Source: a virus (lineage: Duplodnaviria > Caudoviricetes). From it: 64,000 bases of DNA. Under the pieces are notes generated by a model that worked only from the letters and a program-made list of their open reading frames with translations, searched no databases and was not told where the DNA came from. The position numbers and the translations under genes are program-made. The stretch lies in IMG/VR virus record IMGVR_UViG_3300036778_000062, positions 1-64,000 of that record. The stretch is one strand, 5' to 3'. Positions 1-64,000 of this stretch are shown here, one piece after another (positions within the stretch are counted from its first letter, which is position 1; every line of letters starts with the position of its first letter).

Positions 1-48
1 CAGATGGCCCCTTTAAGTCCCACGTCTCCGCGGCGTTGAACGCGTCAC

Positions 49-125
<77 letters not shown>

Positions 126-163
126 TCATTTCAATGGCTTAGAGATATTTGGCTGCCTTGGTT

Positions 164-1396
164 TCAACTATTTTGGCGTCCGAGTTTCAACTTTTTGAAC
201 TCGTTCTGTTCCGACTCAAGTTTCCGCCGGCCTATCTTGCGAGCCTCGTCAGCAGCCCTGACAGCTGCCACGTTAACGGGCATGTATGTCTTTTGCAGCT
301 TCCGGTTTTGATCGATACTATTCGCCATTTTGGCAGCGATAGCCTCAACGGGCGCGCCACCAGCATTGGCCTCGACTGCACCGGTCCTGCGCATATCCAT
401 CAGGCGGCGCTTTTCATCCCTGCCCAACACTTCCCGGCGCAGGTCCGCAAAATCGTCCACAAGGGAATCCTTGGTATATTCTGCTGGTAGCCTGGGACGG
501 CCACCCTTGGCGGACGGTGCATATCCCTTGGTGCGGAATATCGGAGCATCGTCATGAAGGTCGTATGGCAGATCGGCAACGTAAGCCTCGACCAAGCGCT
601 GTGTGCGGGCCGTCAGCGTGCCAAAGGCAGCCTCACCAGTCTTTGCACGCCCGGCGGTGAAGGCCATGTCAGAGCCGCTTGTAACGGCCTGGGAGGGGGT
701 TAGGGTGCGGACATCCACAGGAGCGAATCCAGTGTCCCATGCGACGGCTATGATGCAGGCGAGCCCCTTATGGCCCGAGCGCCAGGCAGCCTTGACCAGC
801 CGTACCACCTCGCCCTCGCGCCACGTCTCGGTGCGACCCTTAACCCCGACCTTGCGGATAGAAAGCGAAGGGTCTTTGTCGGGCTCGCAGAGTTTCATGC
901 CGGCTAGAATGCGGTATAGCGCGCGCCAGATTTTCAACGCGCGACCGGCCTCACCGGGGCCCTTGTCCTTTTTGATATCGGCATACCAAGTATCAAGAAT
1001 CTCAAAACTCACAGAATTGGGGATGTTGTCGCCAAAGTAAGGTTCAATGTATTTCCAACCACGGTCCCAGTCCTCTCGGGTGCGGGGTGGCTTGGCAGAC
1101 CATTCATTTGTGCGACGAAAGCGCTCGAATCCGGCGCCTACCGAGCCGGAGGGATAAACAGCTCTTGGTGGCTTTTCTTCGCCCTTGCGAACGCGCTGGT
1201 AACGTTTCTCCCACTCTTCCGCTATCGCACATGCTTTTGCGGAGTGCGGGCCGCATGATACTGGCTCAAACCCAAACTCGCGCATCTTGCGCGTTGGGTA
1301 CCAGTATCCGCGCCCCTTACGGATGATGTAATGTGGGAACGGTTTAACCAATCTTGGACAACCTTGCGCGCCTCTCCGCAAACACATCAGCAGCAT
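164..1396 (-). CDS. int: Tyrosine recombinase/integrase (true start probably TTG at 1351)
   Basis: Adjacent to tRNA; RAKT, DMRRT and C-terminal KTY motifs resembling the tyrosine recombinase catalytic set. Confidence 0.85.
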   Translation of the reverse strand: MLLMCLRRGAQGCPRLVKPFPHYIIRKGRGYWYPTRKMREFGFEPVSCGPHSAKACAIAEEWEKRYQRVRKGEEKPPRAVYPSGSVGAGFERFRRTNEWSAKPPRTREDWDRGWKYIEPYFGDNIPNSVSFEILDTWYADIKKDKGPGEAGRALKIWRALYRILAGMKLCEPDKDPSLSIRKVGVKGRTETWREGEVVRLVKAAWRSGHKGLACIIAVAWDTGFAPVDVRTLTPSQAVTSGSDMAFTAGRAKTGEAAFGTLTARTQRLVEAYVADLPYDLHDDAPIFRTKGYAPSAKGGRPRLPAEYTKDSLVDDFADLRREVLGRDEKRRLMDMRRTGAVEANAGGAPVEAIAAKMANSIDQNRKLQKTYMPVNVAAVRAADEARKIGRRKLESEQNEFKKLKLGRQNS

Positions 1397-1652
1397 TGCG
1401 TGCTGTGCTACTGGACTCGCCTAAGCTGGCTCGACGATCCAACCAATTGTCAATAGCCTTAAGATCGTAATGCCCAGTTACGTGGCAAGCAGGCGGTAGG
1501 CCGGCGCGCAGCAAAGCATCCAACTTCGATACAAATTCCGCCTCAGTGAGGTGCAGCCGCCGCGCAGCCTTCTGTGCCGGCACTAGGCGCGGCTCGACCG
1601 GGAATCGGATTTGGTTTGGTGTTGGAACATTATCATTCGCTGGCGTAGCCAC
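1344..1652 (-). CDS. Excisionase-like HTH protein
   Basis: Small ORF overlapping integrase start; YDLKAIDNWLD motif; N-terminal ANDN. Confidence 0.7.
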   Translation of the reverse strand: MATPANDNVPTPNQIRFPVEPRLVPAQKAARRLHLTEAEFVSKLDALLRAGLPPACHVTGHYDLKAIDNWLDRRASLGESSSTARNAADVFAERRARLSKIG

Positions 1653-1675
1653 ATCTGCCTCCTATCTATAAACGC

Positions 1676-1912
1676 ATGCCCAGTCACATCCACATCGTCG
1701 GCACCAAGGACTATTACGTCGAGGTCTGGAACGACGCTGATGAGCACTATATCCTCATTGCTAGCTTCGATAATTTCGACCAAGCGCGAGGCGAGTTCAA
1801 GCGCCTGACCGATGATGAGCCAGACATGCGCGTGATGATGCGGCGACGGGCACATGTCTACGACACTTACATTCCGAAGCGTTTGCGCAAGGCTAGTGAT
1901 CGGCGTGAGTGA
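1676..1912 (+). CDS. Hypothetical phage protein
   Basis: 78-aa ORF with natural composition. Confidence 0.5.
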   Translation: MPSHIHIVGTKDYYVEVWNDADEHYILIASFDNFDQARGEFKRLTDDEPDMRVMMRRRAHVYDTYIPKRLRKASDRRE

Positions 1913-2126
1913 GTTAAAGCGGCGACACTCGAACACTAATTACTTCCCAGTCGACGACCTCGCCACCGCTATCATCGTCAATCACACCCTCGGCAAACTC
2001 GCTGAATTTGTTCTTGGCTTCCGCTTCATTGGTCGCCTCCACTTCCCAAGTCTCCACATGGACGACGCGCATAGTAGCTAGAAATATTGGCATTTCAGTT
2101 ACCTCAATTCACTGTATGGTTATGAT

Positions 2127-2354
2127 GTGCAGATGCCCGATGACATCGAAATCTACACCGAGCGCTACGAACGCGAACACGGCCGCAAGCCGGCTGGTCG
2201 TCGTTTTTGGCGCTTCATTCTGGTTTCTCCAAGCGTCACATCTAAAGATCACTATCTCGATATCGGCGAACAGATGACCTACGACAAGGCGCTGGATCGG
2301 GCCAAGGAAGTTGCCAGGATGCGCAGGGCGGTGCGGATTATTGTGGAGCCTTAA
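2127..2354 (+). CDS. Hypothetical phage protein
   Basis: 75-aa ORF. Confidence 0.45.
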   Translation: MQMPDDIEIYTERYEREHGRKPAGRRFWRFILVSPSVTSKDHYLDIGEQMTYDKALDRAKEVARMRRAVRIIVEP

Positions 2355-3680
2355 TGTGATGGTAAGGAAACTCAGTCGACGTCGCGATCCAATTCGTCCG
2401 GGCTACCGTTGAGGTAGCGGCCGAGTGCCTCGTAAAGATCGCGTGGCCAATTTCCTTTCAACGTCAGCTTCATGCTTTCAGCGTGCGCGGGTCCGACGTT
2501 GATCCAGAAGTGATCCGGTGTCGATCCGAACGTCAGGGTCGTCGGCGATTCCGCCCACGCCTCAATTCGATTTTCAAACGGCATTCATCCCTCCTGCTTT
2601 TGCTGCTGATTAACGTTAGTCAGTTCGCGCGATATTAGCCCAACCAAGTCCTCTTCCAGCTCCTCCATCACGTCGGGGTCAATGCCTCGGAAGCAACTAC
2701 GATCACTGAGATTGTCGAAGATTTTTCGCCATAGGTCTCGCGCTGCTTTCTTGCGATCATGCGGGTGCCGATCTTCGTAATTGCCTCTATCCATCGTTAT
2801 TTCCCTGCTGTGGCTCTTTTTCGATGCAGTTTGGCGGCAACCAATCTGGATAGTTCCAGTCTTGCCGCCAAACGATGCCGCATGATCGGCACGTCCAATA
2901 ACCATCTTCCTGTTGCGGTCTTTCGCAAGTCACTCGCTTCGTCATGGTCTTCCCTTAATGCGCCAGAACGGAGGGGACACAGCGGCCACGGCTTTGATGG
3001 CGTATCCGTCCACAAGAACACGCCGCCAACATCGGCCACATAGTGAGCGGTCACCGGGTTGAACCAAACCCGACGGACCTTCCTGATTCCAATGCGCTCG
3101 CCGGAAACGCTGAACACGGTTCCGCAGCGCAGGTCTCTTGCAATCTCTTCGGTGAGTTTCATTTGCTACCTATGAGCGAATGAGGCGATGGCGTTGGCGG
3201 CGCAGCGCACGGTAATAGTCCACAAATTCCCCTCGCGCCCATTCGAGGGTCCACCAACCGTGATGGCTCAGCAGACTGTTGCCGGTCCCATCCAGACGCG
3301 TGTAACCTTCGCGCCTGCGCTTGTGAAATTCGATTCCGATTAGCTTCCAGCGCATGTTCACGGTCCCTGTCTATTAGCTAACAGAGCGGCCGGCCGCAAC
3401 GGCGGCAGTGCCAATCGCCCTCACACCAGATGTGAAGCCTGATCATTATCTTGGTGAACCAAATCGGCATGTCTACCTCACTCTGATTTCGGCCCATAGA
3501 TACGCTCCATTAGAGCGTAGGCGTCGGCCTTGTATTCGTTTGGCGTCAGGAATCGTTTTCCAACGCCCCAGTCCGATCCAAGCGCCCAAGACACACTCGG
3601 GAATTGCTGCCCCTTCGAAAACTCCTGTTCAAACCAGTACCAAACTACATCTGCGGGACGGTGATCAGGGCGATGCAGGG

Positions 3681-3896
3681 TCATCGAGGATACTCCACGC
3701 CGAACGCCTTGACGTGAGCTGCTTGGGCCAGCTTCCCGACACGGGCGAGCTGAACGCGCTCCTGCGCGTCGGTCTCGTATCGGTACTGCTTGCGGACGCC
3801 ATCGATATAACCCTTGAGATCCGCCGGACTTTCCGCCGCGAACTTGCGAACCCAGAACCGACCGCTTTCGTAAGTGCTTGCTCCGATCCACCGCAT
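3681..3896 (-). CDS. Moron hypothetical protein
   Basis: GGAGG SD; downstream of near-consensus promoter at 3922-3950. Confidence 0.55.
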   Translation of the reverse strand: MRWIGASTYESGRFWVRKFAAESPADLKGYIDGVRKQYRYETDAQERVQLARVGKLAQAAHVKAFGVEYPR

Positions 3897-3921
3897 AGCC
3901 GCCTCCGTTGCTGTCCTTGCT

Positions 3922-3950
3922 TTTATAAGCGGTACCGCTTATGGTGTCAA
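3922..3950 (-). promoter_or_regulatory. Sigma70-type promoter with palindromic operator
   Basis: TTGACA-17-TATAAA on minus strand; perfect 18-bp palindrome ATAAGCGGTACCGCTTAT (3925-3942). Confidence 0.75.
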
Positions 3951-3965
3951 TAACCGATACCGCTT

Positions 3966-4175
3966 ATGGAGACGATTTTGACAAACTTTCCGATACCGGA
4001 TATCTCCCGGCGCATGGGGAGACCTCCGCTGGGTATTAAGCCGACACAGGTCCGACTTTCGGAGGAGGCCCGAGAGCGGATTCGCGAACTTGTCGGCGAG
4101 CAGGGCATGGCTCAATTCATTCGGGAGGCGGTTGATCGCGAGCTGAAGCGTAGAGAGCGGCAGGAGTCGCGCTAA
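3966..4175 (+). CDS. Ribbon-helix-helix (CopG-like) regulator
   Basis: GRPPLGIKPTQVRLSEE...MAQFIREAVDRELKRRE. Confidence 0.7.
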   Translation: METILTNFPIPDISRRMGRPPLGIKPTQVRLSEEARERIRELVGEQGMAQFIREAVDRELKRRERQESR

Positions 4176-4301
4176 CGACGCGATTGCGTGACTTCGGCAA
4201 TCTTCCGAATGTCCAGGTCACCTGTCAGAAACTCAGTGTCATCATTGTCGACTTGATGCGCGGCCAGAGACGACACGGTCTCGCGGAGCGCTTTAGCGCC
4301 G

Positions 4302-4919
4302 TCAACTGTCGCCGCCTGACGGGGTGAACATCGATAGGATGGCGTCGGCAGCGTTGAACCATTGCTGGTTCTCACGTTGCATGTCGGCCTTCTGCCACCA
4401 GTAAGTCTCGGTCGCTTTGCAAATCGCCTTCGCAATTTCCTCCCTGCTCGGCGCTGGGCGAGGCTCGACTCCATCAGTGGAAGAAAACTCGAAACTCCGA
4501 ATAGCTGCACAAAATGCGTTTGTATTCGAGTTGTCCGGATATTGCTGGGCCAGCCAGTTTGCAATGATAGTCGGGGCTGATCGCTTCCATTGTTCAAGAT
4601 GCGCCGCAGGCCGGGACGCGGCGCGTAGGGCGGCTGCTGCGCGGCCGTGGATGCATCCGATATCTACGTCACTGCAATCGCACTCACCAGGGCATCGAGT
4701 GTTCAGCAACTCATCCGCCAGCGCGCTCAGCTCGCCCGGTGGGGAGGCGCGGGTGTTCCAGGCTGCTAGCGTGGCGCGACATCCGCAGTCGCGACACCGA
4801 GCTGCAGGTTGCCGTATGTCTTCCGGATCAGTATTGACGTAGCACGACCCAATGTCGACATCAGCGCTCTGGCACAACGGGCAGGGTAGTAGTTCATCTT
4901 TTCTCGCCATCACATCCAC
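4302..4919 (-). CDS. Lar-like zinc-ribbon protein
   Basis: LLPCPLC...CRDC...AAWNTRA motif. Confidence 0.55.
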   Translation of the reverse strand: MDVMARKDELLPCPLCQSADVDIGSCYVNTDPEDIRQPAARCRDCGCRATLAAWNTRASPPGELSALADELLNTRCPGECDCSDVDIGCIHGRAAAALRAASRPAAHLEQWKRSAPTIIANWLAQQYPDNSNTNAFCAAIRSFEFSSTDGVEPRPAPSREEIAKAICKATETYWWQKADMQRENQQWFNAADAILSMFTPSGGDS

Positions 4920-5180
4920 CTCAAAGGCCGCAGCCGAAAGCTTCCGATGCAGACTGCTATCAAAAGCAGAAACGGAGGCAGGCCGAAGATGAGTGAGACA
5001 AGCAGCAGTGCTGCGGCGTAGATCTGGTTATCCATGGATCCACCAGCCCAGTCCGAAACCTGCGCCGAGCAAGGCCAGCGCAACAACAATAACGCCGCCA
5101 ATGAACACGCTTACATATGCCGAAGACATGCTTTGAGTATCGCTCATTGAATTGCTCCCTGAAAATAACGAAGTCTGGTG

Positions 5181-5942
5181 TTACACATCGCGCGCTCCTG
5201 AACTTCGTGCAGGAGCCGACCCCAGTTCAATGAACTGACCGTCGATGCCGCAATTCTTCAATATCCGTGCGTCGTCGTCGCCATAGGCGATCAGAACTGA
5301 TGGTGCGCCTGCGTTTGCCTTTGCTCGCGTGCCATAAACGTGATGGAAGTAAAGACGCCCCTCCAGAAAAAGGATGGCGGTTGCTGCTCGCCAAACGGTT
5401 TTGAAAAACACCTCCGTTTCAGTTCTGGCAAAGATCAATGCTATGCCCTCCCTGTGGTCGGACATTCGCTGCATCCACGGACGCACGATGGGAGGTCCAC
5501 CATATGGTGGGTTGAGCCAGACGCGACCACTCCACGCATGAAGCAATCCATTGTCTACAATCGTGTAGTGGCGCTTGGCAGTAGCCCACGGACGATTGAT
5601 CGGTGAGCATGGATCAAGGTCGAATGATCCTGGGCCACCGAGCGCATGGATTATCTCGGGTGGCGTCAGCCATTCGTCCTTGAGCATGGCAGCACTCTGG
5701 TGGCTGCCCATGCCCTTGGAGCCCGCCGGTTCGATCTCGATGACTTGACCCGTCAACTCGTGTCGGAAAGTTCGCAACGCGTGCTGATCACGATGCCAAC
5801 CGTGGCGCCCTAAGATTCCGCGCAACGTCGTCAGATAGGCACGCGTGGCATTATCGTCGTGAAGATACGTTCTCCGACCTTCCAGGTGCCATGAATCGTC
5901 ACCGGCCTTATACCCAAGCATTTTGATGACATCTTCGATCAT
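5181..5942 (-). CDS. Phage DNA N6-adenine methyltransferase (Dam-like) with unrelated N-terminal extension
   Basis: DEWLTPPE, FDLDPCS, VWLNPPYG, LIFART motifs; MTase domain begins near 5712. Confidence 0.85.
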   Translation of the reverse strand: MIEDVIKMLGYKAGDDSWHLEGRRTYLHDDNATRAYLTTLRGILGRHGWHRDQHALRTFRHELTGQVIEIEPAGSKGMGSHQSAAMLKDEWLTPPEIIHALGGPGSFDLDPCSPINRPWATAKRHYTIVDNGLLHAWSGRVWLNPPYGGPPIVRPWMQRMSDHREGIALIFARTETEVFFKTVWRAATAILFLEGRLYFHHVYGTRAKANAGAPSVLIAYGDDDARILKNCGIDGQFIELGSAPARSSGARDV

Positions 5943-6272
5943 GACCGCTCCATCACCGAGCGCAACACATCAAGGTCGTGTTCGTATTCGTCAGCGTCGG
6001 GTTCAGGAACGATCGACGGCGCATCAACGTGCACCAGCCTGCAGATTGGCTTGAGGTGACGGCGTGATTGCCAAACTTCCAGAAGGTGTGTCGCGTGTTC
6101 TTGCGGGCTCATCTCAACGCCTCCAATTCATATGACTTGCGTTCAAATCTTCGGTTCATCGCATCGCGCACGACGTAAATGTCACCGATGCGATTGATCA
6201 CCACGGCGTAGAATGTTGCTGCCGTGCCGTAAGGTAGGCTGCGGACCCACTGGCCTATGGCGAATTCTTGGG

Positions 6273-6605
6273 TCATGATTGCTCCGCTTGCGCAGGAGCA
6301 AGGGCGGCGCGCGCCTTGGCAAACAAAGGCGCTGGATTGCCTGGGTCCAAGTTCGCAACATACTGAGCGAAGGCCAGCAGGCGATCGTAAGAGTTCACGG
6401 CGCGCAGGATTAATTCGCCGTTTGCTATTCTGTTGGACTCCTGAACTGCGTACAGGCCGGAGTCCGTGCATTCCTGGTAACTCGCAATGACGCGGTAGCC
6501 GTCGTCGCCGTCGTAATATGATTTCCCGGACGGTACCTCGATTGCAGATCCGAGATTGCCGCGCGTGCAAAGACGCCAAGGGCGTGGTGTTGCTTTTTCC
6601 ATCAC
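6273..6605 (-). CDS. Hypothetical phage protein
   Basis: TPRPW...NGELILRAVN phage motif. Confidence 0.6.
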   Translation of the reverse strand: MMEKATPRPWRLCTRGNLGSAIEVPSGKSYYDGDDGYRVIASYQECTDSGLYAVQESNRIANGELILRAVNSYDRLLAFAQYVANLDPGNPAPLFAKARAALAPAQAEQS

Positions 6606-6913
6606 GCCACCTCCTCGTTAGTGGAGTCGGCGCCGCGAGCGCGAGCAATGGCTAGGCGATGCGTTTCGAACACCCCGTGTGCACCACCAACTGATCCGTC
6701 GCGATCGTACCACTCGTAAATAGCTTCCAACGCCGCCAACAGATCAGGAGCCGATGCGATGAGGCGGGCGTTGGCTCTCATGCGAGAGTCGGGCTTACAG
6801 TCCTCCCGGTCTCCGTAAGTGGACGCGACTGCCCTTCCGTCCTGAGTCCTGACAAAGCCAGTACCAAAGTTCGGCTGCCAAGGTCCCGGCGTGTGCTGTT
6901 GCTTCGCCATCAC
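6602..6913 (-). CDS. Hypothetical phage protein
   Basis: HTPGPW...ANARLIASAPDLLAAL phage motif. Confidence 0.7.
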   Translation of the reverse strand: MMAKQQHTPGPWQPNFGTGFVRTQDGRAVASTYGDREDCKPDSRMRANARLIASAPDLLAALEAIYEWYDRDGSVGGAHGVFETHRLAIARARGADSTNEEVA

Positions 6914-7329
6914 GCCGCCTCCACAAAAGGCTGCACCGCATCAATCGGGTAGGACGCCTCAGCAGTCACCCCAGCGCGGCGCATCTCGTAATGCGTGCGC
7001 AACTCCAACGCTGCGTGCGCGGCCTCTTCATCACTGACCCAGCCGGCGACGGTGCCATCAAGCGCAATGCGGCGCGCGCCACGCTTGAGCATGCGGAGGT
7101 ACTTAGGTCCAAAACAATACGCCCGCAGAAAGTGCTTCACATCGCGCGCGGTGAGGCCGGTGTTGGCGCCGATCAGGTCGTACTTGATGCCAACCGCGAG
7201 CGGCTGCTTCTCGCCGCCTGAGTAAGAGATGGCCGGGAACAAGTCGGCCAGGTGAGCGCGGTGCTCGCGATACAGTGGCCAGTTTATCTGGCGCTGTGTG
7301 CGGCGCCGTAGGTGAAAGATGGTGCTCAT
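6910..7329 (-). CDS. ProQ/FinO-domain RNA chaperone
   Basis: FP...PLAVGI.YDL...Y....YL......RIALDG motif. Confidence 0.8.
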   Translation of the reverse strand: MSTIFHLRRRTQRQINWPLYREHRAHLADLFPAISYSGGEKQPLAVGIKYDLIGANTGLTARDVKHFLRAYCFGPKYLRMLKRGARRIALDGTVAGWVSDEEAAHAALELRTHYEMRRAGVTAEASYPIDAVQPFVEAA

Positions 7330-7703
7330 GCTGCACACTCCAGCATATCGCCATCAGTCGTCACCTCGTAAGTCGTCTCCGATTCCCAGGTCGGCTTGCA
7401 ATCACGCAGCACGTTTCCGCTGTCGTCGTGCGCGGCCACCAGAATTTGATGTTCGATGATGATGGCACCGAATGCTGAGTCGTCTGGGTGGCGCTCAAAC
7501 GTCGCCATGGCCCACGCCTTGGCTGCGTCTAGCGACCCGTGGATTGTCAGGATGGCGGCTTCCTCGGGCTCGCAATAGGCGCGCATGCCATCGCTGTCCT
7601 CTTCGCCGCCCCATCCGAACTCGCGCGCCAAGTCGCACCATCGCTTGTAACTTATGTGCTCAGCGGTCCAGCGCTCATCGCCTATCTTGTGTTTCGTTGC
7701 CAT
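7326..7703 (-). CDS. Hypothetical phage protein
   Basis: ORF coupled to the ProQ gene; ends in -AA. Confidence 0.55.
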   Translation of the reverse strand: MATKHKIGDERWTAEHISYKRWCDLAREFGWGGEEDSDGMRAYCEPEEAAILTIHGSLDAAKAWAMATFERHPDDSAFGAIIIEHQILVAAHDDSGNVLRDCKPTWESETTYEVTTDGDMLECAA

Positions 7704-8495
7704 CTTCTCTCTCCCGATTCCGTATTGGAATGGGGAGACTGTATACCGATTCGATACAAAAGCAACACCAAAACCATACAAAAAATAAGAAAAAAATAGG
7801 CCCCATTTGCGGAGCCTCAAGTGCATTCCATAAATTCCGGTCCCCGATGCCCCGCCGGTGGCGCCCCTAAAGACGAATTAGCCCAAGCTCAACAATATCA
7901 GTATGAGCTGGCCGCTCGTTCCACGCCGCTCGCGCGTGTGCCAAGCGCGCCGATCCGTCAGGATCGCGAAGTGCGGCCCACCGACCAACGTCAGTAACTC
8001 GCCCAGATTCAAGGTCCATGTAAAGACCGCCGCCGCGAACAATCGGGTTGCACCCCTCAGCCCGTAGTATTGCGTAAAACAAAGCTGCGTCGAATGCACC
8101 GAGCGCTTCCACACTCCTGCAGGCAACACCGCCCCTCCCAGTTTCTAAACTAAACATGAGTTACCCCAACCTAGCCACTGGTCGGCGTGGCAGCCGGGGA
8201 TTGGAAACCAGCTCACGTTACTGGCCGACCGCTTTTACCCCTCGCGGAGTTGGACATGGCAAGCCGTCCCCGGCCAAACTTGGCCAAGTGACGTGCTCGC
8301 CAGAGCACGACGCCAGCTATCTGCTGGTGTTCGGCGTGCCGCCTTGCGGGTCAAGCCTAACGTAAGTCCGGGTTTCCAAGCCCGGAAAATTAATGCGGCA
8401 AAATTGTTTTCTTTGCAAGCCACAACTTGAACACAATAGACTAACTGCGCAAAGCGCGAAAACATAACTGCATTCAACTGTAAGTAGATCGTGCA

Positions 8496-9218
8496 TTAAT
8501 GCGATAGATCCACGTATCCGCCGTGGATAATGGTCAGTATGCGGACCTCGACATCATCGTCACGATTGCCGTTCTTATAGATGATTGGCTTATGTTTTGA
8601 ATTGGTAGAGCGCGGCTGAAACTCAGTCCGATCAGGGAACACGGCAACAGCTTTCACCGAGCGCTCTATCAGACCGCCTCGGTTCTGTTCCACAACCACA
8701 ATCATATTGTTCGTCAAGACGCCGCCAGCATCTTGAAAATCAACGCCTAGAACAATCATGCCGTCGAATATCTTCGCAGCGTCCATACTATCGCCATGAG
8801 CCACCCAAGCCATCGGATTGGCGTGTGGATAGCTTGCACTCTTGCCGGCCTCTATAGTGCGAGGCTCAACTTGCGAAAGCATATCGGCCTCACGAAAGGC
8901 ACCAGCCTCCACGGCACCTAGTACCGGGTAGAGCGTTTTGGTGTCACCGTTGCCGCGAGATGGCTGATGCAGCGAGACCACATTATTGCCGCCCGGATGC
9001 GCTGCTCGCCTGGCTTTGACCGGCGACTCCGCGCCGAAGAACTCGGCCATCTTCTCGATCTCGTCGCTACTAAACTCCGGCCCATCGGGCCGGAGGCGGG
9101 CGTGCAGCGTAGGCAGCTCCATGCCAAGACGCTTTGCCAGCGAGGCCTTGAGCTTTGTGATTCCACGCGGCTCGGCCGTGCGGCCGATCTGCTGATGCAC
9201 CCACTTCTTGTAATCCAT
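8496..9218 (-). CDS. CI-like repressor (HTH plus S24 peptidase-like domain)
   Basis: VLGAVEAG cleavage-site motif, GDSM, SVK; divergent from Cro-like gene. Confidence 0.85.
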   Translation of the reverse strand: MDYKKWVHQQIGRTAEPRGITKLKASLAKRLGMELPTLHARLRPDGPEFSSDEIEKMAEFFGAESPVKARRAAHPGGNNVVSLHQPSRGNGDTKTLYPVLGAVEAGAFREADMLSQVEPRTIEAGKSASYPHANPMAWVAHGDSMDAAKIFDGMIVLGVDFQDAGGVLTNNMIVVVEQNRGGLIERSVKAVAVFPDRTEFQPRSTNSKHKPIIYKNGNRDDDVEVRILTIIHGGYVDLSH

Positions 9219-9464
9219 TCCCCACACTCCTTTTGCACACACCGTAGTTTTACTGGAATAGGTTCCCTGTACGAAACTTATACACATCAATCAAGCGCAA
9301 AAACATAGCAGAAACAACGGCAATACAAAACCGGTATCGAGAAACCGGCGCGGCAGAGGCCAAAACTAGGTGAGGTGGAAATAAATTGATGGGTTTTGTA
9401 TCGCTTTTGTCTCGAATCAGTGTAGGGTGTCCTCCGTAGCAACAACCAACACGCGGATGACGAA

Positions 9465-9917
9465 ATGGTTCGCTGGAACAAAGAAAAAGTTATCGACCTC
9501 GCTTGCATCGATGGCATCACGATTCCCGAGATAGCAGAACGTCTCGGTGTCCACCATGTTTCAGTAGAGCGCTTTCTTAGAAAGCATCGAGAGGAACTGC
9601 AGTCAGCGCGCGCTGAAACATCCGTGTGCGACCGCCAACACGCCGAAGTGCTCACAATGTGGGGCGACATGGTTCCGCGCGAAGAAATTGCGCGACGTGC
9701 CGGCGTAAGCATGTCGGTTGTGCGGCGTCTGATCCTTTCTGCAGAATTTGACGAGACGCCAGAAGACAAGGGCGCCGGCCTGGAACTGCTCGCGCTTATG
9801 ACCGAGCACCCCGGCCGATTTTACGAAGACGATCTGCGAGCCCTGACCGAATACGGCAAGGGCCGTGCGCCGATGATGATGCTTGCGCCTGACACCGGAA
9901 TGCGGAGCGCAGCGTAA
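9465..9917 (+). CDS. Cro-like protein with two HTH motifs
   Basis: IPEIAERLGV and REEIARRAGVS; first gene of the rightward operon. Confidence 0.65.
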   Translation: MVRWNKEKVIDLACIDGITIPEIAERLGVHHVSVERFLRKHREELQSARAETSVCDRQHAEVLTMWGDMVPREEIARRAGVSMSVVRRLILSAEFDETPEDKGAGLELLALMTEHPGRFYEDDLRALTEYGKGRAPMMMLAPDTGMRSAA

Positions 9918-9925
9918 ACGAACTA

Positions 9926-9973
9926 GCCGAGCGCCAGTACTTGTACGTCACCCATATTACACTCGCGCGCGGC
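9926..9973 (+). ncRNA. TIGR-like dual-spacer stem-loop unit 0
   Basis: stem-CCA-gtacttgta-CG-tcac-CCA-tattacact-CG-stem. Confidence 0.7.
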
Positions 9974-10001
9974 ACCCCTTTCAACCACAGGATTAGCAAC
10001 C

Positions 10002-10562
10002 ATGAACATGCACGTTGCGCCACAGAACATCGAGCCGGCCAGTCGCCGCGCCCAACGCATGCTTGACGCCAACGACGGCGACAAGGCCCGCACCATCAAG
10101 GAATTGATCAAGCTTGCTGAGACGCAGAAGACGTTGCGCGATACGCTTATCCGGCTTGGCGCGACGGCATTAGTTGGCAATCTTATTTGTCAGGAGCGCG
10201 CGAGGATCGTGCGCGGTGCCGACAACGCAAGCCAAGTTCGGTTCACTACATCAGGAACGATTGTCACACCGCCGGTAATGTCGCCAAGGCAGGCTGAGAT
10301 GCGCCGCTCGGTTGCCCGCAAGAACGTTGTGCGCGCCTGGTTGAATTTCCAGTTGCCTACCAAGGGCAACAAGCAACTAGGAAAGGCTAACGCCAAGGAA
10401 GTTGGCGAGGCTGCCGAGCAGTACCGGCGCAATTCTGGCGACATGCAGCACAAAGCGGCTTGGCTCGATGCCATTCGCGCTAAGTTGCCGCGCGGCAAGA
10501 CTGTCGCCGAGGTCTTGGACGATGGCGCTTTGGACGCGCTTTATGAATCGGTTGCCGCGTAA
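10002..10562 (+). CDS. Hypothetical protein flanked by array units
   Basis: 186-aa helical ORF between units 0 and 1; ends in -VAA. Confidence 0.7.
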   Translation: MNMHVAPQNIEPASRRAQRMLDANDGDKARTIKELIKLAETQKTLRDTLIRLGATALVGNLICQERARIVRGADNASQVRFTTSGTIVTPPVMSPRQAEMRRSVARKNVVRAWLNFQLPTKGNKQLGKANAKEVGEAAEQYRRNSGDMQHKAAWLDAIRAKLPRGKTVAEVLDDGALDALYESVAA

Positions 10563-10568
10563 AGCGGC

Positions 10569-21008: not shown

Positions 21009-21950
21009 ATGGCACCCCTCCCGCGCGTCGTATCACCCACCGTCGCGGCCATCTATCGCTCCTACGAACAAGCCAACGAGCATTACGACTCGCTGGGCAT
21101 CAGCGTCGGCGAGATAGCCACCGAATGCGATAGGGCACTTTGGTACACCTTTCGCTGGACCAGCAAGCCGGAGGAAATCGATGGCCGCAAGCTTTCGATA
21201 TTCCGAACGGGTGACCGTTGGGAAGAGGTGATGGTGGAAGAGTTGCGGGCTGCTGGCGTTGAGGTTTGGGGTCAGCAAGATCGCATACGCCTTTTGTCGG
21301 GACACGTCCGCGGTAAGTGCGACGGCCGGGCATTGGGAATCCTTGAGGCACCGAAGACTGAACACCTGTGCGAGTTCAAGTCCAGCAATGACAAGGGCTT
21401 CAAGGAGCTGCGAAAGCACAAGTGCAAGAAGGCCAAGCCGCTTCATTACGGACAGTGTCAGATTGGGATGCACGCCTTCGGGCTAACGAGGTGCTGGTAT
21501 GAAGTCACAAACAAGAATGACGACTCCAAATACGTCGAGCGCATCGAGTATGACGCAGAGTGGTGCATCAGGCAACTTGCGCGCGCCGAGCGTATCATTA
21601 AAGCGACTGCGCCGCCGTCGCGCCTGTCTGAGGATCCAGGGTTTTTTGGATGCATGTTCTGCAAGCACCACGACGTCTGCCATAGCGGAGCATGGGCGCG
21701 AGTTACCTGCCGATCTTGCCTTCACTCCACACCAGAAATGAGCGGCGATGCACACTGGTCTTGTTCGCGCTGGGCCAAGCCATTGGGCGTCGAAGAGCAG
21801 AAGGCGGCCTGTCCGGCGCACCTTTATATACCGAGCGTGGTGCCAGGAGAACAGTTGGACGCGTCGGAAGAGGACGAGACTGTGACTTATCGCCTAGCGA
21901 ACGGTACCACGTGGATTGACGGCCAAGACAAGATGGAGAATGCGGCGTGA
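21009..21950 (+). CDS. Cas4-like PD-(D/E)xK exonuclease
   Basis: CDR.LWY, GKCDG, EFKS, Q..Q, C-terminal Cys cluster. Confidence 0.8.
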   Translation: MAPLPRVVSPTVAAIYRSYEQANEHYDSLGISVGEIATECDRALWYTFRWTSKPEEIDGRKLSIFRTGDRWEEVMVEELRAAGVEVWGQQDRIRLLSGHVRGKCDGRALGILEAPKTEHLCEFKSSNDKGFKELRKHKCKKAKPLHYGQCQIGMHAFGLTRCWYEVTNKNDDSKYVERIEYDAEWCIRQLARAERIIKATAPPSRLSEDPGFFGCMFCKHHDVCHSGAWARVTCRSCLHSTPEMSGDAHWSCSRWAKPLGVEEQKAACPAHLYIPSVVPGEQLDASEEDETVTYRLANGTTWIDGQDKMENAA

Positions 21951-22414
21951 GGGGATACAGCGCGATCGGTTTGGTGCGTCCAAAGGACGTCAAGAACGTC
22001 GGTGCTGTGCTTCGCGCAGCCCACTGTTACGGCGCTGCAATGGTCGCGATTCAAGGTGACAGGACTCCGATTAAGTCAGCGCAGGATACTCCGAGTGCAT
22101 GGCGACACATGCCAGTGTTGCGTGGTGACGATCTGTCTGCGCTCGTGCCGTATGGCTCGGTGCCTGTGGCTGTCGACTTGGTTGACGACGCGATTCCACT
22201 GCCGGAGTTTCAGCACCCAGAGCGCGCCTTCTACGTGTTTGGCCCTGAAGACGGCACACTAGGGCAATCCATTCTTAAGTGGTGCAGTCATCGCGTGATG
22301 GTGCCAACGCGCACCTGCATGAACTTGGCGGCGACGGTGAACGTCGTTTTGTACGACCGGCTGTGCAAACGTGGCGCGGCCAACGATAACTCTAATCTTG
22401 GGGCTGCAGCGTGA
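21947..22414 (+). CDS. SpoU/TrmH-family RNA methyltransferase
   Basis: NVGAVLRAA, FGPEDG, CMNLAATVNVVLYDR. Confidence 0.85.
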   Translation: MRGYSAIGLVRPKDVKNVGAVLRAAHCYGAAMVAIQGDRTPIKSAQDTPSAWRHMPVLRGDDLSALVPYGSVPVAVDLVDDAIPLPEFQHPERAFYVFGPEDGTLGQSILKWCSHRVMVPTRTCMNLAATVNVVLYDRLCKRGAANDNSNLGAAA

Positions 22415-22667
22415 GCTACCACCTATTTGAAAAGAAATGGCAGGCTGCCCGCAAACCTCACATCTGTATCTGGTGCTATCAGCGTATCGTCATAACGGAG
22501 GTCTATTTGCGCGAAAAATCGATCTATGACGGCCATCATCAAAATCACGCATGGCACTGGGATTGTTGGTTTGATGCGCAAGAGAATTACTTCAAGGGCG
22601 GCGAATCTGAGTTCACTACCGGCATGGACCGGCCTGCAATGCTGCCGTTCCGCAGCATGGAGGCAGC

Positions 22668-23153
22668 ATGACCCCCACCCCAGCCAATGACAACCGCCCC
22701 GCATCCTTCGATGCGCTACTCGCCAAGTACGACCCATTTATCCGCTCCAAGTGCTGCGGTGATGAAGACCTCTACCAGGACATCAGACTCTTGGCGATTG
22801 AACGCTGGTATCGCTATCGCCAGGACGGTAACTTCGTGTCTTGGGTATCGTATCTTGTGCGTGAGGTCATCAGTCAGCGCGCGCGCAAGATAGCAAGGGC
22901 AGAGAAGTGGCTACCGTATACGCCGCCAAGCCATACTGAACCATCGCAGGAGCACGCTGCTGGCGCCACACAAGCGCTTGGTGCGCTTAGTCAAGCCGAA
23001 CGCGACGCCGTATCGCTTATAGCCACTGGCCACACGGGTGACGAGGCCGGCCGTGTGATGGGCGTGTCGCGCCAGCGTGTGTGGCAAGTAGTCGAGCGCG
23101 GGCGTGAACGATTGGCGGCGAATGATAATGTGCTGGCAAGGAAAGCCGCCTGA
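22668..23153 (+). CDS. ECF sigma-like / sigma-4 HTH protein
   Basis: EDLYQD, FVSW, MGVSRQRVWQ. Confidence 0.7.
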   Translation: MTPTPANDNRPASFDALLAKYDPFIRSKCCGDEDLYQDIRLLAIERWYRYRQDGNFVSWVSYLVREVISQRARKIARAEKWLPYTPPSHTEPSQEHAAGATQALGALSQAERDAVSLIATGHTGDEAGRVMGVSRQRVWQVVERGRERLAANDNVLARKAA

Positions 23154-24886
23154 TGCCGCTGCGGTACTACCAGCATGAAGCAAAAACGGCAGTATTCGAT
23201 TATTGGTCAGAAACCCCCGGCAATCCACTAGTTGTAGCCGCTACCGGCACCGGCAAGTCGATTATGCAGGCCTCGTTGACGTGCGACCTTATCGATGGTT
23301 GGTCAGACCTACGCGTGATGAATACGACCCACGTGGTTGAACTGGTCGAAGGCAATTACAAAGAACTTATTGGCCTTCGGCCGTTTGTCCCCGCAGGAAT
23401 CTATGCATCATCACTTGGACAAAGTGATGCCAGAGCGCAGGTGCTGTTCTCGCAATTGCAAACAGTGCACAATAAGGCCAAGAGAATTGGTCATGTTGAC
23501 GTACTGCAAATTGATGAAGCTCACCTTGTGCCGTTCAAGCAGGCCACTCAATATCGCAGGCTGATTGATGACCTGATGGCCATCAATCCCGACATGAAAA
23601 TTAACGGGTTCACGGCGACAGACTATCGTCTGGACGGGGGTAGACTAACCGAAGGAGATGGCAAGTTATTTGACAAAGTTGTCTATGATTACGGGATTCG
23701 TCGCGGCATTGATGACGGCTACCTGACTCCAATCACCAGCAAACCCCTCGCCACTAAATACGACATGACCGGCGTGGGTCGGTCGATGGGGGACTACAAA
23801 GCCGGAGACTATCGCGAGGCCGTTGACACCGACGAACTTAATAAGCGCGTCGTTGAAGAGGTTCTCGATGTCGAGGGCCACCGCAAGAAGGCGCTTATAT
23901 TTTGCCGCGGTATCGAGCACGCCGCGCGCATTCGAGATGCGTTCAAGGTGGCGGGCAGGGCAGTTGAGCTCGTGCATGGTGGCACTCCAACTGGAGAGCG
24001 TCGCGGTCTGATCGAACGCCTGAAGTCTGGCGAGCTTTGGGGTCTCGTCAACGATAATGTTCTATCGACCGGGACAAACATCGTTGGCGTTGATCTGATC
24101 GTTGATTTGTATCGAACCATGTCCGCAGGACGTTACGTCCAACGTGTCGGCAGAATGACGCGGGTCATCTACCCGCCCGGGTTTGATCCTGAGGCCGTTG
24201 CCGCTGAGGCCCGTCGCGCTGCAATAGCATCGTGGCTGAAGCCAAACGGTCGTTATATGGACTTCGCTGGCAACATCAATGAACATGGTCCGGTTGATAT
24301 GGTCCAACCGAAAAAGCCTGGCAGCGGATCCGGCGAAGCGCCAATTAAAATCTGCCCGACGTGCGATGAAATAAACCACGCAAGTGTGAGGGTCTGTTCG
24401 TGCTGCGGTTTTGAGTTTGAATTTGAAGAAAAGCCGAAGTTCACAGCGCGGGCGTCGGACGCTCCAATCATTTCTACGGACGAGGACTGGCGTAACGTTA
24501 CGGGGCGCACCTACAGAGAGCACCCGCCAAAGCCGGGCAAACCCGCCTCAGTTAAGTGCACATATCGTCTCGGGCTGACAACGCAAAACGAGTGGCACTG
24601 CCCTGGCCACGGAGGTTACCCAAAGGCGAAGGCCGATCGATATTGGAAAATGCACGGCGGCGCCTTACCGTTCCCCAAGTCTGCAGACGAGTGGCTAGAT
24701 CGTGCTGGAGAATTGAGGGTGACGGCTGAGATCAGGCTAAAGCCTAACGGGAAATATTTTGACATTATTGACTGGAGGGCCGGCACAGAGGTGGCGAGCG
24801 ATAGCGTGTCACCCGTTGCCGACAACGACAACTGGAAGCCGCTTATGGCGGCGGGCGATAATTGGGACGAAGACATCCCGTTTTGA
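23153..24886 (+). CDS. SF2 DEAH helicase with zinc finger
   Basis: LRYYQ, ATGTGKS, DEAH, QRVGR, CPTC..CSCC. Confidence 0.9.
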   Translation: MPLRYYQHEAKTAVFDYWSETPGNPLVVAATGTGKSIMQASLTCDLIDGWSDLRVMNTTHVVELVEGNYKELIGLRPFVPAGIYASSLGQSDARAQVLFSQLQTVHNKAKRIGHVDVLQIDEAHLVPFKQATQYRRLIDDLMAINPDMKINGFTATDYRLDGGRLTEGDGKLFDKVVYDYGIRRGIDDGYLTPITSKPLATKYDMTGVGRSMGDYKAGDYREAVDTDELNKRVVEEVLDVEGHRKKALIFCRGIEHAARIRDAFKVAGRAVELVHGGTPTGERRGLIERLKSGELWGLVNDNVLSTGTNIVGVDLIVDLYRTMSAGRYVQRVGRMTRVIYPPGFDPEAVAAEARRAAIASWLKPNGRYMDFAGNINEHGPVDMVQPKKPGSGSGEAPIKICPTCDEINHASVRVCSCCGFEFEFEEKPKFTARASDAPIISTDEDWRNVTGRTYREHPPKPGKPASVKCTYRLGLTTQNEWHCPGHGGYPKAKADRYWKMHGGALPFPKSADEWLDRAGELRVTAEIRLKPNGKYFDIIDWRAGTEVASDSVSPVADNDNWKPLMAAGDNWDEDIPF

Positions 24887-24934
24887 GCGGCCACAGGCCG
24901 AGGTAAAGCGTGCAACCCTGATTAGGGGCACATC

Positions 24935-25285
24935 TTGAACAAACCACTGGTTATTATTGAAAGTCCGTTTGCTGGCTCGAACGAGGAAGAACGCGAATCC
25001 AACATCGCCTACGCGCGCAAGTGCGTGGCTGATAGCGTTCATCGCGGCGAGGCGCCAATAGCGTCGCATTTATTGTTCACCCAAACAGGCATCTTAAATG
25101 ACGACATTCCAGGCGAGCGCACGCTAGGCATCGAGGCTGGCCTTGCGTGGTATCGCGTGGCGGATAAGTGCGTTGTTTATATGGATCGGGGCTATTCAAA
25201 GGGTATGGCGCAAGGCCAGTTGCGCGCTGCGCAACATGCCGTGCCGGTCGAGATCAGATACATCGAGCGCGAGGTGGCGGCGTGA
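24935..25285 (+). CDS. DUF4406/NDT-like protein
   Basis: IIESPFAG...PIASHLL...SKGM. Confidence 0.55.
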   Translation: MNKPLVIIESPFAGSNEEERESNIAYARKCVADSVHRGEAPIASHLLFTQTGILNDDIPGERTLGIEAGLAWYRVADKCVVYMDRGYSKGMAQGQLRAAQHAVPVEIRYIEREVAA

Positions 25286-26073
25286 TTGAACCTGTCATTA
25301 TCGGCGACTGCATGCTGTATCATGGGAATTGCCTAGAGGTGATGGCTGGGTTTGAGCAAGTAGACTGCATCGTCACCGATGCGCCTTACAAGGTTTCGAG
25401 CGGAGGTTTTGCGTCCAACCTCCAACTTGAGGGCGGCTTCGGCGGTTGGATGAAAGAGTATGGGAATGGCGGCGATATCGTTCAGTGTGATATCGATTGG
25501 TCCGATTGGATGGCGCCAGCCTTCGCCACACTGAAGGACGATCGACAAGCGTATTTTATGACGAACGGCAAGAATTTGAGTCGCGCTCAAGCTGCTGCTG
25601 AGGCGGCTGGGTTTGACCTGCACACAATACTCGTTTGGGATAAGCGTGCCGCGCTTCCAAACAAGTATTACCAAAACGTCACCGAGTTCACGCTGTTCAT
25701 GAAGAAGGGAAAGGCGTTCACCATTAGAACGCCATCCTCAAAGAACCTTGTCAGCTTGTTCCAGAGAGACGAATCTGAACACCCGACTGAAAAGCCCGTT
25801 GAATTGATGTCAATTTACATTGGCAACTCGACGTCTCCAGGCCAAACCATCCTTGACCCGTTCATGGGCAGCGGCACGACCGGAGTCGCGTGCGCGAAGA
25901 TGGGGCGTCGCTTTATAGGCATCGAGCTTGACCGCAAGTATTTCGACATTGCGTGCGAACGCATTACGAAAGCCTACGCGCAAGGCGACATGTTCACCGA
26001 GCGCCGCAAAGAGCCGCGGACGGCAGACATGTTCGCCAACGACAACGCACCTGCGAAAGCTGGTGCAGCGTGA
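25282..26073 (+). CDS. Site-specific DNA amino-methyltransferase (N6/N4, beta class)
   Basis: DAPY, HPTEKP, LDPFMGSGTT. Confidence 0.9.
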   Translation: MIEPVIIGDCMLYHGNCLEVMAGFEQVDCIVTDAPYKVSSGGFASNLQLEGGFGGWMKEYGNGGDIVQCDIDWSDWMAPAFATLKDDRQAYFMTNGKNLSRAQAAAEAAGFDLHTILVWDKRAALPNKYYQNVTEFTLFMKKGKAFTIRTPSSKNLVSLFQRDESEHPTEKPVELMSIYIGNSTSPGQTILDPFMGSGTTGVACAKMGRRFIGIELDRKYFDIACERITKAYAQGDMFTERRKEPRTADMFANDNAPAKAGAA

Positions 26074-26428
26074 TCACCGACCTCATCGGCACCTGCTTCA
26101 TCTGCAAACGCCGGCACGACTGCATCGGGTATAGCCCACACGACCGCGCGCCAATCAAGTGGGTGTGCTGGGAGTGTCTTGACGGCACGCATAACGGAAT
26201 CCGCTCCAAACTACCGAGGCTCTATCACATGCCACGCAAGCAACTGGATCAATACGAGAAACAAGCCCTCGAGGACGGCGGGAACGCGGGTGGTGAGTAT
26301 TTGGATGAGATCGGGAAGACAGACTTGGCCAGCCTGGATGAGGATGAGTGGGGCACGTTCCTTGGGAGGGTACTGGTTGGGTATGCCGACAGCATGCGGG
26401 AGATTGTGAGCAGGGAAGTACCGTATTG

Positions 26429-27277
26429 ATGTTGGCAGCAAATGATAATGCGCCTGCAACTGGCGTAGCGGCGCGCGCCTACTACAACGAGATTGACCCA
26501 TATGCAGCACAATGGTTGCGCAACCTGATTGCCGCCGGCCTTATCGCGGCTGGAGATGTCGATGAACGAAGTATTGAAGATGTTATTTCAAGCGACCTCG
26601 CAGGATACACCCAGTGTCATTTCTTTGCCGGCATCGGAGGGTGGAGCTTTGCAGTTAGGCTTGCAGGGTGGCCAGATGACAGACCTGTTTGGACAGGAAG
26701 TTGCCCCTGTCAACCATTCTCCGTTGGCGCGGTCCAAGGTGGCGGCGGAAAGGGTCAAGAGGACGAGCGGCACCTTCTGCCGACTTTTACCAAACTCATT
26801 GCAGAGTGTGCTCCTCCAGTCGTCTTTGGAGAGCAGGTTGCAAACGCGATTAAGTGGGGTTGGCTTGACGAAGCGTTCACAGCGATTGAGGCGGTTGGCT
26901 ACGCCTGCGGGGCGGCTGTTATGCCAGCATTTGCTGTCGGCGCGAGACATGAAAGAAAGCGGATTTATTGGGTGGCCAACTCCGTGCGCCAGGGATGGAA
27001 GGGATATCAGCAGGACAAACGCACACCTGGCGGCTCGCGAACGTCACTCGCCGTCGATGGTGACGCGCTTGTTAGAGGCTGGGGCGCACTGGACGGTGAT
27101 TTCAGCGGTTTACGGTCTGACGATGGGGTACCCGTTAGCGTGGAACGATGCGCGACCAAGGGCTACGGCAACGCGATTGTCCCGCAACTCGCAGCAGAGT
27201 TCGTAGGCGCATTTATGGATTGCATGCCGATAGCCGCCAATGACAACAGCGAGGAGTCCGCCTGTGACGCCGCTTGA
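26429..27277 (+). CDS. C5-cytosine DNA methyltransferase, large subunit
   Basis: FAGIGG, CPCQPFS, EQV, RKR, GYGNAIV. Confidence 0.88.
   Translation: MLAANDNAPATGVAARAYYNEIDPYAAQWLRNLIAAGLIAAGDVDERSIEDVISSDLAGYTQCHFFAGIGGWSFAVRLAGWPDDRPVWTGSCPCQPFSVGAVQGGGGKGQEDERHLLPTFTKLIAECAPPVVFGEQVANAIKWGWLDEAFTAIEAVGYACGAAVMPAFAVGARHERKRIYWVANSVRQGWKGYQQDKRTPGGSRTSLAVDGDALVRGWGALDGDFSGLRSDDGVPVSVERCATKGYGNAIVPQLAAEFVGAFMDCMPIAANDNSEESACDAA
26676..27206 (+). CDS. Overlapping alternative-frame MTase small subunit (putative)
   Basis: Open frame nested in the MTase gene, with WPTP..RD and LTMGYPLAW (motif IX-like). Confidence 0.6.
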   Translation: MTDLFGQEVAPVNHSPLARSKVAAERVKRTSGTFCRLLPNSLQSVLLQSSLESRLQTRLSGVGLTKRSQRLRRLATPAGRLLCQHLLSARDMKESGFIGWPTPCARDGRDISRTNAHLAARERHSPSMVTRLLEAGAHWTVISAVYGLTMGYPLAWNDARPRATATRLSRNSQQSS

Positions 27278-29459
27278 ACTTGCCAATTCCTACGTGTCGC
27301 AAGGGCTAAAGGTTTTCCCTTGCCGTTCGCGCGCGGAGGAAACTATTGACCAGTACACTGGCGAGGTCACAACGCTAGGCGAGAAAACGCCATTAACTTC
27401 GAATGGTTTTCGTGGAGCGACTCGCTTCGCACACATCGTAAAAAGATGGTTTGCCGATTGGCCGGATGCGGCTGTTGGGCTGCCCACCGGCAAAGAGGCT
27501 GGGTTTTTCGTTCTCGACATCGATAACAAGCCCGGTGGCGCGAACGGGTTTGAGTGGTTGGCGGAGATGGAGGCCGAACACGGCCCATTGCCAGAAACCG
27601 CCCGCGTCTCGTCGCCTAACGGCGGCATGCACTACTTCTTCAAATATATCGACGGTGCCAGGAACCGTGGCAACCTCGGCGCGGGCGCGGACCTGAGAGG
27701 CCAGGGCGGCTATGTGGTTGCGGCCGGCAGCGTCATGTCGGATGGGCGCGCCTACCGTTGGGTTGATCAACCAGACGCGGACAAGATCCCGCCCATTGCT
27801 GATGCGCCTGATTGGCTGTTGTCGCTCGTAATCCGCCGCGAGCAACCGTCCACCCACCAACCTAGCGGCACCGCCCACACCAACAGCGCATACGTCAACG
27901 CCGCGGTCGACCGCGAGCTAGCCGGCCTTGCCAGCGCGCCAATGGGATCGAGAAACAACAGCCTCAACGACAGCGCCTTCTGCCTTGGCACGTTCGTTGG
28001 TGCAGGAGCGCTAGCCGAGTCCGAGGCCCGCGCCTTGCTACAGGACGTGGCGCGTGGCTGGGGCAGGGACTGGGCGCGTTGCCAGAAGACGATCGAGAAC
28101 GGGTTGGCAGCCGGGCGGCGCAGCCCGCGCGACATACCCAAGCCAGAGCAAGACAACACCCGGTTGGTGGACATCAGCCGCATGATTGAGAACGGGCTGC
28201 GCAAGGCCGCAGCCAAGGCTAGCCGTGCCGACACTCCGATACATAATAATATATCAGAGAGCAATATTGATATAGAAAACGATATCAAGGACGCACCACA
28301 GGCTGCGGCTGCCGCGCCGACCATAACCGCCACCCCATTCATCTACAAAGACCCACGCACCTTACCCCGTCGCGAGTTCGCGTTCGGCACTCACTACATC
28401 CGCAAGTACGTCTCTGTGACGGTTGCGCCTGGCGGGCTGGGCAAGACGGCTAACAGCATCGTGGAGGCGTTGGCCATGGTGACAGGACGACCATTGGCCG
28501 GCACGAAGCCGCCATACCCGCTTCGGGTCTGGCTGTTTAACAGTGAGGATCCGCGCGACGAGTTGGAGCGCCGCATCATGGCGGCGTGCATCAAGTACAA
28601 AATCTCGGCCGAGGACATCAACGGACGGCTATTCCTCGATACCGGCCGCGAGCAGGAGCTTGTAATTGCAAAGGACGACAAAAAGGGCGTTCGCATCGTT
28701 GAGCCCGTTGTCGAGGCCATCGTCAATCAAATCGAGGCCAACCAGATTGACGTCAAAATCGTCGATCCGTTCGTGTCCACCCATCAGGTAAACGAAAACG
28801 ATAACGGCGCGATCGATAAGGTGGCCAAGCTCTGGGCGCAGATTGCCGACCGTACTAACTGCGCCATAGATATCGTCCACCATCTGCGCAAACTGGCAGA
28901 CAGGGAAGCCACGGTAGAGGATGCGCGAGGTGCAGTGGCGCTGATCGGTGCAGCGCGCTCTGTGCGGGTGCTCAACCGGATGTCATCAGAACAGGCCAAG
29001 GAAGCTGGAATAGGCGAGACCGAACGCTATGGGTACTTCAACATCAACCACGGCAAGGCCAACCTTACGCCGCTGTCCAACAAACTGGACTGGCGCCGTC
29101 TGGATGGCGTGCCTTTGGGGAATGGGCAGGGGATGACCAAGCCGCAGGACTTCGCGCCTGTGGTGACCGAATGGAAGTGGCCTAGTGCCGAGGAAGTGGC
29201 GTCGCGCGTAACGCCAGAGCAGCGCGAGCGCATCGTCTCGCTGTTGGCGGGCCAGTCGTACAAGGCGGCACGCCAGGCCAAAGAGGCTTGGGCTGGTATC
29301 GCCGTGATGGCGGCTATGGATATGGACCCAGACGACAAGGCGTCAGCGGGGGCGGCCGGTTCCATTCTGAAGGCGCTCCTCAGTGAAGGGGTGCTTAAGG
29401 TGGAGGAGCGGAGGGACGAGCGCAGTAGAACGAACCTGAAGTTCGTGGTGGCGGCGTGA
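27264..29459 (+). CDS. Prim-Pol primase fused to AAA_25/RepA helicase
   Basis: VFPC, LDID, GGMHYFF, DLRGQGGYVV; Walker A APGGLGKT. Confidence 0.9.
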   Translation: MTPLELANSYVSQGLKVFPCRSRAEETIDQYTGEVTTLGEKTPLTSNGFRGATRFAHIVKRWFADWPDAAVGLPTGKEAGFFVLDIDNKPGGANGFEWLAEMEAEHGPLPETARVSSPNGGMHYFFKYIDGARNRGNLGAGADLRGQGGYVVAAGSVMSDGRAYRWVDQPDADKIPPIADAPDWLLSLVIRREQPSTHQPSGTAHTNSAYVNAAVDRELAGLASAPMGSRNNSLNDSAFCLGTFVGAGALAESEARALLQDVARGWGRDWARCQKTIENGLAAGRRSPRDIPKPEQDNTRLVDISRMIENGLRKAAAKASRADTPIHNNISESNIDIENDIKDAPQAAAAAPTITATPFIYKDPRTLPRREFAFGTHYIRKYVSVTVAPGGLGKTANSIVEALAMVTGRPLAGTKPPYPLRVWLFNSEDPRDELERRIMAACIKYKISAEDINGRLFLDTGREQELVIAKDDKKGVRIVEPVVEAIVNQIEANQIDVKIVDPFVSTHQVNENDNGAIDKVAKLWAQIADRTNCAIDIVHHLRKLADREATVEDARGAVALIGAARSVRVLNRMSSEQAKEAGIGETERYGYFNINHGKANLTPLSNKLDWRRLDGVPLGNGQGMTKPQDFAPVVTEWKWPSAEEVASRVTPEQRERIVSLLAGQSYKAARQAKEAWAGIAVMAAMDMDPDDKASAGAAGSILKALLSEGVLKVEERRDERSRTNLKFVVAA

Positions 29460-29489
29460 AAATAAAATGCAAAAAGATGAAAATAGGGC

Positions 29490-29519
29490 TTGACGACCTA
29501 GGGCATTACGCCCTATAAA
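29490..29519 (+). promoter_or_regulatory. Moron promoter with inverted-repeat operator
   Basis: TTGACG-18-TATAAA; TAGGGC-N5-GCCCTA. Confidence 0.6.
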
Positions 29520-29545
29520 GGGGACATCAACAACGGAGCACGAAG

Positions 29546-29914
29546 ATGGCCACTACTTACGAAATGATCAAGGCGCTTCCCGCCAAGTTCGATTGGACCG
29601 GCTTCAACACCACGCTGCGCGCCGAATACGTGGCTCTGGTTGGTCGCAACGTCGAAGCCTATTGCGTTCGCGAGGCGTTGGCTGGTTGGGACGCAGCCAA
29701 GGGTGTTCGCCAGATGCGCGGCGCCGCGATGGAAATGGCCTGCAGCATAGTGAGCCGCAAGGCGACTCGTTCTTTCCGCTCGGCTCCCACTGCAGAGACG
29801 CTGGCATTCGACAGTTTCGAGGGTGGCGTGTGTGAAGTATGGACCGACGCTGAGGCCGAAGCGGCTGCAACTCAGGAAATTGCGGAACTTATCGCAGAAA
29901 GGAGGGCGGCATGA
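29546..29914 (+). CDS. Moron hypothetical protein
   Basis: GGAG SD after the promoter. Confidence 0.6.
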   Translation: MATTYEMIKALPAKFDWTGFNTTLRAEYVALVGRNVEAYCVREALAGWDAAKGVRQMRGAAMEMACSIVSRKATRSFRSAPTAETLAFDSFEGGVCEVWTDAEAEAAATQEIAELIAERRAA

Positions 29915-30270
29915 CACCGCAAGCCGCAAAAGTTCATACCACAGACGAGGTGCTGGAACGGCTAGAAATCCTCTGGCGCAAGCTAGAGGACGAGGGCATG
30001 TATGTCAGGGCAAACACGGTCGCCTTGGCGATTGACGAGATTAAGAAGGGGCAACTCGCTAATGACCCCAGATGAACTGAACCATCCAGATCCCATCATC
30101 CGCGCACTCAATCGGATGATGCAGCGCGAATTTGACGAACAGGACGCGTGCCGCTCCGAAATTAAGGAACGTGGCACCTATTGGGCAGGACGTGAGATTT
30201 GGGAGTTGCGGCGGCGAGCTGCATACTGGCAAAAGCAGACTGAGTCTTTGCGCCCGCAAAAGAAACGAAA

Positions 30271-30474
30271 ATGACCTCCACCCAATACCAAGCCGCCCTA
30301 GACGGCCTCGGCCTTTCACAGGTCGGGGCCGCTCGCTTATTGGGGGTGGACCCACGCACTAGCCGCCGCTGGGCACTAGGAGAGGCCACTGTGCCGCCCG
30401 CAGTGGCACTGGCCTTGCGGCTTATGGTGGCCCATGGAACCGGCCTTGACGAGGCCGAGAAGCTGGCTCGGTAG
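30271..30474 (+). CDS. Small HTH regulator
   Basis: LGLSQVGAARLLGVDPRTSRRW. Confidence 0.75.
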   Translation: MTSTQYQAALDGLGLSQVGAARLLGVDPRTSRRWALGEATVPPAVALALRLMVAHGTGLDEAEKLAR

Positions 30475-30491
30475 CCACACCAAACCAACAC

Positions 30492-30519
30492 AAAACCCGC
30501 CTCACCAGCGGGTTTTTTC
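30492..30519 (+). terminator. Rho-independent terminator
   Basis: AAAACCCGC-loop-GCGGGTTTTTT. Confidence 0.8.
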
Positions 30520-30555
30520 TTGCGGTTCCATACAACCTGTTTTCTCGTCACTCAA

Positions 30556-30680
30556 CTAGAAGTTTGCGCGCAACTTCTTTTGAGCGCAACTTCTCAACAT
30601 ACATACAACTTGCAAGTTTATACCTATAGGTAAACTTGCAATGTTGTTGCGGTAAAAAATGCAAGTTCTAGAAGTTGCGG
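30556..30680. repeat. Putative replication origin
   Basis: GCGCAACTTCT direct and inverted copies; TTGCAAGTTTA..TAAACTTGCAA inverted repeat; AT-rich. Confidence 0.5.
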
Positions 30681-30824
30681 TAGGTATCAGATCGGACCTA
30701 TTAAAATACAACCTGAAAGGCCGGTTGAGGCCGGACGCTGTACGCCGTTCAATCAGCCTGTCCGCCCCAAAACATTTTCCATACAAAAACTTTACCGCTT
30801 GCCCCGCCACGACCTATCTTGGTC

Positions 30825-31289
30825 ATGGGCATCAAAACCACAAAACTCAAGAACGGCACTCGGATTGTGCGCAGCACAACTACCGTGCCGGAATGGCGGC
30901 TCCAATCTGAACAATGCCGACGATTGCGAGCGCTGCCCGCCTATGGGCGTTCGTTCCTACTGGTGGGTGGGATGGAGGCAGGCAAGAGAGGACCCCAGAC
31001 GGCCACCGTAGCCAAGGCTACGGGCCTTACAGCGGGGCACCCGGACCTGACGATTTTCCTACCCGGTGGCCGGTGCGCCTTCATCGAGAACAAGACCGAG
31101 GCCGCAGCCAAGAAAAAGAAGCGCAGCAACGGGCTTGATCCGGCCCAGGTCGACCGTCACGAGGCGCTGCGCCGTCTAGGGCATACGGTTGAGGTGATTG
31201 TTGCGGCCAATGAGAGCGAGGCAGCCGATAAGGCTGTTGGCCTGGTTATGGGCTGGCTGGCGGCGAACGATAATGGGGAGGGGAAGTGA
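30825..31289 (+). CDS. VRR-NUC-like nuclease
   Basis: GLTAGHPDL...FIENK...Q. Confidence 0.8.
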   Translation: MGIKTTKLKNGTRIVRSTTTVPEWRLQSEQCRRLRALPAYGRSFLLVGGMEAGKRGPQTATVAKATGLTAGHPDLTIFLPGGRCAFIENKTEAAAKKKKRSNGLDPAQVDRHEALRRLGHTVEVIVAANESEAADKAVGLVMGWLAANDNGEGK

Positions 31290-31810
31290 TGGGTGTTGAC
31301 CGTACGGATTACCTGATGTGGGGCGTTGACGTTGGAGCCGAGGGTTTTGATTACGATAAGCACGAGGCTGAGATTTGCGGAGAGCCGGGCGCGCGGTTTG
31401 ATATCGTCTATGACGGCATGAGCGGCGAATATTGCATTGCCGGAAAAATCATAGCCGTAAGCGACCCGTACGAAGGGTTTGAGGCAACTAAGATTGATCC
31501 GAGCAAACTTGACGTAGATCGCGATGCGCTGGCCACCGTTGTATCTGAGGCATTTGGTCGGACTTTCGCACCAAGCGAGTTCTCGCTGGTTCTGTTTACT
31601 CATTTTAGCTGAGACATTCTTGATGGCCAAAGGCTGGACCACACGCGACGACGGATACAGCAACGCATCACCCGCGTTCATGCGGATATGCAGCGAAGTG
31701 GAGCGGCTTATTCGCTCCGACGCGCACAGCCTGATCGCTGGCAAGGCTGACAGCACCGGGCGGCTTATTGTTGCGCAATTGGCACACGTTCACGGATTGG
31801 CGCCGACGAA

Positions 31811-32332
31811 ATGACCCCAGCCAACGACAACGAACCTCGCGTTACGCCTCCGGTGTTCACTGCGCTCAAACGCGCCAAGGACTTCACCACGCTGAACAGC
31901 ATTCGTAGGTGGATGCGATACGACGCGGAGCCCACAACAGCGGCTAACGATAATGGGCTCCCAGAAGGCTATCAGATTGACAGCTATATGGAATCAATGA
32001 GTGCGGAGGCGCTGATTGCAGCCTATCACGCTGGCACCTACCACATAGGCATGCACGAGGAACGGTTCCGCAGGCCGCGCGGGCCATCCACAGCACCGCC
32101 AATTGATGAATTCGAGGACGCTGAAGGGGATACGGCCAGGTACGTAGACCGGTATGGTGTGCGCGGCGCGCTCGGCGAAAACGCCACTGTATTGGATATG
32201 GCTTGCGATGGGCGCACTTACCGAGAGATTGGCGAATATGTTTGTGCCGTAGGCTCTGTAGATACCCGAGAGAGGGCTGGTAAGAGAGCGGTTAGCGCGG
32301 CGGCTAAATTATTTTCAGAAATTGCGGCCTGA
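31811..32332 (+). CDS. Putative late-transcription regulator (HTH)
   Basis: GRTYREIG; last gene before the late region. Confidence 0.5.
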   Translation: MTPANDNEPRVTPPVFTALKRAKDFTTLNSIRRWMRYDAEPTTAANDNGLPEGYQIDSYMESMSAEALIAAYHAGTYHIGMHEERFRRPRGPSTAPPIDEFEDAEGDTARYVDRYGVRGALGENATVLDMACDGRTYREIGEYVCAVGSVDTRERAGKRAVSAAAKLFSEIAA

Positions 32333-33202
32333 GTTTGCGGTTCGAGGCTCTCCCATTCCCATAATAGTAGGGGGATATTTTTACCCCCACTACTTACCTT
32401 GCCGCCTTTCGATGTGCGGCCCCCGCGCTGGCCTGGCCACCGGGGTTAATTTCCCCGCCTATCCCGTGAGGGACAGCTCCGCACTAGGTTACGGCCTGTG
32501 CGGCTTTCATTGCCCGGTGCCATGGTCCACGCTCGCAAGCCAGTTGAGGTTATCGCCGAGGAGCTGTGGGACGTGCCGTTCCCGGGCGAGACCGCGGAAG
32601 ACATCATTGATGTCTTGGAGCGGGAGGGTTGGCGCTTGGTGTTTGTGCCAGATACAGAAAGTGTTGGAGTTCTCGACTAATGTGGTTTGTTTCCAAGGAC
32701 GGCGCAAAAGGCAACGCGTTGGCGGCTTCTTGCTGGGGTCCGTTCGATAGCGAGGCTGATGCTGTCAAGGCTGCTGAGCATATTGCCGCTCGCGGCACTG
32801 TTGCCGTGATCGGTCCTGGCGCTGTTACGCAGAAGGTTAGCACGACTGCGCCCACCGTCACTGTGACGCCGGTTGTTGCGCCAGCTGTACAGGCTGCTGC
32901 TGTTGTGGCGCCGTCCCCGGCCCCGGCTGTGACTCCCGCACCGGCTGTTGCCTCTGTGGCTGCGCTGGGTGCCAAGCCTGCAGCCAAGCCACCGCTGTTG
33001 CAGCCGCACATGCAGCATCCCGCAGCCAAGAAGTAAGGTATTGCAATGATTATCGACTTTATCGCACTTGCTGCCATTGCGGTCGCTATAGGCATTTTCG
33101 TGCACGAGCGCCGTCGGGCCAAGGCTGCTGCAGTTGTAGCACCTGCGCCAGTGGCTGTGGATCCTGCACCGCCCGCGGCCTAGCGGACCTGGTTTTCTGC
33201 GT

Positions 33203-33667
33203 GTGGCCAAGTCTATCGGTTTGGATGAAAATATATTGAGTAGCAGGTCAAAAAAGGACGCTCTCCTTGGGATGCCGACTGGCACTGCGTGGGGAAGATT
33301 ACGTAAGGAAGTTCTATTCAGTCTTGCAAAGAAGCTATGTCTGACGCGTTGTCATCGTTGCGATCAGGAAATTGAAACAGTCTCACAGTTATCAATCGAT
33401 CATAAAATAGACTGGCAATCGTCTGATACTCCGCTCGAAACGTTCATGGATATAGACAACATTGCCTTTTCCCACCTCAGTTGTAATGTTTCTGCGGCAT
33501 CAAGGCCCACAAAGAAATATCATTCAACTCGTGAACGCAATCGCGAGAATTTCCGTATCTACTACGAGAGAAATGGAGCTGAGTGGAATGAGCGACGCAA
33601 CGCAAGGCGAAGGAAGCCAACATTAGTCGCCAATGATAATCAATCACAAGCGGCGCTTGTTGGATAA
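33203..33667 (+). CDS. HNH endonuclease-like protein (AT-rich insertion)
   Basis: CHRC, SIDH, N....H..CN. Confidence 0.65.
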   Translation: MAKSIGLDENILSSRSKKDALLGMPTGTAWGRLRKEVLFSLAKKLCLTRCHRCDQEIETVSQLSIDHKIDWQSSDTPLETFMDIDNIAFSHLSCNVSAASRPTKKYHSTRERNRENFRIYYERNGAEWNERRNARRRKPTLVANDNQSQAALVG

Positions 33668-33669
33668 CA

Positions 33670-33969
33670 TTGGACCAGCGGTCAGACCAGGCCAAACAAT
33701 GGCGACGTTGGTATTCCACCACTAGATGGCGATCAATAAGACAAACACAGTTGGCAATACAGCCGCTTTGCCAACGCTGCATAGCAATGGATATGGTTGA
33801 GGTTGCTACAGTTGTTCACCACGCAGATGGTGGACACAGGGGCAACGAAGACAAGTTTTGGTCAGGTCCATTCGAGTCATTGTGTAAGCCGCACCACGAT
33901 AGCGAGGGCCAGCGCGAGGACTTAGGGCAGACAATCATTTCATTCGGTTCTGATGGTTGGCCTAGTTAG
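33670..33969 (+). CDS. Packaging-associated HNH endonuclease
   Basis: PLCQRC, VVHH, SLCKPHHD, DGWP; immediately upstream of the small terminase. Confidence 0.8.
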   Translation: MDQRSDQAKQWRRWYSTTRWRSIRQTQLAIQPLCQRCIAMDMVEVATVVHHADGGHRGNEDKFWSGPFESLCKPHHDSEGQREDLGQTIISFGSDGWPS

Positions 33970-34067
33970 GAACGGGGGTGTGGCAAAAGTCTCACACCTT
34001 AAGCAGAAAAGACCGGCGTCCAACAAAAACGCACAAAACCACAAATCAGAATATGGGTCTAAAAATC

Positions 34068-34442
34068 GTGGCTAGGCCGCGAATTCCGAAAGCCAAAGCC
34101 AAGCTTGAAGCGCGCGACAAAAAGAACCCGCAGCGCTTCACAAACCGCAAAGAGCCCAATGTTTCTGACGCGCTCGGCGATCCGCCTGAGTGGATGGGTG
34201 GCGAGCAGCGATTAGCGTGGCGAACGTTCCAGCGAGAAATTCCGTGGCTCAATCACAGCCATCGCGGCGTGGTTGAGATCGCCACGATTATCAGAGCCAG
34301 GCTAATGGCCGGCGAAGAATGCGGAGTCCAGGCCCTTAATCTTCTCAGGCAATGCCTTGGCTCGATGGGCGCAACGCCGTCAGATGCAAGCAAGGTAACG
34401 TTGCCAGACGATGACGAGGGCAGTGACGACATCCTCGACTGA
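34068..34442 (+). CDS. Terminase small subunit
   Basis: PPEW...MGATPSDASK; position. Confidence 0.8.
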   Translation: MARPRIPKAKAKLEARDKKNPQRFTNRKEPNVSDALGDPPEWMGGEQRLAWRTFQREIPWLNHSHRGVVEIATIIRARLMAGEECGVQALNLLRQCLGSMGATPSDASKVTLPDDDEGSDDILD

Positions 34443-36306
34443 GGCGACGCCCGCTCTTGATAGAGTCTCTGCATACGCGAAGGCCATTTTAGATGGAAGT
34501 ATTGTTGCTGGCCCTCATGTACGAAATGCCTGCCGTCGTCATTTCGACGATTTGGCCAGCTGTGCCGAGCGTGGAATATTTTGGGATGATGCTGCTGCCA
34601 TTCGCGTATTTCGGTTCTTCGAAGAGAAACTGAAACTAAGCGAAGGCCAGTTCGATAACCAGGCGTTTGTCCTGCAGCCGATGCAGGAGTTCATTCTGGG
34701 TTCTGTCTTCGGGTGGAAGCGGGCGGACGGCACAAGGCGGTTCAGGCGCGCGTATATCGAGGCCGGCAAGGGTTGCGGCAAGTCGCCGCTGGTTGGTGGA
34801 ATAGGTCTCTATGGCCTCGCGGCAGATGGTGAGGCCGGCGCCCAGATTTACGCGGCTGCTGCCACCAAGGATCAGGCAGGCATTCTGTTCCGCGACGCCT
34901 GCAAGATGGTGCGTCAGTCGCCCGATCTTGCCAGGCGCCTGAAGTTCAGCGGCGGGTTTGCGCGTGAGTACAACATCGCGCATCACAAGTCGCAGTCGTT
35001 CTTCCGGCCGATGTCGCGGGAGGCCGGCAAGACCGGTTCAGGCTTGCGGCCCCACTTTGCGCTCTGCGACGAGGTGCACGAGCATCCCGGTCCAGAGATT
35101 ATGCGTATGCTGGAGGCGGGCTTTAAGTTCCGCAGGCAGCCGCTTCTGGTGATGATTACCAACTCTGGCAGCGATCGGCTGTCGGTATGTTGGAAAGAGC
35201 ATGAGATGGCCTGCGCAGTTGCCGCTGGCACTCAGACGCCGGATGAGGTTTACGAGTATGTTGGTGAGACGTGGGCGGGCTCGGACGAATATTTTTCGTA
35301 TGTTTGTGCGCTCGACAAGGACGACGACCCGCTAGAGGATCCGTCCTGCTGGATTAAGACCAACCCTCTTTTGGGTGTCACAGTCACCGAGGAATACATC
35401 GCGTCGCAGGTTGCGTTCGCTAAGAATTTCCCGAGTGATGCGCCGGGCGTTTTGCGTTTGTACTTTTGCGTATGGACCGACGCGCATTCGGCCTGGATGC
35501 CGCGCAAGACCGTCGAAAAGGTCATGACGGACTTCGATATCGGCCAACACGATGGCAAGCCGGTATTTCTCGGGGTCGACCTTTCGTCGCACAAGGACAT
35601 GACCTGCGTGGCGTATGTTGCGCCAACTGGCCACAAGGAAATCAAGCGACCTGACGGCAGTAAGTTTCTGGCGCCGACGTTTGATGCATGGGTGGAATCG
35701 TTCACTCCGAAGGACACTCTCAAGCAGCGTGCCGAAGAAGATAAGGCTCCGTACCTTCTGTGGGTGAAGGATGGTTACCTTCAGGCGATTCCTGGCGAGC
35801 GCATACGATATGATTATGTTGCGTATGACGTCCAACAGGCTGATAAGAAATTCGACATCGAGGCTGTCGCCTATGACGATTACGCATTCACCGAATTCAA
35901 GGAAGAGTGCGGCAAGCTTGGGTTAGAACTTACGTACCGAGACCATCCTCAGGGTGGCAACAGGCGCAAGAAGCCAAGCGAAGAATTGGTTGAGAAGGCG
36001 AAAGCCGAAGGATTGCCTGAGCCTGGCGGGTTGTGGATGCCGGGGTCTATCAGAGAACTGGAATCTCTGATCATGGATGGCCGCATCCGTCTCAAGAGCA
36101 ATCCGGTTGTTATGACCGCGCTTATGGCGGCGACATTTAGTGATCCTGATCCGGTCGGCAACAAGTATCTTGTCAAAGACAAGTCACATAGGCGCATTGA
36201 TGCTGCCATCGCTCTCTGTATGGCGGTTGGCGCTGCTGTTGATGGTGCGGGTGACGCGACTGACATGTCGCAATTCACGTCAAACATAATTTCCGTGACC
36301 TGGTAA
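34411..36306 (+). CDS. Terminase large subunit
   Basis: GKGCGKS, DEVHEH, GVDLS, RIDAAIA. Confidence 0.93.
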   Translation: MTRAVTTSSTEATPALDRVSAYAKAILDGSIVAGPHVRNACRRHFDDLASCAERGIFWDDAAAIRVFRFFEEKLKLSEGQFDNQAFVLQPMQEFILGSVFGWKRADGTRRFRRAYIEAGKGCGKSPLVGGIGLYGLAADGEAGAQIYAAAATKDQAGILFRDACKMVRQSPDLARRLKFSGGFAREYNIAHHKSQSFFRPMSREAGKTGSGLRPHFALCDEVHEHPGPEIMRMLEAGFKFRRQPLLVMITNSGSDRLSVCWKEHEMACAVAAGTQTPDEVYEYVGETWAGSDEYFSYVCALDKDDDPLEDPSCWIKTNPLLGVTVTEEYIASQVAFAKNFPSDAPGVLRLYFCVWTDAHSAWMPRKTVEKVMTDFDIGQHDGKPVFLGVDLSSHKDMTCVAYVAPTGHKEIKRPDGSKFLAPTFDAWVESFTPKDTLKQRAEEDKAPYLLWVKDGYLQAIPGERIRYDYVAYDVQQADKKFDIEAVAYDDYAFTEFKEECGKLGLELTYRDHPQGGNRRKKPSEELVEKAKAEGLPEPGGLWMPGSIRELESLIMDGRIRLKSNPVVMTALMAATFSDPDPVGNKYLVKDKSHRRIDAAIALCMAVGAAVDGAGDATDMSQFTSNIISVTW

Positions 36307-36317
36307 CCTAGCCCAAT

Positions 36318-37592
36318 ATGTCCTTCCTCGACAGATGGTTTAACAAAACCATTGACCTTAACGCGGCGAGCCAACCGTTTTGGAGCGGTTTCTTTGGCGC
36401 GAGGTCAACTTCTGGCGAGGAAGTCACATTTGATAGGGCCATGCAGCTCGATGCGGTGTGGGCGTGTGTCAATCTGATCAGCAATGCAATCGGAACGCTT
36501 CCGTGCATTGTTTATGGTGAAGACGGCGTTACGCCTGCAACAGATGACCCGCTTTACGACCTCTTGCACGACTTGCCAAACGTAGACGACACGGCACCAG
36601 AATTTTGGAATATGGTGGTGCTTTGTCTCCTGCTTGACGGCAACTTCTTTGCCGAGATCAAGCGCGTTGGTGGCAGGATTGTTGCTTTAAACCCGATGCA
36701 TCCGCTTGCGGTTCAGGTTAGGCGAGATCCTGAACGCGGATATGCCCGTTATTACGAGTACAATCAGCGTTTTTATATGCAGGCGCCGACAGGCGTGCGC
36801 CGCATTGAAGAAGTGGATATGTTTCACGTCCGCGGCCAGATGATTCCTGAGTGCGACCGCGGTCTTTCTCCGATTTATTTCGCGCATAATTCGATCGGGA
36901 ACGCCATTGCAGGCGAAAAAGCTGCCGGCAAGATGTTCAAGAGCGGCTTGATTGCGACCACTTTCCTGTTTGCTGACCAGGTTCTCAAGCCCGAGCAGCG
37001 AAAACAGATTGAGGATAGCCTCACAAAGTTTGCTGGGGCCGAAAAGGCCGGCGGCGTAACTGTGATGGAGGCGGGCATGAAGGCCCAGCCCATCACGATT
37101 AATCCGATTGACGCGCAAATGCTGGAGTCTCGGCAGTATAGCGTTGAGCAGATTTGTCGAATTTTTGGTGTCCCGCCCGTGATGATTGGCCACGCAGCCA
37201 ACGGCACGACGACTTGGGGTAGCGGGATTGAGCAACTGATCCTGCAATTCTACAAATCTTGCTTATTGCCTCTGGTTGGCCGCATCGAAGCGACGATTTG
37301 TCGAGATCTGTTGACGCCCCAGCAGCGTAAAAATCGCAAAGTGCGGTTTAATTTTACTGCGTATCTCGAAGGCGACAGCACCGCGCGCGCTAATTTCCTC
37401 ACCAAAATGGTTGCCGGTAGCATTTACACCGTCAACGAGGCGCGTGAGTACGAAAATAAGCCAGATGTCGAAGGTGGCGACAAGATTATTGCTAACGGCA
37501 CGATGACGCCGCTGGACAAGTTGGGCGAGCAGCCTGCAGCACCCGCACCACCCGTCACAAACGACAACAAACCACCCGCGAAGGCCGCATAG
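36318..37592 (+). CDS. HK97-family portal protein
   Basis: AVWACVNLI, GLSPI, ICRIFGVPP, NEARE.EN. Confidence 0.93.
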   Translation: MSFLDRWFNKTIDLNAASQPFWSGFFGARSTSGEEVTFDRAMQLDAVWACVNLISNAIGTLPCIVYGEDGVTPATDDPLYDLLHDLPNVDDTAPEFWNMVVLCLLLDGNFFAEIKRVGGRIVALNPMHPLAVQVRRDPERGYARYYEYNQRFYMQAPTGVRRIEEVDMFHVRGQMIPECDRGLSPIYFAHNSIGNAIAGEKAAGKMFKSGLIATTFLFADQVLKPEQRKQIEDSLTKFAGAEKAGGVTVMEAGMKAQPITINPIDAQMLESRQYSVEQICRIFGVPPVMIGHAANGTTTWGSGIEQLILQFYKSCLLPLVGRIEATICRDLLTPQQRKNRKVRFNFTAYLEGDSTARANFLTKMVAGSIYTVNEAREYENKPDVEGGDKIIANGTMTPLDKLGEQPAAPAPPVTNDNKPPAKAA

Positions 37593-37635
37593 TAGGCCGC
37601 AACAAATGCAGCGGACGCGCTGCATAGGAACCTAA

Positions 37636-38751
37636 ATGAATTACAAGCACATCCTTTCGGCATTTATCGCTGAACCGTGGGCCATGCAGCCCGAAAAACT
37701 GGACACATTGTGCCGGTTTGTCGAGTTTAAGGCCAATGGCGGCGTTTATTCCGCAGAGGAATTGGCTGCTCGTGGTTATACGAAAAAGAGTGTTGAATCG
37801 CAGAAGAATGCCGGTTCTGTCGCAATTATCCCGGTTTATGGCGTACTTGCGCAGCGCATGAACCTGATGTCAGAATTATCGGGCGGCACTTCATACCAAA
37901 TGTTGAGCGCGCAGTTGAACGCCGCGCTCACGGATGACGAAGTCAGCAGCGTGGTCCTGGATATTGATAGCCCCGGCGGTGGCGTCCCCGGCGCTCAGGA
38001 GTTGGCTTCTGAAATTTTGGCACTGCGTGGTGGCGATAAGAAGATTATCGCGCAGGTGAACTCGCTAGCGGCTTCTGCGGCCTATTGGATTGCGGCTTCG
38101 GCTGACGAAATCAATGTGACTCCTTCCGGTCGTGCCGGATCGATCGGTGTTTACACGGTTCACGAAGATATTTCGGAGATGCTGGCCAAGGAAGGCGTAA
38201 AGCTGACCTACATCAGCGCCGGAAAATACAAGGTTGAGGGTAACGAAACGGAACCGCTCAGTGCGGACACCAAGAAATTCATTCAAGCCAACGTTGATGC
38301 TTCTTATGCTGCGTTCGTAGATGGTGTCGCTGCTGGCCGCGGCGTCACCTCAGAATACGTGGAAGACAATTTTGGCCAGGGCCGTGTTTTTGGTGCGAAG
38401 CAATTAGTCAAGCGCGGCATGGCGAATCGTGTTGCCACGCTGAATGAGACCCTTGCTGCGTTAGGCGCAGACGTCTCGGCTCCGACTGCCCACATCAGCG
38501 TTGCAAACATGGCGCGCAAAGACGCTGCCGCCACGCTGGCAACCAAAATTCGCGCTGGCGAACCGATTACCAAAAGAGAATTTGAGAACGGCATCAAGGG
38601 ACTTGTTGGCTGTTCGAATGCAGAGGCAGAGCGCGCCGCGCGGCTCTACCTCAAAGACGGTCAGGGGGATCCTGATGACGCCGGTAATGTGGCGGCTTTA
38701 GCCGCGATTGACCGCGTGTTGGCTGAGGCCAAGACGTTTCCCCTGTCATAG
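37636..38751 (+). CDS. S49 (SppA-like) prohead protease
   Basis: DIDSPGG, AASAAYW, GSIGV, SAGKYK. Confidence 0.9.
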   Translation: MNYKHILSAFIAEPWAMQPEKLDTLCRFVEFKANGGVYSAEELAARGYTKKSVESQKNAGSVAIIPVYGVLAQRMNLMSELSGGTSYQMLSAQLNAALTDDEVSSVVLDIDSPGGGVPGAQELASEILALRGGDKKIIAQVNSLAASAAYWIAASADEINVTPSGRAGSIGVYTVHEDISEMLAKEGVKLTYISAGKYKVEGNETEPLSADTKKFIQANVDASYAAFVDGVAAGRGVTSEYVEDNFGQGRVFGAKQLVKRGMANRVATLNETLAALGADVSAPTAHISVANMARKDAAATLATKIRAGEPITKREFENGIKGLVGCSNAEAERAARLYLKDGQGDPDDAGNVAALAAIDRVLAEAKTFPLS

Positions 38752-38763
38752 GATATATTATTT

Positions 38764-39981
38764 ATGTCTACCGAAACTATTCTTGCCGACAAGATTGGCG
38801 AACTCGGCACCTCGCTGGCTTCCATCAAGGAGCAGGTGCAGAATCTTGGAGCTGATTTCACCGCGAAGCTTGCCGCTACTGGCGAAGTCTCGGCCGCAAT
38901 GACCGAAAAGACCGACAAGGCGCTTGCCTCGCTCGGTGAAGTCGTGACTCGCGTAGGTGAGCTTGAAAAGCGTGCTGCGCGCGCCAAGGACGACGTCCAT
39001 TCTGGTAAGGTGATGGGCCTTGGTGATCATTTGATTGCGTCGGAGCAATTCAAAAATACTGACGTTTCTGGCGGCTGGCGCGGTTCGATTCGAGTAGGCG
39101 TCGAGCGCGCTGACATCACCTCGGCCGACACCACTGTCGGTGCCGGTCGGTCTGCCGGAACGTCGCTGGTTCCTGGTGCCCGCGTTCCAGGCATTGTCAC
39201 GCCTCCGCAGCAGAAATTGAACATTCGCGACCTGATCGCGCCTGGCCAGACCATCTCCAGCAATGTGGAGTTCGTCAAGGAAGTTGGTTTTACCAACAAC
39301 GCGCGCCCGGTTACGGAAACAACCACCAAGCCGAAGTCGGACATCACGTTTAACCTCGTGTCCGCCCCGGTTCGCACGCTGGCCCATATCTTCAAGGCCT
39401 CGCGCCAAATCATGGATGATGCTCCGGGACTTGCGAGCTACATCAACGCTCGCGGCACCTACGGTCTTAAGTTGAAGGAAGAGGGTCAGCTTCTGACCGG
39501 TAACAACACCGGACAGAACCTGCATGGCATCCTGCCGCAGGCGTCCGCATTCTCTCCCGCCTTCACTCCTGACAGCGAGCAGGCAATTGACCGCCTGCGT
39601 CTTGCGCTGTTGCAGGTTATTTTGGCCAACTTCCCATCGTCTGGCTTCGTGCTCAATCCGACTGATTGGGCTGCCATCGACCTGACCAAGGACAACCAGG
39701 GCCGCTATATCGTCGGCAATGCGCTTTCCCCGAACAGCCCGGCCTTGTGGGGACTTCCTGTTGTGGAATCGCTGTCGATGACGGCAGGTACGTTCCTGAC
39801 TGGCGCGTTCAACCTCGGTGCGCAGATCTTCGACCGCATGGGCGTTGAAGTGCTGCTTTCGAGCGAGAACTCGGATGACTTCGAGAAGAACATGCTCACT
39901 GTACGTGTCGAGGAGCGCCTGACACTCGCTGTTTATCGCCCCGAGGCGTTCGTGACCGGCGATGTTTCGGCCTCGTCCTAA
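38764..39981 (+). CDS. HK97-fold major capsid protein
   Basis: LNPTDW, LWGLPVV, DFEKNMLTVRVEERL. Confidence 0.95.
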   Translation: MSTETILADKIGELGTSLASIKEQVQNLGADFTAKLAATGEVSAAMTEKTDKALASLGEVVTRVGELEKRAARAKDDVHSGKVMGLGDHLIASEQFKNTDVSGGWRGSIRVGVERADITSADTTVGAGRSAGTSLVPGARVPGIVTPPQQKLNIRDLIAPGQTISSNVEFVKEVGFTNNARPVTETTTKPKSDITFNLVSAPVRTLAHIFKASRQIMDDAPGLASYINARGTYGLKLKEEGQLLTGNNTGQNLHGILPQASAFSPAFTPDSEQAIDRLRLALLQVILANFPSSGFVLNPTDWAAIDLTKDNQGRYIVGNALSPNSPALWGLPVVESLSMTAGTFLTGAFNLGAQIFDRMGVEVLLSSENSDDFEKNMLTVRVEERLTLAVYRPEAFVTGDVSASS

Positions 39982-40031
39982 ACAATAAATGGTGTGGGGT
40001 TCGGCCCCACACCGTTCCCTTGGAGTTTTTC

Positions 40032-40424
40032 ATGATAGTCCGCGCGCTACGAACGACGTTTGACAACAACTACGGCTCGTTGCATCAAGGCGCCGTCGCC
40101 GAAGTTGACGATTACACGGCGCGCGAGTTGATCGCACAGGGTTATGCGATCAAGGAATTGCCTCTTGCCCAGCAGGAGGCTGCGAATGACAACAGCCCTT
40201 TCGCCCAGACTGGTTCCCAGACTGGCGCGGATCCACTGCGGTCATTGTTGCTGGAGGACCTAGTGCAGGCTGCGCCGGTCTTGCCGCGGTTAAGCACAGA
40301 CCCGGAGTTCGCTTCCTCGCCATCAATAACGGATACAAGCTATGCCCATGGGCAGACGCTCTCTACGCCTGCGACTTCGACTGGTGGAAAGCGGAAGAGG
40401 GGGCGCCCTCGTTTGCAGCGCTAA
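40032..40424 (+). CDS. Small post-capsid protein with -1 slippery site
   Basis: Follows the capsid gene; ARELIAQGYA; C CCT TTC at 40196-40202. Confidence 0.65.
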   Translation: MIVRALRTTFDNNYGSLHQGAVAEVDDYTARELIAQGYAIKELPLAQQEAANDNSPFAQTGSQTGADPLRSLLLEDLVQAAPVLPRLSTDPEFASSPSITDTSYAHGQTLSTPATSTGGKRKRGRPRLQR

Positions 40425-40840
40425 GAATTACGCAGGACGGATATAAGCCAAGGCCAGAGTGGGAATTGCGCGCCGTTACGTTGGTCAGAAACTGCGACAG
40501 GCTACTGTTTAACAGGTTTGGCGAGATTGGCTGGGGCGGCAACGGTGGCTTTCACGCGTTAAATCTGGCCATTCAGTTTGGCGCGCGACGTATTGTATTG
40601 GTTGGATATGATATGCGCGTCGACCACGGGACGCACTGGCACGGTGACCACCCGAAAGGGATGAATAATCCGGCGGCTGTGAACGTGAAGCGCTGGCGTC
40701 AAGTTCTAGACGCTCAGGCTGGGTTATTGAAAGAGATGGGCGTCGAAGTGTTAAACGCCTCCGCTGTTAGCGCGCTTGAAGCTTATCCCAAAATGACACT
40801 GGAAGCGGCGATATACGGTGGAATGAATGTCGCTGCTTGA
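40190..40840 (+). CDS. Glycosyltransferase-like (DUF115/Maf/CST-like) domain lacking its own start
   Basis: AVIVAGGPS, LAINN, WADALYACD..WW, GFHALNLA..GARRIVLVGYD. Confidence 0.65.
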   Translation, partial: QQPFRPDWFPDWRGSTAVIVAGGPSAGCAGLAAVKHRPGVRFLAINNGYKLCPWADALYACDFDWWKAEEGAPSFAALRITQDGYKPRPEWELRAVTLVRNCDRLLFNRFGEIGWGGNGGFHALNLAIQFGARRIVLVGYDMRVDHGTHWHGDHPKGMNNPAAVNVKRWRQVLDAQAGLLKEMGVEVLNASAVSALEAYPKMTLEAAIYGGMNVAA

Positions 40841-41204
40841 TCTTGATCTCATCAAAAGTCATTTAAGGGTGGACGATACCGAATCGGATACGCTGATTGC
40901 AGCGTACCAGGCAGCCGCCGAAAGTATCGTTGCACAGTATCTCGACCGAGATGTGTATGCAGTTGGCGATTCTCCGGTGCCGACCGATCCATATGCGATT
41001 GAATTGCAGCCTCCAATGGTTGCGGCCATACTGCTGTTGATCGGCGATATGTACCTTTCTCGGGAAACTGAAGACACCGATTTCCAGAGAAGGCCCGTTG
41101 TTGGATTTCCGGCCGTCTTGCCTCGTCCAGTTCGCGCGCTGTTGGCTCCATATCGCGTATGGCGCACAGTGAGCGAAGGCTATCACCACCGTGATTGCTT
41201 CTAA
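40827..41204 (+). CDS. Head-tail connector (gp6-like)
   Basis: KSHLRVD, AAILLLIGDMY.RE, ALLAPYR. Confidence 0.85.
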   Translation: MSLLDLDLIKSHLRVDDTESDTLIAAYQAAAESIVAQYLDRDVYAVGDSPVPTDPYAIELQPPMVAAILLLIGDMYLSRETEDTDFQRRPVVGFPAVLPRPVRALLAPYRVWRTVSEGYHHRDCF

Positions 41205-41670
41205 TAATGTGGACCGCTGGACCGCATTCGTCGCGATACATCATCTAAAACTGCGGTTAGAGATACTGCTATACAAACTAAAACGTAATCCGTCGTATCT
41301 GAAGGACATTGAAATGGCTACGCCGAAACTGCAGGGACTTGCAAAGGCGCTGTCGATGCTAGAGCACGACATGGAGCACGGCGCCGGCAAACTCATTGCC
41401 AGGATCGAGGATGTGGGTTCGCGCGGCAAGGCTGCGATGGCGAAGAGCCACAGCAAACTGGATGGCATCGGTAGTCAGGTCGCTGAGGTTGAGAGCTTCG
41501 TGACGGCCCTGGAAGGCGCGAACGGAGGCGACCCTTTGGACGACTCGCCGAATGGTGCGGAGGTTGCGCCAGACGCTACCGTGCAGCCCGCAGTGCCGCC
41601 AGCAGAGCGTACGGTAGTGGCTGGCAAGACGCTGTAGCGTGATCGAAAAGCCAAAAGGAAAGAGAAATAG

Positions 41671-41859
41671 ATGTCTGCACCTATCCTTAAATATTTTGCA
41701 TACGAGCATTTGCCTGAACAGCTTCAGGCCGTGAGCGCACCGCTTGGAGTTGTTGCGGACTTGATGGACGGGTCTCTTCCTGATGGTGCAGAGAAATCTG
41801 CGGGGCTGCGAAAACTGCTTGAGGCTAAGGACTGCTTTGTCCGAGCCAAACTTGGCTAA
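41671..41859 (+). CDS. Small helical-hairpin phage protein
   Basis: AEKSAGLRKLLEAKDCFVRA. Confidence 0.65.
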   Translation: MSAPILKYFAYEHLPEQLQAVSAPLGVVADLMDGSLPDGAEKSAGLRKLLEAKDCFVRAKLG

Positions 41860-42256
41860 GCCGCCGCTGCTACTGCATGGAATGTTCGGGCTGGGTGATA
41901 ACCTTCATATCCGGGCGATTGTCCGCCAACTCATGCAGCGTTACGACGTCACATTAGAAACTTGCTGGGTTGCGCCGTTTCACGATCTGATTGCACAGGG
42001 CCTGCGCGTTGTTAACAAGCCCACTTCGCTAAGAACCCAAGCCAAAAACGCAAAACGTGAGGCCAGCCTGTTCTCCAAATCGCGCCCGGTCGGTGCCCAC
42101 ACTCGCAAGGTCTGGTATTCGCCGCAGGAAGTGCGGGACAATCGCGGCGTATTATCTGCGATGTGCCGCAACTGCGATGTGTCTTATGACAAGGCGGATT
42201 TTCGCCTACCCGTGAAACCTGAATGGGTCGCCGCTGCGAGGGCTGTAATAAATTGA
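41852..42256 (+). CDS. GT-B (GT9-like) glycosyltransferase, N-terminal half
   Basis: GMFGLGDNL motif. Confidence 0.6.
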   Translation: MAKPPLLLHGMFGLGDNLHIRAIVRQLMQRYDVTLETCWVAPFHDLIAQGLRVVNKPTSLRTQAKNAKREASLFSKSRPVGAHTRKVWYSPQEVRDNRGVLSAMCRNCDVSYDKADFRLPVKPEWVAAARAVIN

Positions 42257-42621
42257 TGATAGTGCCAAAGGTTTGGGGATCTGAGAAAGTTATCGTCAAT
42301 ACGCCGGGCTACTGCGGCAAGTTTCTTCGTGTCGCAGCCGGTATGCAGTGCAGCCTTCACAGGCACCGCATTAAGGATGAGACGTTTTACGTGGTCAGTG
42401 GCGTACTTAACGTCGAATTGGGGCCGACTCCTGACGAAGCACGCAACAATCCAATCGTAATGCATAAGGACGACAGCATTCGCGTTGCGCCCGGCTCGTG
42501 GCATCGCTTTGGTTCGGTCGACGGTGCGGTGATCGCGGAGTTTTCAACGCACCATGACGATGCGGACGTTGAGCGGGCGGAAGAGTCTGGGCCGCTTATG
42601 TACGGGCAGGGCGGTGCTTGA
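42256..42621 (+). CDS. Cupin sugar isomerase-like protein
   Basis: PKVWGSE, SLHRHRIKDETF, PGSWHRF, EFST. Confidence 0.8.
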   Translation: MIVPKVWGSEKVIVNTPGYCGKFLRVAAGMQCSLHRHRIKDETFYVVSGVLNVELGPTPDEARNNPIVMHKDDSIRVAPGSWHRFGSVDGAVIAEFSTHHDDADVERAEESGPLMYGQGGA

Positions 42622-43177
42622 TAAGCCAATCCTGGTCTATCGCCCTCTGGTCGAGCGCACTGAATGGAATGGATGCGCCGCGCGTAACCCAGACCATAAT
42701 GCGTATGCCGAGCTGTATGCTTCAGTGAGAGATCGCTTCCATGTTGTCTCGATAGCGGATCTGGTGCCGGGAAAAGAGTGGATGGTTGGTCATGAGGTTG
42801 AAGTTGACCAGAAATTCCATGCCGGTGAATTGCCTTTCGAGACTCTTGCTGGGCTGTTTTCTATTGCGGCGATGGTATTTGCATCGCCTGGATTCGCGGT
42901 GATCCTGGCGCAAGCTGTAGAGACGCCGGTCGTGGCCGTCTTCGGCTCTTACGAGGCCAGTTATAGTTTTAGCGGTGGCGCGCGTTGGTGCCCGTACTTG
43001 GGAATCGACCCCATCAGGCCGTGCGACGATTTCAACCATAGCAATACGAAAGACAAAACCATTGACGTTGAAGCCGCCAAAGCCCGCATCGCCATATTCG
43101 CCGCCGAGGCGATCGAGCGTCACAATAGACGCGCCGAAGGCGGACTTGAGCGGGCTGCCAACGCGCTATGTGCATGA
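42614..43177 (+). CDS. GT-B glycosyltransferase, C-terminal half
   Basis: LAGLFSIAAMV...LAQAVETPVVAVFG. Confidence 0.6.
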   Translation: MLDKPILVYRPLVERTEWNGCAARNPDHNAYAELYASVRDRFHVVSIADLVPGKEWMVGHEVEVDQKFHAGELPFETLAGLFSIAAMVFASPGFAVILAQAVETPVVAVFGSYEASYSFSGGARWCPYLGIDPIRPCDDFNHSNTKDKTIDVEAAKARIAIFAAEAIERHNRRAEGGLERAANALCA

Positions 43178-43688
43178 GGGCGAATTAGATGTTCTTATTC
43201 ATCTCGTCCGATCTTTGGATGCACGTGTGGTTGCAGAGTTTGGCTGCAACAATGGTCGCACCGCTGCAGCTGTATTGCGAAACGTGCTAACGATTGAGCG
43301 GTACATCGGCGTAGATGTACCTCTGGGATACGTCACGCCGTGTAAAGTACAGCGCCGAGAGGTGCCTCAGCGACCGGGCGAGTTGGCGCTAGCTGACGGG
43401 CGGTTTGAATTGGTGTTGCGCGACCGAGGCACGTTCGATCTATCCGCCAAAGACTTTCCTCAGTGCGATTTGATTTTTATTGATGGCGGACATGACGAGG
43501 CTGCTGTTCGAAATGATCGCGACCTTGCTTTGCGGGTTGTGCGCGCTGGCGGTCTTATTGTTTATCATGACGATAATGGCCTTCGTACCGTTGATGTTAG
43601 TCGCGTGCTTGACGATATCCACGATAACGGCGCTGATGTCAGGCATGTTTCGGGGACTTGGCTGGCATTTGAGTATGTGGGGGGATAA
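43068..43688 (+). CDS. Class I SAM methyltransferase (Methyltransf_24-like); start uncertain
   Basis: EFGCNNGRT, DLIFIDGGH, GGLIVYHD. Confidence 0.8.
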   Translation: MKPPKPASPYSPPRRSSVTIDAPKADLSGLPTRYVHEGELDVLIHLVRSLDARVVAEFGCNNGRTAAAVLRNVLTIERYIGVDVPLGYVTPCKVQRREVPQRPGELALADGRFELVLRDRGTFDLSAKDFPQCDLIFIDGGHDEAAVRNDRDLALRVVRAGGLIVYHDDNGLRTVDVSRVLDDIHDNGADVRHVSGTWLAFEYVGG

Positions 43689-43690
43689 CC

Positions 43691-43969
43691 ATGGCTACTG
43701 AGATCCTCGCAATTGGGTCGACCGCTGCAAGCAGCTCGGATGTTACCGTTGCTAGCGGAGACACGCTGACTGTTGCGCTCAAGGATGCGACGCCTCCACG
43801 TGTTAACGGCGGCGTGGTCAAGATCGAACTAAAGGCAGACAACGGCAGCTATTTCGAGGTCGGCGAACTTGCTGGCGCTAATGGCAAGACAGGCGCAGTG
43901 ATCGACGCGCCTGGCACCTATCGATTTACGCGCCTGGCTGGCTCGGCATGCGGGGTTTTTAGTGCGTAG
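43691..43969 (+). CDS. Small beta-rich virion protein
   Basis: Composition and position. Confidence 0.55.
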   Translation: MATEILAIGSTAASSSDVTVASGDTLTVALKDATPPRVNGGVVKIELKADNGSYFEVGELAGANGKTGAVIDAPGTYRFTRLAGSACGVFSA

Positions 43970-45362
43970 CATTGCGCGGCCACTGCTGCGACCGTGCTCA
44001 AGGCCTATCGTGCAATATAGCGAGCGCGGTGGCGCACACTCTGCGGATCCAGACTGGGCGGCTGCATGGACGCTGGGCACGGGTGACAAGCCGTCTGCCG
44101 TGCTAGAATTCGCCAACGGTCGCTACTTTGATGGCACCACGAACAGCACAGTGCTCTCGACGCTCGTTGCAAACAGTCCAACCGTGACGCCTGGCGTCGG
44201 TATGGTTTGCGACGGCACGAACTTCGCAACGCTTAGCGCGCTCCTCGATGGCATCAAAACGGCTGGCGGCGCAACGATCGTGGTCGAGGCTGACGGCGGC
44301 GACAACAGTACCGCGACAGGCTTGATGGGCTTTACCAGCGGTAACCCGGACAGTCCGTTTATCGCCAATGGCAGCGGCACCACCGCCACCATGAATTGCT
44401 GGAACGGCACCAACATGGCCGGCCCGGTCGCGGTCGATGTGTCCAAGCGCTACCCCTACGCCGCTGCGTGGAACAATACAGGCATCATCAAGTCTGCGAC
44501 ACTGGCGAACGTCGCGACGAACTCGCAAAACTTCACCAACCCGATTACGGGCGCGGTGCTAGGCTCGTGGAACGGTGGCTTTGCCTGGGGCGGTCATATC
44601 CGCTCGATCGCGGTCTATCCGGTGGTGGTCAGTGATGGCTATCTCGCGCAGATGTCTTGGCCGTCGAAATTTTCGCGGCCGTATGATGGCGTGGCAGCAC
44701 TCGCGATCAGCGGCGGGTGGGTTGGCTGTGGCAGCACTCTCGCGTCGTACTTCAAGACCGGCGCCGCGTGGACGATGTTCTACAATGGCGTGCTGTCGTC
44801 TTCGTCGTCCGGGCAGCTTTGCGTGCTGTTCACGAACGTGCACGAAGGGGCAACACCTCCGTGGTATGGGACCGAAGTCTATGTGCACGATAGCGGCATC
44901 ATCCGTGTCCAGATCATGTCGGGTTGGGACGGCAGCAGCCTGACCAACCTCATCCGTGTCGAGGGCAGTACCAAAGTTTACGACGATCAGGGTCACACCA
45001 TCACAGTGGCGAGGGATGACAGCAACCTTGCCGCCGGCATTGAAATCCTGGTTGATGGCGTTCCAGAGACCCTGACGGTCGCCGCCGACAACATCACAGG
45101 TCCCATCGACACCACCTTGGGCGAATTTGAGATCGCGGGTCAGTTCGGCGGCTTTTCCAATGTGCGGATGGACACCATGATCATGTCCAGCACCAAGCGC
45201 CCACATTCCTACACAACTGACGCTATCGCCGCCGGCCGACGTCCCGCAGCGGATGCCGACACGCTGGGCTACTATGACTTCCGCGAGGGCACGGGCACCA
45301 CGACCGCCGATAAATCCGGTAACGGCAACACGGGCACGATCCATTCTGGAACGTGGATATGA
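43962..45362 (+). CDS. LamG/ConA-like lectin-domain virion protein
   Basis: GHIRSIAVY; GYYDFREGTGTTTADKSGNGNTGT. Confidence 0.7.
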   Translation: MRSIARPLLRPCSRPIVQYSERGGAHSADPDWAAAWTLGTGDKPSAVLEFANGRYFDGTTNSTVLSTLVANSPTVTPGVGMVCDGTNFATLSALLDGIKTAGGATIVVEADGGDNSTATGLMGFTSGNPDSPFIANGSGTTATMNCWNGTNMAGPVAVDVSKRYPYAAAWNNTGIIKSATLANVATNSQNFTNPITGAVLGSWNGGFAWGGHIRSIAVYPVVVSDGYLAQMSWPSKFSRPYDGVAALAISGGWVGCGSTLASYFKTGAAWTMFYNGVLSSSSSGQLCVLFTNVHEGATPPWYGTEVYVHDSGIIRVQIMSGWDGSSLTNLIRVEGSTKVYDDQGHTITVARDDSNLAAGIEILVDGVPETLTVAADNITGPIDTTLGEFEIAGQFGGFSNVRMDTMIMSSTKRPHSYTTDAIAAGRRPAADADTLGYYDFREGTGTTTADKSGNGNTGTIHSGTWI

Positions 45363-45697
45363 AGGCCGGTCCACTCAACAAGCGCGCAACGTTCCAGGCG
45401 CTCGTCACCACACCAGACGGCGCTGGTGGCAGCACGCAGTCGTGGACGAATTACACCACTGTGTGGGCCCAACTATCGCCTGAGCGCGCGCGAGAGAAAA
45501 TCCAGCAAGGACGAATTGCAGACAATCAGGCTGGTGTGTTGCGGATTAGGTCAAGCAGCGTGACGCGCCTGATCAATGATACGTATCGCGTTGCCGTGGA
45601 TGGCGTGACGTACGACGTGCGTAGCAACAGCAACCCAGATCAGCGCAACGATATGCTGGAATTCATCGTTGAGACTGATGGGACGGTGCCGGTATAA
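45359..45697 (+). CDS. Head closure protein
   Basis: AGPLNKR, DGAGG, TVWA. Confidence 0.85.
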   Translation: MKAGPLNKRATFQALVTTPDGAGGSTQSWTNYTTVWAQLSPERAREKIQQGRIADNQAGVLRIRSSSVTRLINDTYRVAVDGVTYDVRSNSNPDQRNDMLEFIVETDGTVPV

Positions 45698-45698
45698 A

Positions 45699-45911
45699 TT
45701 ATTTATCGGCGGTCTTTTTGAACCGTTGAAGAATGTAGTTCTCCGGCATCGTTGTTTCACGAGCAAGAATAAGCTTAGCAATCGCGTCGAAACAGGCAAG
45801 CCGCTCGCTACTGTCCTTTACGCTGGCACACGTCAGAATATCAGACTCTGACGAAGCCATTGCCGGCGACGCAATCAATACCAATGCAGCAATGCTAATA
45901 ATCAGGCGCAT
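45699..45911 (-). CDS. Small secreted moron protein
   Basis: Signal peptide ending AMA; C...D..ERLACFD; promoter-like TTGACA/TATAAT upstream. Confidence 0.6.
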   Translation of the reverse strand: MRLIISIAALVLIASPAMASSESDILTCASVKDSSERLACFDAIAKLILARETTMPENYILQRFKKTADK

Positions 45912-46079
45912 CTTTGAAAACCCTTGAAATGCATCGTGATTATACATATCGCGCGAAACGCAATGTCAATATCAAATATCTCGCCGGCTATACCTATCGG
46001 CGGGTGCCAGAGGCTGCGGTAAGAGCTATTTTGGCGGCTGAGGCTGGCTCCATCGTGTCGTCGTACGAGACTGACGATC

Positions 46080-46490
46080 GTGCTTGACCCATCCCTGCCG
46101 CTCCAGACCGCGATTTTTGCGGCCCTCTCGGCACCTGGAGTGTTGCCCGCCGTTGTTGGCGGTCGACTATACGACGAGCCACCGCAGAACGCTCAAACGC
46201 CGTATTTGTCACTAGGCGACTGTCAAGTCCTCCCTGACAAGGCTGGCTGCATCGACGGCTCCGAGTGCTATCCGATCATCGACGTGTGGTCGACGTACAA
46301 AGGGTACGCTGAAGCCAAGACTATTGCTGCGGCTATCTTGGCAAAACTTGATGACCAGCCTGAAAATCTGAGTGTGGCGGGTTTCAGCGTCGTGATTTTT
46401 GAAATTAGCGATTACCGACCGATGCGAGACAGCGACGGTATCACAAGGCGCGTAAACCTAACTTTCCGGGCGCTAGTTCAGCCGTCCTAG
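46080..46490 (+). CDS. Tail completion protein (DUF3168-like)
   Basis: LQTAIFAAL, RLYDEPP, IDVWS. Confidence 0.8.
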   Translation: MLDPSLPLQTAIFAALSAPGVLPAVVGGRLYDEPPQNAQTPYLSLGDCQVLPDKAGCIDGSECYPIIDVWSTYKGYAEAKTIAAAILAKLDDQPENLSVAGFSVVIFEISDYRPMRDSDGITRRVNLTFRALVQPS

Positions 46491-46622
46491 CCGCACATCG
46501 GCACAACCAATCCTGCGACGTAACCCCAATACGCGCACGGCGCTGCACACAGAGCAGCACATTAGGCCCAGCCAAGCAGGCGGCCATTTTCCCAAAGCAC
46601 TACATTTTAAGAGGTTACGTCT

Positions 46623-47069
46623 ATGGCTGGCACCATTAAGCCGACCGTTATTGCGGGTACCAAACTCCTGATTCTTGTCGGCGATGGAGCGAGCCCGGAA
46701 ACATTTGCCCAACCTTGCGGGCTCACCAACAATGGATTTTCGCTCACCTCCGCGACCGGCTCGACCGTCATCCCCTTTTGTGATGACCCCGAAGCCGCAG
46801 CCTGGGACTCGAAGGAAGTCACCTCGCTGTCTGCGCAGGTCACCGGATCCGGTGTCATGGCCGTCGAATCGTTCAACATCTGGAACGATTGGGCTTTGAG
46901 CGGTGAAGCAAAGAACGCTCAGGTCAAACTCGATGACGCATCTCTTGGCCACTATGAAGGCCCGTGGGTGCTTTCGAGTTTCAAACTCACTGGTCAGCGC
47001 GGGCAAAAGGTAACCGTTGATATCACGATGGACAACGCTGACATCATTACGTGGGTTGACGCGACCTAA
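46623..47069 (+). CDS. Major tail tube protein
   Basis: GDGASPETF..PCG, CDDP. Confidence 0.8.
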   Translation: MAGTIKPTVIAGTKLLILVGDGASPETFAQPCGLTNNGFSLTSATGSTVIPFCDDPEAAAWDSKEVTSLSAQVTGSGVMAVESFNIWNDWALSGEAKNAQVKLDDASLGHYEGPWVLSSFKLTGQRGQKVTVDITMDNADIITWVDAT

Positions 47070-47081
47070 CGGCTGCAAGCG

Positions 47082-47609
47082 ATGAGCCGCAATCCCAGCG
47101 TCGATCGGTTCAGGGAAGACATGCACGACTTGGCCGCTCAGATGGCCAAAAACTTCCATGAGACGCTGCTGCTCCAGGCTGATGAGCTTATGCAAGATAT
47201 GTCTGACGCTATTGAACATAGCGTCAGTGGAAATTTGAAAGCGTCGCTCAGAAAAAAAGACGTGACCGAGCATTTTGGCGATATCGAACGCCCATCTGTT
47301 CTTGTCATTGCCGGTGGCCCGAAAACAACAAGGCGGACAAAAGCTGGCGTAGCTTTCGATTACGCAGTTGCAGAAGAATTTGGCACGCGAAACGAAGCAC
47401 CGAGACCATTCTTCTACAGCACGGCTCGACGATATCGCTCTCTAGCCCCGCCCGACTGGCAAGAGACCCTTGCAGCCACGATAGAAGAAAACAACAACAT
47501 GCGCAAAAACAGAGGCGATTATAATTACTCCACCTCTGATTTCAGGCGGACAGGCGCGGATGCTGGTGGCGCCATCGTTATCCAAAAAGGCAAAAGGCCA
47601 TCCTCATGA
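47082..47609 (+). CDS. HK97 gp10-like tail protein
   Basis: SGNLKAS, EFGT, RPFF. Confidence 0.75.
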   Translation: MSRNPSVDRFREDMHDLAAQMAKNFHETLLLQADELMQDMSDAIEHSVSGNLKASLRKKDVTEHFGDIERPSVLVIAGGPKTTRRTKAGVAFDYAVAEEFGTRNEAPRPFFYSTARRYRSLAPPDWQETLAATIEENNNMRKNRGDYNYSTSDFRRTGADAGGAIVIQKGKRPSS

Positions 47610-48210
47610 GCGCTGATGGCTCTGTTGAATTGGTCTGGGCTGACGAGACTCGCAAATTCAGAATTGCGATCGGCGAGTTTCGTGACCTTCAGGAAAGCGT
47701 CAACACCAGGAGAGTTGCGATCGGTGCTGAGCCGATTGGCCCGTCTACCATATTGGCGGCACTGCGAACAAACAACGCGTGGCCCGATGACGTACGCGAT
47801 GTTTTGAAGGCCGGCCTGATCGGGGGTGGCTTGGCATTCGACAAAGCGCAGCGCTTGCTGGTGAGGCACTTTGACAACAAGCCGCTGTTGGCGCACACCA
47901 AGACTGCGTTCCTGCTTCTGCTGGCGGCCTTGGTTGGCGTTCCAGACGATGAAGTCTCAAAAAAAAAGATAGCGGAGACGGAAGAACCAGCCGCGGACTC
48001 TCCGAGCGAGACGAGCCAATCCGATTATCAGCCATCTATGGAAATGGCGCTGCAATAGGCTTTACCCCGGCGCAGGTTGACGCCTGCTCATTCTGGCAGA
48101 TGCGCGCCTGCGTTGAGGGCTACAACAAAGCCAATGGGTCGGAAGACAAACTTGAGCCGCCGACAGACGAAGAATTTGAGCGCATGCTTATTGCGCACAA
48201 TGTGGAATAG
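47606..48210 (+). CDS. Tail assembly chaperone G (to 48058) and -1 frameshift product GT (to 48210)
   Basis: A AAA AAG at 47962-47968; -1 frame reads IYGNGAAIGFTPAQVD..SFWQ. Confidence 0.85.
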
Positions 48211-48214
48211 ATAA

Positions 48215-50332
48215 TTGGCAAACGACCTCGTTGTCCAGCTCGGCGCCAGGCTGGATCAATTCCAGAGCGACATGAATCAAGCTGGCGACATCGCAGATAG
48301 CGCTGTCAGCAAGATTGAGCAGTCGTTTGCCAGCCTCAACCCCACGGCGGGAGGGTTTGGTGCGCTCGGCTTGTCTATTGCTGGAGCTACTGGATCTGTT
48401 GGAGCGCTTCTGACCGCTCTTGCTAGCGTCAATAGTGAACTGGCGGATATTCAGAAGAACGCTGCATTCTCCGGTATCTCGACGGACAGATTCCAGCAAA
48501 TACAGTTTGCTGCGGGGCAGGGCGGTGTCAGTAATTCGCAGTCCACGGCCGACCTGGCCAATGTATCCAAGTTGCTTGCTGATGCGAAGTATAACGAGAA
48601 CTCACTGACCAAGCTGCTTGATGAAAACAACATCAAGTACAAGGACAGAAACGGCCAGATTATCAATCTCAATCAGCTTTTGACGATTGCTGGTGGTCTG
48701 CTCGGCAAATTCGACTCTATCCCCGACAAGACGAAGGCTGCGCAGATGCTCGGCCTATCTCAGGGATGGGTTGAGGCACTCCGCAACGGCAGCAAGTCAT
48801 TCGAGGATGTTGCCCAGAGCGCCAACGATGCTGGCGTCATCATTGACTCGCAGACTATCGCAAAGGCGGCTGCATTCGATCGTGCGTGGAAGGCGTCAAG
48901 CGCGCAGTTGTCTGCTGAATTTAAAGCGGTCGCCGCTGACGTGGCTGTTTATCTCGACGGGCTGATTGATAAGGCCAACGGATTTATTGATTCGTTGAAC
49001 AAGGCCAATGGCACTGCGTCTGGAAGTGGTCAGACAAAATTCGATGCGTATGCTGATGCGCTGGCGATCGTCGCCAAGGATGCTAGCGGGGCGGCACAGG
49101 ATGTCGAGCAACTAACACGCGTTATTGATAGACTGCAGGCGTCCGGTAAGGGCGACCCTGAAATCGTCGCTGGTTTGGAGCTTATCCGCGCTAAAGCTCA
49201 GCTTGCAGCTCAGATGATTCAACAGGTCAACGAGCAGCAGTCGCAGGCAGCATTTCCTAGCGGCGTGCCGTTGCCGGCTGCAAGGCCCGCTGCAGCCAAT
49301 ACTCCAACTGGTGATGGGAGACTTCCGCATCGTGGTGGTGCTGGACCAGACCCAATAAAGGACGCTATTGATTCTCTGCAGAAGCATACGCTGGCAACGC
49401 AGGCCGATGCAGACGCTGTAGGCAAAGGCGCGGGAGCGCTAGCTGGTCTTCGGGTTGACGCAGCAGAGACGGCTGCCGTTTTAAAGAACGGCGGCAAGGA
49501 AACCGACGCTCAGGCAGACGCCTTTGGAGACCTTAGAGATCAGGCTGTTGCAGCCGCAGACGCACTGGCCAAGGCTAAGGTCAATAGCGACATCTCCCGC
49601 GGCCAGCAGACTGCGTTGTTCACGCCAGAAGACCTTGCGATAGCCAACCAGCTTAAGGGTATTTACGGCGACGACATCCCGAGGGCAATGGCATCAAGCG
49701 AGGCTGCGGCGCTGCGCTTTAACGACGCCATCAAACAACTCGGCCAGCTCGGCCAGCAGGTAAACTCGGGCTTTCTGGTTGACTTCGAAACCCAGATTCG
49801 CAATGGCGCGAGCGCTATGCAGGCGCTAGAGACCGCGGGTGTGAACGCGCTCGGAAAGATTGCGGACAAACTAGCGCAGATGGCCGCAGACAATCTGTGG
49901 TCAGCGGCGTTTGGTGGGTCGTCTGGTGGCGCTGGTAGCTTCTTTAGCAACATCTTTGGCGGCTCTGCTGGCGCTGCTGCTCAGGCCAAGTCGGCTAGCA
50001 CGCTTGCGAACAATACTGGAGGCGAGTTTTTCGGGCCTGGTTTCGCGAACGGCACAGACTATGCTCCCGGTGGCTTGTCGCTTGTCGGCGAGCACGGCCC
50101 CGAGATACTCAACATTCCCCGCGGCAGCCAGGTCATTCCTAATGATGTATTGCGTGGAGGTAATGGCAGCAATGTCAGCGCTCCTGTCAGCATCAGCATT
50201 GATGCGCGTAACGCAGATGCTGCGGGGCTGGCGAATTTGCAGGTGCAGTTGAATCAATTGAAAGCTGAGTTGCCGGCGAGGGTGGTGCAGGCTGTGACGC
50301 TGGCGAAGAGTAGAAGGACGCCGGGAGTCTAA
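48215..50332 (+). CDS. Tape measure protein
   Basis: Long Ala/Gln-rich helical ORF; LVGEHGPE. Confidence 0.88.
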   Translation: MANDLVVQLGARLDQFQSDMNQAGDIADSAVSKIEQSFASLNPTAGGFGALGLSIAGATGSVGALLTALASVNSELADIQKNAAFSGISTDRFQQIQFAAGQGGVSNSQSTADLANVSKLLADAKYNENSLTKLLDENNIKYKDRNGQIINLNQLLTIAGGLLGKFDSIPDKTKAAQMLGLSQGWVEALRNGSKSFEDVAQSANDAGVIIDSQTIAKAAAFDRAWKASSAQLSAEFKAVAADVAVYLDGLIDKANGFIDSLNKANGTASGSGQTKFDAYADALAIVAKDASGAAQDVEQLTRVIDRLQASGKGDPEIVAGLELIRAKAQLAAQMIQQVNEQQSQAAFPSGVPLPAARPAAANTPTGDGRLPHRGGAGPDPIKDAIDSLQKHTLATQADADAVGKGAGALAGLRVDAAETAAVLKNGGKETDAQADAFGDLRDQAVAAADALAKAKVNSDISRGQQTALFTPEDLAIANQLKGIYGDDIPRAMASSEAAALRFNDAIKQLGQLGQQVNSGFLVDFETQIRNGASAMQALETAGVNALGKIADKLAQMAADNLWSAAFGGSSGGAGSFFSNIFGGSAGAAAQAKSASTLANNTGGEFFGPGFANGTDYAPGGLSLVGEHGPEILNIPRGSQVIPNDVLRGGNGSNVSAPVSISIDARNADAAGLANLQVQLNQLKAELPARVVQAVTLAKSRRTPGV

Positions 50333-50988
50333 TGACCATCACATACCCGCTCGACATCCTGTCAACTTTTCCGGGGTACACTACCTCCTTCGAGCCCCTC
50401 TACCGCCAAGAGCAATCTCGCACGCAGGGCGGCGTGACTTACGTCAAGGACTACGATGATCCACTGTGGTGCCTGTCGGCTCAGTCGCGCTCGTTGTCCA
50501 TCAATGAACTGGACTTCTGGCGTGCGAGGCTGGCAGCCCTTGAGAACGGCCTGCAGACGTTCGTTGGGTATTCGATGTCGCGGACCTGGCCGATCCTTTA
50601 CCCGCGCGGCAGTTGGCCGACTGGCGCTTCGTTTGACGGTGTATCGGCTCACCTGTCGGCAATCAATGACGCTCGCACCGCCATTCAGGTTGCGGGCTTG
50701 CCGGCGGGGTATAAATTCTCGATAGGCGACTATCTGGCGATCGGTACTGATCTCCATCAGGTGATGGAGCCAGCCACGGCGGCAGCGGGCACGACAACTG
50801 CCTTTGAGGTCCGTCCTCGCATCTGGCCTGACGTGTCGGCGTCCGACAGCCCTGCGCCAGTTGTGTCAGTCAAGAAGCCATCCTGCCTGATGACGATTGA
50901 TCCTGGCTCGATTACGTCGCCGGCCGATCCTGCCACAGGCCGCGGTGTGATTTCGTTCACGGCGACAGAGTCGCGGCCGACGTCATAG
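50332..50988 (+). CDS. Distal tail protein
   Basis: Position after the tape measure gene. Confidence 0.65.
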   Translation: MTITYPLDILSTFPGYTTSFEPLYRQEQSRTQGGVTYVKDYDDPLWCLSAQSRSLSINELDFWRARLAALENGLQTFVGYSMSRTWPILYPRGSWPTGASFDGVSAHLSAINDARTAIQVAGLPAGYKFSIGDYLAIGTDLHQVMEPATAAAGTTTAFEVRPRIWPDVSASDSPAPVVSVKKPSCLMTIDPGSITSPADPATGRGVISFTATESRPTS

Positions 50989-51646
50989 TTCAATAGATAG
51001 GCCGAAATATCGGCGCACCGCTCGACTCTCAATGATGGCTCGCAGCAGAACTGCGGCTGGTCCCTTGACTCCATCCCGCTCCCAGCGGCGCCACTGGGCG
51101 CCATCGTTAATACCGACGAGGGCGGCGGCTTCTGTTGCGGAAAGCCTTAGAGCAGATCGCGCGGCCCTAACTTCGTCCGCACGGATGGGGGATGTGCGGT
51201 CAATCATGCTGGGTAAAGTCGTGGATATCAGTGGTGGCGCGTTCGAAGGCATCGCTGGCGAGTTTTCCCACCGCAGCTAGCTTCGGCTCGCACCTGGACA
51301 TGTCGTATATCCGCTGCAGGGCCGTCAAGGCTGTTTTTAGCCGCGCATCTGTTCCGCGCTTAATCGCGACTATCTGCGCGTGGTTGTTTCTCCAAAGAAT
51401 GGCTTCTTTTCGCCAGTCGCTGGCTCGCTCTTCCATTTACGCATCTCCAGTCTTGATCACGTAATCAATATCGGTCTCGCGATCCTCGGCGCTCAATACG
51501 CGACTGATGAATGCAACTTCGTTTCCTTCAGCATCATCGAAACATTCGTAACGATAGTCTCCGTCTCGCTCAATGCGAGGTTCCTGCCTCACATGCATGG
51601 GGCAGTTTGCAACAATGAAAGCTTCAAATTCTGCCTTGGTGGTCAT
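50983..51646 (-). other. Antisense moron: two hypothetical ORFs plus HTH regulator
   Basis: 51437-51646, 51200-51436 and HTH (EAAALVGI..WRRWE). Confidence 0.65.
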
Positions 51647-51708
51647 CTTTCCGACTCCACCCCCTCATTGCCGGGAGGCGCCTGCACCAGCTCGGTGCTG
51701 GTGTACGT

Positions 51709-51737
51709 AACATAGGTGATTATCACCTATGTGTCAA
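51709..51737 (-). promoter_or_regulatory. Moron promoter with palindromic operator
   Basis: TTGACA-17-TATGTT; ACATAGGTGAT-T-ATCACCTATGT. Confidence 0.7.
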
Positions 51738-51770
51738 CATCTAATTCAACATCAATAATTTTTACGGTTT

Positions 51771-52451
51771 ATGACCCGCTCACTTTCCGACGCTAATTTC
51801 GCCGCGATTCAACAGCGGCGCATTGTGCCGCGCGATTTCATTTGGCTGATTGCGCGTGACCGCTCTAGCGGCGCCCCTGTAGCCGAAGGTGTCTGGTCGG
51901 GGCAGGGGAATTTCACTGCTGCGGTGATCGACCCGCATACAGGCGGCAGTCAGGACCGCGCGTTTTTCGGTTCTGGTGCGTTGGTTTCGGTGGGCAATAT
52001 TCCGCTGGTGCAAGGCATCACGGTGCAGACGCTTACCATCACGATGTCTGGCGTCAATGCGGCGTTCAATGATTACGTTCGCACCAATGACCTGAAGCAA
52101 GCCGAAATCCAAATCTTCCGTGGCTTTCTCGATCCTGGCACCAGACTCCTTGTTGCGCCTGCCGTCCCCCGATTTGTCGGTTACATCGACGATGCGCCAA
52201 TCACGACGCCAAAGGAAAACACCAGCGGCGCGATCACGATTACGGCGACGTCAAATACGCAGGAATTGACGCGCGCAAATTCCGATACGCGCTCGGATGC
52301 CAGCCAGCGTCTGCGCGCCGCCAATGATAACTTCTATCAAGACACCGCAGTTGTCGGCGGCTGGAAGTTTTTCTGGGGTCTCTATAACGGCAGCTTGGCA
52401 ACGACTGGAAGCAATTTCGACCCATCAACACATCCGTCCCACGCCAGATGA
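51771..52451 (+). CDS. Tail tip/hub protein
   Basis: Position in the tail module. Confidence 0.65.
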   Translation: MTRSLSDANFAAIQQRRIVPRDFIWLIARDRSSGAPVAEGVWSGQGNFTAAVIDPHTGGSQDRAFFGSGALVSVGNIPLVQGITVQTLTITMSGVNAAFNDYVRTNDLKQAEIQIFRGFLDPGTRLLVAPAVPRFVGYIDDAPITTPKENTSGAITITATSNTQELTRANSDTRSDASQRLRAANDNFYQDTAVVGGWKFFWGLYNGSLATTGSNFDPSTHPSHAR

Positions 52452-52885
52452 TCAGGCCGGCAAACGTTGGCGATACACCTCGCGTCGTGGAGATGGTTGC
52501 TGCGGCACATCTAATCTCGCCTCTTGCGTCATATGTCGATTGCTCACCCGTGATGGTGAGGGATCAATTCCACTTTCACCTATCATCATCGTCTTCTCTT
52601 TGCCTCGTGCACGACGTTGACGGCGAGGCGCGTGGTATTTTCGTTGGCATGGCTTCCGACTATCCGAGCGCTCCAATTCGTATTGGCGTTGAGGTCGTCT
52701 CTTGGGTCGATCGCGAGTACCGCGGTCGCGCTTGGCTCCAGATGAAGCGTCAATTTGAGGCGTGGGCGAAGGAACGCGGCTGCAAGATTACGTCGCTCAG
52801 CAGCAAGAGCGATGAGCGATTTGCGAAGGCCATCGAGCGCGACGGCTACGAGTACGTCGAGTCGCACTTCGTGAAAGTTCTCTAG
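52448..52885 (+). CDS. GNAT-fold protein
   Basis: IRPA, WVDREYRG, EAWAKERG. Confidence 0.7.
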   Translation: MIRPANVGDTPRVVEMVAAAHLISPLASYVDCSPVMVRDQFHFHLSSSSSLCLVHDVDGEARGIFVGMASDYPSAPIRIGVEVVSWVDREYRGRAWLQMKRQFEAWAKERGCKITSLSSKSDERFAKAIERDGYEYVESHFVKVL

Positions 52886-52893
52886 GAATTTAA

Positions 52894-55488
52894 ATGGCAT
52901 TTCTCGGTATCGGCGCGGCATTAGCGGGCAGTGCTACGCTCTTCGGTATTAGCGTCTCAGGCGCCATAGATTTCGGCGTCACGCTTGCGGCCAGCGTCGG
53001 CATCAGTCTTGCCGCGCAGGCGCTCGCCGGTAAGCCGCCAGCTAATCCAACTGCACTCGCAAATTCTGGCATGCAGGTCACACTGCAGGCCGCTGGCGAT
53101 GTGCCGCGCTCGTTCCCGCTCGGTGCGTGCGCCACCGCAGGCTCACTGGTTTATGCCAATACGTGGGGCCTGTCGTCTCCCGGCGGACAAGACACGCCAA
53201 ATGCCTACCTGACGCAGGTTATCGCGCTCTCGGATTTGCCGGGCGCAACGCTCAACGGCGTCTGGGTTAACGGGACCAAGATTACCTATCCTGGCACGAC
53301 CGATCCTTCTCAGCCTGCTGGCGAGATGATCGATGAATACGTCAAGGATGGGCAGCCGTACCTGTTCATACGGTATTACGACGGCACGCAGACCGAAGCG
53401 GACTCGTTTTTAACCAGTTCAGTGTCGTCGACTGACAGGCCATACGAGTCGACGCGCGTTGGCACTGGCGTGGCTTATGCCATTGTCACTACGCTGACCA
53501 ACGACACGCTGTTTACAGGCCCGCCGACCCTCCTCTTTGAGCTTGGCGGCATTCCGCTTTACGACCCTACCAAGGACAGCACCAACGGCGGCACGGGCTC
53601 ACAGGTCTACTCCGACCCATCCACGTGGGGCGGTGACGGCGATGATCTGCCGGCGGTGCAGGCATACAATGTTTTGCGCGGCATCCGGTATAGCGGCGAC
53701 TGGATCTACGGTCTGCAAAAGACCGTGCAGGCCAATCTGCCAACCATCAACTGGAATGCGCAGATCGGCAAATGCCGCGCGACCATCGCTGGCGCGTCTG
53801 GCGACGAGCCCATGTATCGGTCAGGCGGACAGGTTTCGGTAAGCACGCAGCCGGCCGACATGCTCGACGCCATCATGACGGCGTGTCAGGGCAAAATCTC
53901 CGAGGTTGGCGGCACCTATAAAGTTCACCTCGGAACGCCTGACGCATTCAGTTCGTCGTTCACCGACGACGATATTCTGTCGACCGAAGATCAGACATTC
54001 ACGCCGTTCCTGACGCTGGCTGATAGCGTCAACGGCATCACTGGTACTTATCCGGACCCGGCGCAGGCTTGGCAAAGCACGACGGCCCCGCCGCTATACA
54101 ATAGCACGTTTGAGGCACAGGACGGCTCGCGCCGTCTGCTTGCGAGCACGTCATTTGACGTCGCTCCGTATGAGGAGCAGGTGCAGCGCCTAATGCGTTC
54201 TGCGTTGCTAGCTGCCCGCCGCGAACGCAGCCACGTCGTTGTCCTGCCGCCGCCGTTCTGGCCGCTTGAGCCTGGTGACGTCGTCCGCTGGAACTCTGTC
54301 CGCAATGGCTATGTCGACAAGGATTTCATTGTCACTGCCATTTCTGATCAGGGCAACTGCGATATAAGCGTAAGCCTGCAGGAGATCGATCCTACAGATT
54401 ACGACTGGGACCACGACACCGACTACAAACCACCCACCATTGGTGGCACGACATTCCCGCGACCGTCGCCGCAAGGCATTGTCGACTGGTTCGCTGAAGG
54501 CGCGATCATCAATGACGCCAGTGGCATTCCGCGAAGGCCGGCCATTGCGCTGTCTTGGGACGGCGATATGCCGGGCGTCGTGGGTGTCCAGTACGAGGTC
54601 CGCCTTACCTCTGACGCGTCGGATGTCACGCGCGGGCGCACCGACCAGCTCGCGGCTGGCACGCTCCGCATTTCGCAGAGCCTGCTGCCCAATACGCCTT
54701 ACCAAGCCCGCGGCCAGTATCTACCCTCAGCGCCGCGCGACATGCTTTGGTCGGATTGGCTCGACGTTACCACGCCAGATATCCGGTTCACTATTGCGGA
54801 CTTCGCTGACGAGCTTGCAGCGCAGTTGAATGCGGTCGAGAACTTCGACGCGGGCAACATACAGAAGGCCATCGATACGCTCGCGCAGCTTGCGCAGGAC
54901 ATCGATGCGCTCAACTGGCTGGACAAGAAGCAACAGCGCTCTGAGCTTGATGCCGTTGCCGGCAATGCCAAGGCGTCGATTGCGGAACTGCAGACGGTTG
55001 TTGTCGACAATCAAACCGCGTTCGCTGAATTCCAGACCGAAGTTAGCGCGACGTTCGGACCGGCATTTTCATCAGTGTCCACCGTGACGAGCGCCGTTGC
55101 GACGCTTGACGGTTATGCCGCGGCATCGTGGGGCGTAACGATCGACGTTGACGGCAACGTCAGTGGCCTTGAATTAGTCGACGGCAGCGACAGCGTTTCT
55201 GCGTTCACTGTGACTGTCGATAAATTTCAGGTGGCTGCGCCTGGTGTCGCTGGTGGTGCGGTGACACCCATCTTCACTGTAGCGAACGTCAACGGCACGC
55301 CGAAAACCTCGCTGCGTGGCGATATGTACGCGGACGGCACCATTACCGTGAACGCGCTTGACGTGGCCAACCTGACGGCAATCAGCGCTCATTTCGGCAG
55401 TGCGACCGTCGATGGCGATATCACGGCCTCGAACGGCGTATTCGAGATCGATTTTTCCAATGGTCGCATCACGATTTTCGGGCCATGA
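52894..55488 (+). CDS. Central tail/host-specificity protein (gpJ-like)
   Basis: LEPGDVV; C-terminal VDKFQV segment. Confidence 0.8.
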   Translation: MAFLGIGAALAGSATLFGISVSGAIDFGVTLAASVGISLAAQALAGKPPANPTALANSGMQVTLQAAGDVPRSFPLGACATAGSLVYANTWGLSSPGGQDTPNAYLTQVIALSDLPGATLNGVWVNGTKITYPGTTDPSQPAGEMIDEYVKDGQPYLFIRYYDGTQTEADSFLTSSVSSTDRPYESTRVGTGVAYAIVTTLTNDTLFTGPPTLLFELGGIPLYDPTKDSTNGGTGSQVYSDPSTWGGDGDDLPAVQAYNVLRGIRYSGDWIYGLQKTVQANLPTINWNAQIGKCRATIAGASGDEPMYRSGGQVSVSTQPADMLDAIMTACQGKISEVGGTYKVHLGTPDAFSSSFTDDDILSTEDQTFTPFLTLADSVNGITGTYPDPAQAWQSTTAPPLYNSTFEAQDGSRRLLASTSFDVAPYEEQVQRLMRSALLAARRERSHVVVLPPPFWPLEPGDVVRWNSVRNGYVDKDFIVTAISDQGNCDISVSLQEIDPTDYDWDHDTDYKPPTIGGTTFPRPSPQGIVDWFAEGAIINDASGIPRRPAIALSWDGDMPGVVGVQYEVRLTSDASDVTRGRTDQLAAGTLRISQSLLPNTPYQARGQYLPSAPRDMLWSDWLDVTTPDIRFTIADFADELAAQLNAVENFDAGNIQKAIDTLAQLAQDIDALNWLDKKQQRSELDAVAGNAKASIAELQTVVVDNQTAFAEFQTEVSATFGPAFSSVSTVTSAVATLDGYAAASWGVTIDVDGNVSGLELVDGSDSVSAFTVTVDKFQVAAPGVAGGAVTPIFTVANVNGTPKTSLRGDMYADGTITVNALDVANLTAISAHFGSATVDGDITASNGVFEIDFSNGRITIFGP

Positions 55489-57620
55489 CAGTTCCTCGCG
55501 TTATTCTCGGTAAATACAACGACGGCGTGACGATCGGCATGCGCTCGTCTCTGCAGGGGTTCAATGCTTTGACCGAGAGTCCCGACAGCGGCGGCATGTC
55601 GTTTGACAGCACTTGGACGGACATTGCGTCAGCGCTGCAGGTGGGAATCGTATCGGCTCCATCGTCTGGCTTCACGATAACCGTTAATTTTACGAGCCCG
55701 GGATATGTCCCATTCTGTGAAGTGCGAATGGTGCAGGGCGACACTGTCTTTGACGATGGTGTTTTCGGTTCCGGCACATCTGCAGTGTTCGGCGTCGGGG
55801 CCGTTATCGGTACGAGCACGATCACGATTCCAAATCGAACACTAGGCGTTGCGTATATCTACACGATCCTAAACATCCCTGTGCAATCTGGATGACAGTA
55901 CCCCGCATTCGCATCGGTGATAGGGCCAACGGTGACATTGGCGTATTCATATCGCCAACTGGTGTTGATGCGACGACTGCTAGCGACTCGCAGCTGGTCA
56001 TGGGCATCTCCACCAAAATCTCAAATCTGATCTTGCTTGGTCATGTCAGCAGTTCTGCGTTGGTGCCGTTGGGTCTGCATAGTCGCCCCTTCATCTTCCT
56101 GACCAGTCAATACAGTTTCAGCGGCGTTATCGGACATACTGCTGGTCCAGGGCCTATGAGGCCCTCGCCTCCAGTTAGTGGCGGCAGCAGCGCGTCCGCT
56201 CTGATCAATAGCAGCGGGGCATCCATGAGCATCACCGCGTCAACATCGGTTTATTACATTGTTTATTCTGCGACATACTGATGACAGTTGAGCGCCTGAA
56301 AATCGATATCAACGGAACGTTCCGGGTGGGCGCTCCCGGTAACGATGCCACGACTGCTGAATTTGACAATCTTCTTTTCGATATCAATCAGCCGCCCCTG
56401 CGCTTGGCGCAGAACGGCGTGTTCATGCTGAATTGCATTCCTGATGGGAGCTATCAAAGCGGCGTCAACCTTGTCGAGGGCGGCGCTATTACAGTGTCGC
56501 CTGCCGCGCCGTCTGGCTCTACCGCGATATTTTTGACAGCCAATCGATGCCCCTATGTCGTGGCCGTGGGTGCAACACCGACACCGATGGGATTCCCGGG
56601 CGAGGTTAGAACGCCTGCGATGAACTACTCGACGATCGGAGGCCTTGATGGGATCGGTGCCGGTTCCGCCGGCTATAAAGGTGCTGGCGGCGCGATCTGC
56701 AGCAATACCTTCATAGGCTTCACGGCGACACCAAATGCGTTCGATAACAGCATCAGCTTGAACAGATTCAATTTCGTTTACATCAACTATGCAATTTTTC
56801 GGAACTTCACTTAAGGACGATAGATGCTTTTCGCGCTCTACAATGAAGACGATGGTGACACTGGTCCGCGCGGCAGCATTCACCAATCCAACAAGGTCTA
56901 TCACGAACCGGACGCATATCACGGCGTCCTGAAGGACCACGGGCATAAATATGTGACGTCACCGATCCACGGCCCGGTTTCGCCAATGCATTTCATGGTC
57001 GACGTCGACGCGTCGCAACTTGTCGAGCGGCCGTTGATGCCGGTCACTGTTTCAAAGACCACGATCAAAGCCGGCGGCAATGACTCGGTGGTGTTCAAGA
57101 ATATCCCAAAAGGCGCGGTGATGGCGGTTACTGTGATGAACATTCCGATTCACGGTGAGAAAGTCGACACGGCCGACCGCGACTTCGCCACCACCGTTCC
57201 GGGCCTCTATCGGGTCGCATTCGATCTGTGGCCATTTCGTCGTTTCGAAATTGATATCGAGGCCGTTCAATAATGGTGCTGATTGTCGATGCCGTCCCGG
57301 CGCTTCGCGCGCGCGCTAAGGAAATGATCAACCGGCGATTTCAGGAGCGCGCACACGCCGAGGCGCACTTTGATGCCGCCTATCCTCGCAAGCGACAGAT
57401 TGCGACAGACGTGCTCGCTGGCAATCCTGCTGCGGATGATTTTGCCGAAGAGGCTGGATTGCGCGGAGTAACAGTGCAGGCGCTAGCGTCCCTTGTGCTG
57501 GCCAAGCCGGATCATATTGGCGCGCGCGAGGCTGATCGAATGCGTAGCCTCGCGGCCGTCGACACCATGTCGCACGATGATTTGAAGAAGATATTTAAGA
57601 TTGCGGGGAATTCCAACTAA
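55485..57620 (+). other. Five small coupled tail proteins
   Basis: ORFs at 55485, 55892, 56281, 56824, 57273; first three share MTV.R N-termini. Confidence 0.6.
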
Positions 57621-59203
57621 TGAGTTTTGAATCCTACAACACTGGTACCATATCGATTGGCGCTGCAGCTACGTCGGTTGTTGGCTCAGGCACAGCGTGG
57701 CTGGCTAATGTGGTCCCCGGCGATTCTCTTGCGGTTGATGGATACGAAATCACGGTCGCTGACGTCGTTGACGACACTCATCTGATCATCGAGGCGTGGG
57801 CATTCACGGCGGTCACGGCGAGTGCATATAGAATTTATCAAGACTCGATAGATCGCTTCGATCCTGTCGCGAACGCCAAGAACGTTCGCACGCTTGTCAA
57901 CGCGCTCGATACCTCCGGCTACTTCGTCTTCGTCGCAGCTGGCGCGACCGTTCCAGATCCGTCGCTTGGCGAGGAAGGACAGTTTGCGTTCCAGCCTGGC
58001 ACAGGCAAGCTTTGGCTCAAGACTGGCGGCGCGTGGGTATTCCAGGGCATCTACAAAGGCATTCAGCCGCGCGGCGAGTGGAATGGGGTTGACACGTTCG
58101 AGACAGGCGATGTCGTATCGCGCGATGGAAGTTCGTATCTGGCAATTGCGCCGAGCACGAACGAGGAGCCGTCTTTTGGTGACTCTCCTCCAAATGCATT
58201 TTGGATGGTGAGTGCGGAGAAGGGGGATAAGGGCGACAAGGGGGATAAGGGTGATCCTGGAATTGCCGCATCTCAACCAAGCGTGAGACTATCGCTTACG
58301 TCTGGCGTTTCTATTACGAGCGCTGATGTAACTGGCGCGACGTCCGTTTATGTCATTGCCGTTGGGCAATCAACAACACCTATCTACGACGGGACTAGTG
58401 ACGTTCCGCGAGCACTGCCGGCGCAAACCACGCTTTCCTTGACGTCGGGAAATCATCTTGCTGTGAAGTATTATGACGTGTTCGAAGCGTGGTCAGGCGG
58501 TGCCTACGTTGTCGGCACAGGTCCAGCATGGTCAAGTAGCGGGGCTGGCGCGTCAGGGCGCGGCACCGGATCAGGAACCACCGAGGTTCACGTATTCAAT
58601 GGTCGTCGCACCAACGCAAATTCAATCACGCTTACTAACGGCTCGACCACGTACACGATCCCGGCCAATCAAGCCAACCTGATTGGAGGATTTCGCGTTC
58701 CTTCCGTTGCAGGAACGACTGAGGATAGTTTCCTTCGTCGGCTTGTTTGGAACGAATACAATGCGACTTGGCGCGAGTTACGGCGTTTCGAAACGTCATC
58801 GACCTGGGATTATGCTGCAGGCACGTCTCCAGGTTTTCGCCAAGCCAATGGCAATTCTGCAAACATGGTCGAGATATTTAACGGAGCGGCCGGACGCAGC
58901 ACGATCATTTCCGTAAAGGGCTTTGCCTTTAGCGCCACTTCCACGTTCCGAAACATCGCTGTGGGAATTGGCCTAAACGGCGCGACAGATGTAGCGCACA
59001 CCAACGGCACCATTTCATCTGCTGTGGCGAGCATCAATATCGCCTCACATTGCTCAGCAGACTACAACGATTACGTTCCGGTCGTCGGATACAATCAATT
59101 TTGGTGGCTGGAAAATCGCGATGCTACCGACACCATAACCTGGTTCGGAAACGGCGGCACCACCATTATTCAGTGCGGAATTACCGGAAGAACATATCAA
59201 TGA
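57620..59203 (+). CDS. Tail fiber
   Basis: VVGSGTAW, GDVVSRDGSSY, short GDK collagen-like repeat. Confidence 0.75.
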   Translation: MSFESYNTGTISIGAAATSVVGSGTAWLANVVPGDSLAVDGYEITVADVVDDTHLIIEAWAFTAVTASAYRIYQDSIDRFDPVANAKNVRTLVNALDTSGYFVFVAAGATVPDPSLGEEGQFAFQPGTGKLWLKTGGAWVFQGIYKGIQPRGEWNGVDTFETGDVVSRDGSSYLAIAPSTNEEPSFGDSPPNAFWMVSAEKGDKGDKGDKGDPGIAASQPSVRLSLTSGVSITSADVTGATSVYVIAVGQSTTPIYDGTSDVPRALPAQTTLSLTSGNHLAVKYYDVFEAWSGGAYVVGTGPAWSSSGAGASGRGTGSGTTEVHVFNGRRTNANSITLTNGSTTYTIPANQANLIGGFRVPSVAGTTEDSFLRRLVWNEYNATWRELRRFETSSTWDYAAGTSPGFRQANGNSANMVEIFNGAAGRSTIISVKGFAFSATSTFRNIAVGIGLNGATDVAHTNGTISSAVASINIASHCSADYNDYVPVVGYNQFWWLENRDATDTITWFGNGGTTIIQCGITGRTYQ

Positions 59204-60057
59204 ATATTGTGGCTGCATCGCAGCCTGACCCATATTCTCTCGTGCCGACACAATCGCTCGGTAATTCTCTAAACCAGTTCGATCCAACCTGGCGCGATAC
59301 TGCGGGACGCACGCAGGTTTCTCCGAGCCTTGTCAGTGGGCAAGATACCGTATTGATATTTGGCTACGGCCAAAGCTTGATAGCGAACCACGACAACGAT
59401 AGCTATTCTTCTGTGTCGTCACTCAACCAGCAGTTCTCGGTCGAGAATGGGGGTATCTATGTCGCAGCCAACCCAAATCCTGGAGCGAGTTGGCTCGTTG
59501 GATCGCCAAATTTTGCGAGCTATTTGACGAGGCTTGGCGACAAACTGATAGCAGACGGATATTGCGCCCGTGTGATTACCGTCAACGTGGCTATCGGAAC
59601 GTCCCTAACGTCGGAATGGGCATCTGGCGGCACCCTCAATCCTCGCCTTGTCGTGGCATGCAAAAGGCTGGCTGCAGTGGGGATTACGCAGTCTAATCTA
59701 TTCCGAACATTTATCATCCATCATCAGGGCGAGTCGCACGACTGCATTACTCAAAGCATATCGTCAGCAACTTATACCACACAGGGGAATAGCGCGATTG
59801 CGACCATTCGAAACAATGGATTCTCTGCAGCAAAAGCCTTCGTGCAGTTAGCTACCTTCAATGCCGGTTTTAGCCCGACCACTGATAGCGATGTGCGAGC
59901 CGGACAATTCGGTATGGTCGACGGGGTAAATACGTTTCAGGGTTATGATCTTGACACGAATATTGATGTGAGCGAGCGCTACGACGGCACACATCTAAAA
60001 TCGACTGCGGTCATTGCCGTTGCCAATGGGACTGCTGCTATCCTTGAGGCGCATTGA
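59200..60057 (+). CDS. SGNH/SASA-type O-acetylesterase
   Basis: GQS, HQGES, DGTH. Confidence 0.75.
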   Translation: MNIVAASQPDPYSLVPTQSLGNSLNQFDPTWRDTAGRTQVSPSLVSGQDTVLIFGYGQSLIANHDNDSYSSVSSLNQQFSVENGGIYVAANPNPGASWLVGSPNFASYLTRLGDKLIADGYCARVITVNVAIGTSLTSEWASGGTLNPRLVVACKRLAAVGITQSNLFRTFIIHHQGESHDCITQSISSATYTTQGNSAIATIRNNGFSAAKAFVQLATFNAGFSPTTDSDVRAGQFGMVDGVNTFQGYDLDTNIDVSERYDGTHLKSTAVIAVANGTAAILEAH

Positions 60058-60267
60058 TGTGGGAGCTAACAGTTGCCGCGCCTATGGGTTGGTTCAACTA
60101 AGTTCCGGTCTCTGTCGAAATCGTCACCGAGTCTTCCGAGATGATCGGAATAAATATCGTGTTCAATTCCTCGTCTCTCGGGTCGCATCTATCGCATTCA
60201 AATCGGCGTCGGTCGCCGATGCCAACCGGCATTTTGGCGGATCCGCATTTTGGACAATAGACGGTCA

Positions 60268-61233
60268 TCACTTTTGTTGATTCCTGCGGGCGACTATTTC
60301 GGTCATGCAGTCACGCGCAGTGAAATCGCTGGCCACGAACAGATGGCCGCCCTTCACGTCGTCGAAACTTATCGGCTTAAGGCTTCTGACAGAATGAGGT
60401 CGTGGACTATTCTTGATGCGGACAAGTTTCTCTTTATAGGCAGCCCAATCTGCCTCTGATCGATAGTGCTGCTGCGATGGCCTTTTGTCCGATGTAGAAC
60501 CGGCGCCCTTTTCCGCCACGACGATCGTGGCCATCATATGCGGCGAGGTGAAAGAGCTAACGACACGATCGGGGTGAGCCAGGAGCGCATCCAGATCAAT
60601 CGTAAAAACATCGGCAGCCGATCCGTCGATCTCGCTGGCGCCATAAGCCAATATGTAGACCTTGCAGTCTGAGAAACCGTTCACGGTGAAATAATCGAGA
60701 TACCAAAGCGGTGGAATAATCACATACGGTTCGTAGTGATTGCTGAACATATTTGTCGTGATCAGGCGACCTCCAGGACGGAGCATTTCGGCGAAATTGC
60801 TAATCACCATCGCCGGATCGAAAACGTTATCTAGCGTGCTGCCATCAAGAATGAAATCGGCGCTGGCGCGTAGGTTTTCTGGGATCGGTTTTGTCAGATC
60901 GTGAACGATCTCGGCGCCTTCATAGTCGCTATGATCGAGTGCGAGGATTTTGGTGACATCGAGCAATCGGAATAGCTCGGAATCGGTAATCAGTTTTTGC
61001 CCACTGAAGGCTGGCAGATTGTTCGTCGATCCGCCTCCAGTCTCAAGATCAGACGGTTTCCGGCCTTTCGTGTCAATGCGATGCTCTTTGAGCAGAGCAA
61101 GAATGCTTTCTGGCGTGAAATAGACCGTCTGCCGCCCGATCAGAACGACGTCACCCGTAATCGGGCGATGCTGACGTTCTCGGATTAGCGCTTCGACGAC
61201 GTGGTGACCGATACCCATAACTACTCCTTCCAA
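60268..61233 (-). CDS. Class I SAM methyltransferase (antisense moron)
   Basis: DYEGAEIVHDL, DGSTLDNVFD, LRPGG. Confidence 0.75.
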   Translation of the reverse strand: MEGVVMGIGHHVVEALIRERQHRPITGDVVLIGRQTVYFTPESILALLKEHRIDTKGRKPSDLETGGGSTNNLPAFSGQKLITDSELFRLLDVTKILALDHSDYEGAEIVHDLTKPIPENLRASADFILDGSTLDNVFDPAMVISNFAEMLRPGGRLITTNMFSNHYEPYVIIPPLWYLDYFTVNGFSDCKVYILAYGASEIDGSAADVFTIDLDALLAHPDRVVSSFTSPHMMATIVVAEKGAGSTSDKRPSQQHYRSEADWAAYKEKLVRIKNSPRPHSVRSLKPISFDDVKGGHLFVASDFTARDCMTEIVARRNQQK

Positions 61234-61318
61234 AAGCGCCGCAACCTAGCCCACGCCACCCAAGCGAGCAAGCCCCGTTAGCTAGCCGCAGCCACCCCAA
61301 AAACCAAAAGGAAATCCA

Positions 61319-61546
61319 ATGCCTAGCGCGCCACAGGTGCGTCTGATCGACAATTGGCGCGCTGAAGCCAAGCGCCTCTGGAGCATCCGCGTCGGGCTGT
61401 TTTTCGGCGCACTTAATGGCGCGATGCTTGGCCTTGCGGCCTTCGTCAACACCATCGACCCGATCTGGTTTCTGATCCTTAACATTCTCGGCTGGACCAT
61501 CCTTGTCGGGGCTCGCCTTCTTAAACAACCAGGAGCAGACGTATGA
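61319..61546 (+). CDS. Putative holin
   Basis: Two TM helices; WSIR...ARLLKQ; upstream of the lysozyme. Confidence 0.65.
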   Translation: MPSAPQVRLIDNWRAEAKRLWSIRVGLFFGALNGAMLGLAAFVNTIDPIWFLILNILGWTILVGARLLKQPGADV

Positions 61547-62070
61547 CCGCAGCAGTAATAGCCAAACCGAAGGCCGGCAAAGTCGCTGGATTAAGCGCTG
61601 CCGGCGCCACGCTGGCTGCGCTACTGGTTGGCCATTGGGAGGGCATGAGCACTGTAGCCGTGCATGAGAAGTTCGATCCTCCGGGAGTCATAACGGTTTG
61701 CGGCGGGATTACCAATGCCGATTGGCCCTGGCTCAAGCCTGGCATGAAATTCACGGTGGAGACGTGCCGCCAAGCGCTTGCTGATGCAGCGAACCGCTAT
61801 GCGGTGAAGGTGGCGCAGCAGTGTCTACCCGATATATCGACCATGCCGCCACACAGGCAGGCCGCTATCGCGTCGTTCGCCGTAAACCTCGGACCCGGTC
61901 GGGTGTGCGGAACGTCGATCGGCCGCGACCTACGCGCAGGCCGTGTCAAGCAGGCGTGCAATGCCATGGTGAAGTACGTCTACGCCAACGGCAAGCGGCT
62001 ACCGGGATTGGCCTACCGGCGCACGGACTCCATGTGGGGCGAGCAGCCGTGGTGCCTGCGCAATGATTAG
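61543..62070 (+). CDS. GH24 lysozyme, possibly SAR-type
   Basis: Ala/Gly-rich N-terminal anchor, EG...D..GVITVC.G.T, GL..RR. Confidence 0.85.
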   Translation: MTAAVIAKPKAGKVAGLSAAGATLAALLVGHWEGMSTVAVHEKFDPPGVITVCGGITNADWPWLKPGMKFTVETCRQALADAANRYAVKVAQQCLPDISTMPPHRQAAIASFAVNLGPGRVCGTSIGRDLRAGRVKQACNAMVKYVYANGKRLPGLAYRRTDSMWGEQPWCLRND

Positions 62071-62461
62071 TGCCGCGTGGATTCTATCCTACCTCAGTGC
62101 CAACTTTGCGCTGATCATTGTCGTGGTATTGGCGGTAATCGCGCTGGGTGCAGTGGCCTGGTTCGCCAAGAACTGGAAGGTCGCAGTGGCTGCTGGTTGC
62201 GTTTTGGCCGCAGGCTTCGCCTACCAGCAGATCGATAAGAACGCCTACCAGCGCCGCGTTGCCGAGGAGGCAGCCCAGCAGGTGCGCGTCCTGCAAGGGC
62301 GGCTGGATGCCCTTCAGGCGGCCAACCAGGCCGACGCCAAGCGGGCGGCCACAGATGCCGTCACCATTGATGCGCTGCGCCAGCAGGCCGCGCAAACGCC
62401 TGCAAACGATGCCGCCTGCCTCGATGGCGATGCGGCCAAACGGGTGGGGGATATCCGGTGA
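62063..62461 (+). CDS. Rz-like inner spanin
   Basis: TM segments plus coiled coil. Confidence 0.6.
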   Translation: MISAAWILSYLSANFALIIVVVLAVIALGAVAWFAKNWKVAVAAGCVLAAGFAYQQIDKNAYQRRVAEEAAQQVRVLQGRLDALQAANQADAKRAATDAVTIDALRQQAAQTPANDAACLDGDAAKRVGDIR

Positions 62462-62724
62462 AGTACATTGTAGTGGCGCTGGCACTGGCCTTGGCAGGCT
62501 GCGGCCAGTCTGGCCAGCCATCCGTCTCCGGCTCGCTGCCAACCGTCCCCGCCGATATTCAGGCCTGCTTTAGGGCTGGGCCAACCAAGGTGCCGCAGAC
62601 GGCACTGTCTGTCGCCGAGGTCGAGTCCCTGTGGAAGCAGGACAGGGTTCGGGTTGTGGTCGAGCAGCGCTGCGGCAAGCGGTTTCTGGCCTGGTATGCG
62701 GACCTGCAGAAGAGGTGGCACTGA
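62458..62724 (+). CDS. Rz1-like outer spanin lipoprotein
   Basis: Lipobox LAGC. Confidence 0.65.
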   Translation: MKYIVVALALALAGCGQSGQPSVSGSLPTVPADIQACFRAGPTKVPQTALSVAEVESLWKQDRVRVVVEQRCGKRFLAWYADLQKRWH

Positions 62725-63020
62725 TGGGCTGGGAAGTACCTGCTGGGGCGGCTGTCGCCTTTCTGGTGGCTGTTGTGGGCTGGATCTGGCGGCTTTCAGG
62801 CAGGCTAGCCTCACAGGACGGCCGGATTACCGCTGCGGCCACTGCAGCGTCTAACGCCACGGCCAAGGCGACGATTCTTGAGCAGGAGTTGTCGTCGCAC
62901 AAGGAGCACGTGGCTGCCGAGTACCTTTCCAAGGATGCCATGGCTGAGATTACCGCGGCGATCAACCGGCTGGGTGATCGCCTCGATAATTTATTCATCC
63001 ACTTCATTCCGAAACCCTAG
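62724..63020 (+). CDS. Membrane coiled-coil protein
   Basis: N-terminal TM helix plus coiled coil. Confidence 0.6.
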   Translation: MGWEVPAGAAVAFLVAVVGWIWRLSGRLASQDGRITAAATAASNATAKATILEQELSSHKEHVAAEYLSKDAMAEITAAINRLGDRLDNLFIHFIPKP

Positions 63021-63038
63021 TTGGGTCTGGATGACAAC

Positions 63039-63069
63039 AAAAGGCCCGGCATGTCCGGGCTTTTATTTT
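63039..63069 (+). terminator. Rho-independent terminator
   Basis: GCCCGG-loop-CCGGGC-TTTT. Confidence 0.75.
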
Positions 63070-63134
63070 CTTGGTCAGCTTTACCGTTCGCGATGAGCGG
63101 ACCTATCTCCTGATATTTCCAACCCAGAGGACAA

Positions 63135-64000
63135 ATGCCAACGCCACCCGTTTCAAGCGAGGATATTGCGCGGACAGTCGAAGTCCGAAAGCGCCATGCC
63201 ACCAATGTGGATGCGGGAAGGGAGCTTGGAGTAGACGAAAAGACCGTTCGTCGGCACATGGTGTTGGCGGCTGAAAGGGGGCTGCTGGGGCCTGAGGAAA
63301 CGAAGCCTGGCTATGTTCTGAAGAGCATAGCATCCAAAGCGCCGGATGGCAGCTGGACTAAGCAGGTTAAAGAGGCCGGGCCAGAATTCAAGCCTACTGA
63401 TGGCTTGGCCATAAACGGCAAGACGACATGGACCAATGCTGAGGGACGAATCACTCAGCAAGTCACCATGGAGCGCAAGGACGCCAAGGCGCAGCTTGAG
63501 ATCATGCGCGCCGCGGTTGCCGGGTTTAAGGATGAGATTCCGAGGGCCGCACCAATAACTCGACCGTCATGGCCACTTGCCATATATCCTCAGTCACGCG
63601 CTCCTAACGAGTCGCTTTTAAACCAGTTCACCGTAACTGATAGCCACTTCGGTATGCTTTCGTGGCGCGAGGAAACTGGTTCCGATTATGATTTGCGAAT
63701 TGCAGAGGAATTGCTGCTTGATTGGTTTTCGGCCGCAATTGCCAATTCACCTGATGCACACACCGCACTCTTCGCGCAGCTAGGCGACCTGATGCACCAT
63801 GACGCTCTTGAGAGCGTCACGCCCGCCCATCGCCATGTGCTTGATGCAGATTCGCGGCTGCAAAAGGTCATTCGCATTGTCATCAAGACAATCCGCCGCG
63901 CTATCGACATGCTCCTGCACAAACATGAGCATGTCCATTGCGTGATGGCTTCTGGCAATCATGACCCGGCATCGTCTGCGTGGCTGCGTGAGATGCTTGC
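63135..64000 (+). CDS. HTH plus calcineurin-like metallophosphoesterase (truncated by window; absent from ORF track)
   Basis: DSHFG, GDLMH, GNHD motifs. Confidence 0.8.
   Translation, partial: MPTPPVSSEDIARTVEVRKRHATNVDAGRELGVDEKTVRRHMVLAAERGLLGPEETKPGYVLKSIASKAPDGSWTKQVKEAGPEFKPTDGLAINGKTTWTNAEGRITQQVTMERKDAKAQLEIMRAAVAGFKDEIPRAAPITRPSWPLAIYPQSRAPNESLLNQFTVTDSHFGMLSWREETGSDYDLRIAEELLLDWFSAAIANSPDAHTALFAQLGDLMHHDALESVTPAHRHVLDADSRLQKVIRIVIKTIRRAIDMLLHKHEHVHCVMASGNHDPASSAWLREML

Follow-up and report, generated by a model that had tools for sequence, protein, structure and literature searches.

Why does a temperate phage encode the same tetrapeptide, ANDN, again and again in proteins of unrelated function? 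The first-pass annotation of the window (the 64,000-nt stretch of DNA analysed here) listed 15 such motifs in 11 proteins, and proposed that the phage hard-codes SspB/ClpXP degrons to time its proteins, or else titrates SspB. The window covers most of a prophage occupying bases 75-68326 of a 140-kb record and bounded by a 68-bp att direct repeat, the position of whose right-hand copy gives a prophage length of ∼68.2 kb (a second, separate prophage is also present on the record). The host type is a Rhizobium-type bacterium. The prophage helicase shares 38-58% identity with its counterparts in phages 16-3, NV1.1.1 and AP-16-3, the large terminase shares 63% with the one from Rhizobium phage RHph_Y3_1, and six early proteins have orthologues in 13-24 relatives. 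Judged by sequence comparison, the carrier is a member of the 16-3-like temperate rhizobiophages, named for the classic phage among its kin, because it shares their early module (helicase, SSB-like protein, clamp, Cas4-type exonuclease and methylase) and their HK97-type head module.

Six-frame translation of the window finds ANDN at exactly the 15 positions reported, together with the variants DNDN and TNDN (Table 1), and the ANDN sites fall in 11 proteins of differing Pfam/PHROG families, as had been claimed. All lie in-frame in open frames of >100 codons, and the prophage has two more past the window's end, at 64395 and 66420 of the whole record. Composition predicts 0.17-0.28 sites, against which 17 are observed (P = 8e-25 for an expectation of 0.28). 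When all tetrapeptides are ranked without bias, ANDN comes first, with the next unrelated word at P near 1e-5. All four Ala codons, both Asn codons and both Asp codons are used at these sites, again as first described, and the 178 unique sites of the lineage draw on 27 of the 32 synonymous versions that are possible; since the synonymous codons vary, selection acts on the peptide. Ala directly precedes 9 of the 15 sites in the window. Relative to the Pfam/PHROG domain matches, the motifs are outside or at the margin, and disorder-favouring residues are over-represented in the flanks (0.62 vs 0.52). The five tag-like C-terminal ends quoted in the first-pass annotation are correct; each consists of an exact ANDN or TNDN head, a spacer of 5-7 residues and a terminal Ala-Ala, and the site at 64395 provides a sixth.

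Table 1. Attachment repeats, ANDN-type motifs and Ala-Ala C-termini of the prophage (window coordinates unless stated otherwise).
Feature	Position	Strand	Remarks
attL	75..142	+	68-bp direct repeat overlapping the 3' part of tRNA-Asp (49-125)
attL partner repeat	68259-68326 of record		Outside the 64,000-nt window
ANDN, 102-aa ORF (1344-1652)	1629..1640	-	Residues 5-8; ORF upstream of integrase
Ala-Ala end, ProQ/FinO-like	6910-7338	-	No ANDN
Ala-Ala end, ORF	7326-7826	-	No ANDN
Ala-Ala end, ORF	10002-10562		No ANDN
Ala-Ala end, transposase-like	10569-12095		No ANDN
Ala-Ala end, ORF	13814-14056		No ANDN
Ala-Ala end, Sak4-like	15411-16241		No ANDN
Two ANDN, DUF669 SSB-like protein (16751-17311)	17210..17242	+	C-terminal tail; copies at 17210 and 17231, 7 residues apart
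Ala-Ala end, Cas4-type exonuclease	21009-21950		No ANDN
Full tag-like end, SpoU-family methylase (21947-22414)	22376..22414	+	Ala-ANDN-5 residues-Ala-Ala-stop; ANDN at 22379
Ala-Ala end, ORF	22411-22671		No ANDN
ANDN, sigma-factor-like protein (22668-23153)	22683..22694	+	N-terminal, residues 6-9
Full tag-like end, sigma-factor-like protein (22668-23153)	23115..23153	+	Ala-ANDN-5 residues-Ala-Ala-stop; ANDN at 23118
DNDN, helicase (23153-24886)	24821..24832	+	In tail
Full tag-like end, N6/N4 DNA methyltransferase (25168-26073)	26035..26073	+	ANDN-6 residues-Ala-Ala-stop
ANDN, C5 DNA methyltransferase (26348-27277)	26438..26449	+	N-terminal; likely start ATG 26429
Full tag-like end, C5 DNA methyltransferase (26348-27277)	27233..27277	+	Ala-ANDN-7 residues-Ala-Ala-stop; ANDN at 27236
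Ala-Ala end, primase	27240-29459		No ANDN
ANDN, RusA-like endonuclease (30819-31289)	31263..31274	+	4 residues from end; not Ala-Ala-ending
Two ANDN, 173-aa protein of no known function (31811-32332)	31820..31954	+	N-terminal (31820, residues 4-7) and internal (31943, residues 45-48); Ala-Ala end
ANDN, HNH endonuclease (33203-33667)	33629..33640	+	8 residues from end; no Ala-Ala end
TNDN, portal protein (36318-37592)	37557..37592	+	TNDN-5 residues-Ala-Ala-stop
ANDN, 134-aa ORF (40020-40424)	40182..40193	+	Internal; directly after capsid gene
Ala-Ala end, ORF	40466-40840		No ANDN
ANDN, tail protein (51771-52451)	52320..52331	+	Internal

Most carriers are products of early genes, among them DNA methylases, nucleases, a regulator and proteins for replication and recombination. 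The structural genes, except for the portal and one small ORF, are free of ANDN and Ala-Ala signals. In the SSB-like protein every one of the 21 distinct orthologous tails (25-73% identity) retains the NDN core as the flanks drift; in the other families the motif is gained and lost among orthologues, as is usual for short linear motifs. Helicase orthologues carry one or two xNDN copies in the tail, mostly ANDN or DNDN, and the helicase C-terminus is an acidic I-P-F tip. In the sigma-factor-like protein the N-terminal motif is also kept in two relatives (L003 and L007), and Ala-Ala ends 9 of 13 orthologous tails. Ala-Ala ends all 10 orthologous tails of the N6/N4 DNA methyltransferase, in which a D-M-F sequence resembling a clamp-binding motif stands just ahead of the tag-like end, and N-terminal copies in the C5 DNA methyltransferase recur in the orthologues from NV1.1.1 and contig L020. 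The SpoU-family domain ends at residue 136 of 155, before the tag-like end; no orthologue of this methylase was found among the relatives. In phage 16-3 a 416-codon ORF near the left end, the presumed portal, ends in ANDN followed by a terminal Ala-Ala. The 102-aa ORF upstream of the integrase is uncertain as a gene because it has no family match and no conserved relative, and the site in the tail protein, the least like the others, could be of chance origin.

Two features absent from the first-pass annotation are a C-terminal Ala-Ala signal extending beyond the ANDN carriers and the spread of both signals through the lineage. In the prophage, ∼18 proteins end in Ala-Ala vs ∼1 expected. Across the lineage, Ala-Ala ends 172 of 1108 plus-strand ORFs vs 14 expected (P = 1e-125), including 51% of those bearing ANDN and 11% of those lacking it, and all four Ala codons are in use at these termini. 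Both signals are present in 20 related IMG/VR contigs, in prophages of Bosea and Pseudohoeflea, and in Sinorhizobium phages 16-3 and NV1.1.1 (18 and 20 ANDN sites, respectively). Among 142 unique sites from 23 related sources, 54% follow Ala and 32% follow Pro, and 46 lie within 12 residues of the C-terminus, 31 of these in proteins ending Ala-Ala after a spacer of 4-10 residues. Lineage-wide, the C-terminal 40 residues account for 68% of sites, vs 16% expected.

The enrichment is specific to the phage lineage: neither ANDN nor the Ala-Ala ends are enriched in the remainder of the host genomes or in relatives with gammaproteobacterial hosts. In the tetrapeptide comparison proposed in the first-pass annotation, ANDN is the top tetrapeptide in the phage, and the 6.1-Mb Bosea genome has 20 ANDN-coding sites, of which 10 are in the 55-kb prophage and one is ssrA itself. 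The Pseudohoeflea genome has the same distribution, again concentrated in the prophage. The second prophage on the record has no ANDN in real ORFs and only a background level of Ala-Ala ends (2 vs 1.2 expected). Three phages of gammaproteobacteria with related helicases have 0, 0 and 1 ANDN sites and do not copy the ANDE or ANDD heads of their own hosts; tag mimicry is therefore not a general habit of the phage family.

The head is that of the host tmRNA tag. The tags of Bosea, Pseudohoeflea and 25 further Hyphomicrobiales all begin ANDN and end AA, with a length of 12-13 residues and a 6-7-residue spacer. This comparison, which had been suggested at the outset, was run on the hosts of relatives (27 of 27 sampled tags start ANDN); neither ssrA nor sspB was found in the 140-kb record, so the match to the tag of 'its' host is drawn from the relatives' hosts and the uniformity of tags in the order. 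An sspB gene was found in 40 of 41 genomes sampled, usually adjoining ssrA, and comparison of Bosea SspB with solved structures gives a match to SspB-alpha of Caulobacter (2QAS and 2QAZ). The residues after the head are less alike: in the phages Pro is favoured at +2 (42%) and +1 can be almost any residue, whereas the hosts have Tyr, Asn or Phe, then Ala. When residues 1-125 of Bosea SspB are modelled with the C-terminal 36 residues of the C5 methylase from the Bosea prophage, the predicted complex scores 0.45 (best of three controls, 0.01), with contact agreement between runs of at least 66% and partner pLDDT of at least 46. Of 80 solved complexes, 58 reach the mark set for such models, as do 2 of 110 mismatched pairs; with the score at 0.60 or less, only 7 of the 80 and both mismatches do so. 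The model lends weak support to binding, and its pass may reflect memory, since a like complex has already been solved (2QAZ).

We consider it rather probable that the motifs are genetically encoded copies of both functional ends of the host tmRNA (ssrA) tag, with SspB-alpha and ClpXP as the machinery that handles them. The alphaproteobacterial adaptor SspB-alpha would bind the head, [Ala/Pro]-Ala-Asn-Asp-Asn, and the ClpX pore would grip the free Ala-Ala C-terminus. Three classes of carrier may be distinguished. Full mimics, with a head, 4-10 spacer residues and Ala-Ala-COOH, would be SspB-enhanced ClpXP substrates. Heads alone at the N-terminus or in a linker, often with an Ala-Ala end on the same protein, would keep the protein bound to SspB as ClpX takes another end, comparable to E. 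coli RseA. Ala-Ala-COOH alone would be an adaptor-independent ClpX degron. The original degron idea stands in part: the peptide is selected, equals the host tag head, usually follows Ala, often has native-like spacing to Ala-Ala and is lineage-specific, and the relatives' hosts have SspB-alpha, but N-terminal and internal motifs cannot alone be C-terminal degrons, and the sequence evidence fits a timing and a titration role alike. The lifetimes of the phage early proteins are, on this sequence evidence, probably left to the host SspB-ClpXP protease, the likely outcome being that leaky expression in the lysogen would be removed and that early proteins would be short-lived unless synthesis exceeds the protease. 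Beyond such clean-up, the tying of about one-fifth of the lineage proteome, chiefly early lytic proteins, to ribosome-rescue surveillance might make the mimics a threshold or stress sensor for the lysis-lysogeny decision, an extension that we regard as unlikely: with SspB-ClpXP capacity limited, carriers would be stabilised when real tmRNA-tagged products flood the host, and likewise once phage expression passes a threshold.

Several observations run against tag mimicry. Pro stands before one-third of the motifs, a residue that trans-translation never puts there, and binding would be weak if SspB-alpha needs the host residues after the head. A simple C-terminal degron leaves unexplained both the copies at N-termini and the tandem copies spaced by 7-8 residues, and placing signals on bulk replication proteins (SSB-like protein, helicase and primase) looks costly.

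Alternatively, the motifs might serve less to regulate their carriers than as decoys that bind SspB/ClpXP and saturate tag surveillance during infection, stabilising other proteins or disturbing the ClpXP-dependent host cell cycle. Heads on many abundant early proteins, some in tandem, would suit this, as would heads lacking Ala-Ala (31263, 33629 and the SSB-like tail), which would bind the adaptor and be poor substrates; for ClpXP-SspB of E. coli, limiting capacity and queueing have been documented (PMC12013620). We nevertheless think it improbable, since a single abundant decoy would suffice and the signals are instead on some 20 proteins, and the structural proteins, which dominate the late products, are largely without them. 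The Ala-Ala end is also commoner than the head and often occurs without it, which points to each protein's own fate. A docking function with another partner, such as a phage hub or a host protein at a replication/recombination centre, with the tmRNA likeness coincidental, is about equally doubtful. It would account for the predominance of DNA-metabolism proteins among the carriers, the neighbouring docking motifs (the clamp-binding-like D-M-F in methylase tails and the SSB-tip-like acidic helicase end), the Pro-rich flanks, N-terminal and tandem copies typical of generic docking motifs, and the departure from the host tag after the head. It leaves to coincidence that ANDN is exactly the invariant head of every sampled host tag and that Ala precedes 54% of sites, as in truly tagged proteins; the Ala-Ala ends of 31 of 46 near-terminal copies, with native-like spacing, would be needless for such docking, the portal, exonuclease and sigma factor are also carriers, and no SspB-like gene was found in the phage.

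Chance, base composition or a DNA-level signal (a binding site or repeat) that happens to translate as ANDN is scarcely credible. The commonest DNA version does make up 40 of the 178 sites, but the composition-based P value, the lack of ANDN in the second prophage (same host, similar composition) and the reversed pattern (0-6 matches per strand per host genome vs 1-23 for the real one) all stand against it, and a repeat or binding site is ruled out by frame-locking in long ORFs and by the 27 synonymous versions. True tmRNA-added tags are likewise ruled out, as the tails are in-frame in phage genes, each with a different spacer, and the record has no tmRNA gene.

Tag mimicry, the reading preferred here, has parallels in several known systems, and a literature search found no publication describing it. 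The closest is the native alphaproteobacterial ssrA tag with SspB-alpha and ClpXP (Caulobacter 2QAS and 2QAZ; Agrobacterium 2NYS), which has the same head, usual preceding Ala and Ala-Ala end as the phage tails, a similar length (12-13 residues plus one vs 11-14 in the phage) and, in hosts of the related prophages, an adaptor gene adjoining ssrA. The phage version differs in being gene-encoded instead of added by trans-translation, in a middle that is free to vary and often Pro-rich, and in heads that are also found by themselves at N-termini, within linkers or as tandem copies. Some natural proteins end in ssrA-like ClpX degrons of the 'C-motif 1' type, and in E. coli RseA the SspB-binding site is separate from the C-terminal degron. 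Both have encoded Ala-Ala-type degrons like the phage tails, and the adaptor motif elsewhere in the RseA chain parallels the role suggested for N-terminal and internal copies in the phage. They are single host proteins, whereas the phage lineage has both modules on about one-fifth of its proteins, with an adaptor-binding part that, unlike theirs, repeats the tag head literally. Among phage proteins, lambda O, Mu transposase and Mu repressor are handled by ClpX or ClpXP; they too are replication or regulatory proteins under host ClpX, as proposed here, but each has its own unrelated signal, and none is known to be a tmRNA-tag copy with an SspB-binding head. Engineered tagging in Caulobacter shows what a 3'-encoded tag can do: proteolysis of CtpA with a hard-coded ssrA tag was very rapid, too rapid for viability, and was slowed enough by sspB deletion to allow complementation (PMC9393093). 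That protein is a laboratory construct with the full native tag, whereas the phage tails are natural and evolved, with variable spacers.

The 140,645-bp virus record, of which the window covers the first 64 kb, contains a 68-bp direct repeat whose two copies bound a prophage of ~68.2 kb (prophage 1). The remainder of the record is a second prophage, and G+C is 0.57 in prophage 1 versus 0.60 in the remainder. The leftward block of prophage 1 includes a ProQ/FinO-like gene. Its rightward early block encodes a Sak4-like annealing protein, SSB-like (DUF669) and Mu Gam-like proteins and a sliding clamp of the phage's own, together with a Cas4-type exonuclease, RusA-like and HNH nucleases, a SpoU methylase, DNA methylases of the N6/N4 and C5 types, a primase, an SF2 helicase and a sigma-factor-like protein, and is followed by an HK97-type head and siphovirus tail block (terminase, portal, protease, capsid, tape measure and fibre). 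A search of the 140-kb record found no tmRNA gene and no SspB gene, so the phage supplies neither.

Features of the record and their coordinates (position 1 of the window is position 1 of the record)
Feature	Position	Strand
tRNA-Asp gene	49-125	
68-bp direct repeat, two copies	75-142; 68259-68326	
Integrase	164-1396	minus
Leftward block, prophage 1		
Rightward early block, prophage 1	roughly 10-34 kb	
Tail end of SSB-like protein	17290-17311	
Clamp-like processivity factor (phrog_947)	18401-19459	
SpoU methylase	21947-22414	
Helicase C-terminus	24866-24886	
N6/N4 methylase tail	25990-26034	
Head and tail block	from ~34 kb	
ANDN 40182 with putative -1 frameshift heptamer	40182-40202	
ANDN site	1629	minus
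ANDN sites	17210, 17231, 22379, 22683, 23118, 26035, 26438, 27236, 31263, 31820, 31943, 33629, 40182, 52320	plus
DNDN site, helicase	24821	
TNDN site, portal	37557	
ANDN site, DNA-repair exonuclease	64395	
ANDN site, internal	66420	
Second prophage	70000-140645	

The first-pass annotation had described fifteen ANDN motifs, in 11 unrelated proteins, as mimics of the tmRNA (ssrA) tag. Six-frame translation places ANDN at exactly these fifteen positions, each in frame of a long ORF (14 on the plus strand), and also recovers the DNDN and TNDN variants; the 11 carriers do fall in different families, and all four Ala codons, both Asn codons and both Asp codons are in use, as had been claimed. Composition predicts 0.17-0.28 sites. 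Prophage 1 has two extra sites past the window, one of which forms a sixth complete tag-like end. An unbiased ranking of every tetrapeptide (ORFs of at least 80 codons) puts ANDN at the top (P = 8e-25), with the next unrelated word near 1e-5. The second prophage shares the host and is similar in composition, and none of its credible ORFs contains ANDN. Being free of enrichment of both ANDN and Ala-Ala ends, it is a useful same-host control; its six-frame ORFs are rich in Gly, Pro and Arg runs.

The second signal, absent from the first-pass annotation, is an Ala-Ala C-terminus, present on about 18 proteins of prophage 1. In a crude gene set, 19 of 82 ORFs of prophage 1 end in this way (1.0 expected) versus 2 of 84 (1.2 expected) in the remaining record. 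A GC3 filter for real genes performed poorly in this genome and was replaced by conservation in relatives; 13 of the Ala-Ala-ending ORFs either match a family or are conserved in a relative. In the head and tail block, the end is found on just the portal protein and one small ORF. An origin of Ala-Ala as a by-product of overlapping start and stop codons, or of the next gene's Shine-Dalgarno sequence, was rejected as the main cause, because all four codons are used at both Ala positions and many ends lack an overlapping start; a frequent Glu at -3 is compatible with GGAG there.

Both signals are spread through the phage lineage. The helicase recovered 20 related IMG/VR contigs (53-80% identity), all with 2-14 ANDN sites per 10-22 kb. 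Pooling of 23 sources gives 142 unique sites, in which the preceding residue is Ala (54%) or Pro (32%) and +2 is Pro in 42%; 46 of these lie within 12 residues of the C-terminus, and in 31 of the 46 a spacer of 4-10 residues separates the motif from a terminal Ala-Ala. Addition of the Sinorhizobium phages 16-3 and NV1.1.1 brings the total to 178 unique sites, encoded by 27 of the 32 possible synonymous versions. Disorder-favouring residues are enriched in their flanks, and 68% lie within 40 residues of the C-terminus (16% expected). On the coding strand of the lineage loci, 172 of 1108 ORFs end in Ala-Ala versus 14 expected (P = 1e-125), as do 23 of 1300 on the opposite strand (16 expected); the proportion is 51% of ORFs with ANDN versus 11% of those without.

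Among orthologues, the SSB-like tails retain the NDN core in 21 of 21 distinct sequences (25-73% identity) against a background of drifting flanks; each helicase tail has one or two copies of xNDN, and Ala-Ala terminates all ten N6-methylase tails. The ANDN head is gained and lost in the Cas4-type exonuclease, RusA-like and sigma-like families. Short linear motifs on which selection acts behave in this way. No orthologue of the SpoU methylase was found in the relatives examined, and yet the protein bears a full mimic (head, spacer and Ala-Ala), which suggests that the tail is added soon after a gene is acquired.

The helicases of phage 16-3, NV1.1.1, AP-16-3 and several RHph phages share 38-58% identity with that of prophage 1. 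ANDN-coding sites number 18 in phage 16-3 and 20 in NV1.1.1, and 0, 0 and 1 in helicase-related phages of Vibrio, Pseudomonas and Pantoea. In none of these three (VpKK5, JG054 and Vid5, all phages of gammaproteobacteria) are the ANDE or ANDD heads of the phage's own host enriched (0-2 sites each), which leaves the co-variation test neutral, neither for nor against. A 15-base seed representing one version of the motif hit 80 IMG/VR loci. At least one further ANDN is present at 24, and some of these have tag-like ends and lie in contigs differing in G+C. On the basis of these loci, the habit may extend past the 16-3 group to other alphaproteobacterial phages. Four seed-search contigs (L124, L138, L155 and L159, G+C 0.59-0.63) encode proteins in which ANDN and a short spacer lead to a terminal Ala-Ala or similar end.

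Related prophages are present in Bosea sp. LjRoot237 and Pseudohoeflea suaedae, and screening 401 Hyphomicrobiales genomes with the helicase yielded 19 of them, none near-identical to prophage 1. Enrichment in phage relative to host is borne out in both named genomes: 10 of the 20 ANDN-coding sites in the 6.1 Mb of Bosea lie inside the 55-kb prophage, and 7 of 16 in Pseudohoeflea lie on the prophage contig, with one site in each genome being ssrA itself. The same clustering occurs in three further genomes carrying related prophages; in two elements with a more distant helicase (G083 and G011, 44% identical) the sites are not clustered. The tmRNA tags of Bosea and Pseudohoeflea start with ANDN and end in Ala-Ala, in agreement with the tag form first proposed, and sspB adjoins ssrA in both. 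SspB is present in 40 of 41 sampled Hyphomicrobiales. The tmRNA gene is adjacent at 25 of 29 further sspB loci, where every tag has ANDN followed by Tyr, Asn or Phe, an Ala-Ala end and a length of 12-13 residues. The statement that prophage 1 copies its host's tag rests on this uniformity across Hyphomicrobiales. In at least 27 of 31 host loci (L025, L026 and L042-L070), sspB lies within a few hundred bases of a two-piece tmRNA gene.

In trans-translation, tmRNA adds Ala plus the tag, whose head is bound by the adaptor SspB and whose terminal Ala-Ala carboxylate is bound by ClpX. A hard-coded ssrA tag causes very rapid proteolysis of its protein in Caulobacter, and deletion of sspB slows it (PMC9393093). 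The phage tails match the native host tag in head, preceding Ala, end and approximate length, and we therefore read them as probable encoded SspB-ClpXP degrons. Tails with head and Ala-Ala end would be complete degrons of a first class, those with the head alone would act as adaptor tethers, and those with Ala-Ala alone would be adaptor-independent degrons. Such tails are over-represented in regulators, nucleases, methylases and replication proteins relative to virion proteins, a distribution that would fit a role in removing early proteins expressed leakily in lysogens and in keeping early functions short-lived.

Bosea SspB matches solved structures of Caulobacter SspB-alpha (2QAS, 2QAZ) and Agrobacterium 2NYS. 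Its residues 1-125 (27-row alignment) were modelled with the last 36 residues of the Bosea prophage C5 methylase. Of solved complexes, 58 of 80 reach the mark applied to such predictions, as do 2 of 110 mismatched pairs; the score obtained was 0.45 (best of three controls 0.01), in a range (up to 0.60) where only 7 of the 80 solved complexes, and both mismatches, reach it. Agreement between runs covers at least 66% of contacts, with partner pLDDT of at least 46. The predicted complex lends weak support to binding of the phage tail by SspB, and its pass may be memory, since a like complex has already been solved.

Several features sit less easily with degrons. The phage motifs favour Pro at +2 and accept nearly any residue at +1, unlike the host tags; one third are preceded by Pro instead of Ala; tandem and N-terminal copies require additional assumptions; and the signals are borne by some proteins required in bulk. 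These keep two rivals alive: that the real purpose is saturation of the SspB-ClpXP system, which we consider unlikely, and that the motif docks to another partner, to which we give a similarly small chance. A chance or DNA-level origin is highly improbable, being excluded by the frame-locking and synonymous variation of the motif. Glycosylation sequons, protease cleavage sites and calcium-binding loops were dropped, as they fit neither the tails of unrelated early cytoplasmic proteins nor the Ala-Ala end.

If the tails are encoded degrons, they would represent natural, large-scale viral copying of a host quality-control tag that sets the lifetime of the virus's own proteins, and a new layer of lysogeny control in rhizobial phages, the long-studied phage 16-3 included. 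They would also offer a ready collection of evolved, graded alphaproteobacterial degrons (varied spacers, with or without head, N- or C-terminal) and a test bed for cargo choice by SspB-alpha. The ssrA tag, SspB-alpha, ClpX C-terminal degrons and ClpX-controlled phage proteins are known already. Our literature search found no paper on phage proteins copying the tmRNA tag, and systematic, lineage-wide phage use of these parts appears to be undescribed.

Other short motifs occur in the same tails. At the helicase C-terminus, I-P-F (variants V-P-F and L-P-F) comes after an acidic stretch, resembling the C-terminal tip with which bacterial SSB recruits partner proteins; this end is kept in 20 of 21 distinct orthologous tails (L003-L024, 16-3 and NV1.1.1), and PF is the second commonest C-terminal dipeptide of the lineage (34 ORFs). 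Tails of the N6/N4 DNA methylase have one or two Q-x-D-M-F or L-F motifs resembling sliding-clamp-binding sites; 9 of 10 orthologues conserve them, and the ANDN head follows directly. As the phage encodes its own clamp-like processivity factor, the methylase may ride on a clamp. The SSB-like tail has a third motif, a basic [K/R]-P-W downstream of the NDN core and a few residues from the C-terminus, conserved in the DUF669 SSB-like proteins of all relatives. Directly 3' of the ANDN site at 40182 lies a C-CCT-TTC heptamer, a putative -1 frameshift site.

Follow-up and report, generated by a model that had tools for sequence, protein, structure and literature searches.

To our knowledge, programmed frameshifts in phages are annotated almost solely in tail assembly chaperones. 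In lambda-like phages, the tail assembly chaperone is reportedly produced as the two proteins G and GT by a -1 frameshift. In the head, the capsid gene of phage T7 (10A/10B) carries a -1 frameshift which adds a C-terminal extension to the protein. Tail assembly chaperone frameshifts were also the main training set of the prediction tool PRFect (PMC10885494), and the reference list of that paper includes the -1 frameshift at C CCA AAA in the gene for the major head protein of Lactobacillus phage A2 (Garcia et al. 2004, ref. 41 of PMC10885494). Here, we describe a small phage gene downstream of a major capsid gene which very probably gives rise to two products, a protein of 130 residues and a fusion protein of 269 residues made by a -1 slip at CCCTTTC. 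We found no published description of this frameshift in our literature searches and no annotation of it in any record examined. Instead, all of these records annotate two genes with a shortened enzyme, and the correction proposed here restores the full-length enzyme.

A post-capsid gene overlapped by a frame without a start codon

The analysed stretch of DNA (64,000 nucleotides, positions 1 to 64,000 of the IMG/VR record IMGVR_UViG_3300036778_000062; hereafter the window) has a G+C content of 56.7% and belongs to a virus record of prophage type. Its head module comprises the genes for the terminase (34411-36306), the portal (36318-37592), the protease (37636-38751), an HK97-type major capsid protein (38764-39981; PF05065) and a gp6-like head-tail adaptor (40827-41204; PF05135, phrog_40). 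Between the last two lies a small open reading frame on the + strand (40032-40424), which runs from ATG 40032 to TAA 40422-40424 and codes for a standard-decoding product of 130 amino acids. Its residues 1-42 (40032-40157) form a folded N-domain in the AF2 model and are common to both predicted products. The genes in the neighbourhood include one for a cupin and one for a Methyltransf_24 protein. A second copy of either the N-domain or the enzyme described below was searched for within the window and not found.

The enzyme is encoded on the same strand in the -1 frame relative to the small ORF. A first-pass annotation, made from the letters of the sequence, had proposed that the two frames are fused by programmed frameshifting, and the geometry on which it relied was confirmed in all its elements. 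The heptamer C CCT TTC (40196-40202) has the form X XXY YYZ and is in register with the upstream ORF, the 0-frame codons being AGC CCT TTC with CCT as Pro56 and TTC as Phe57. The -1 frame is closed by a TGA at 40187-40189, two codons 5' of the slip site, which sets the 5' limit for a productive shift, and it is open from 40190 to the TGA at 40838-40840; relatives, too, commonly have a stop of the -1 frame immediately ahead of the slip site. Counted from the slip site, the enzyme frame (40202-40840) comprises 212 codons plus this TGA, and its first ATG, GTG or TTG is the TTG at 40466, inside the domain. The predicted trans-frame product thus has 57 + 212 = 269 amino acids, and the junction peptide given earlier, NSPF/RPDWFPDW, is correct, the complete junction peptide of the window being ELPLAQQEAANDNSPFRPDWFPDWR. 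In the 0 frame, translation continues for 74 codons past the slip site and overlaps the enzyme frame. This tail is Ser/Thr/Pro-rich, as noted before, and ends with the basic, AT-hook-like sequence GGKRKRGRPRLQR (40383-40421), which again overlies the enzyme frame.

Three further elements surround the slip site on the + strand. AGGAGG (40174-40179), already noted in the first reading, precedes the heptamer by 16 nt and an ATG at 40186 by 6 nt, and it codes for conserved Q-E-A residues. The ATG opens an ORF of 25 codons in the third frame (40186-40263, with TAG at 40261-40263), which represents a rival start but is probably unused for the enzyme. Directly 3' of the heptamer, repeated PDW codons form a weak hairpin (40203-40228), which is not significant. 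Among public runs, the stretch occurs only in a soil metagenome, which is probably the source sample, and a Logan re-assembly of that run was used. In these Logan contigs, a second assembly at 13x depth that is not independent of the source sample, the region 39950-40900 was free of indels and variants.

Frame offset, slip site and selection among relatives

The locus was compared with 82 related phage loci, consisting of 80 IMG/VR loci, Tetraselmis viridis virus S20 and PAJU2. In 52 of the 82 loci (45-48 unique), S20 included, the enzyme frame contains no ATG, GTG or TTG before a conserved (A/G)SGPS loop, and in all 52 the small ORF reads across the junction. Using an HMM built from the first 48 residues of the small ORFs, we found the N-domain directly upstream of the enzyme in the frame that requires a -1 shift in all but one of these frameshift-type loci, and in none of them in frame or at +1 relative to the enzyme. 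The enzyme of 29 other loci is equipped with an ATG of its own that stands 13-21 codons ahead of the loop, and according to the same HMM none of these loci has an adjacent N-domain.

The layout is not confined to metagenomic contigs. The enzyme of S20 shares 45% identity with that of the window; a C CCT TTG is in register with the post-capsid ORF, and a -1-frame TGA stands directly before the heptamer, where the enzyme frame opens. The RefSeq record of S20 lists two genes (TVGG_00050/00049), with the enzyme begun at an internal ATG and no frameshift annotated. Pseudomonas phage D3 (NC_002484.2) shows the same offset for orf6.5/orf7, with C CCA AAG as the site, and its record likewise contains two separate genes, an enzyme shortened to an internal start and no annotated frameshift. 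At least 12 prophages within bacterial genome contigs share this geometry, their hosts including Ensifer sp. MPMI2T, Pandoraea anapnoica, Halomonas getboli, two Alcanivorax, Pseudomaricurvus, Roseicyclus and several MAGs; the nearest relative among the genome contigs (76% identity) resides in a Bradyrhizobiaceae MAG. The locus of Bradyrhizobium macuxiense (L089) shows an internal frame break.

The first-pass annotation had named the conservation of the heptamer and of the frame offset in homologues as checks, and the former is borne out in the sense that a slip site is kept at the homologous place while its sequence turns over. CCCTTTN is retained in the window's clade, in S20 and in others, and further heptamers at this place are GGGAAAC, GGGAAAA, AAAAAAC, AAAAAAA, CCCAAAA, CCCAAAG, GGGTTTG and CCCCCCG. 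Of 45 unique loci without an enzyme start, 27 have an XXXYYY hexamer in the register that is compatible with a -1 shift, as opposed to 3 and 3 in the other two registers; if YYY is limited to AAA or TTT, the numbers for these 45 loci are 23 versus 2 and 1. Across 40 aligned small ORFs, only one column is nearly invariant, namely the Pro codon at the slip site. Many relatives have a partial site in which C CCU is followed by a non-slippery codon (C CCU UCG, C CCU ACN), which suggests that tRNA-Pro re-pairing, from CCU to CCC, is the constant element; in the window, the tandem site is complete. At the partial sites, where only the Pro tRNA is able to re-pair, the mechanism may differ in detail. 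Relatives with an own ATG lack the 'PF' codons (CCC TTY), which shows that conservation acts at the nucleotide level.

Nature also provides the predicted fusion in uninterrupted form. Of 120 database homologues, four (P0008, P0009, P0013 and P0015) are single ORFs composed of N-domain and enzyme (hhalign E 7.9e-5). Residues 1-51 of P0015 align to residues 1-56 of the 0-frame product of the window (E 2e-4) and residues 43-247 to its -1 frame (56% identity, E 2e-72). P0015 is therefore colinear with the predicted trans-frame protein, with the switch at the slip site. Its gene directly follows the capsid gene of its phage (L083), and a different protein of 372 amino acids, encoded two genes further on, begins with the same N-domain, so that the domain appears to act as a module joined to enzymes. 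In the enzyme tree, the frameshift state is found on both deep halves, the own-start forms are nested repeatedly, and one clade, beside that of the window, unites the four in-frame fusions.

Substitution rates were determined between the window and five relatives. The enzyme is under strong purifying selection, with dN/dS values of 0.08-0.09 beyond the overlap and 0.20-0.32 for the enzyme frame within the overlap, and the values for the N-domain are 0.10-0.26. Synonymous divergence is lower inside the overlap (0.47-0.52 versus 0.69-0.83), as expected if a second constraint acts there. For the 0-frame tail, naive dN/dS amounts to ~0.8-1.8, a value that is not interpretable in an overlap. Selection on the tail is therefore argued from its composition and its avoidance of stops. 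The last 15 residues contain a median of 5 K/R in frameshift-type loci, whereas the median for the corresponding frame is 2 in own-start relatives (p 6e-5), and the stretch of the enzyme that the basic motif overlies differs from lineage to lineage. Of 46 frameshift-type loci, 0 have a stop in the 0 frame within 10 codons of the loop, versus 6 of 23 own-start loci (p 8e-4); this early stop is escaped in that CTG-A is not used to encode the Leu of the SLT motif. The length of the open frame of the tail does not differ between frameshift-type and own-start relatives (p 0.8) and is by itself uninformative. The small proteins of S20 and D3 have the same basic tail as the window, and the Pfam AT_hook model matches the tail of one relative. 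By these sequence properties, the tail looks like a selected basic, AT-hook-like C-terminus, in which case both products probably matter.

With regard to stimulatory elements, no significant structure was detected 3' of the heptamer in the window (folding z -0.5 to -1.6), and RNAalifold revealed no compensatory changes in its clade. In the subfamily with the protein motif GRW...ASGP, a hairpin of 10-11 bp begins 2 nt 3' of the heptamer, in which the GRW codons pair with those for ASGP. Of the cells of this hairpin, 87% are paired versus 21-56% in slid controls; two of its pairs show compensatory changes, and its folding z values are -3.2 to -4.2. Most frameshift-type members have a complementarity of 9-10 of 10, whereas the mean is 4.5 for own-start relatives whose protein motifs are similar. 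These results suggest that RNA constraints specific to frameshifting exist in the family, though not demonstrably in the window, where the efficiency of frameshifting may be low. The AGGAGG was rejected as a 5' stimulator of the dnaX type: its spacing to the heptamer varies among relatives and is larger in the closest ones, a lack of conservation that we ascribe to its coding for the conserved QEA residues.

Predicted domains of the two products

The enzyme was modelled with AF2 from 59 sequences (pLDDT 95.3). The model matched the central domain of the Maf flagellin glycosyltransferase (PDB 5mu5) with Z 15.0 over 186 residues, followed by the GT42 sialyltransferases Cst-I (Z 12.8) and CstII (Z 12.5), and the match to the archaeal MptE kinase (Z 11.9) was weaker than these. 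Foldseek likewise retrieved CstII (E 1.6e-5). At the sequence level, the enzyme matched phrog_4603, which is annotated as alpha-2,3-sialyltransferase (E 6.4e-49), and its PF01973 score of 19.5 bits lies below the gathering cut-off of 34.6. The residues G19, P20, D58, W62, G135, D137, H145 and N185 are invariant in the family, whose invariant features also comprise the GGPS loop and an HWHG.H motif. As modelled, the enzyme has the Maf/CstII (GT42-like) fold and is transferase-like by that fold. The likeness to Maf, Cst-I and CstII extends over the whole fold of the catalytic domain, whereas sequence identity to these proteins is only ~10-14% and the flanking domains of Maf are absent from the window enzyme.

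The small protein matched phrog_2616 (E 2.7e-7) and our own N-domain HMM (E 1.3e-15), and in Pfam it gave only weak matches to DUF7302 and DUF7210. According to the AF2 model, the first 42 residues fold as beta-beta-beta-beta-alpha-beta (pLDDT 90-96 for residues 1-40) and the rest is disordered. The predicted N-domain resembles the B-domain of GINS (Z 6.7), to which it also has a weak sequence match (E 0.098), and the N-domain of bL9 (Z 5.5). It further resembles the C-domain of lambda gpFI (2lsm; Z 4.8, rmsd 1.5 over 42 residues) and YqbF of B. subtilis (2hjq; Z 4.5), at Z-scores that are within the range of common small folds and below those of the GINS B-domain and bL9. The resemblance of the model to gpFI and YqbF is thus a lead and not a finding. 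The C-domain of gpFI binds the capsid. The protein has been described as bridging the capsid and the terminase-DNA complex (PMC13595911). The genes for gpFI and YqbF are situated between those for the major capsid protein and the head-tail adaptor, as in the window, and like the small protein of the window they combine a small folded domain with a long flexible region. On the other hand, the order of the domains in gpFI is reversed relative to the window protein, and no sequence similarity of the N-domain to gpFI or YqbF was detected. The N-domain shared by the two predicted products is probably a docking module.

Alternative explanations and comparison with described systems

The -1 slip was weighed against four other explanations. 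The enzyme could be begun at the third-frame ATG 40186, and translation could then pass into the enzyme frame through an RF2-like +1 slip of tRNA-Leu on CUU-U, in which case no fusion would be made. This ATG has a perfect Shine-Dalgarno spacing to the AGGAGG 6 nt upstream, S20 and 6 of the 7 members of the window's clade have an ATG in the third frame four codons ahead of CTT, and in L003-L005 the third frame reads CTT TAG in an RF2-like manner. However, the Shine-Dalgarno sequence is well placed in the window itself only, a third-frame start before the site is missing in L032, L073, L017/18, L039, L042/44 and L048 and has been lost in L004, and sites such as GGGAAAC, AAAAAAC and CCCAAAA are unable to serve a +1 slip on CUU. 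Moreover, the N-domain is always in the -1-compatible frame, and uninterrupted fusions of N-domain and enzyme exist, so that we consider this route very unlikely. We judge it equally improbable that the enzyme is made alone from an internal or non-canonical start (TTG 40466 or a rare start at ~40190-40245) and that the overlap is incidental, as implied by the public gene calls, which give an ORF of 124 amino acids from 40466 (P0005) and similarly shortened ORFs in S20 and D3. If translation began at 40466, the invariant GGPS loop, D58, W62 and ~90 conserved residues of a compact single-domain fold would be lost; ~50 lineages have no ATG, GTG or TTG in the interval from the stop of the -1 frame to the conserved W at the N-terminus; and the register of the heptamer and the conserved hairpin would be left unexplained.

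A change of frame could also arise at the level of transcription, through slippage of the RNA polymerase. Such transcriptional realignment is supported by much longer homopolymer runs, as in the cases of IS elements and of Thermus dnaX, and long A runs are indeed present at the site in a few relatives (A9 in L048, A7 in L040). The site of the window has runs of C3 and T3 only and most relatives likewise have runs of three, which makes this explanation highly improbable. Finally, the first-pass annotation itself had offered a 1-nt insertion or assembly error after ATG 40186 as an alternative, and the offset could more generally reflect a sequencing error or a pseudogene in which a 1-nt indel broke a normal gene. 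The soil metagenome assembly is of modest depth (13x, Logan contigs) and one relative, L089, does show a frame break, but the same offset, always -1 and never +1, is conserved in ~50 independent contigs, in cultured isolates, in D3 and in S20, the second assembly is identical, and the dN/dS of the enzyme is that of a gene under selection. In no homologue does a frame run uninterrupted from such an ATG, and outside the closest clade the ATG itself is missing; the proposed insertion is thus refuted, and we regard an error or a broken gene as extremely improbable.

The conserved offset, the turnover of the heptamer in a fixed register, the colinear in-frame fusions and the purifying selection all uphold the original proposal of a programmed -1 frameshift that fuses the N-terminal part of a post-capsid protein to a glycosyltransferase-like domain. 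Taken as a whole, the explanation that accounts best for the data, and which we hold with high confidence, is a -1 slip at C CCU UUC by which a modest fraction of the translation product becomes an N-domain-enzyme fusion, with docking likely at the head. The comparison establishes the geometry and its conservation, the lack of another way to start the enzyme, and the occurrence of the fusion as an ordinary protein in relatives. Translation would start at ATG 40032, and the majority of the ribosomes would read through and produce the protein of 130 amino acids, composed of the N-domain, a disordered Ser/Thr/Pro-rich linker and the basic C-terminus KRKRGRPR. A minority would slip by -1 at the heptamer, tRNA-Pro moving from CCU to CCC and tRNA-Phe from UUC to UUU, and would reach 40840, yielding a protein of 269 amino acids made up of the N-domain, ~15 linker residues and the start-less, Maf/CstII-like transferase. 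The shifting fraction is expected to be modest because the window has no significant stimulatory structure.

The N-domain would then dock both products at the same partner and deliver the enzyme to a target that is likely to be the assembling head, as the gene is located between those for the capsid and the head-tail adaptor and within a cluster of genes for sugar and methyl transfer. A comparable arrangement is described for FlmG of Caulobacter, a cytoplasmic protein glycosyltransferase that owes its substrate specificity to an N-terminal flagellin-binding domain (PMC7591256); the window fusion, too, would consist of a small N-terminal module joined to a cytoplasmic, transferase-like domain. 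By analogy with this domain of FlmG (PMC7591256) and with the position of gpFI, docking at the head is plausible, and the enzyme would be tethered to the head via the N-domain. More tentatively, and with considerable doubt, the N-domain could be a head docking tag and the frameshift could set the ratio of an FI-like, DNA-binding accessory protein with an AT-hook tail to a capsid-tethered, Maf-like transferase within a virion-glycosylation system. As part of this tentative reading, different glycan-modifying enzymes would be hung on the N-domain, either by frameshifting, as in the window and D3, or by direct fusion to two enzymes, as in L083. If true, this would amount to a widespread virion-glycosylation system in phages of Proteobacteria.

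The physical joining of the enzyme to a small post-capsid domain, as predicted here, offers a handle on the targets of the 'sialyltransferase-like' cassettes of phages (P1 PmgP, D3 orf7, PAJU2 gp10) and bears on the question whether the virions of Gram-negative phages are glycosylated. The frameshift would be a second one that is deeply conserved in phages, situated in the head module and found in cultivable phages such as D3. The pairs orf6.5/orf7 of D3 and TVGG_00050/00049 of S20 are the same gene pair as that of the window, in the same position and with the same -1 offset. Conserved -1 programmed frameshifting is a known feature of phage morphogenesis genes; a frameshift product that carries an enzyme is unusual. 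The head proteins of T7 (10A/10B) and A2 resemble the window pair in that a gene of the head module is concerned, the site is of the C CCN type and, of the two forms of the protein, the minor one is the longer. There, however, the extension is structural and sits on the capsid protein itself, whereas in the window the predicted extension is a soluble, transferase-like enzyme and its carrier a small accessory protein.

The likeness to G/GT is one of logic. In both cases, a phage morphogenesis gene with a canonical X XXY YYZ site codes for two products with a common N-terminal part, and the frameshift is conserved over very distant phages while the heptamer turns over. In both, an in-frame fusion very rarely replaces the frameshift, which suggests that the ratio of the two products matters. 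The differences concern location and content: G/GT lies between the genes for the major tail protein and the tape measure and the window pair between those for the major capsid protein and the head-tail adaptor; the -1 extension of the window is an enzyme domain and not a tape-measure-binding domain; and the 0-frame continuation in the window is long (74 codons) and overlaps the enzyme frame. The window pair works like G/GT but, by gene position, is not a member of that family.

Start-free stretch of the enzyme frame and gene overlaps in the window

Within the enzyme frame of the window, a run of 92 codons (40190-40465) is devoid of ATG, GTG and TTG at a G+C content of 56%. By chance, such a run would be uncommon (about 1-2% by rough estimate), and it may reflect avoidance of internal initiation. 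The head-tail adaptor gene starts (ATG 40827) before the enzyme frame has ended, the two sharing 14 nt (40827-40840), and the genes at 41783-43688 are mutually overlapping (41783-42256; 42223-42621, cupin; 42554-43177; 42975-43688, Methyltransf_24). This arrangement makes for a tightly coupled cassette.

Paralogues and a second N-domain protein

The related locus L031 carries, in one phage, both a frameshift-type copy (601-1313), consisting of a small ORF (601-861) and the start-less enzyme, and a second enzyme paralogue with its own ATG (2498-3103). Two enzyme copies are likewise annotated in Tetraselmis viridis virus S20, and the counterpart pair in P1 is PmgO/PmgP. Therefore, the matches with own start codons at other loci may represent the second paralogue of a cassette.

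In L083 (IMGVR_UViG_3300036851_000151), the phage encoding the in-frame N-domain-enzyme fusion P0015, a second protein (4806-5924) again begins with the N-domain (MTLRVQVRRDF...ARELERNGLV), joined in frame to a 330-residue region for which no Pfam match was found. The tag is therefore borne by two different, putative enzymes in one head module.

Extended and interrupted enzyme frames in relatives

At six related loci, the enzyme frame runs on for hundreds of codons more, ending at 4003 in L029, 3592 in L032, 4402 in L050, 3661 in L061, 2457 in L066 and 3937 in L067, and the frameshift product predicted there would accordingly be far larger and comprise several domains. The enzyme gene of L089 (Bradyrhizobium macuxiense BR 10303) contains an internal frame break at approximately 2420-2510, within the PDWFPDW region, where a 0-frame-like GQTGFLIG is read in its place. 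The break marks either a genuine pseudogene or a sequencing error, and differs from the junction kept at the other loci.

Third-frame reading at the slip site

In L003-L005 (2507-2515), the third frame at the slip site reads CTT TAG, which is not conserved across the remaining clade members; it is similar to the CUU UGA of the RF2 +1 frameshift site.
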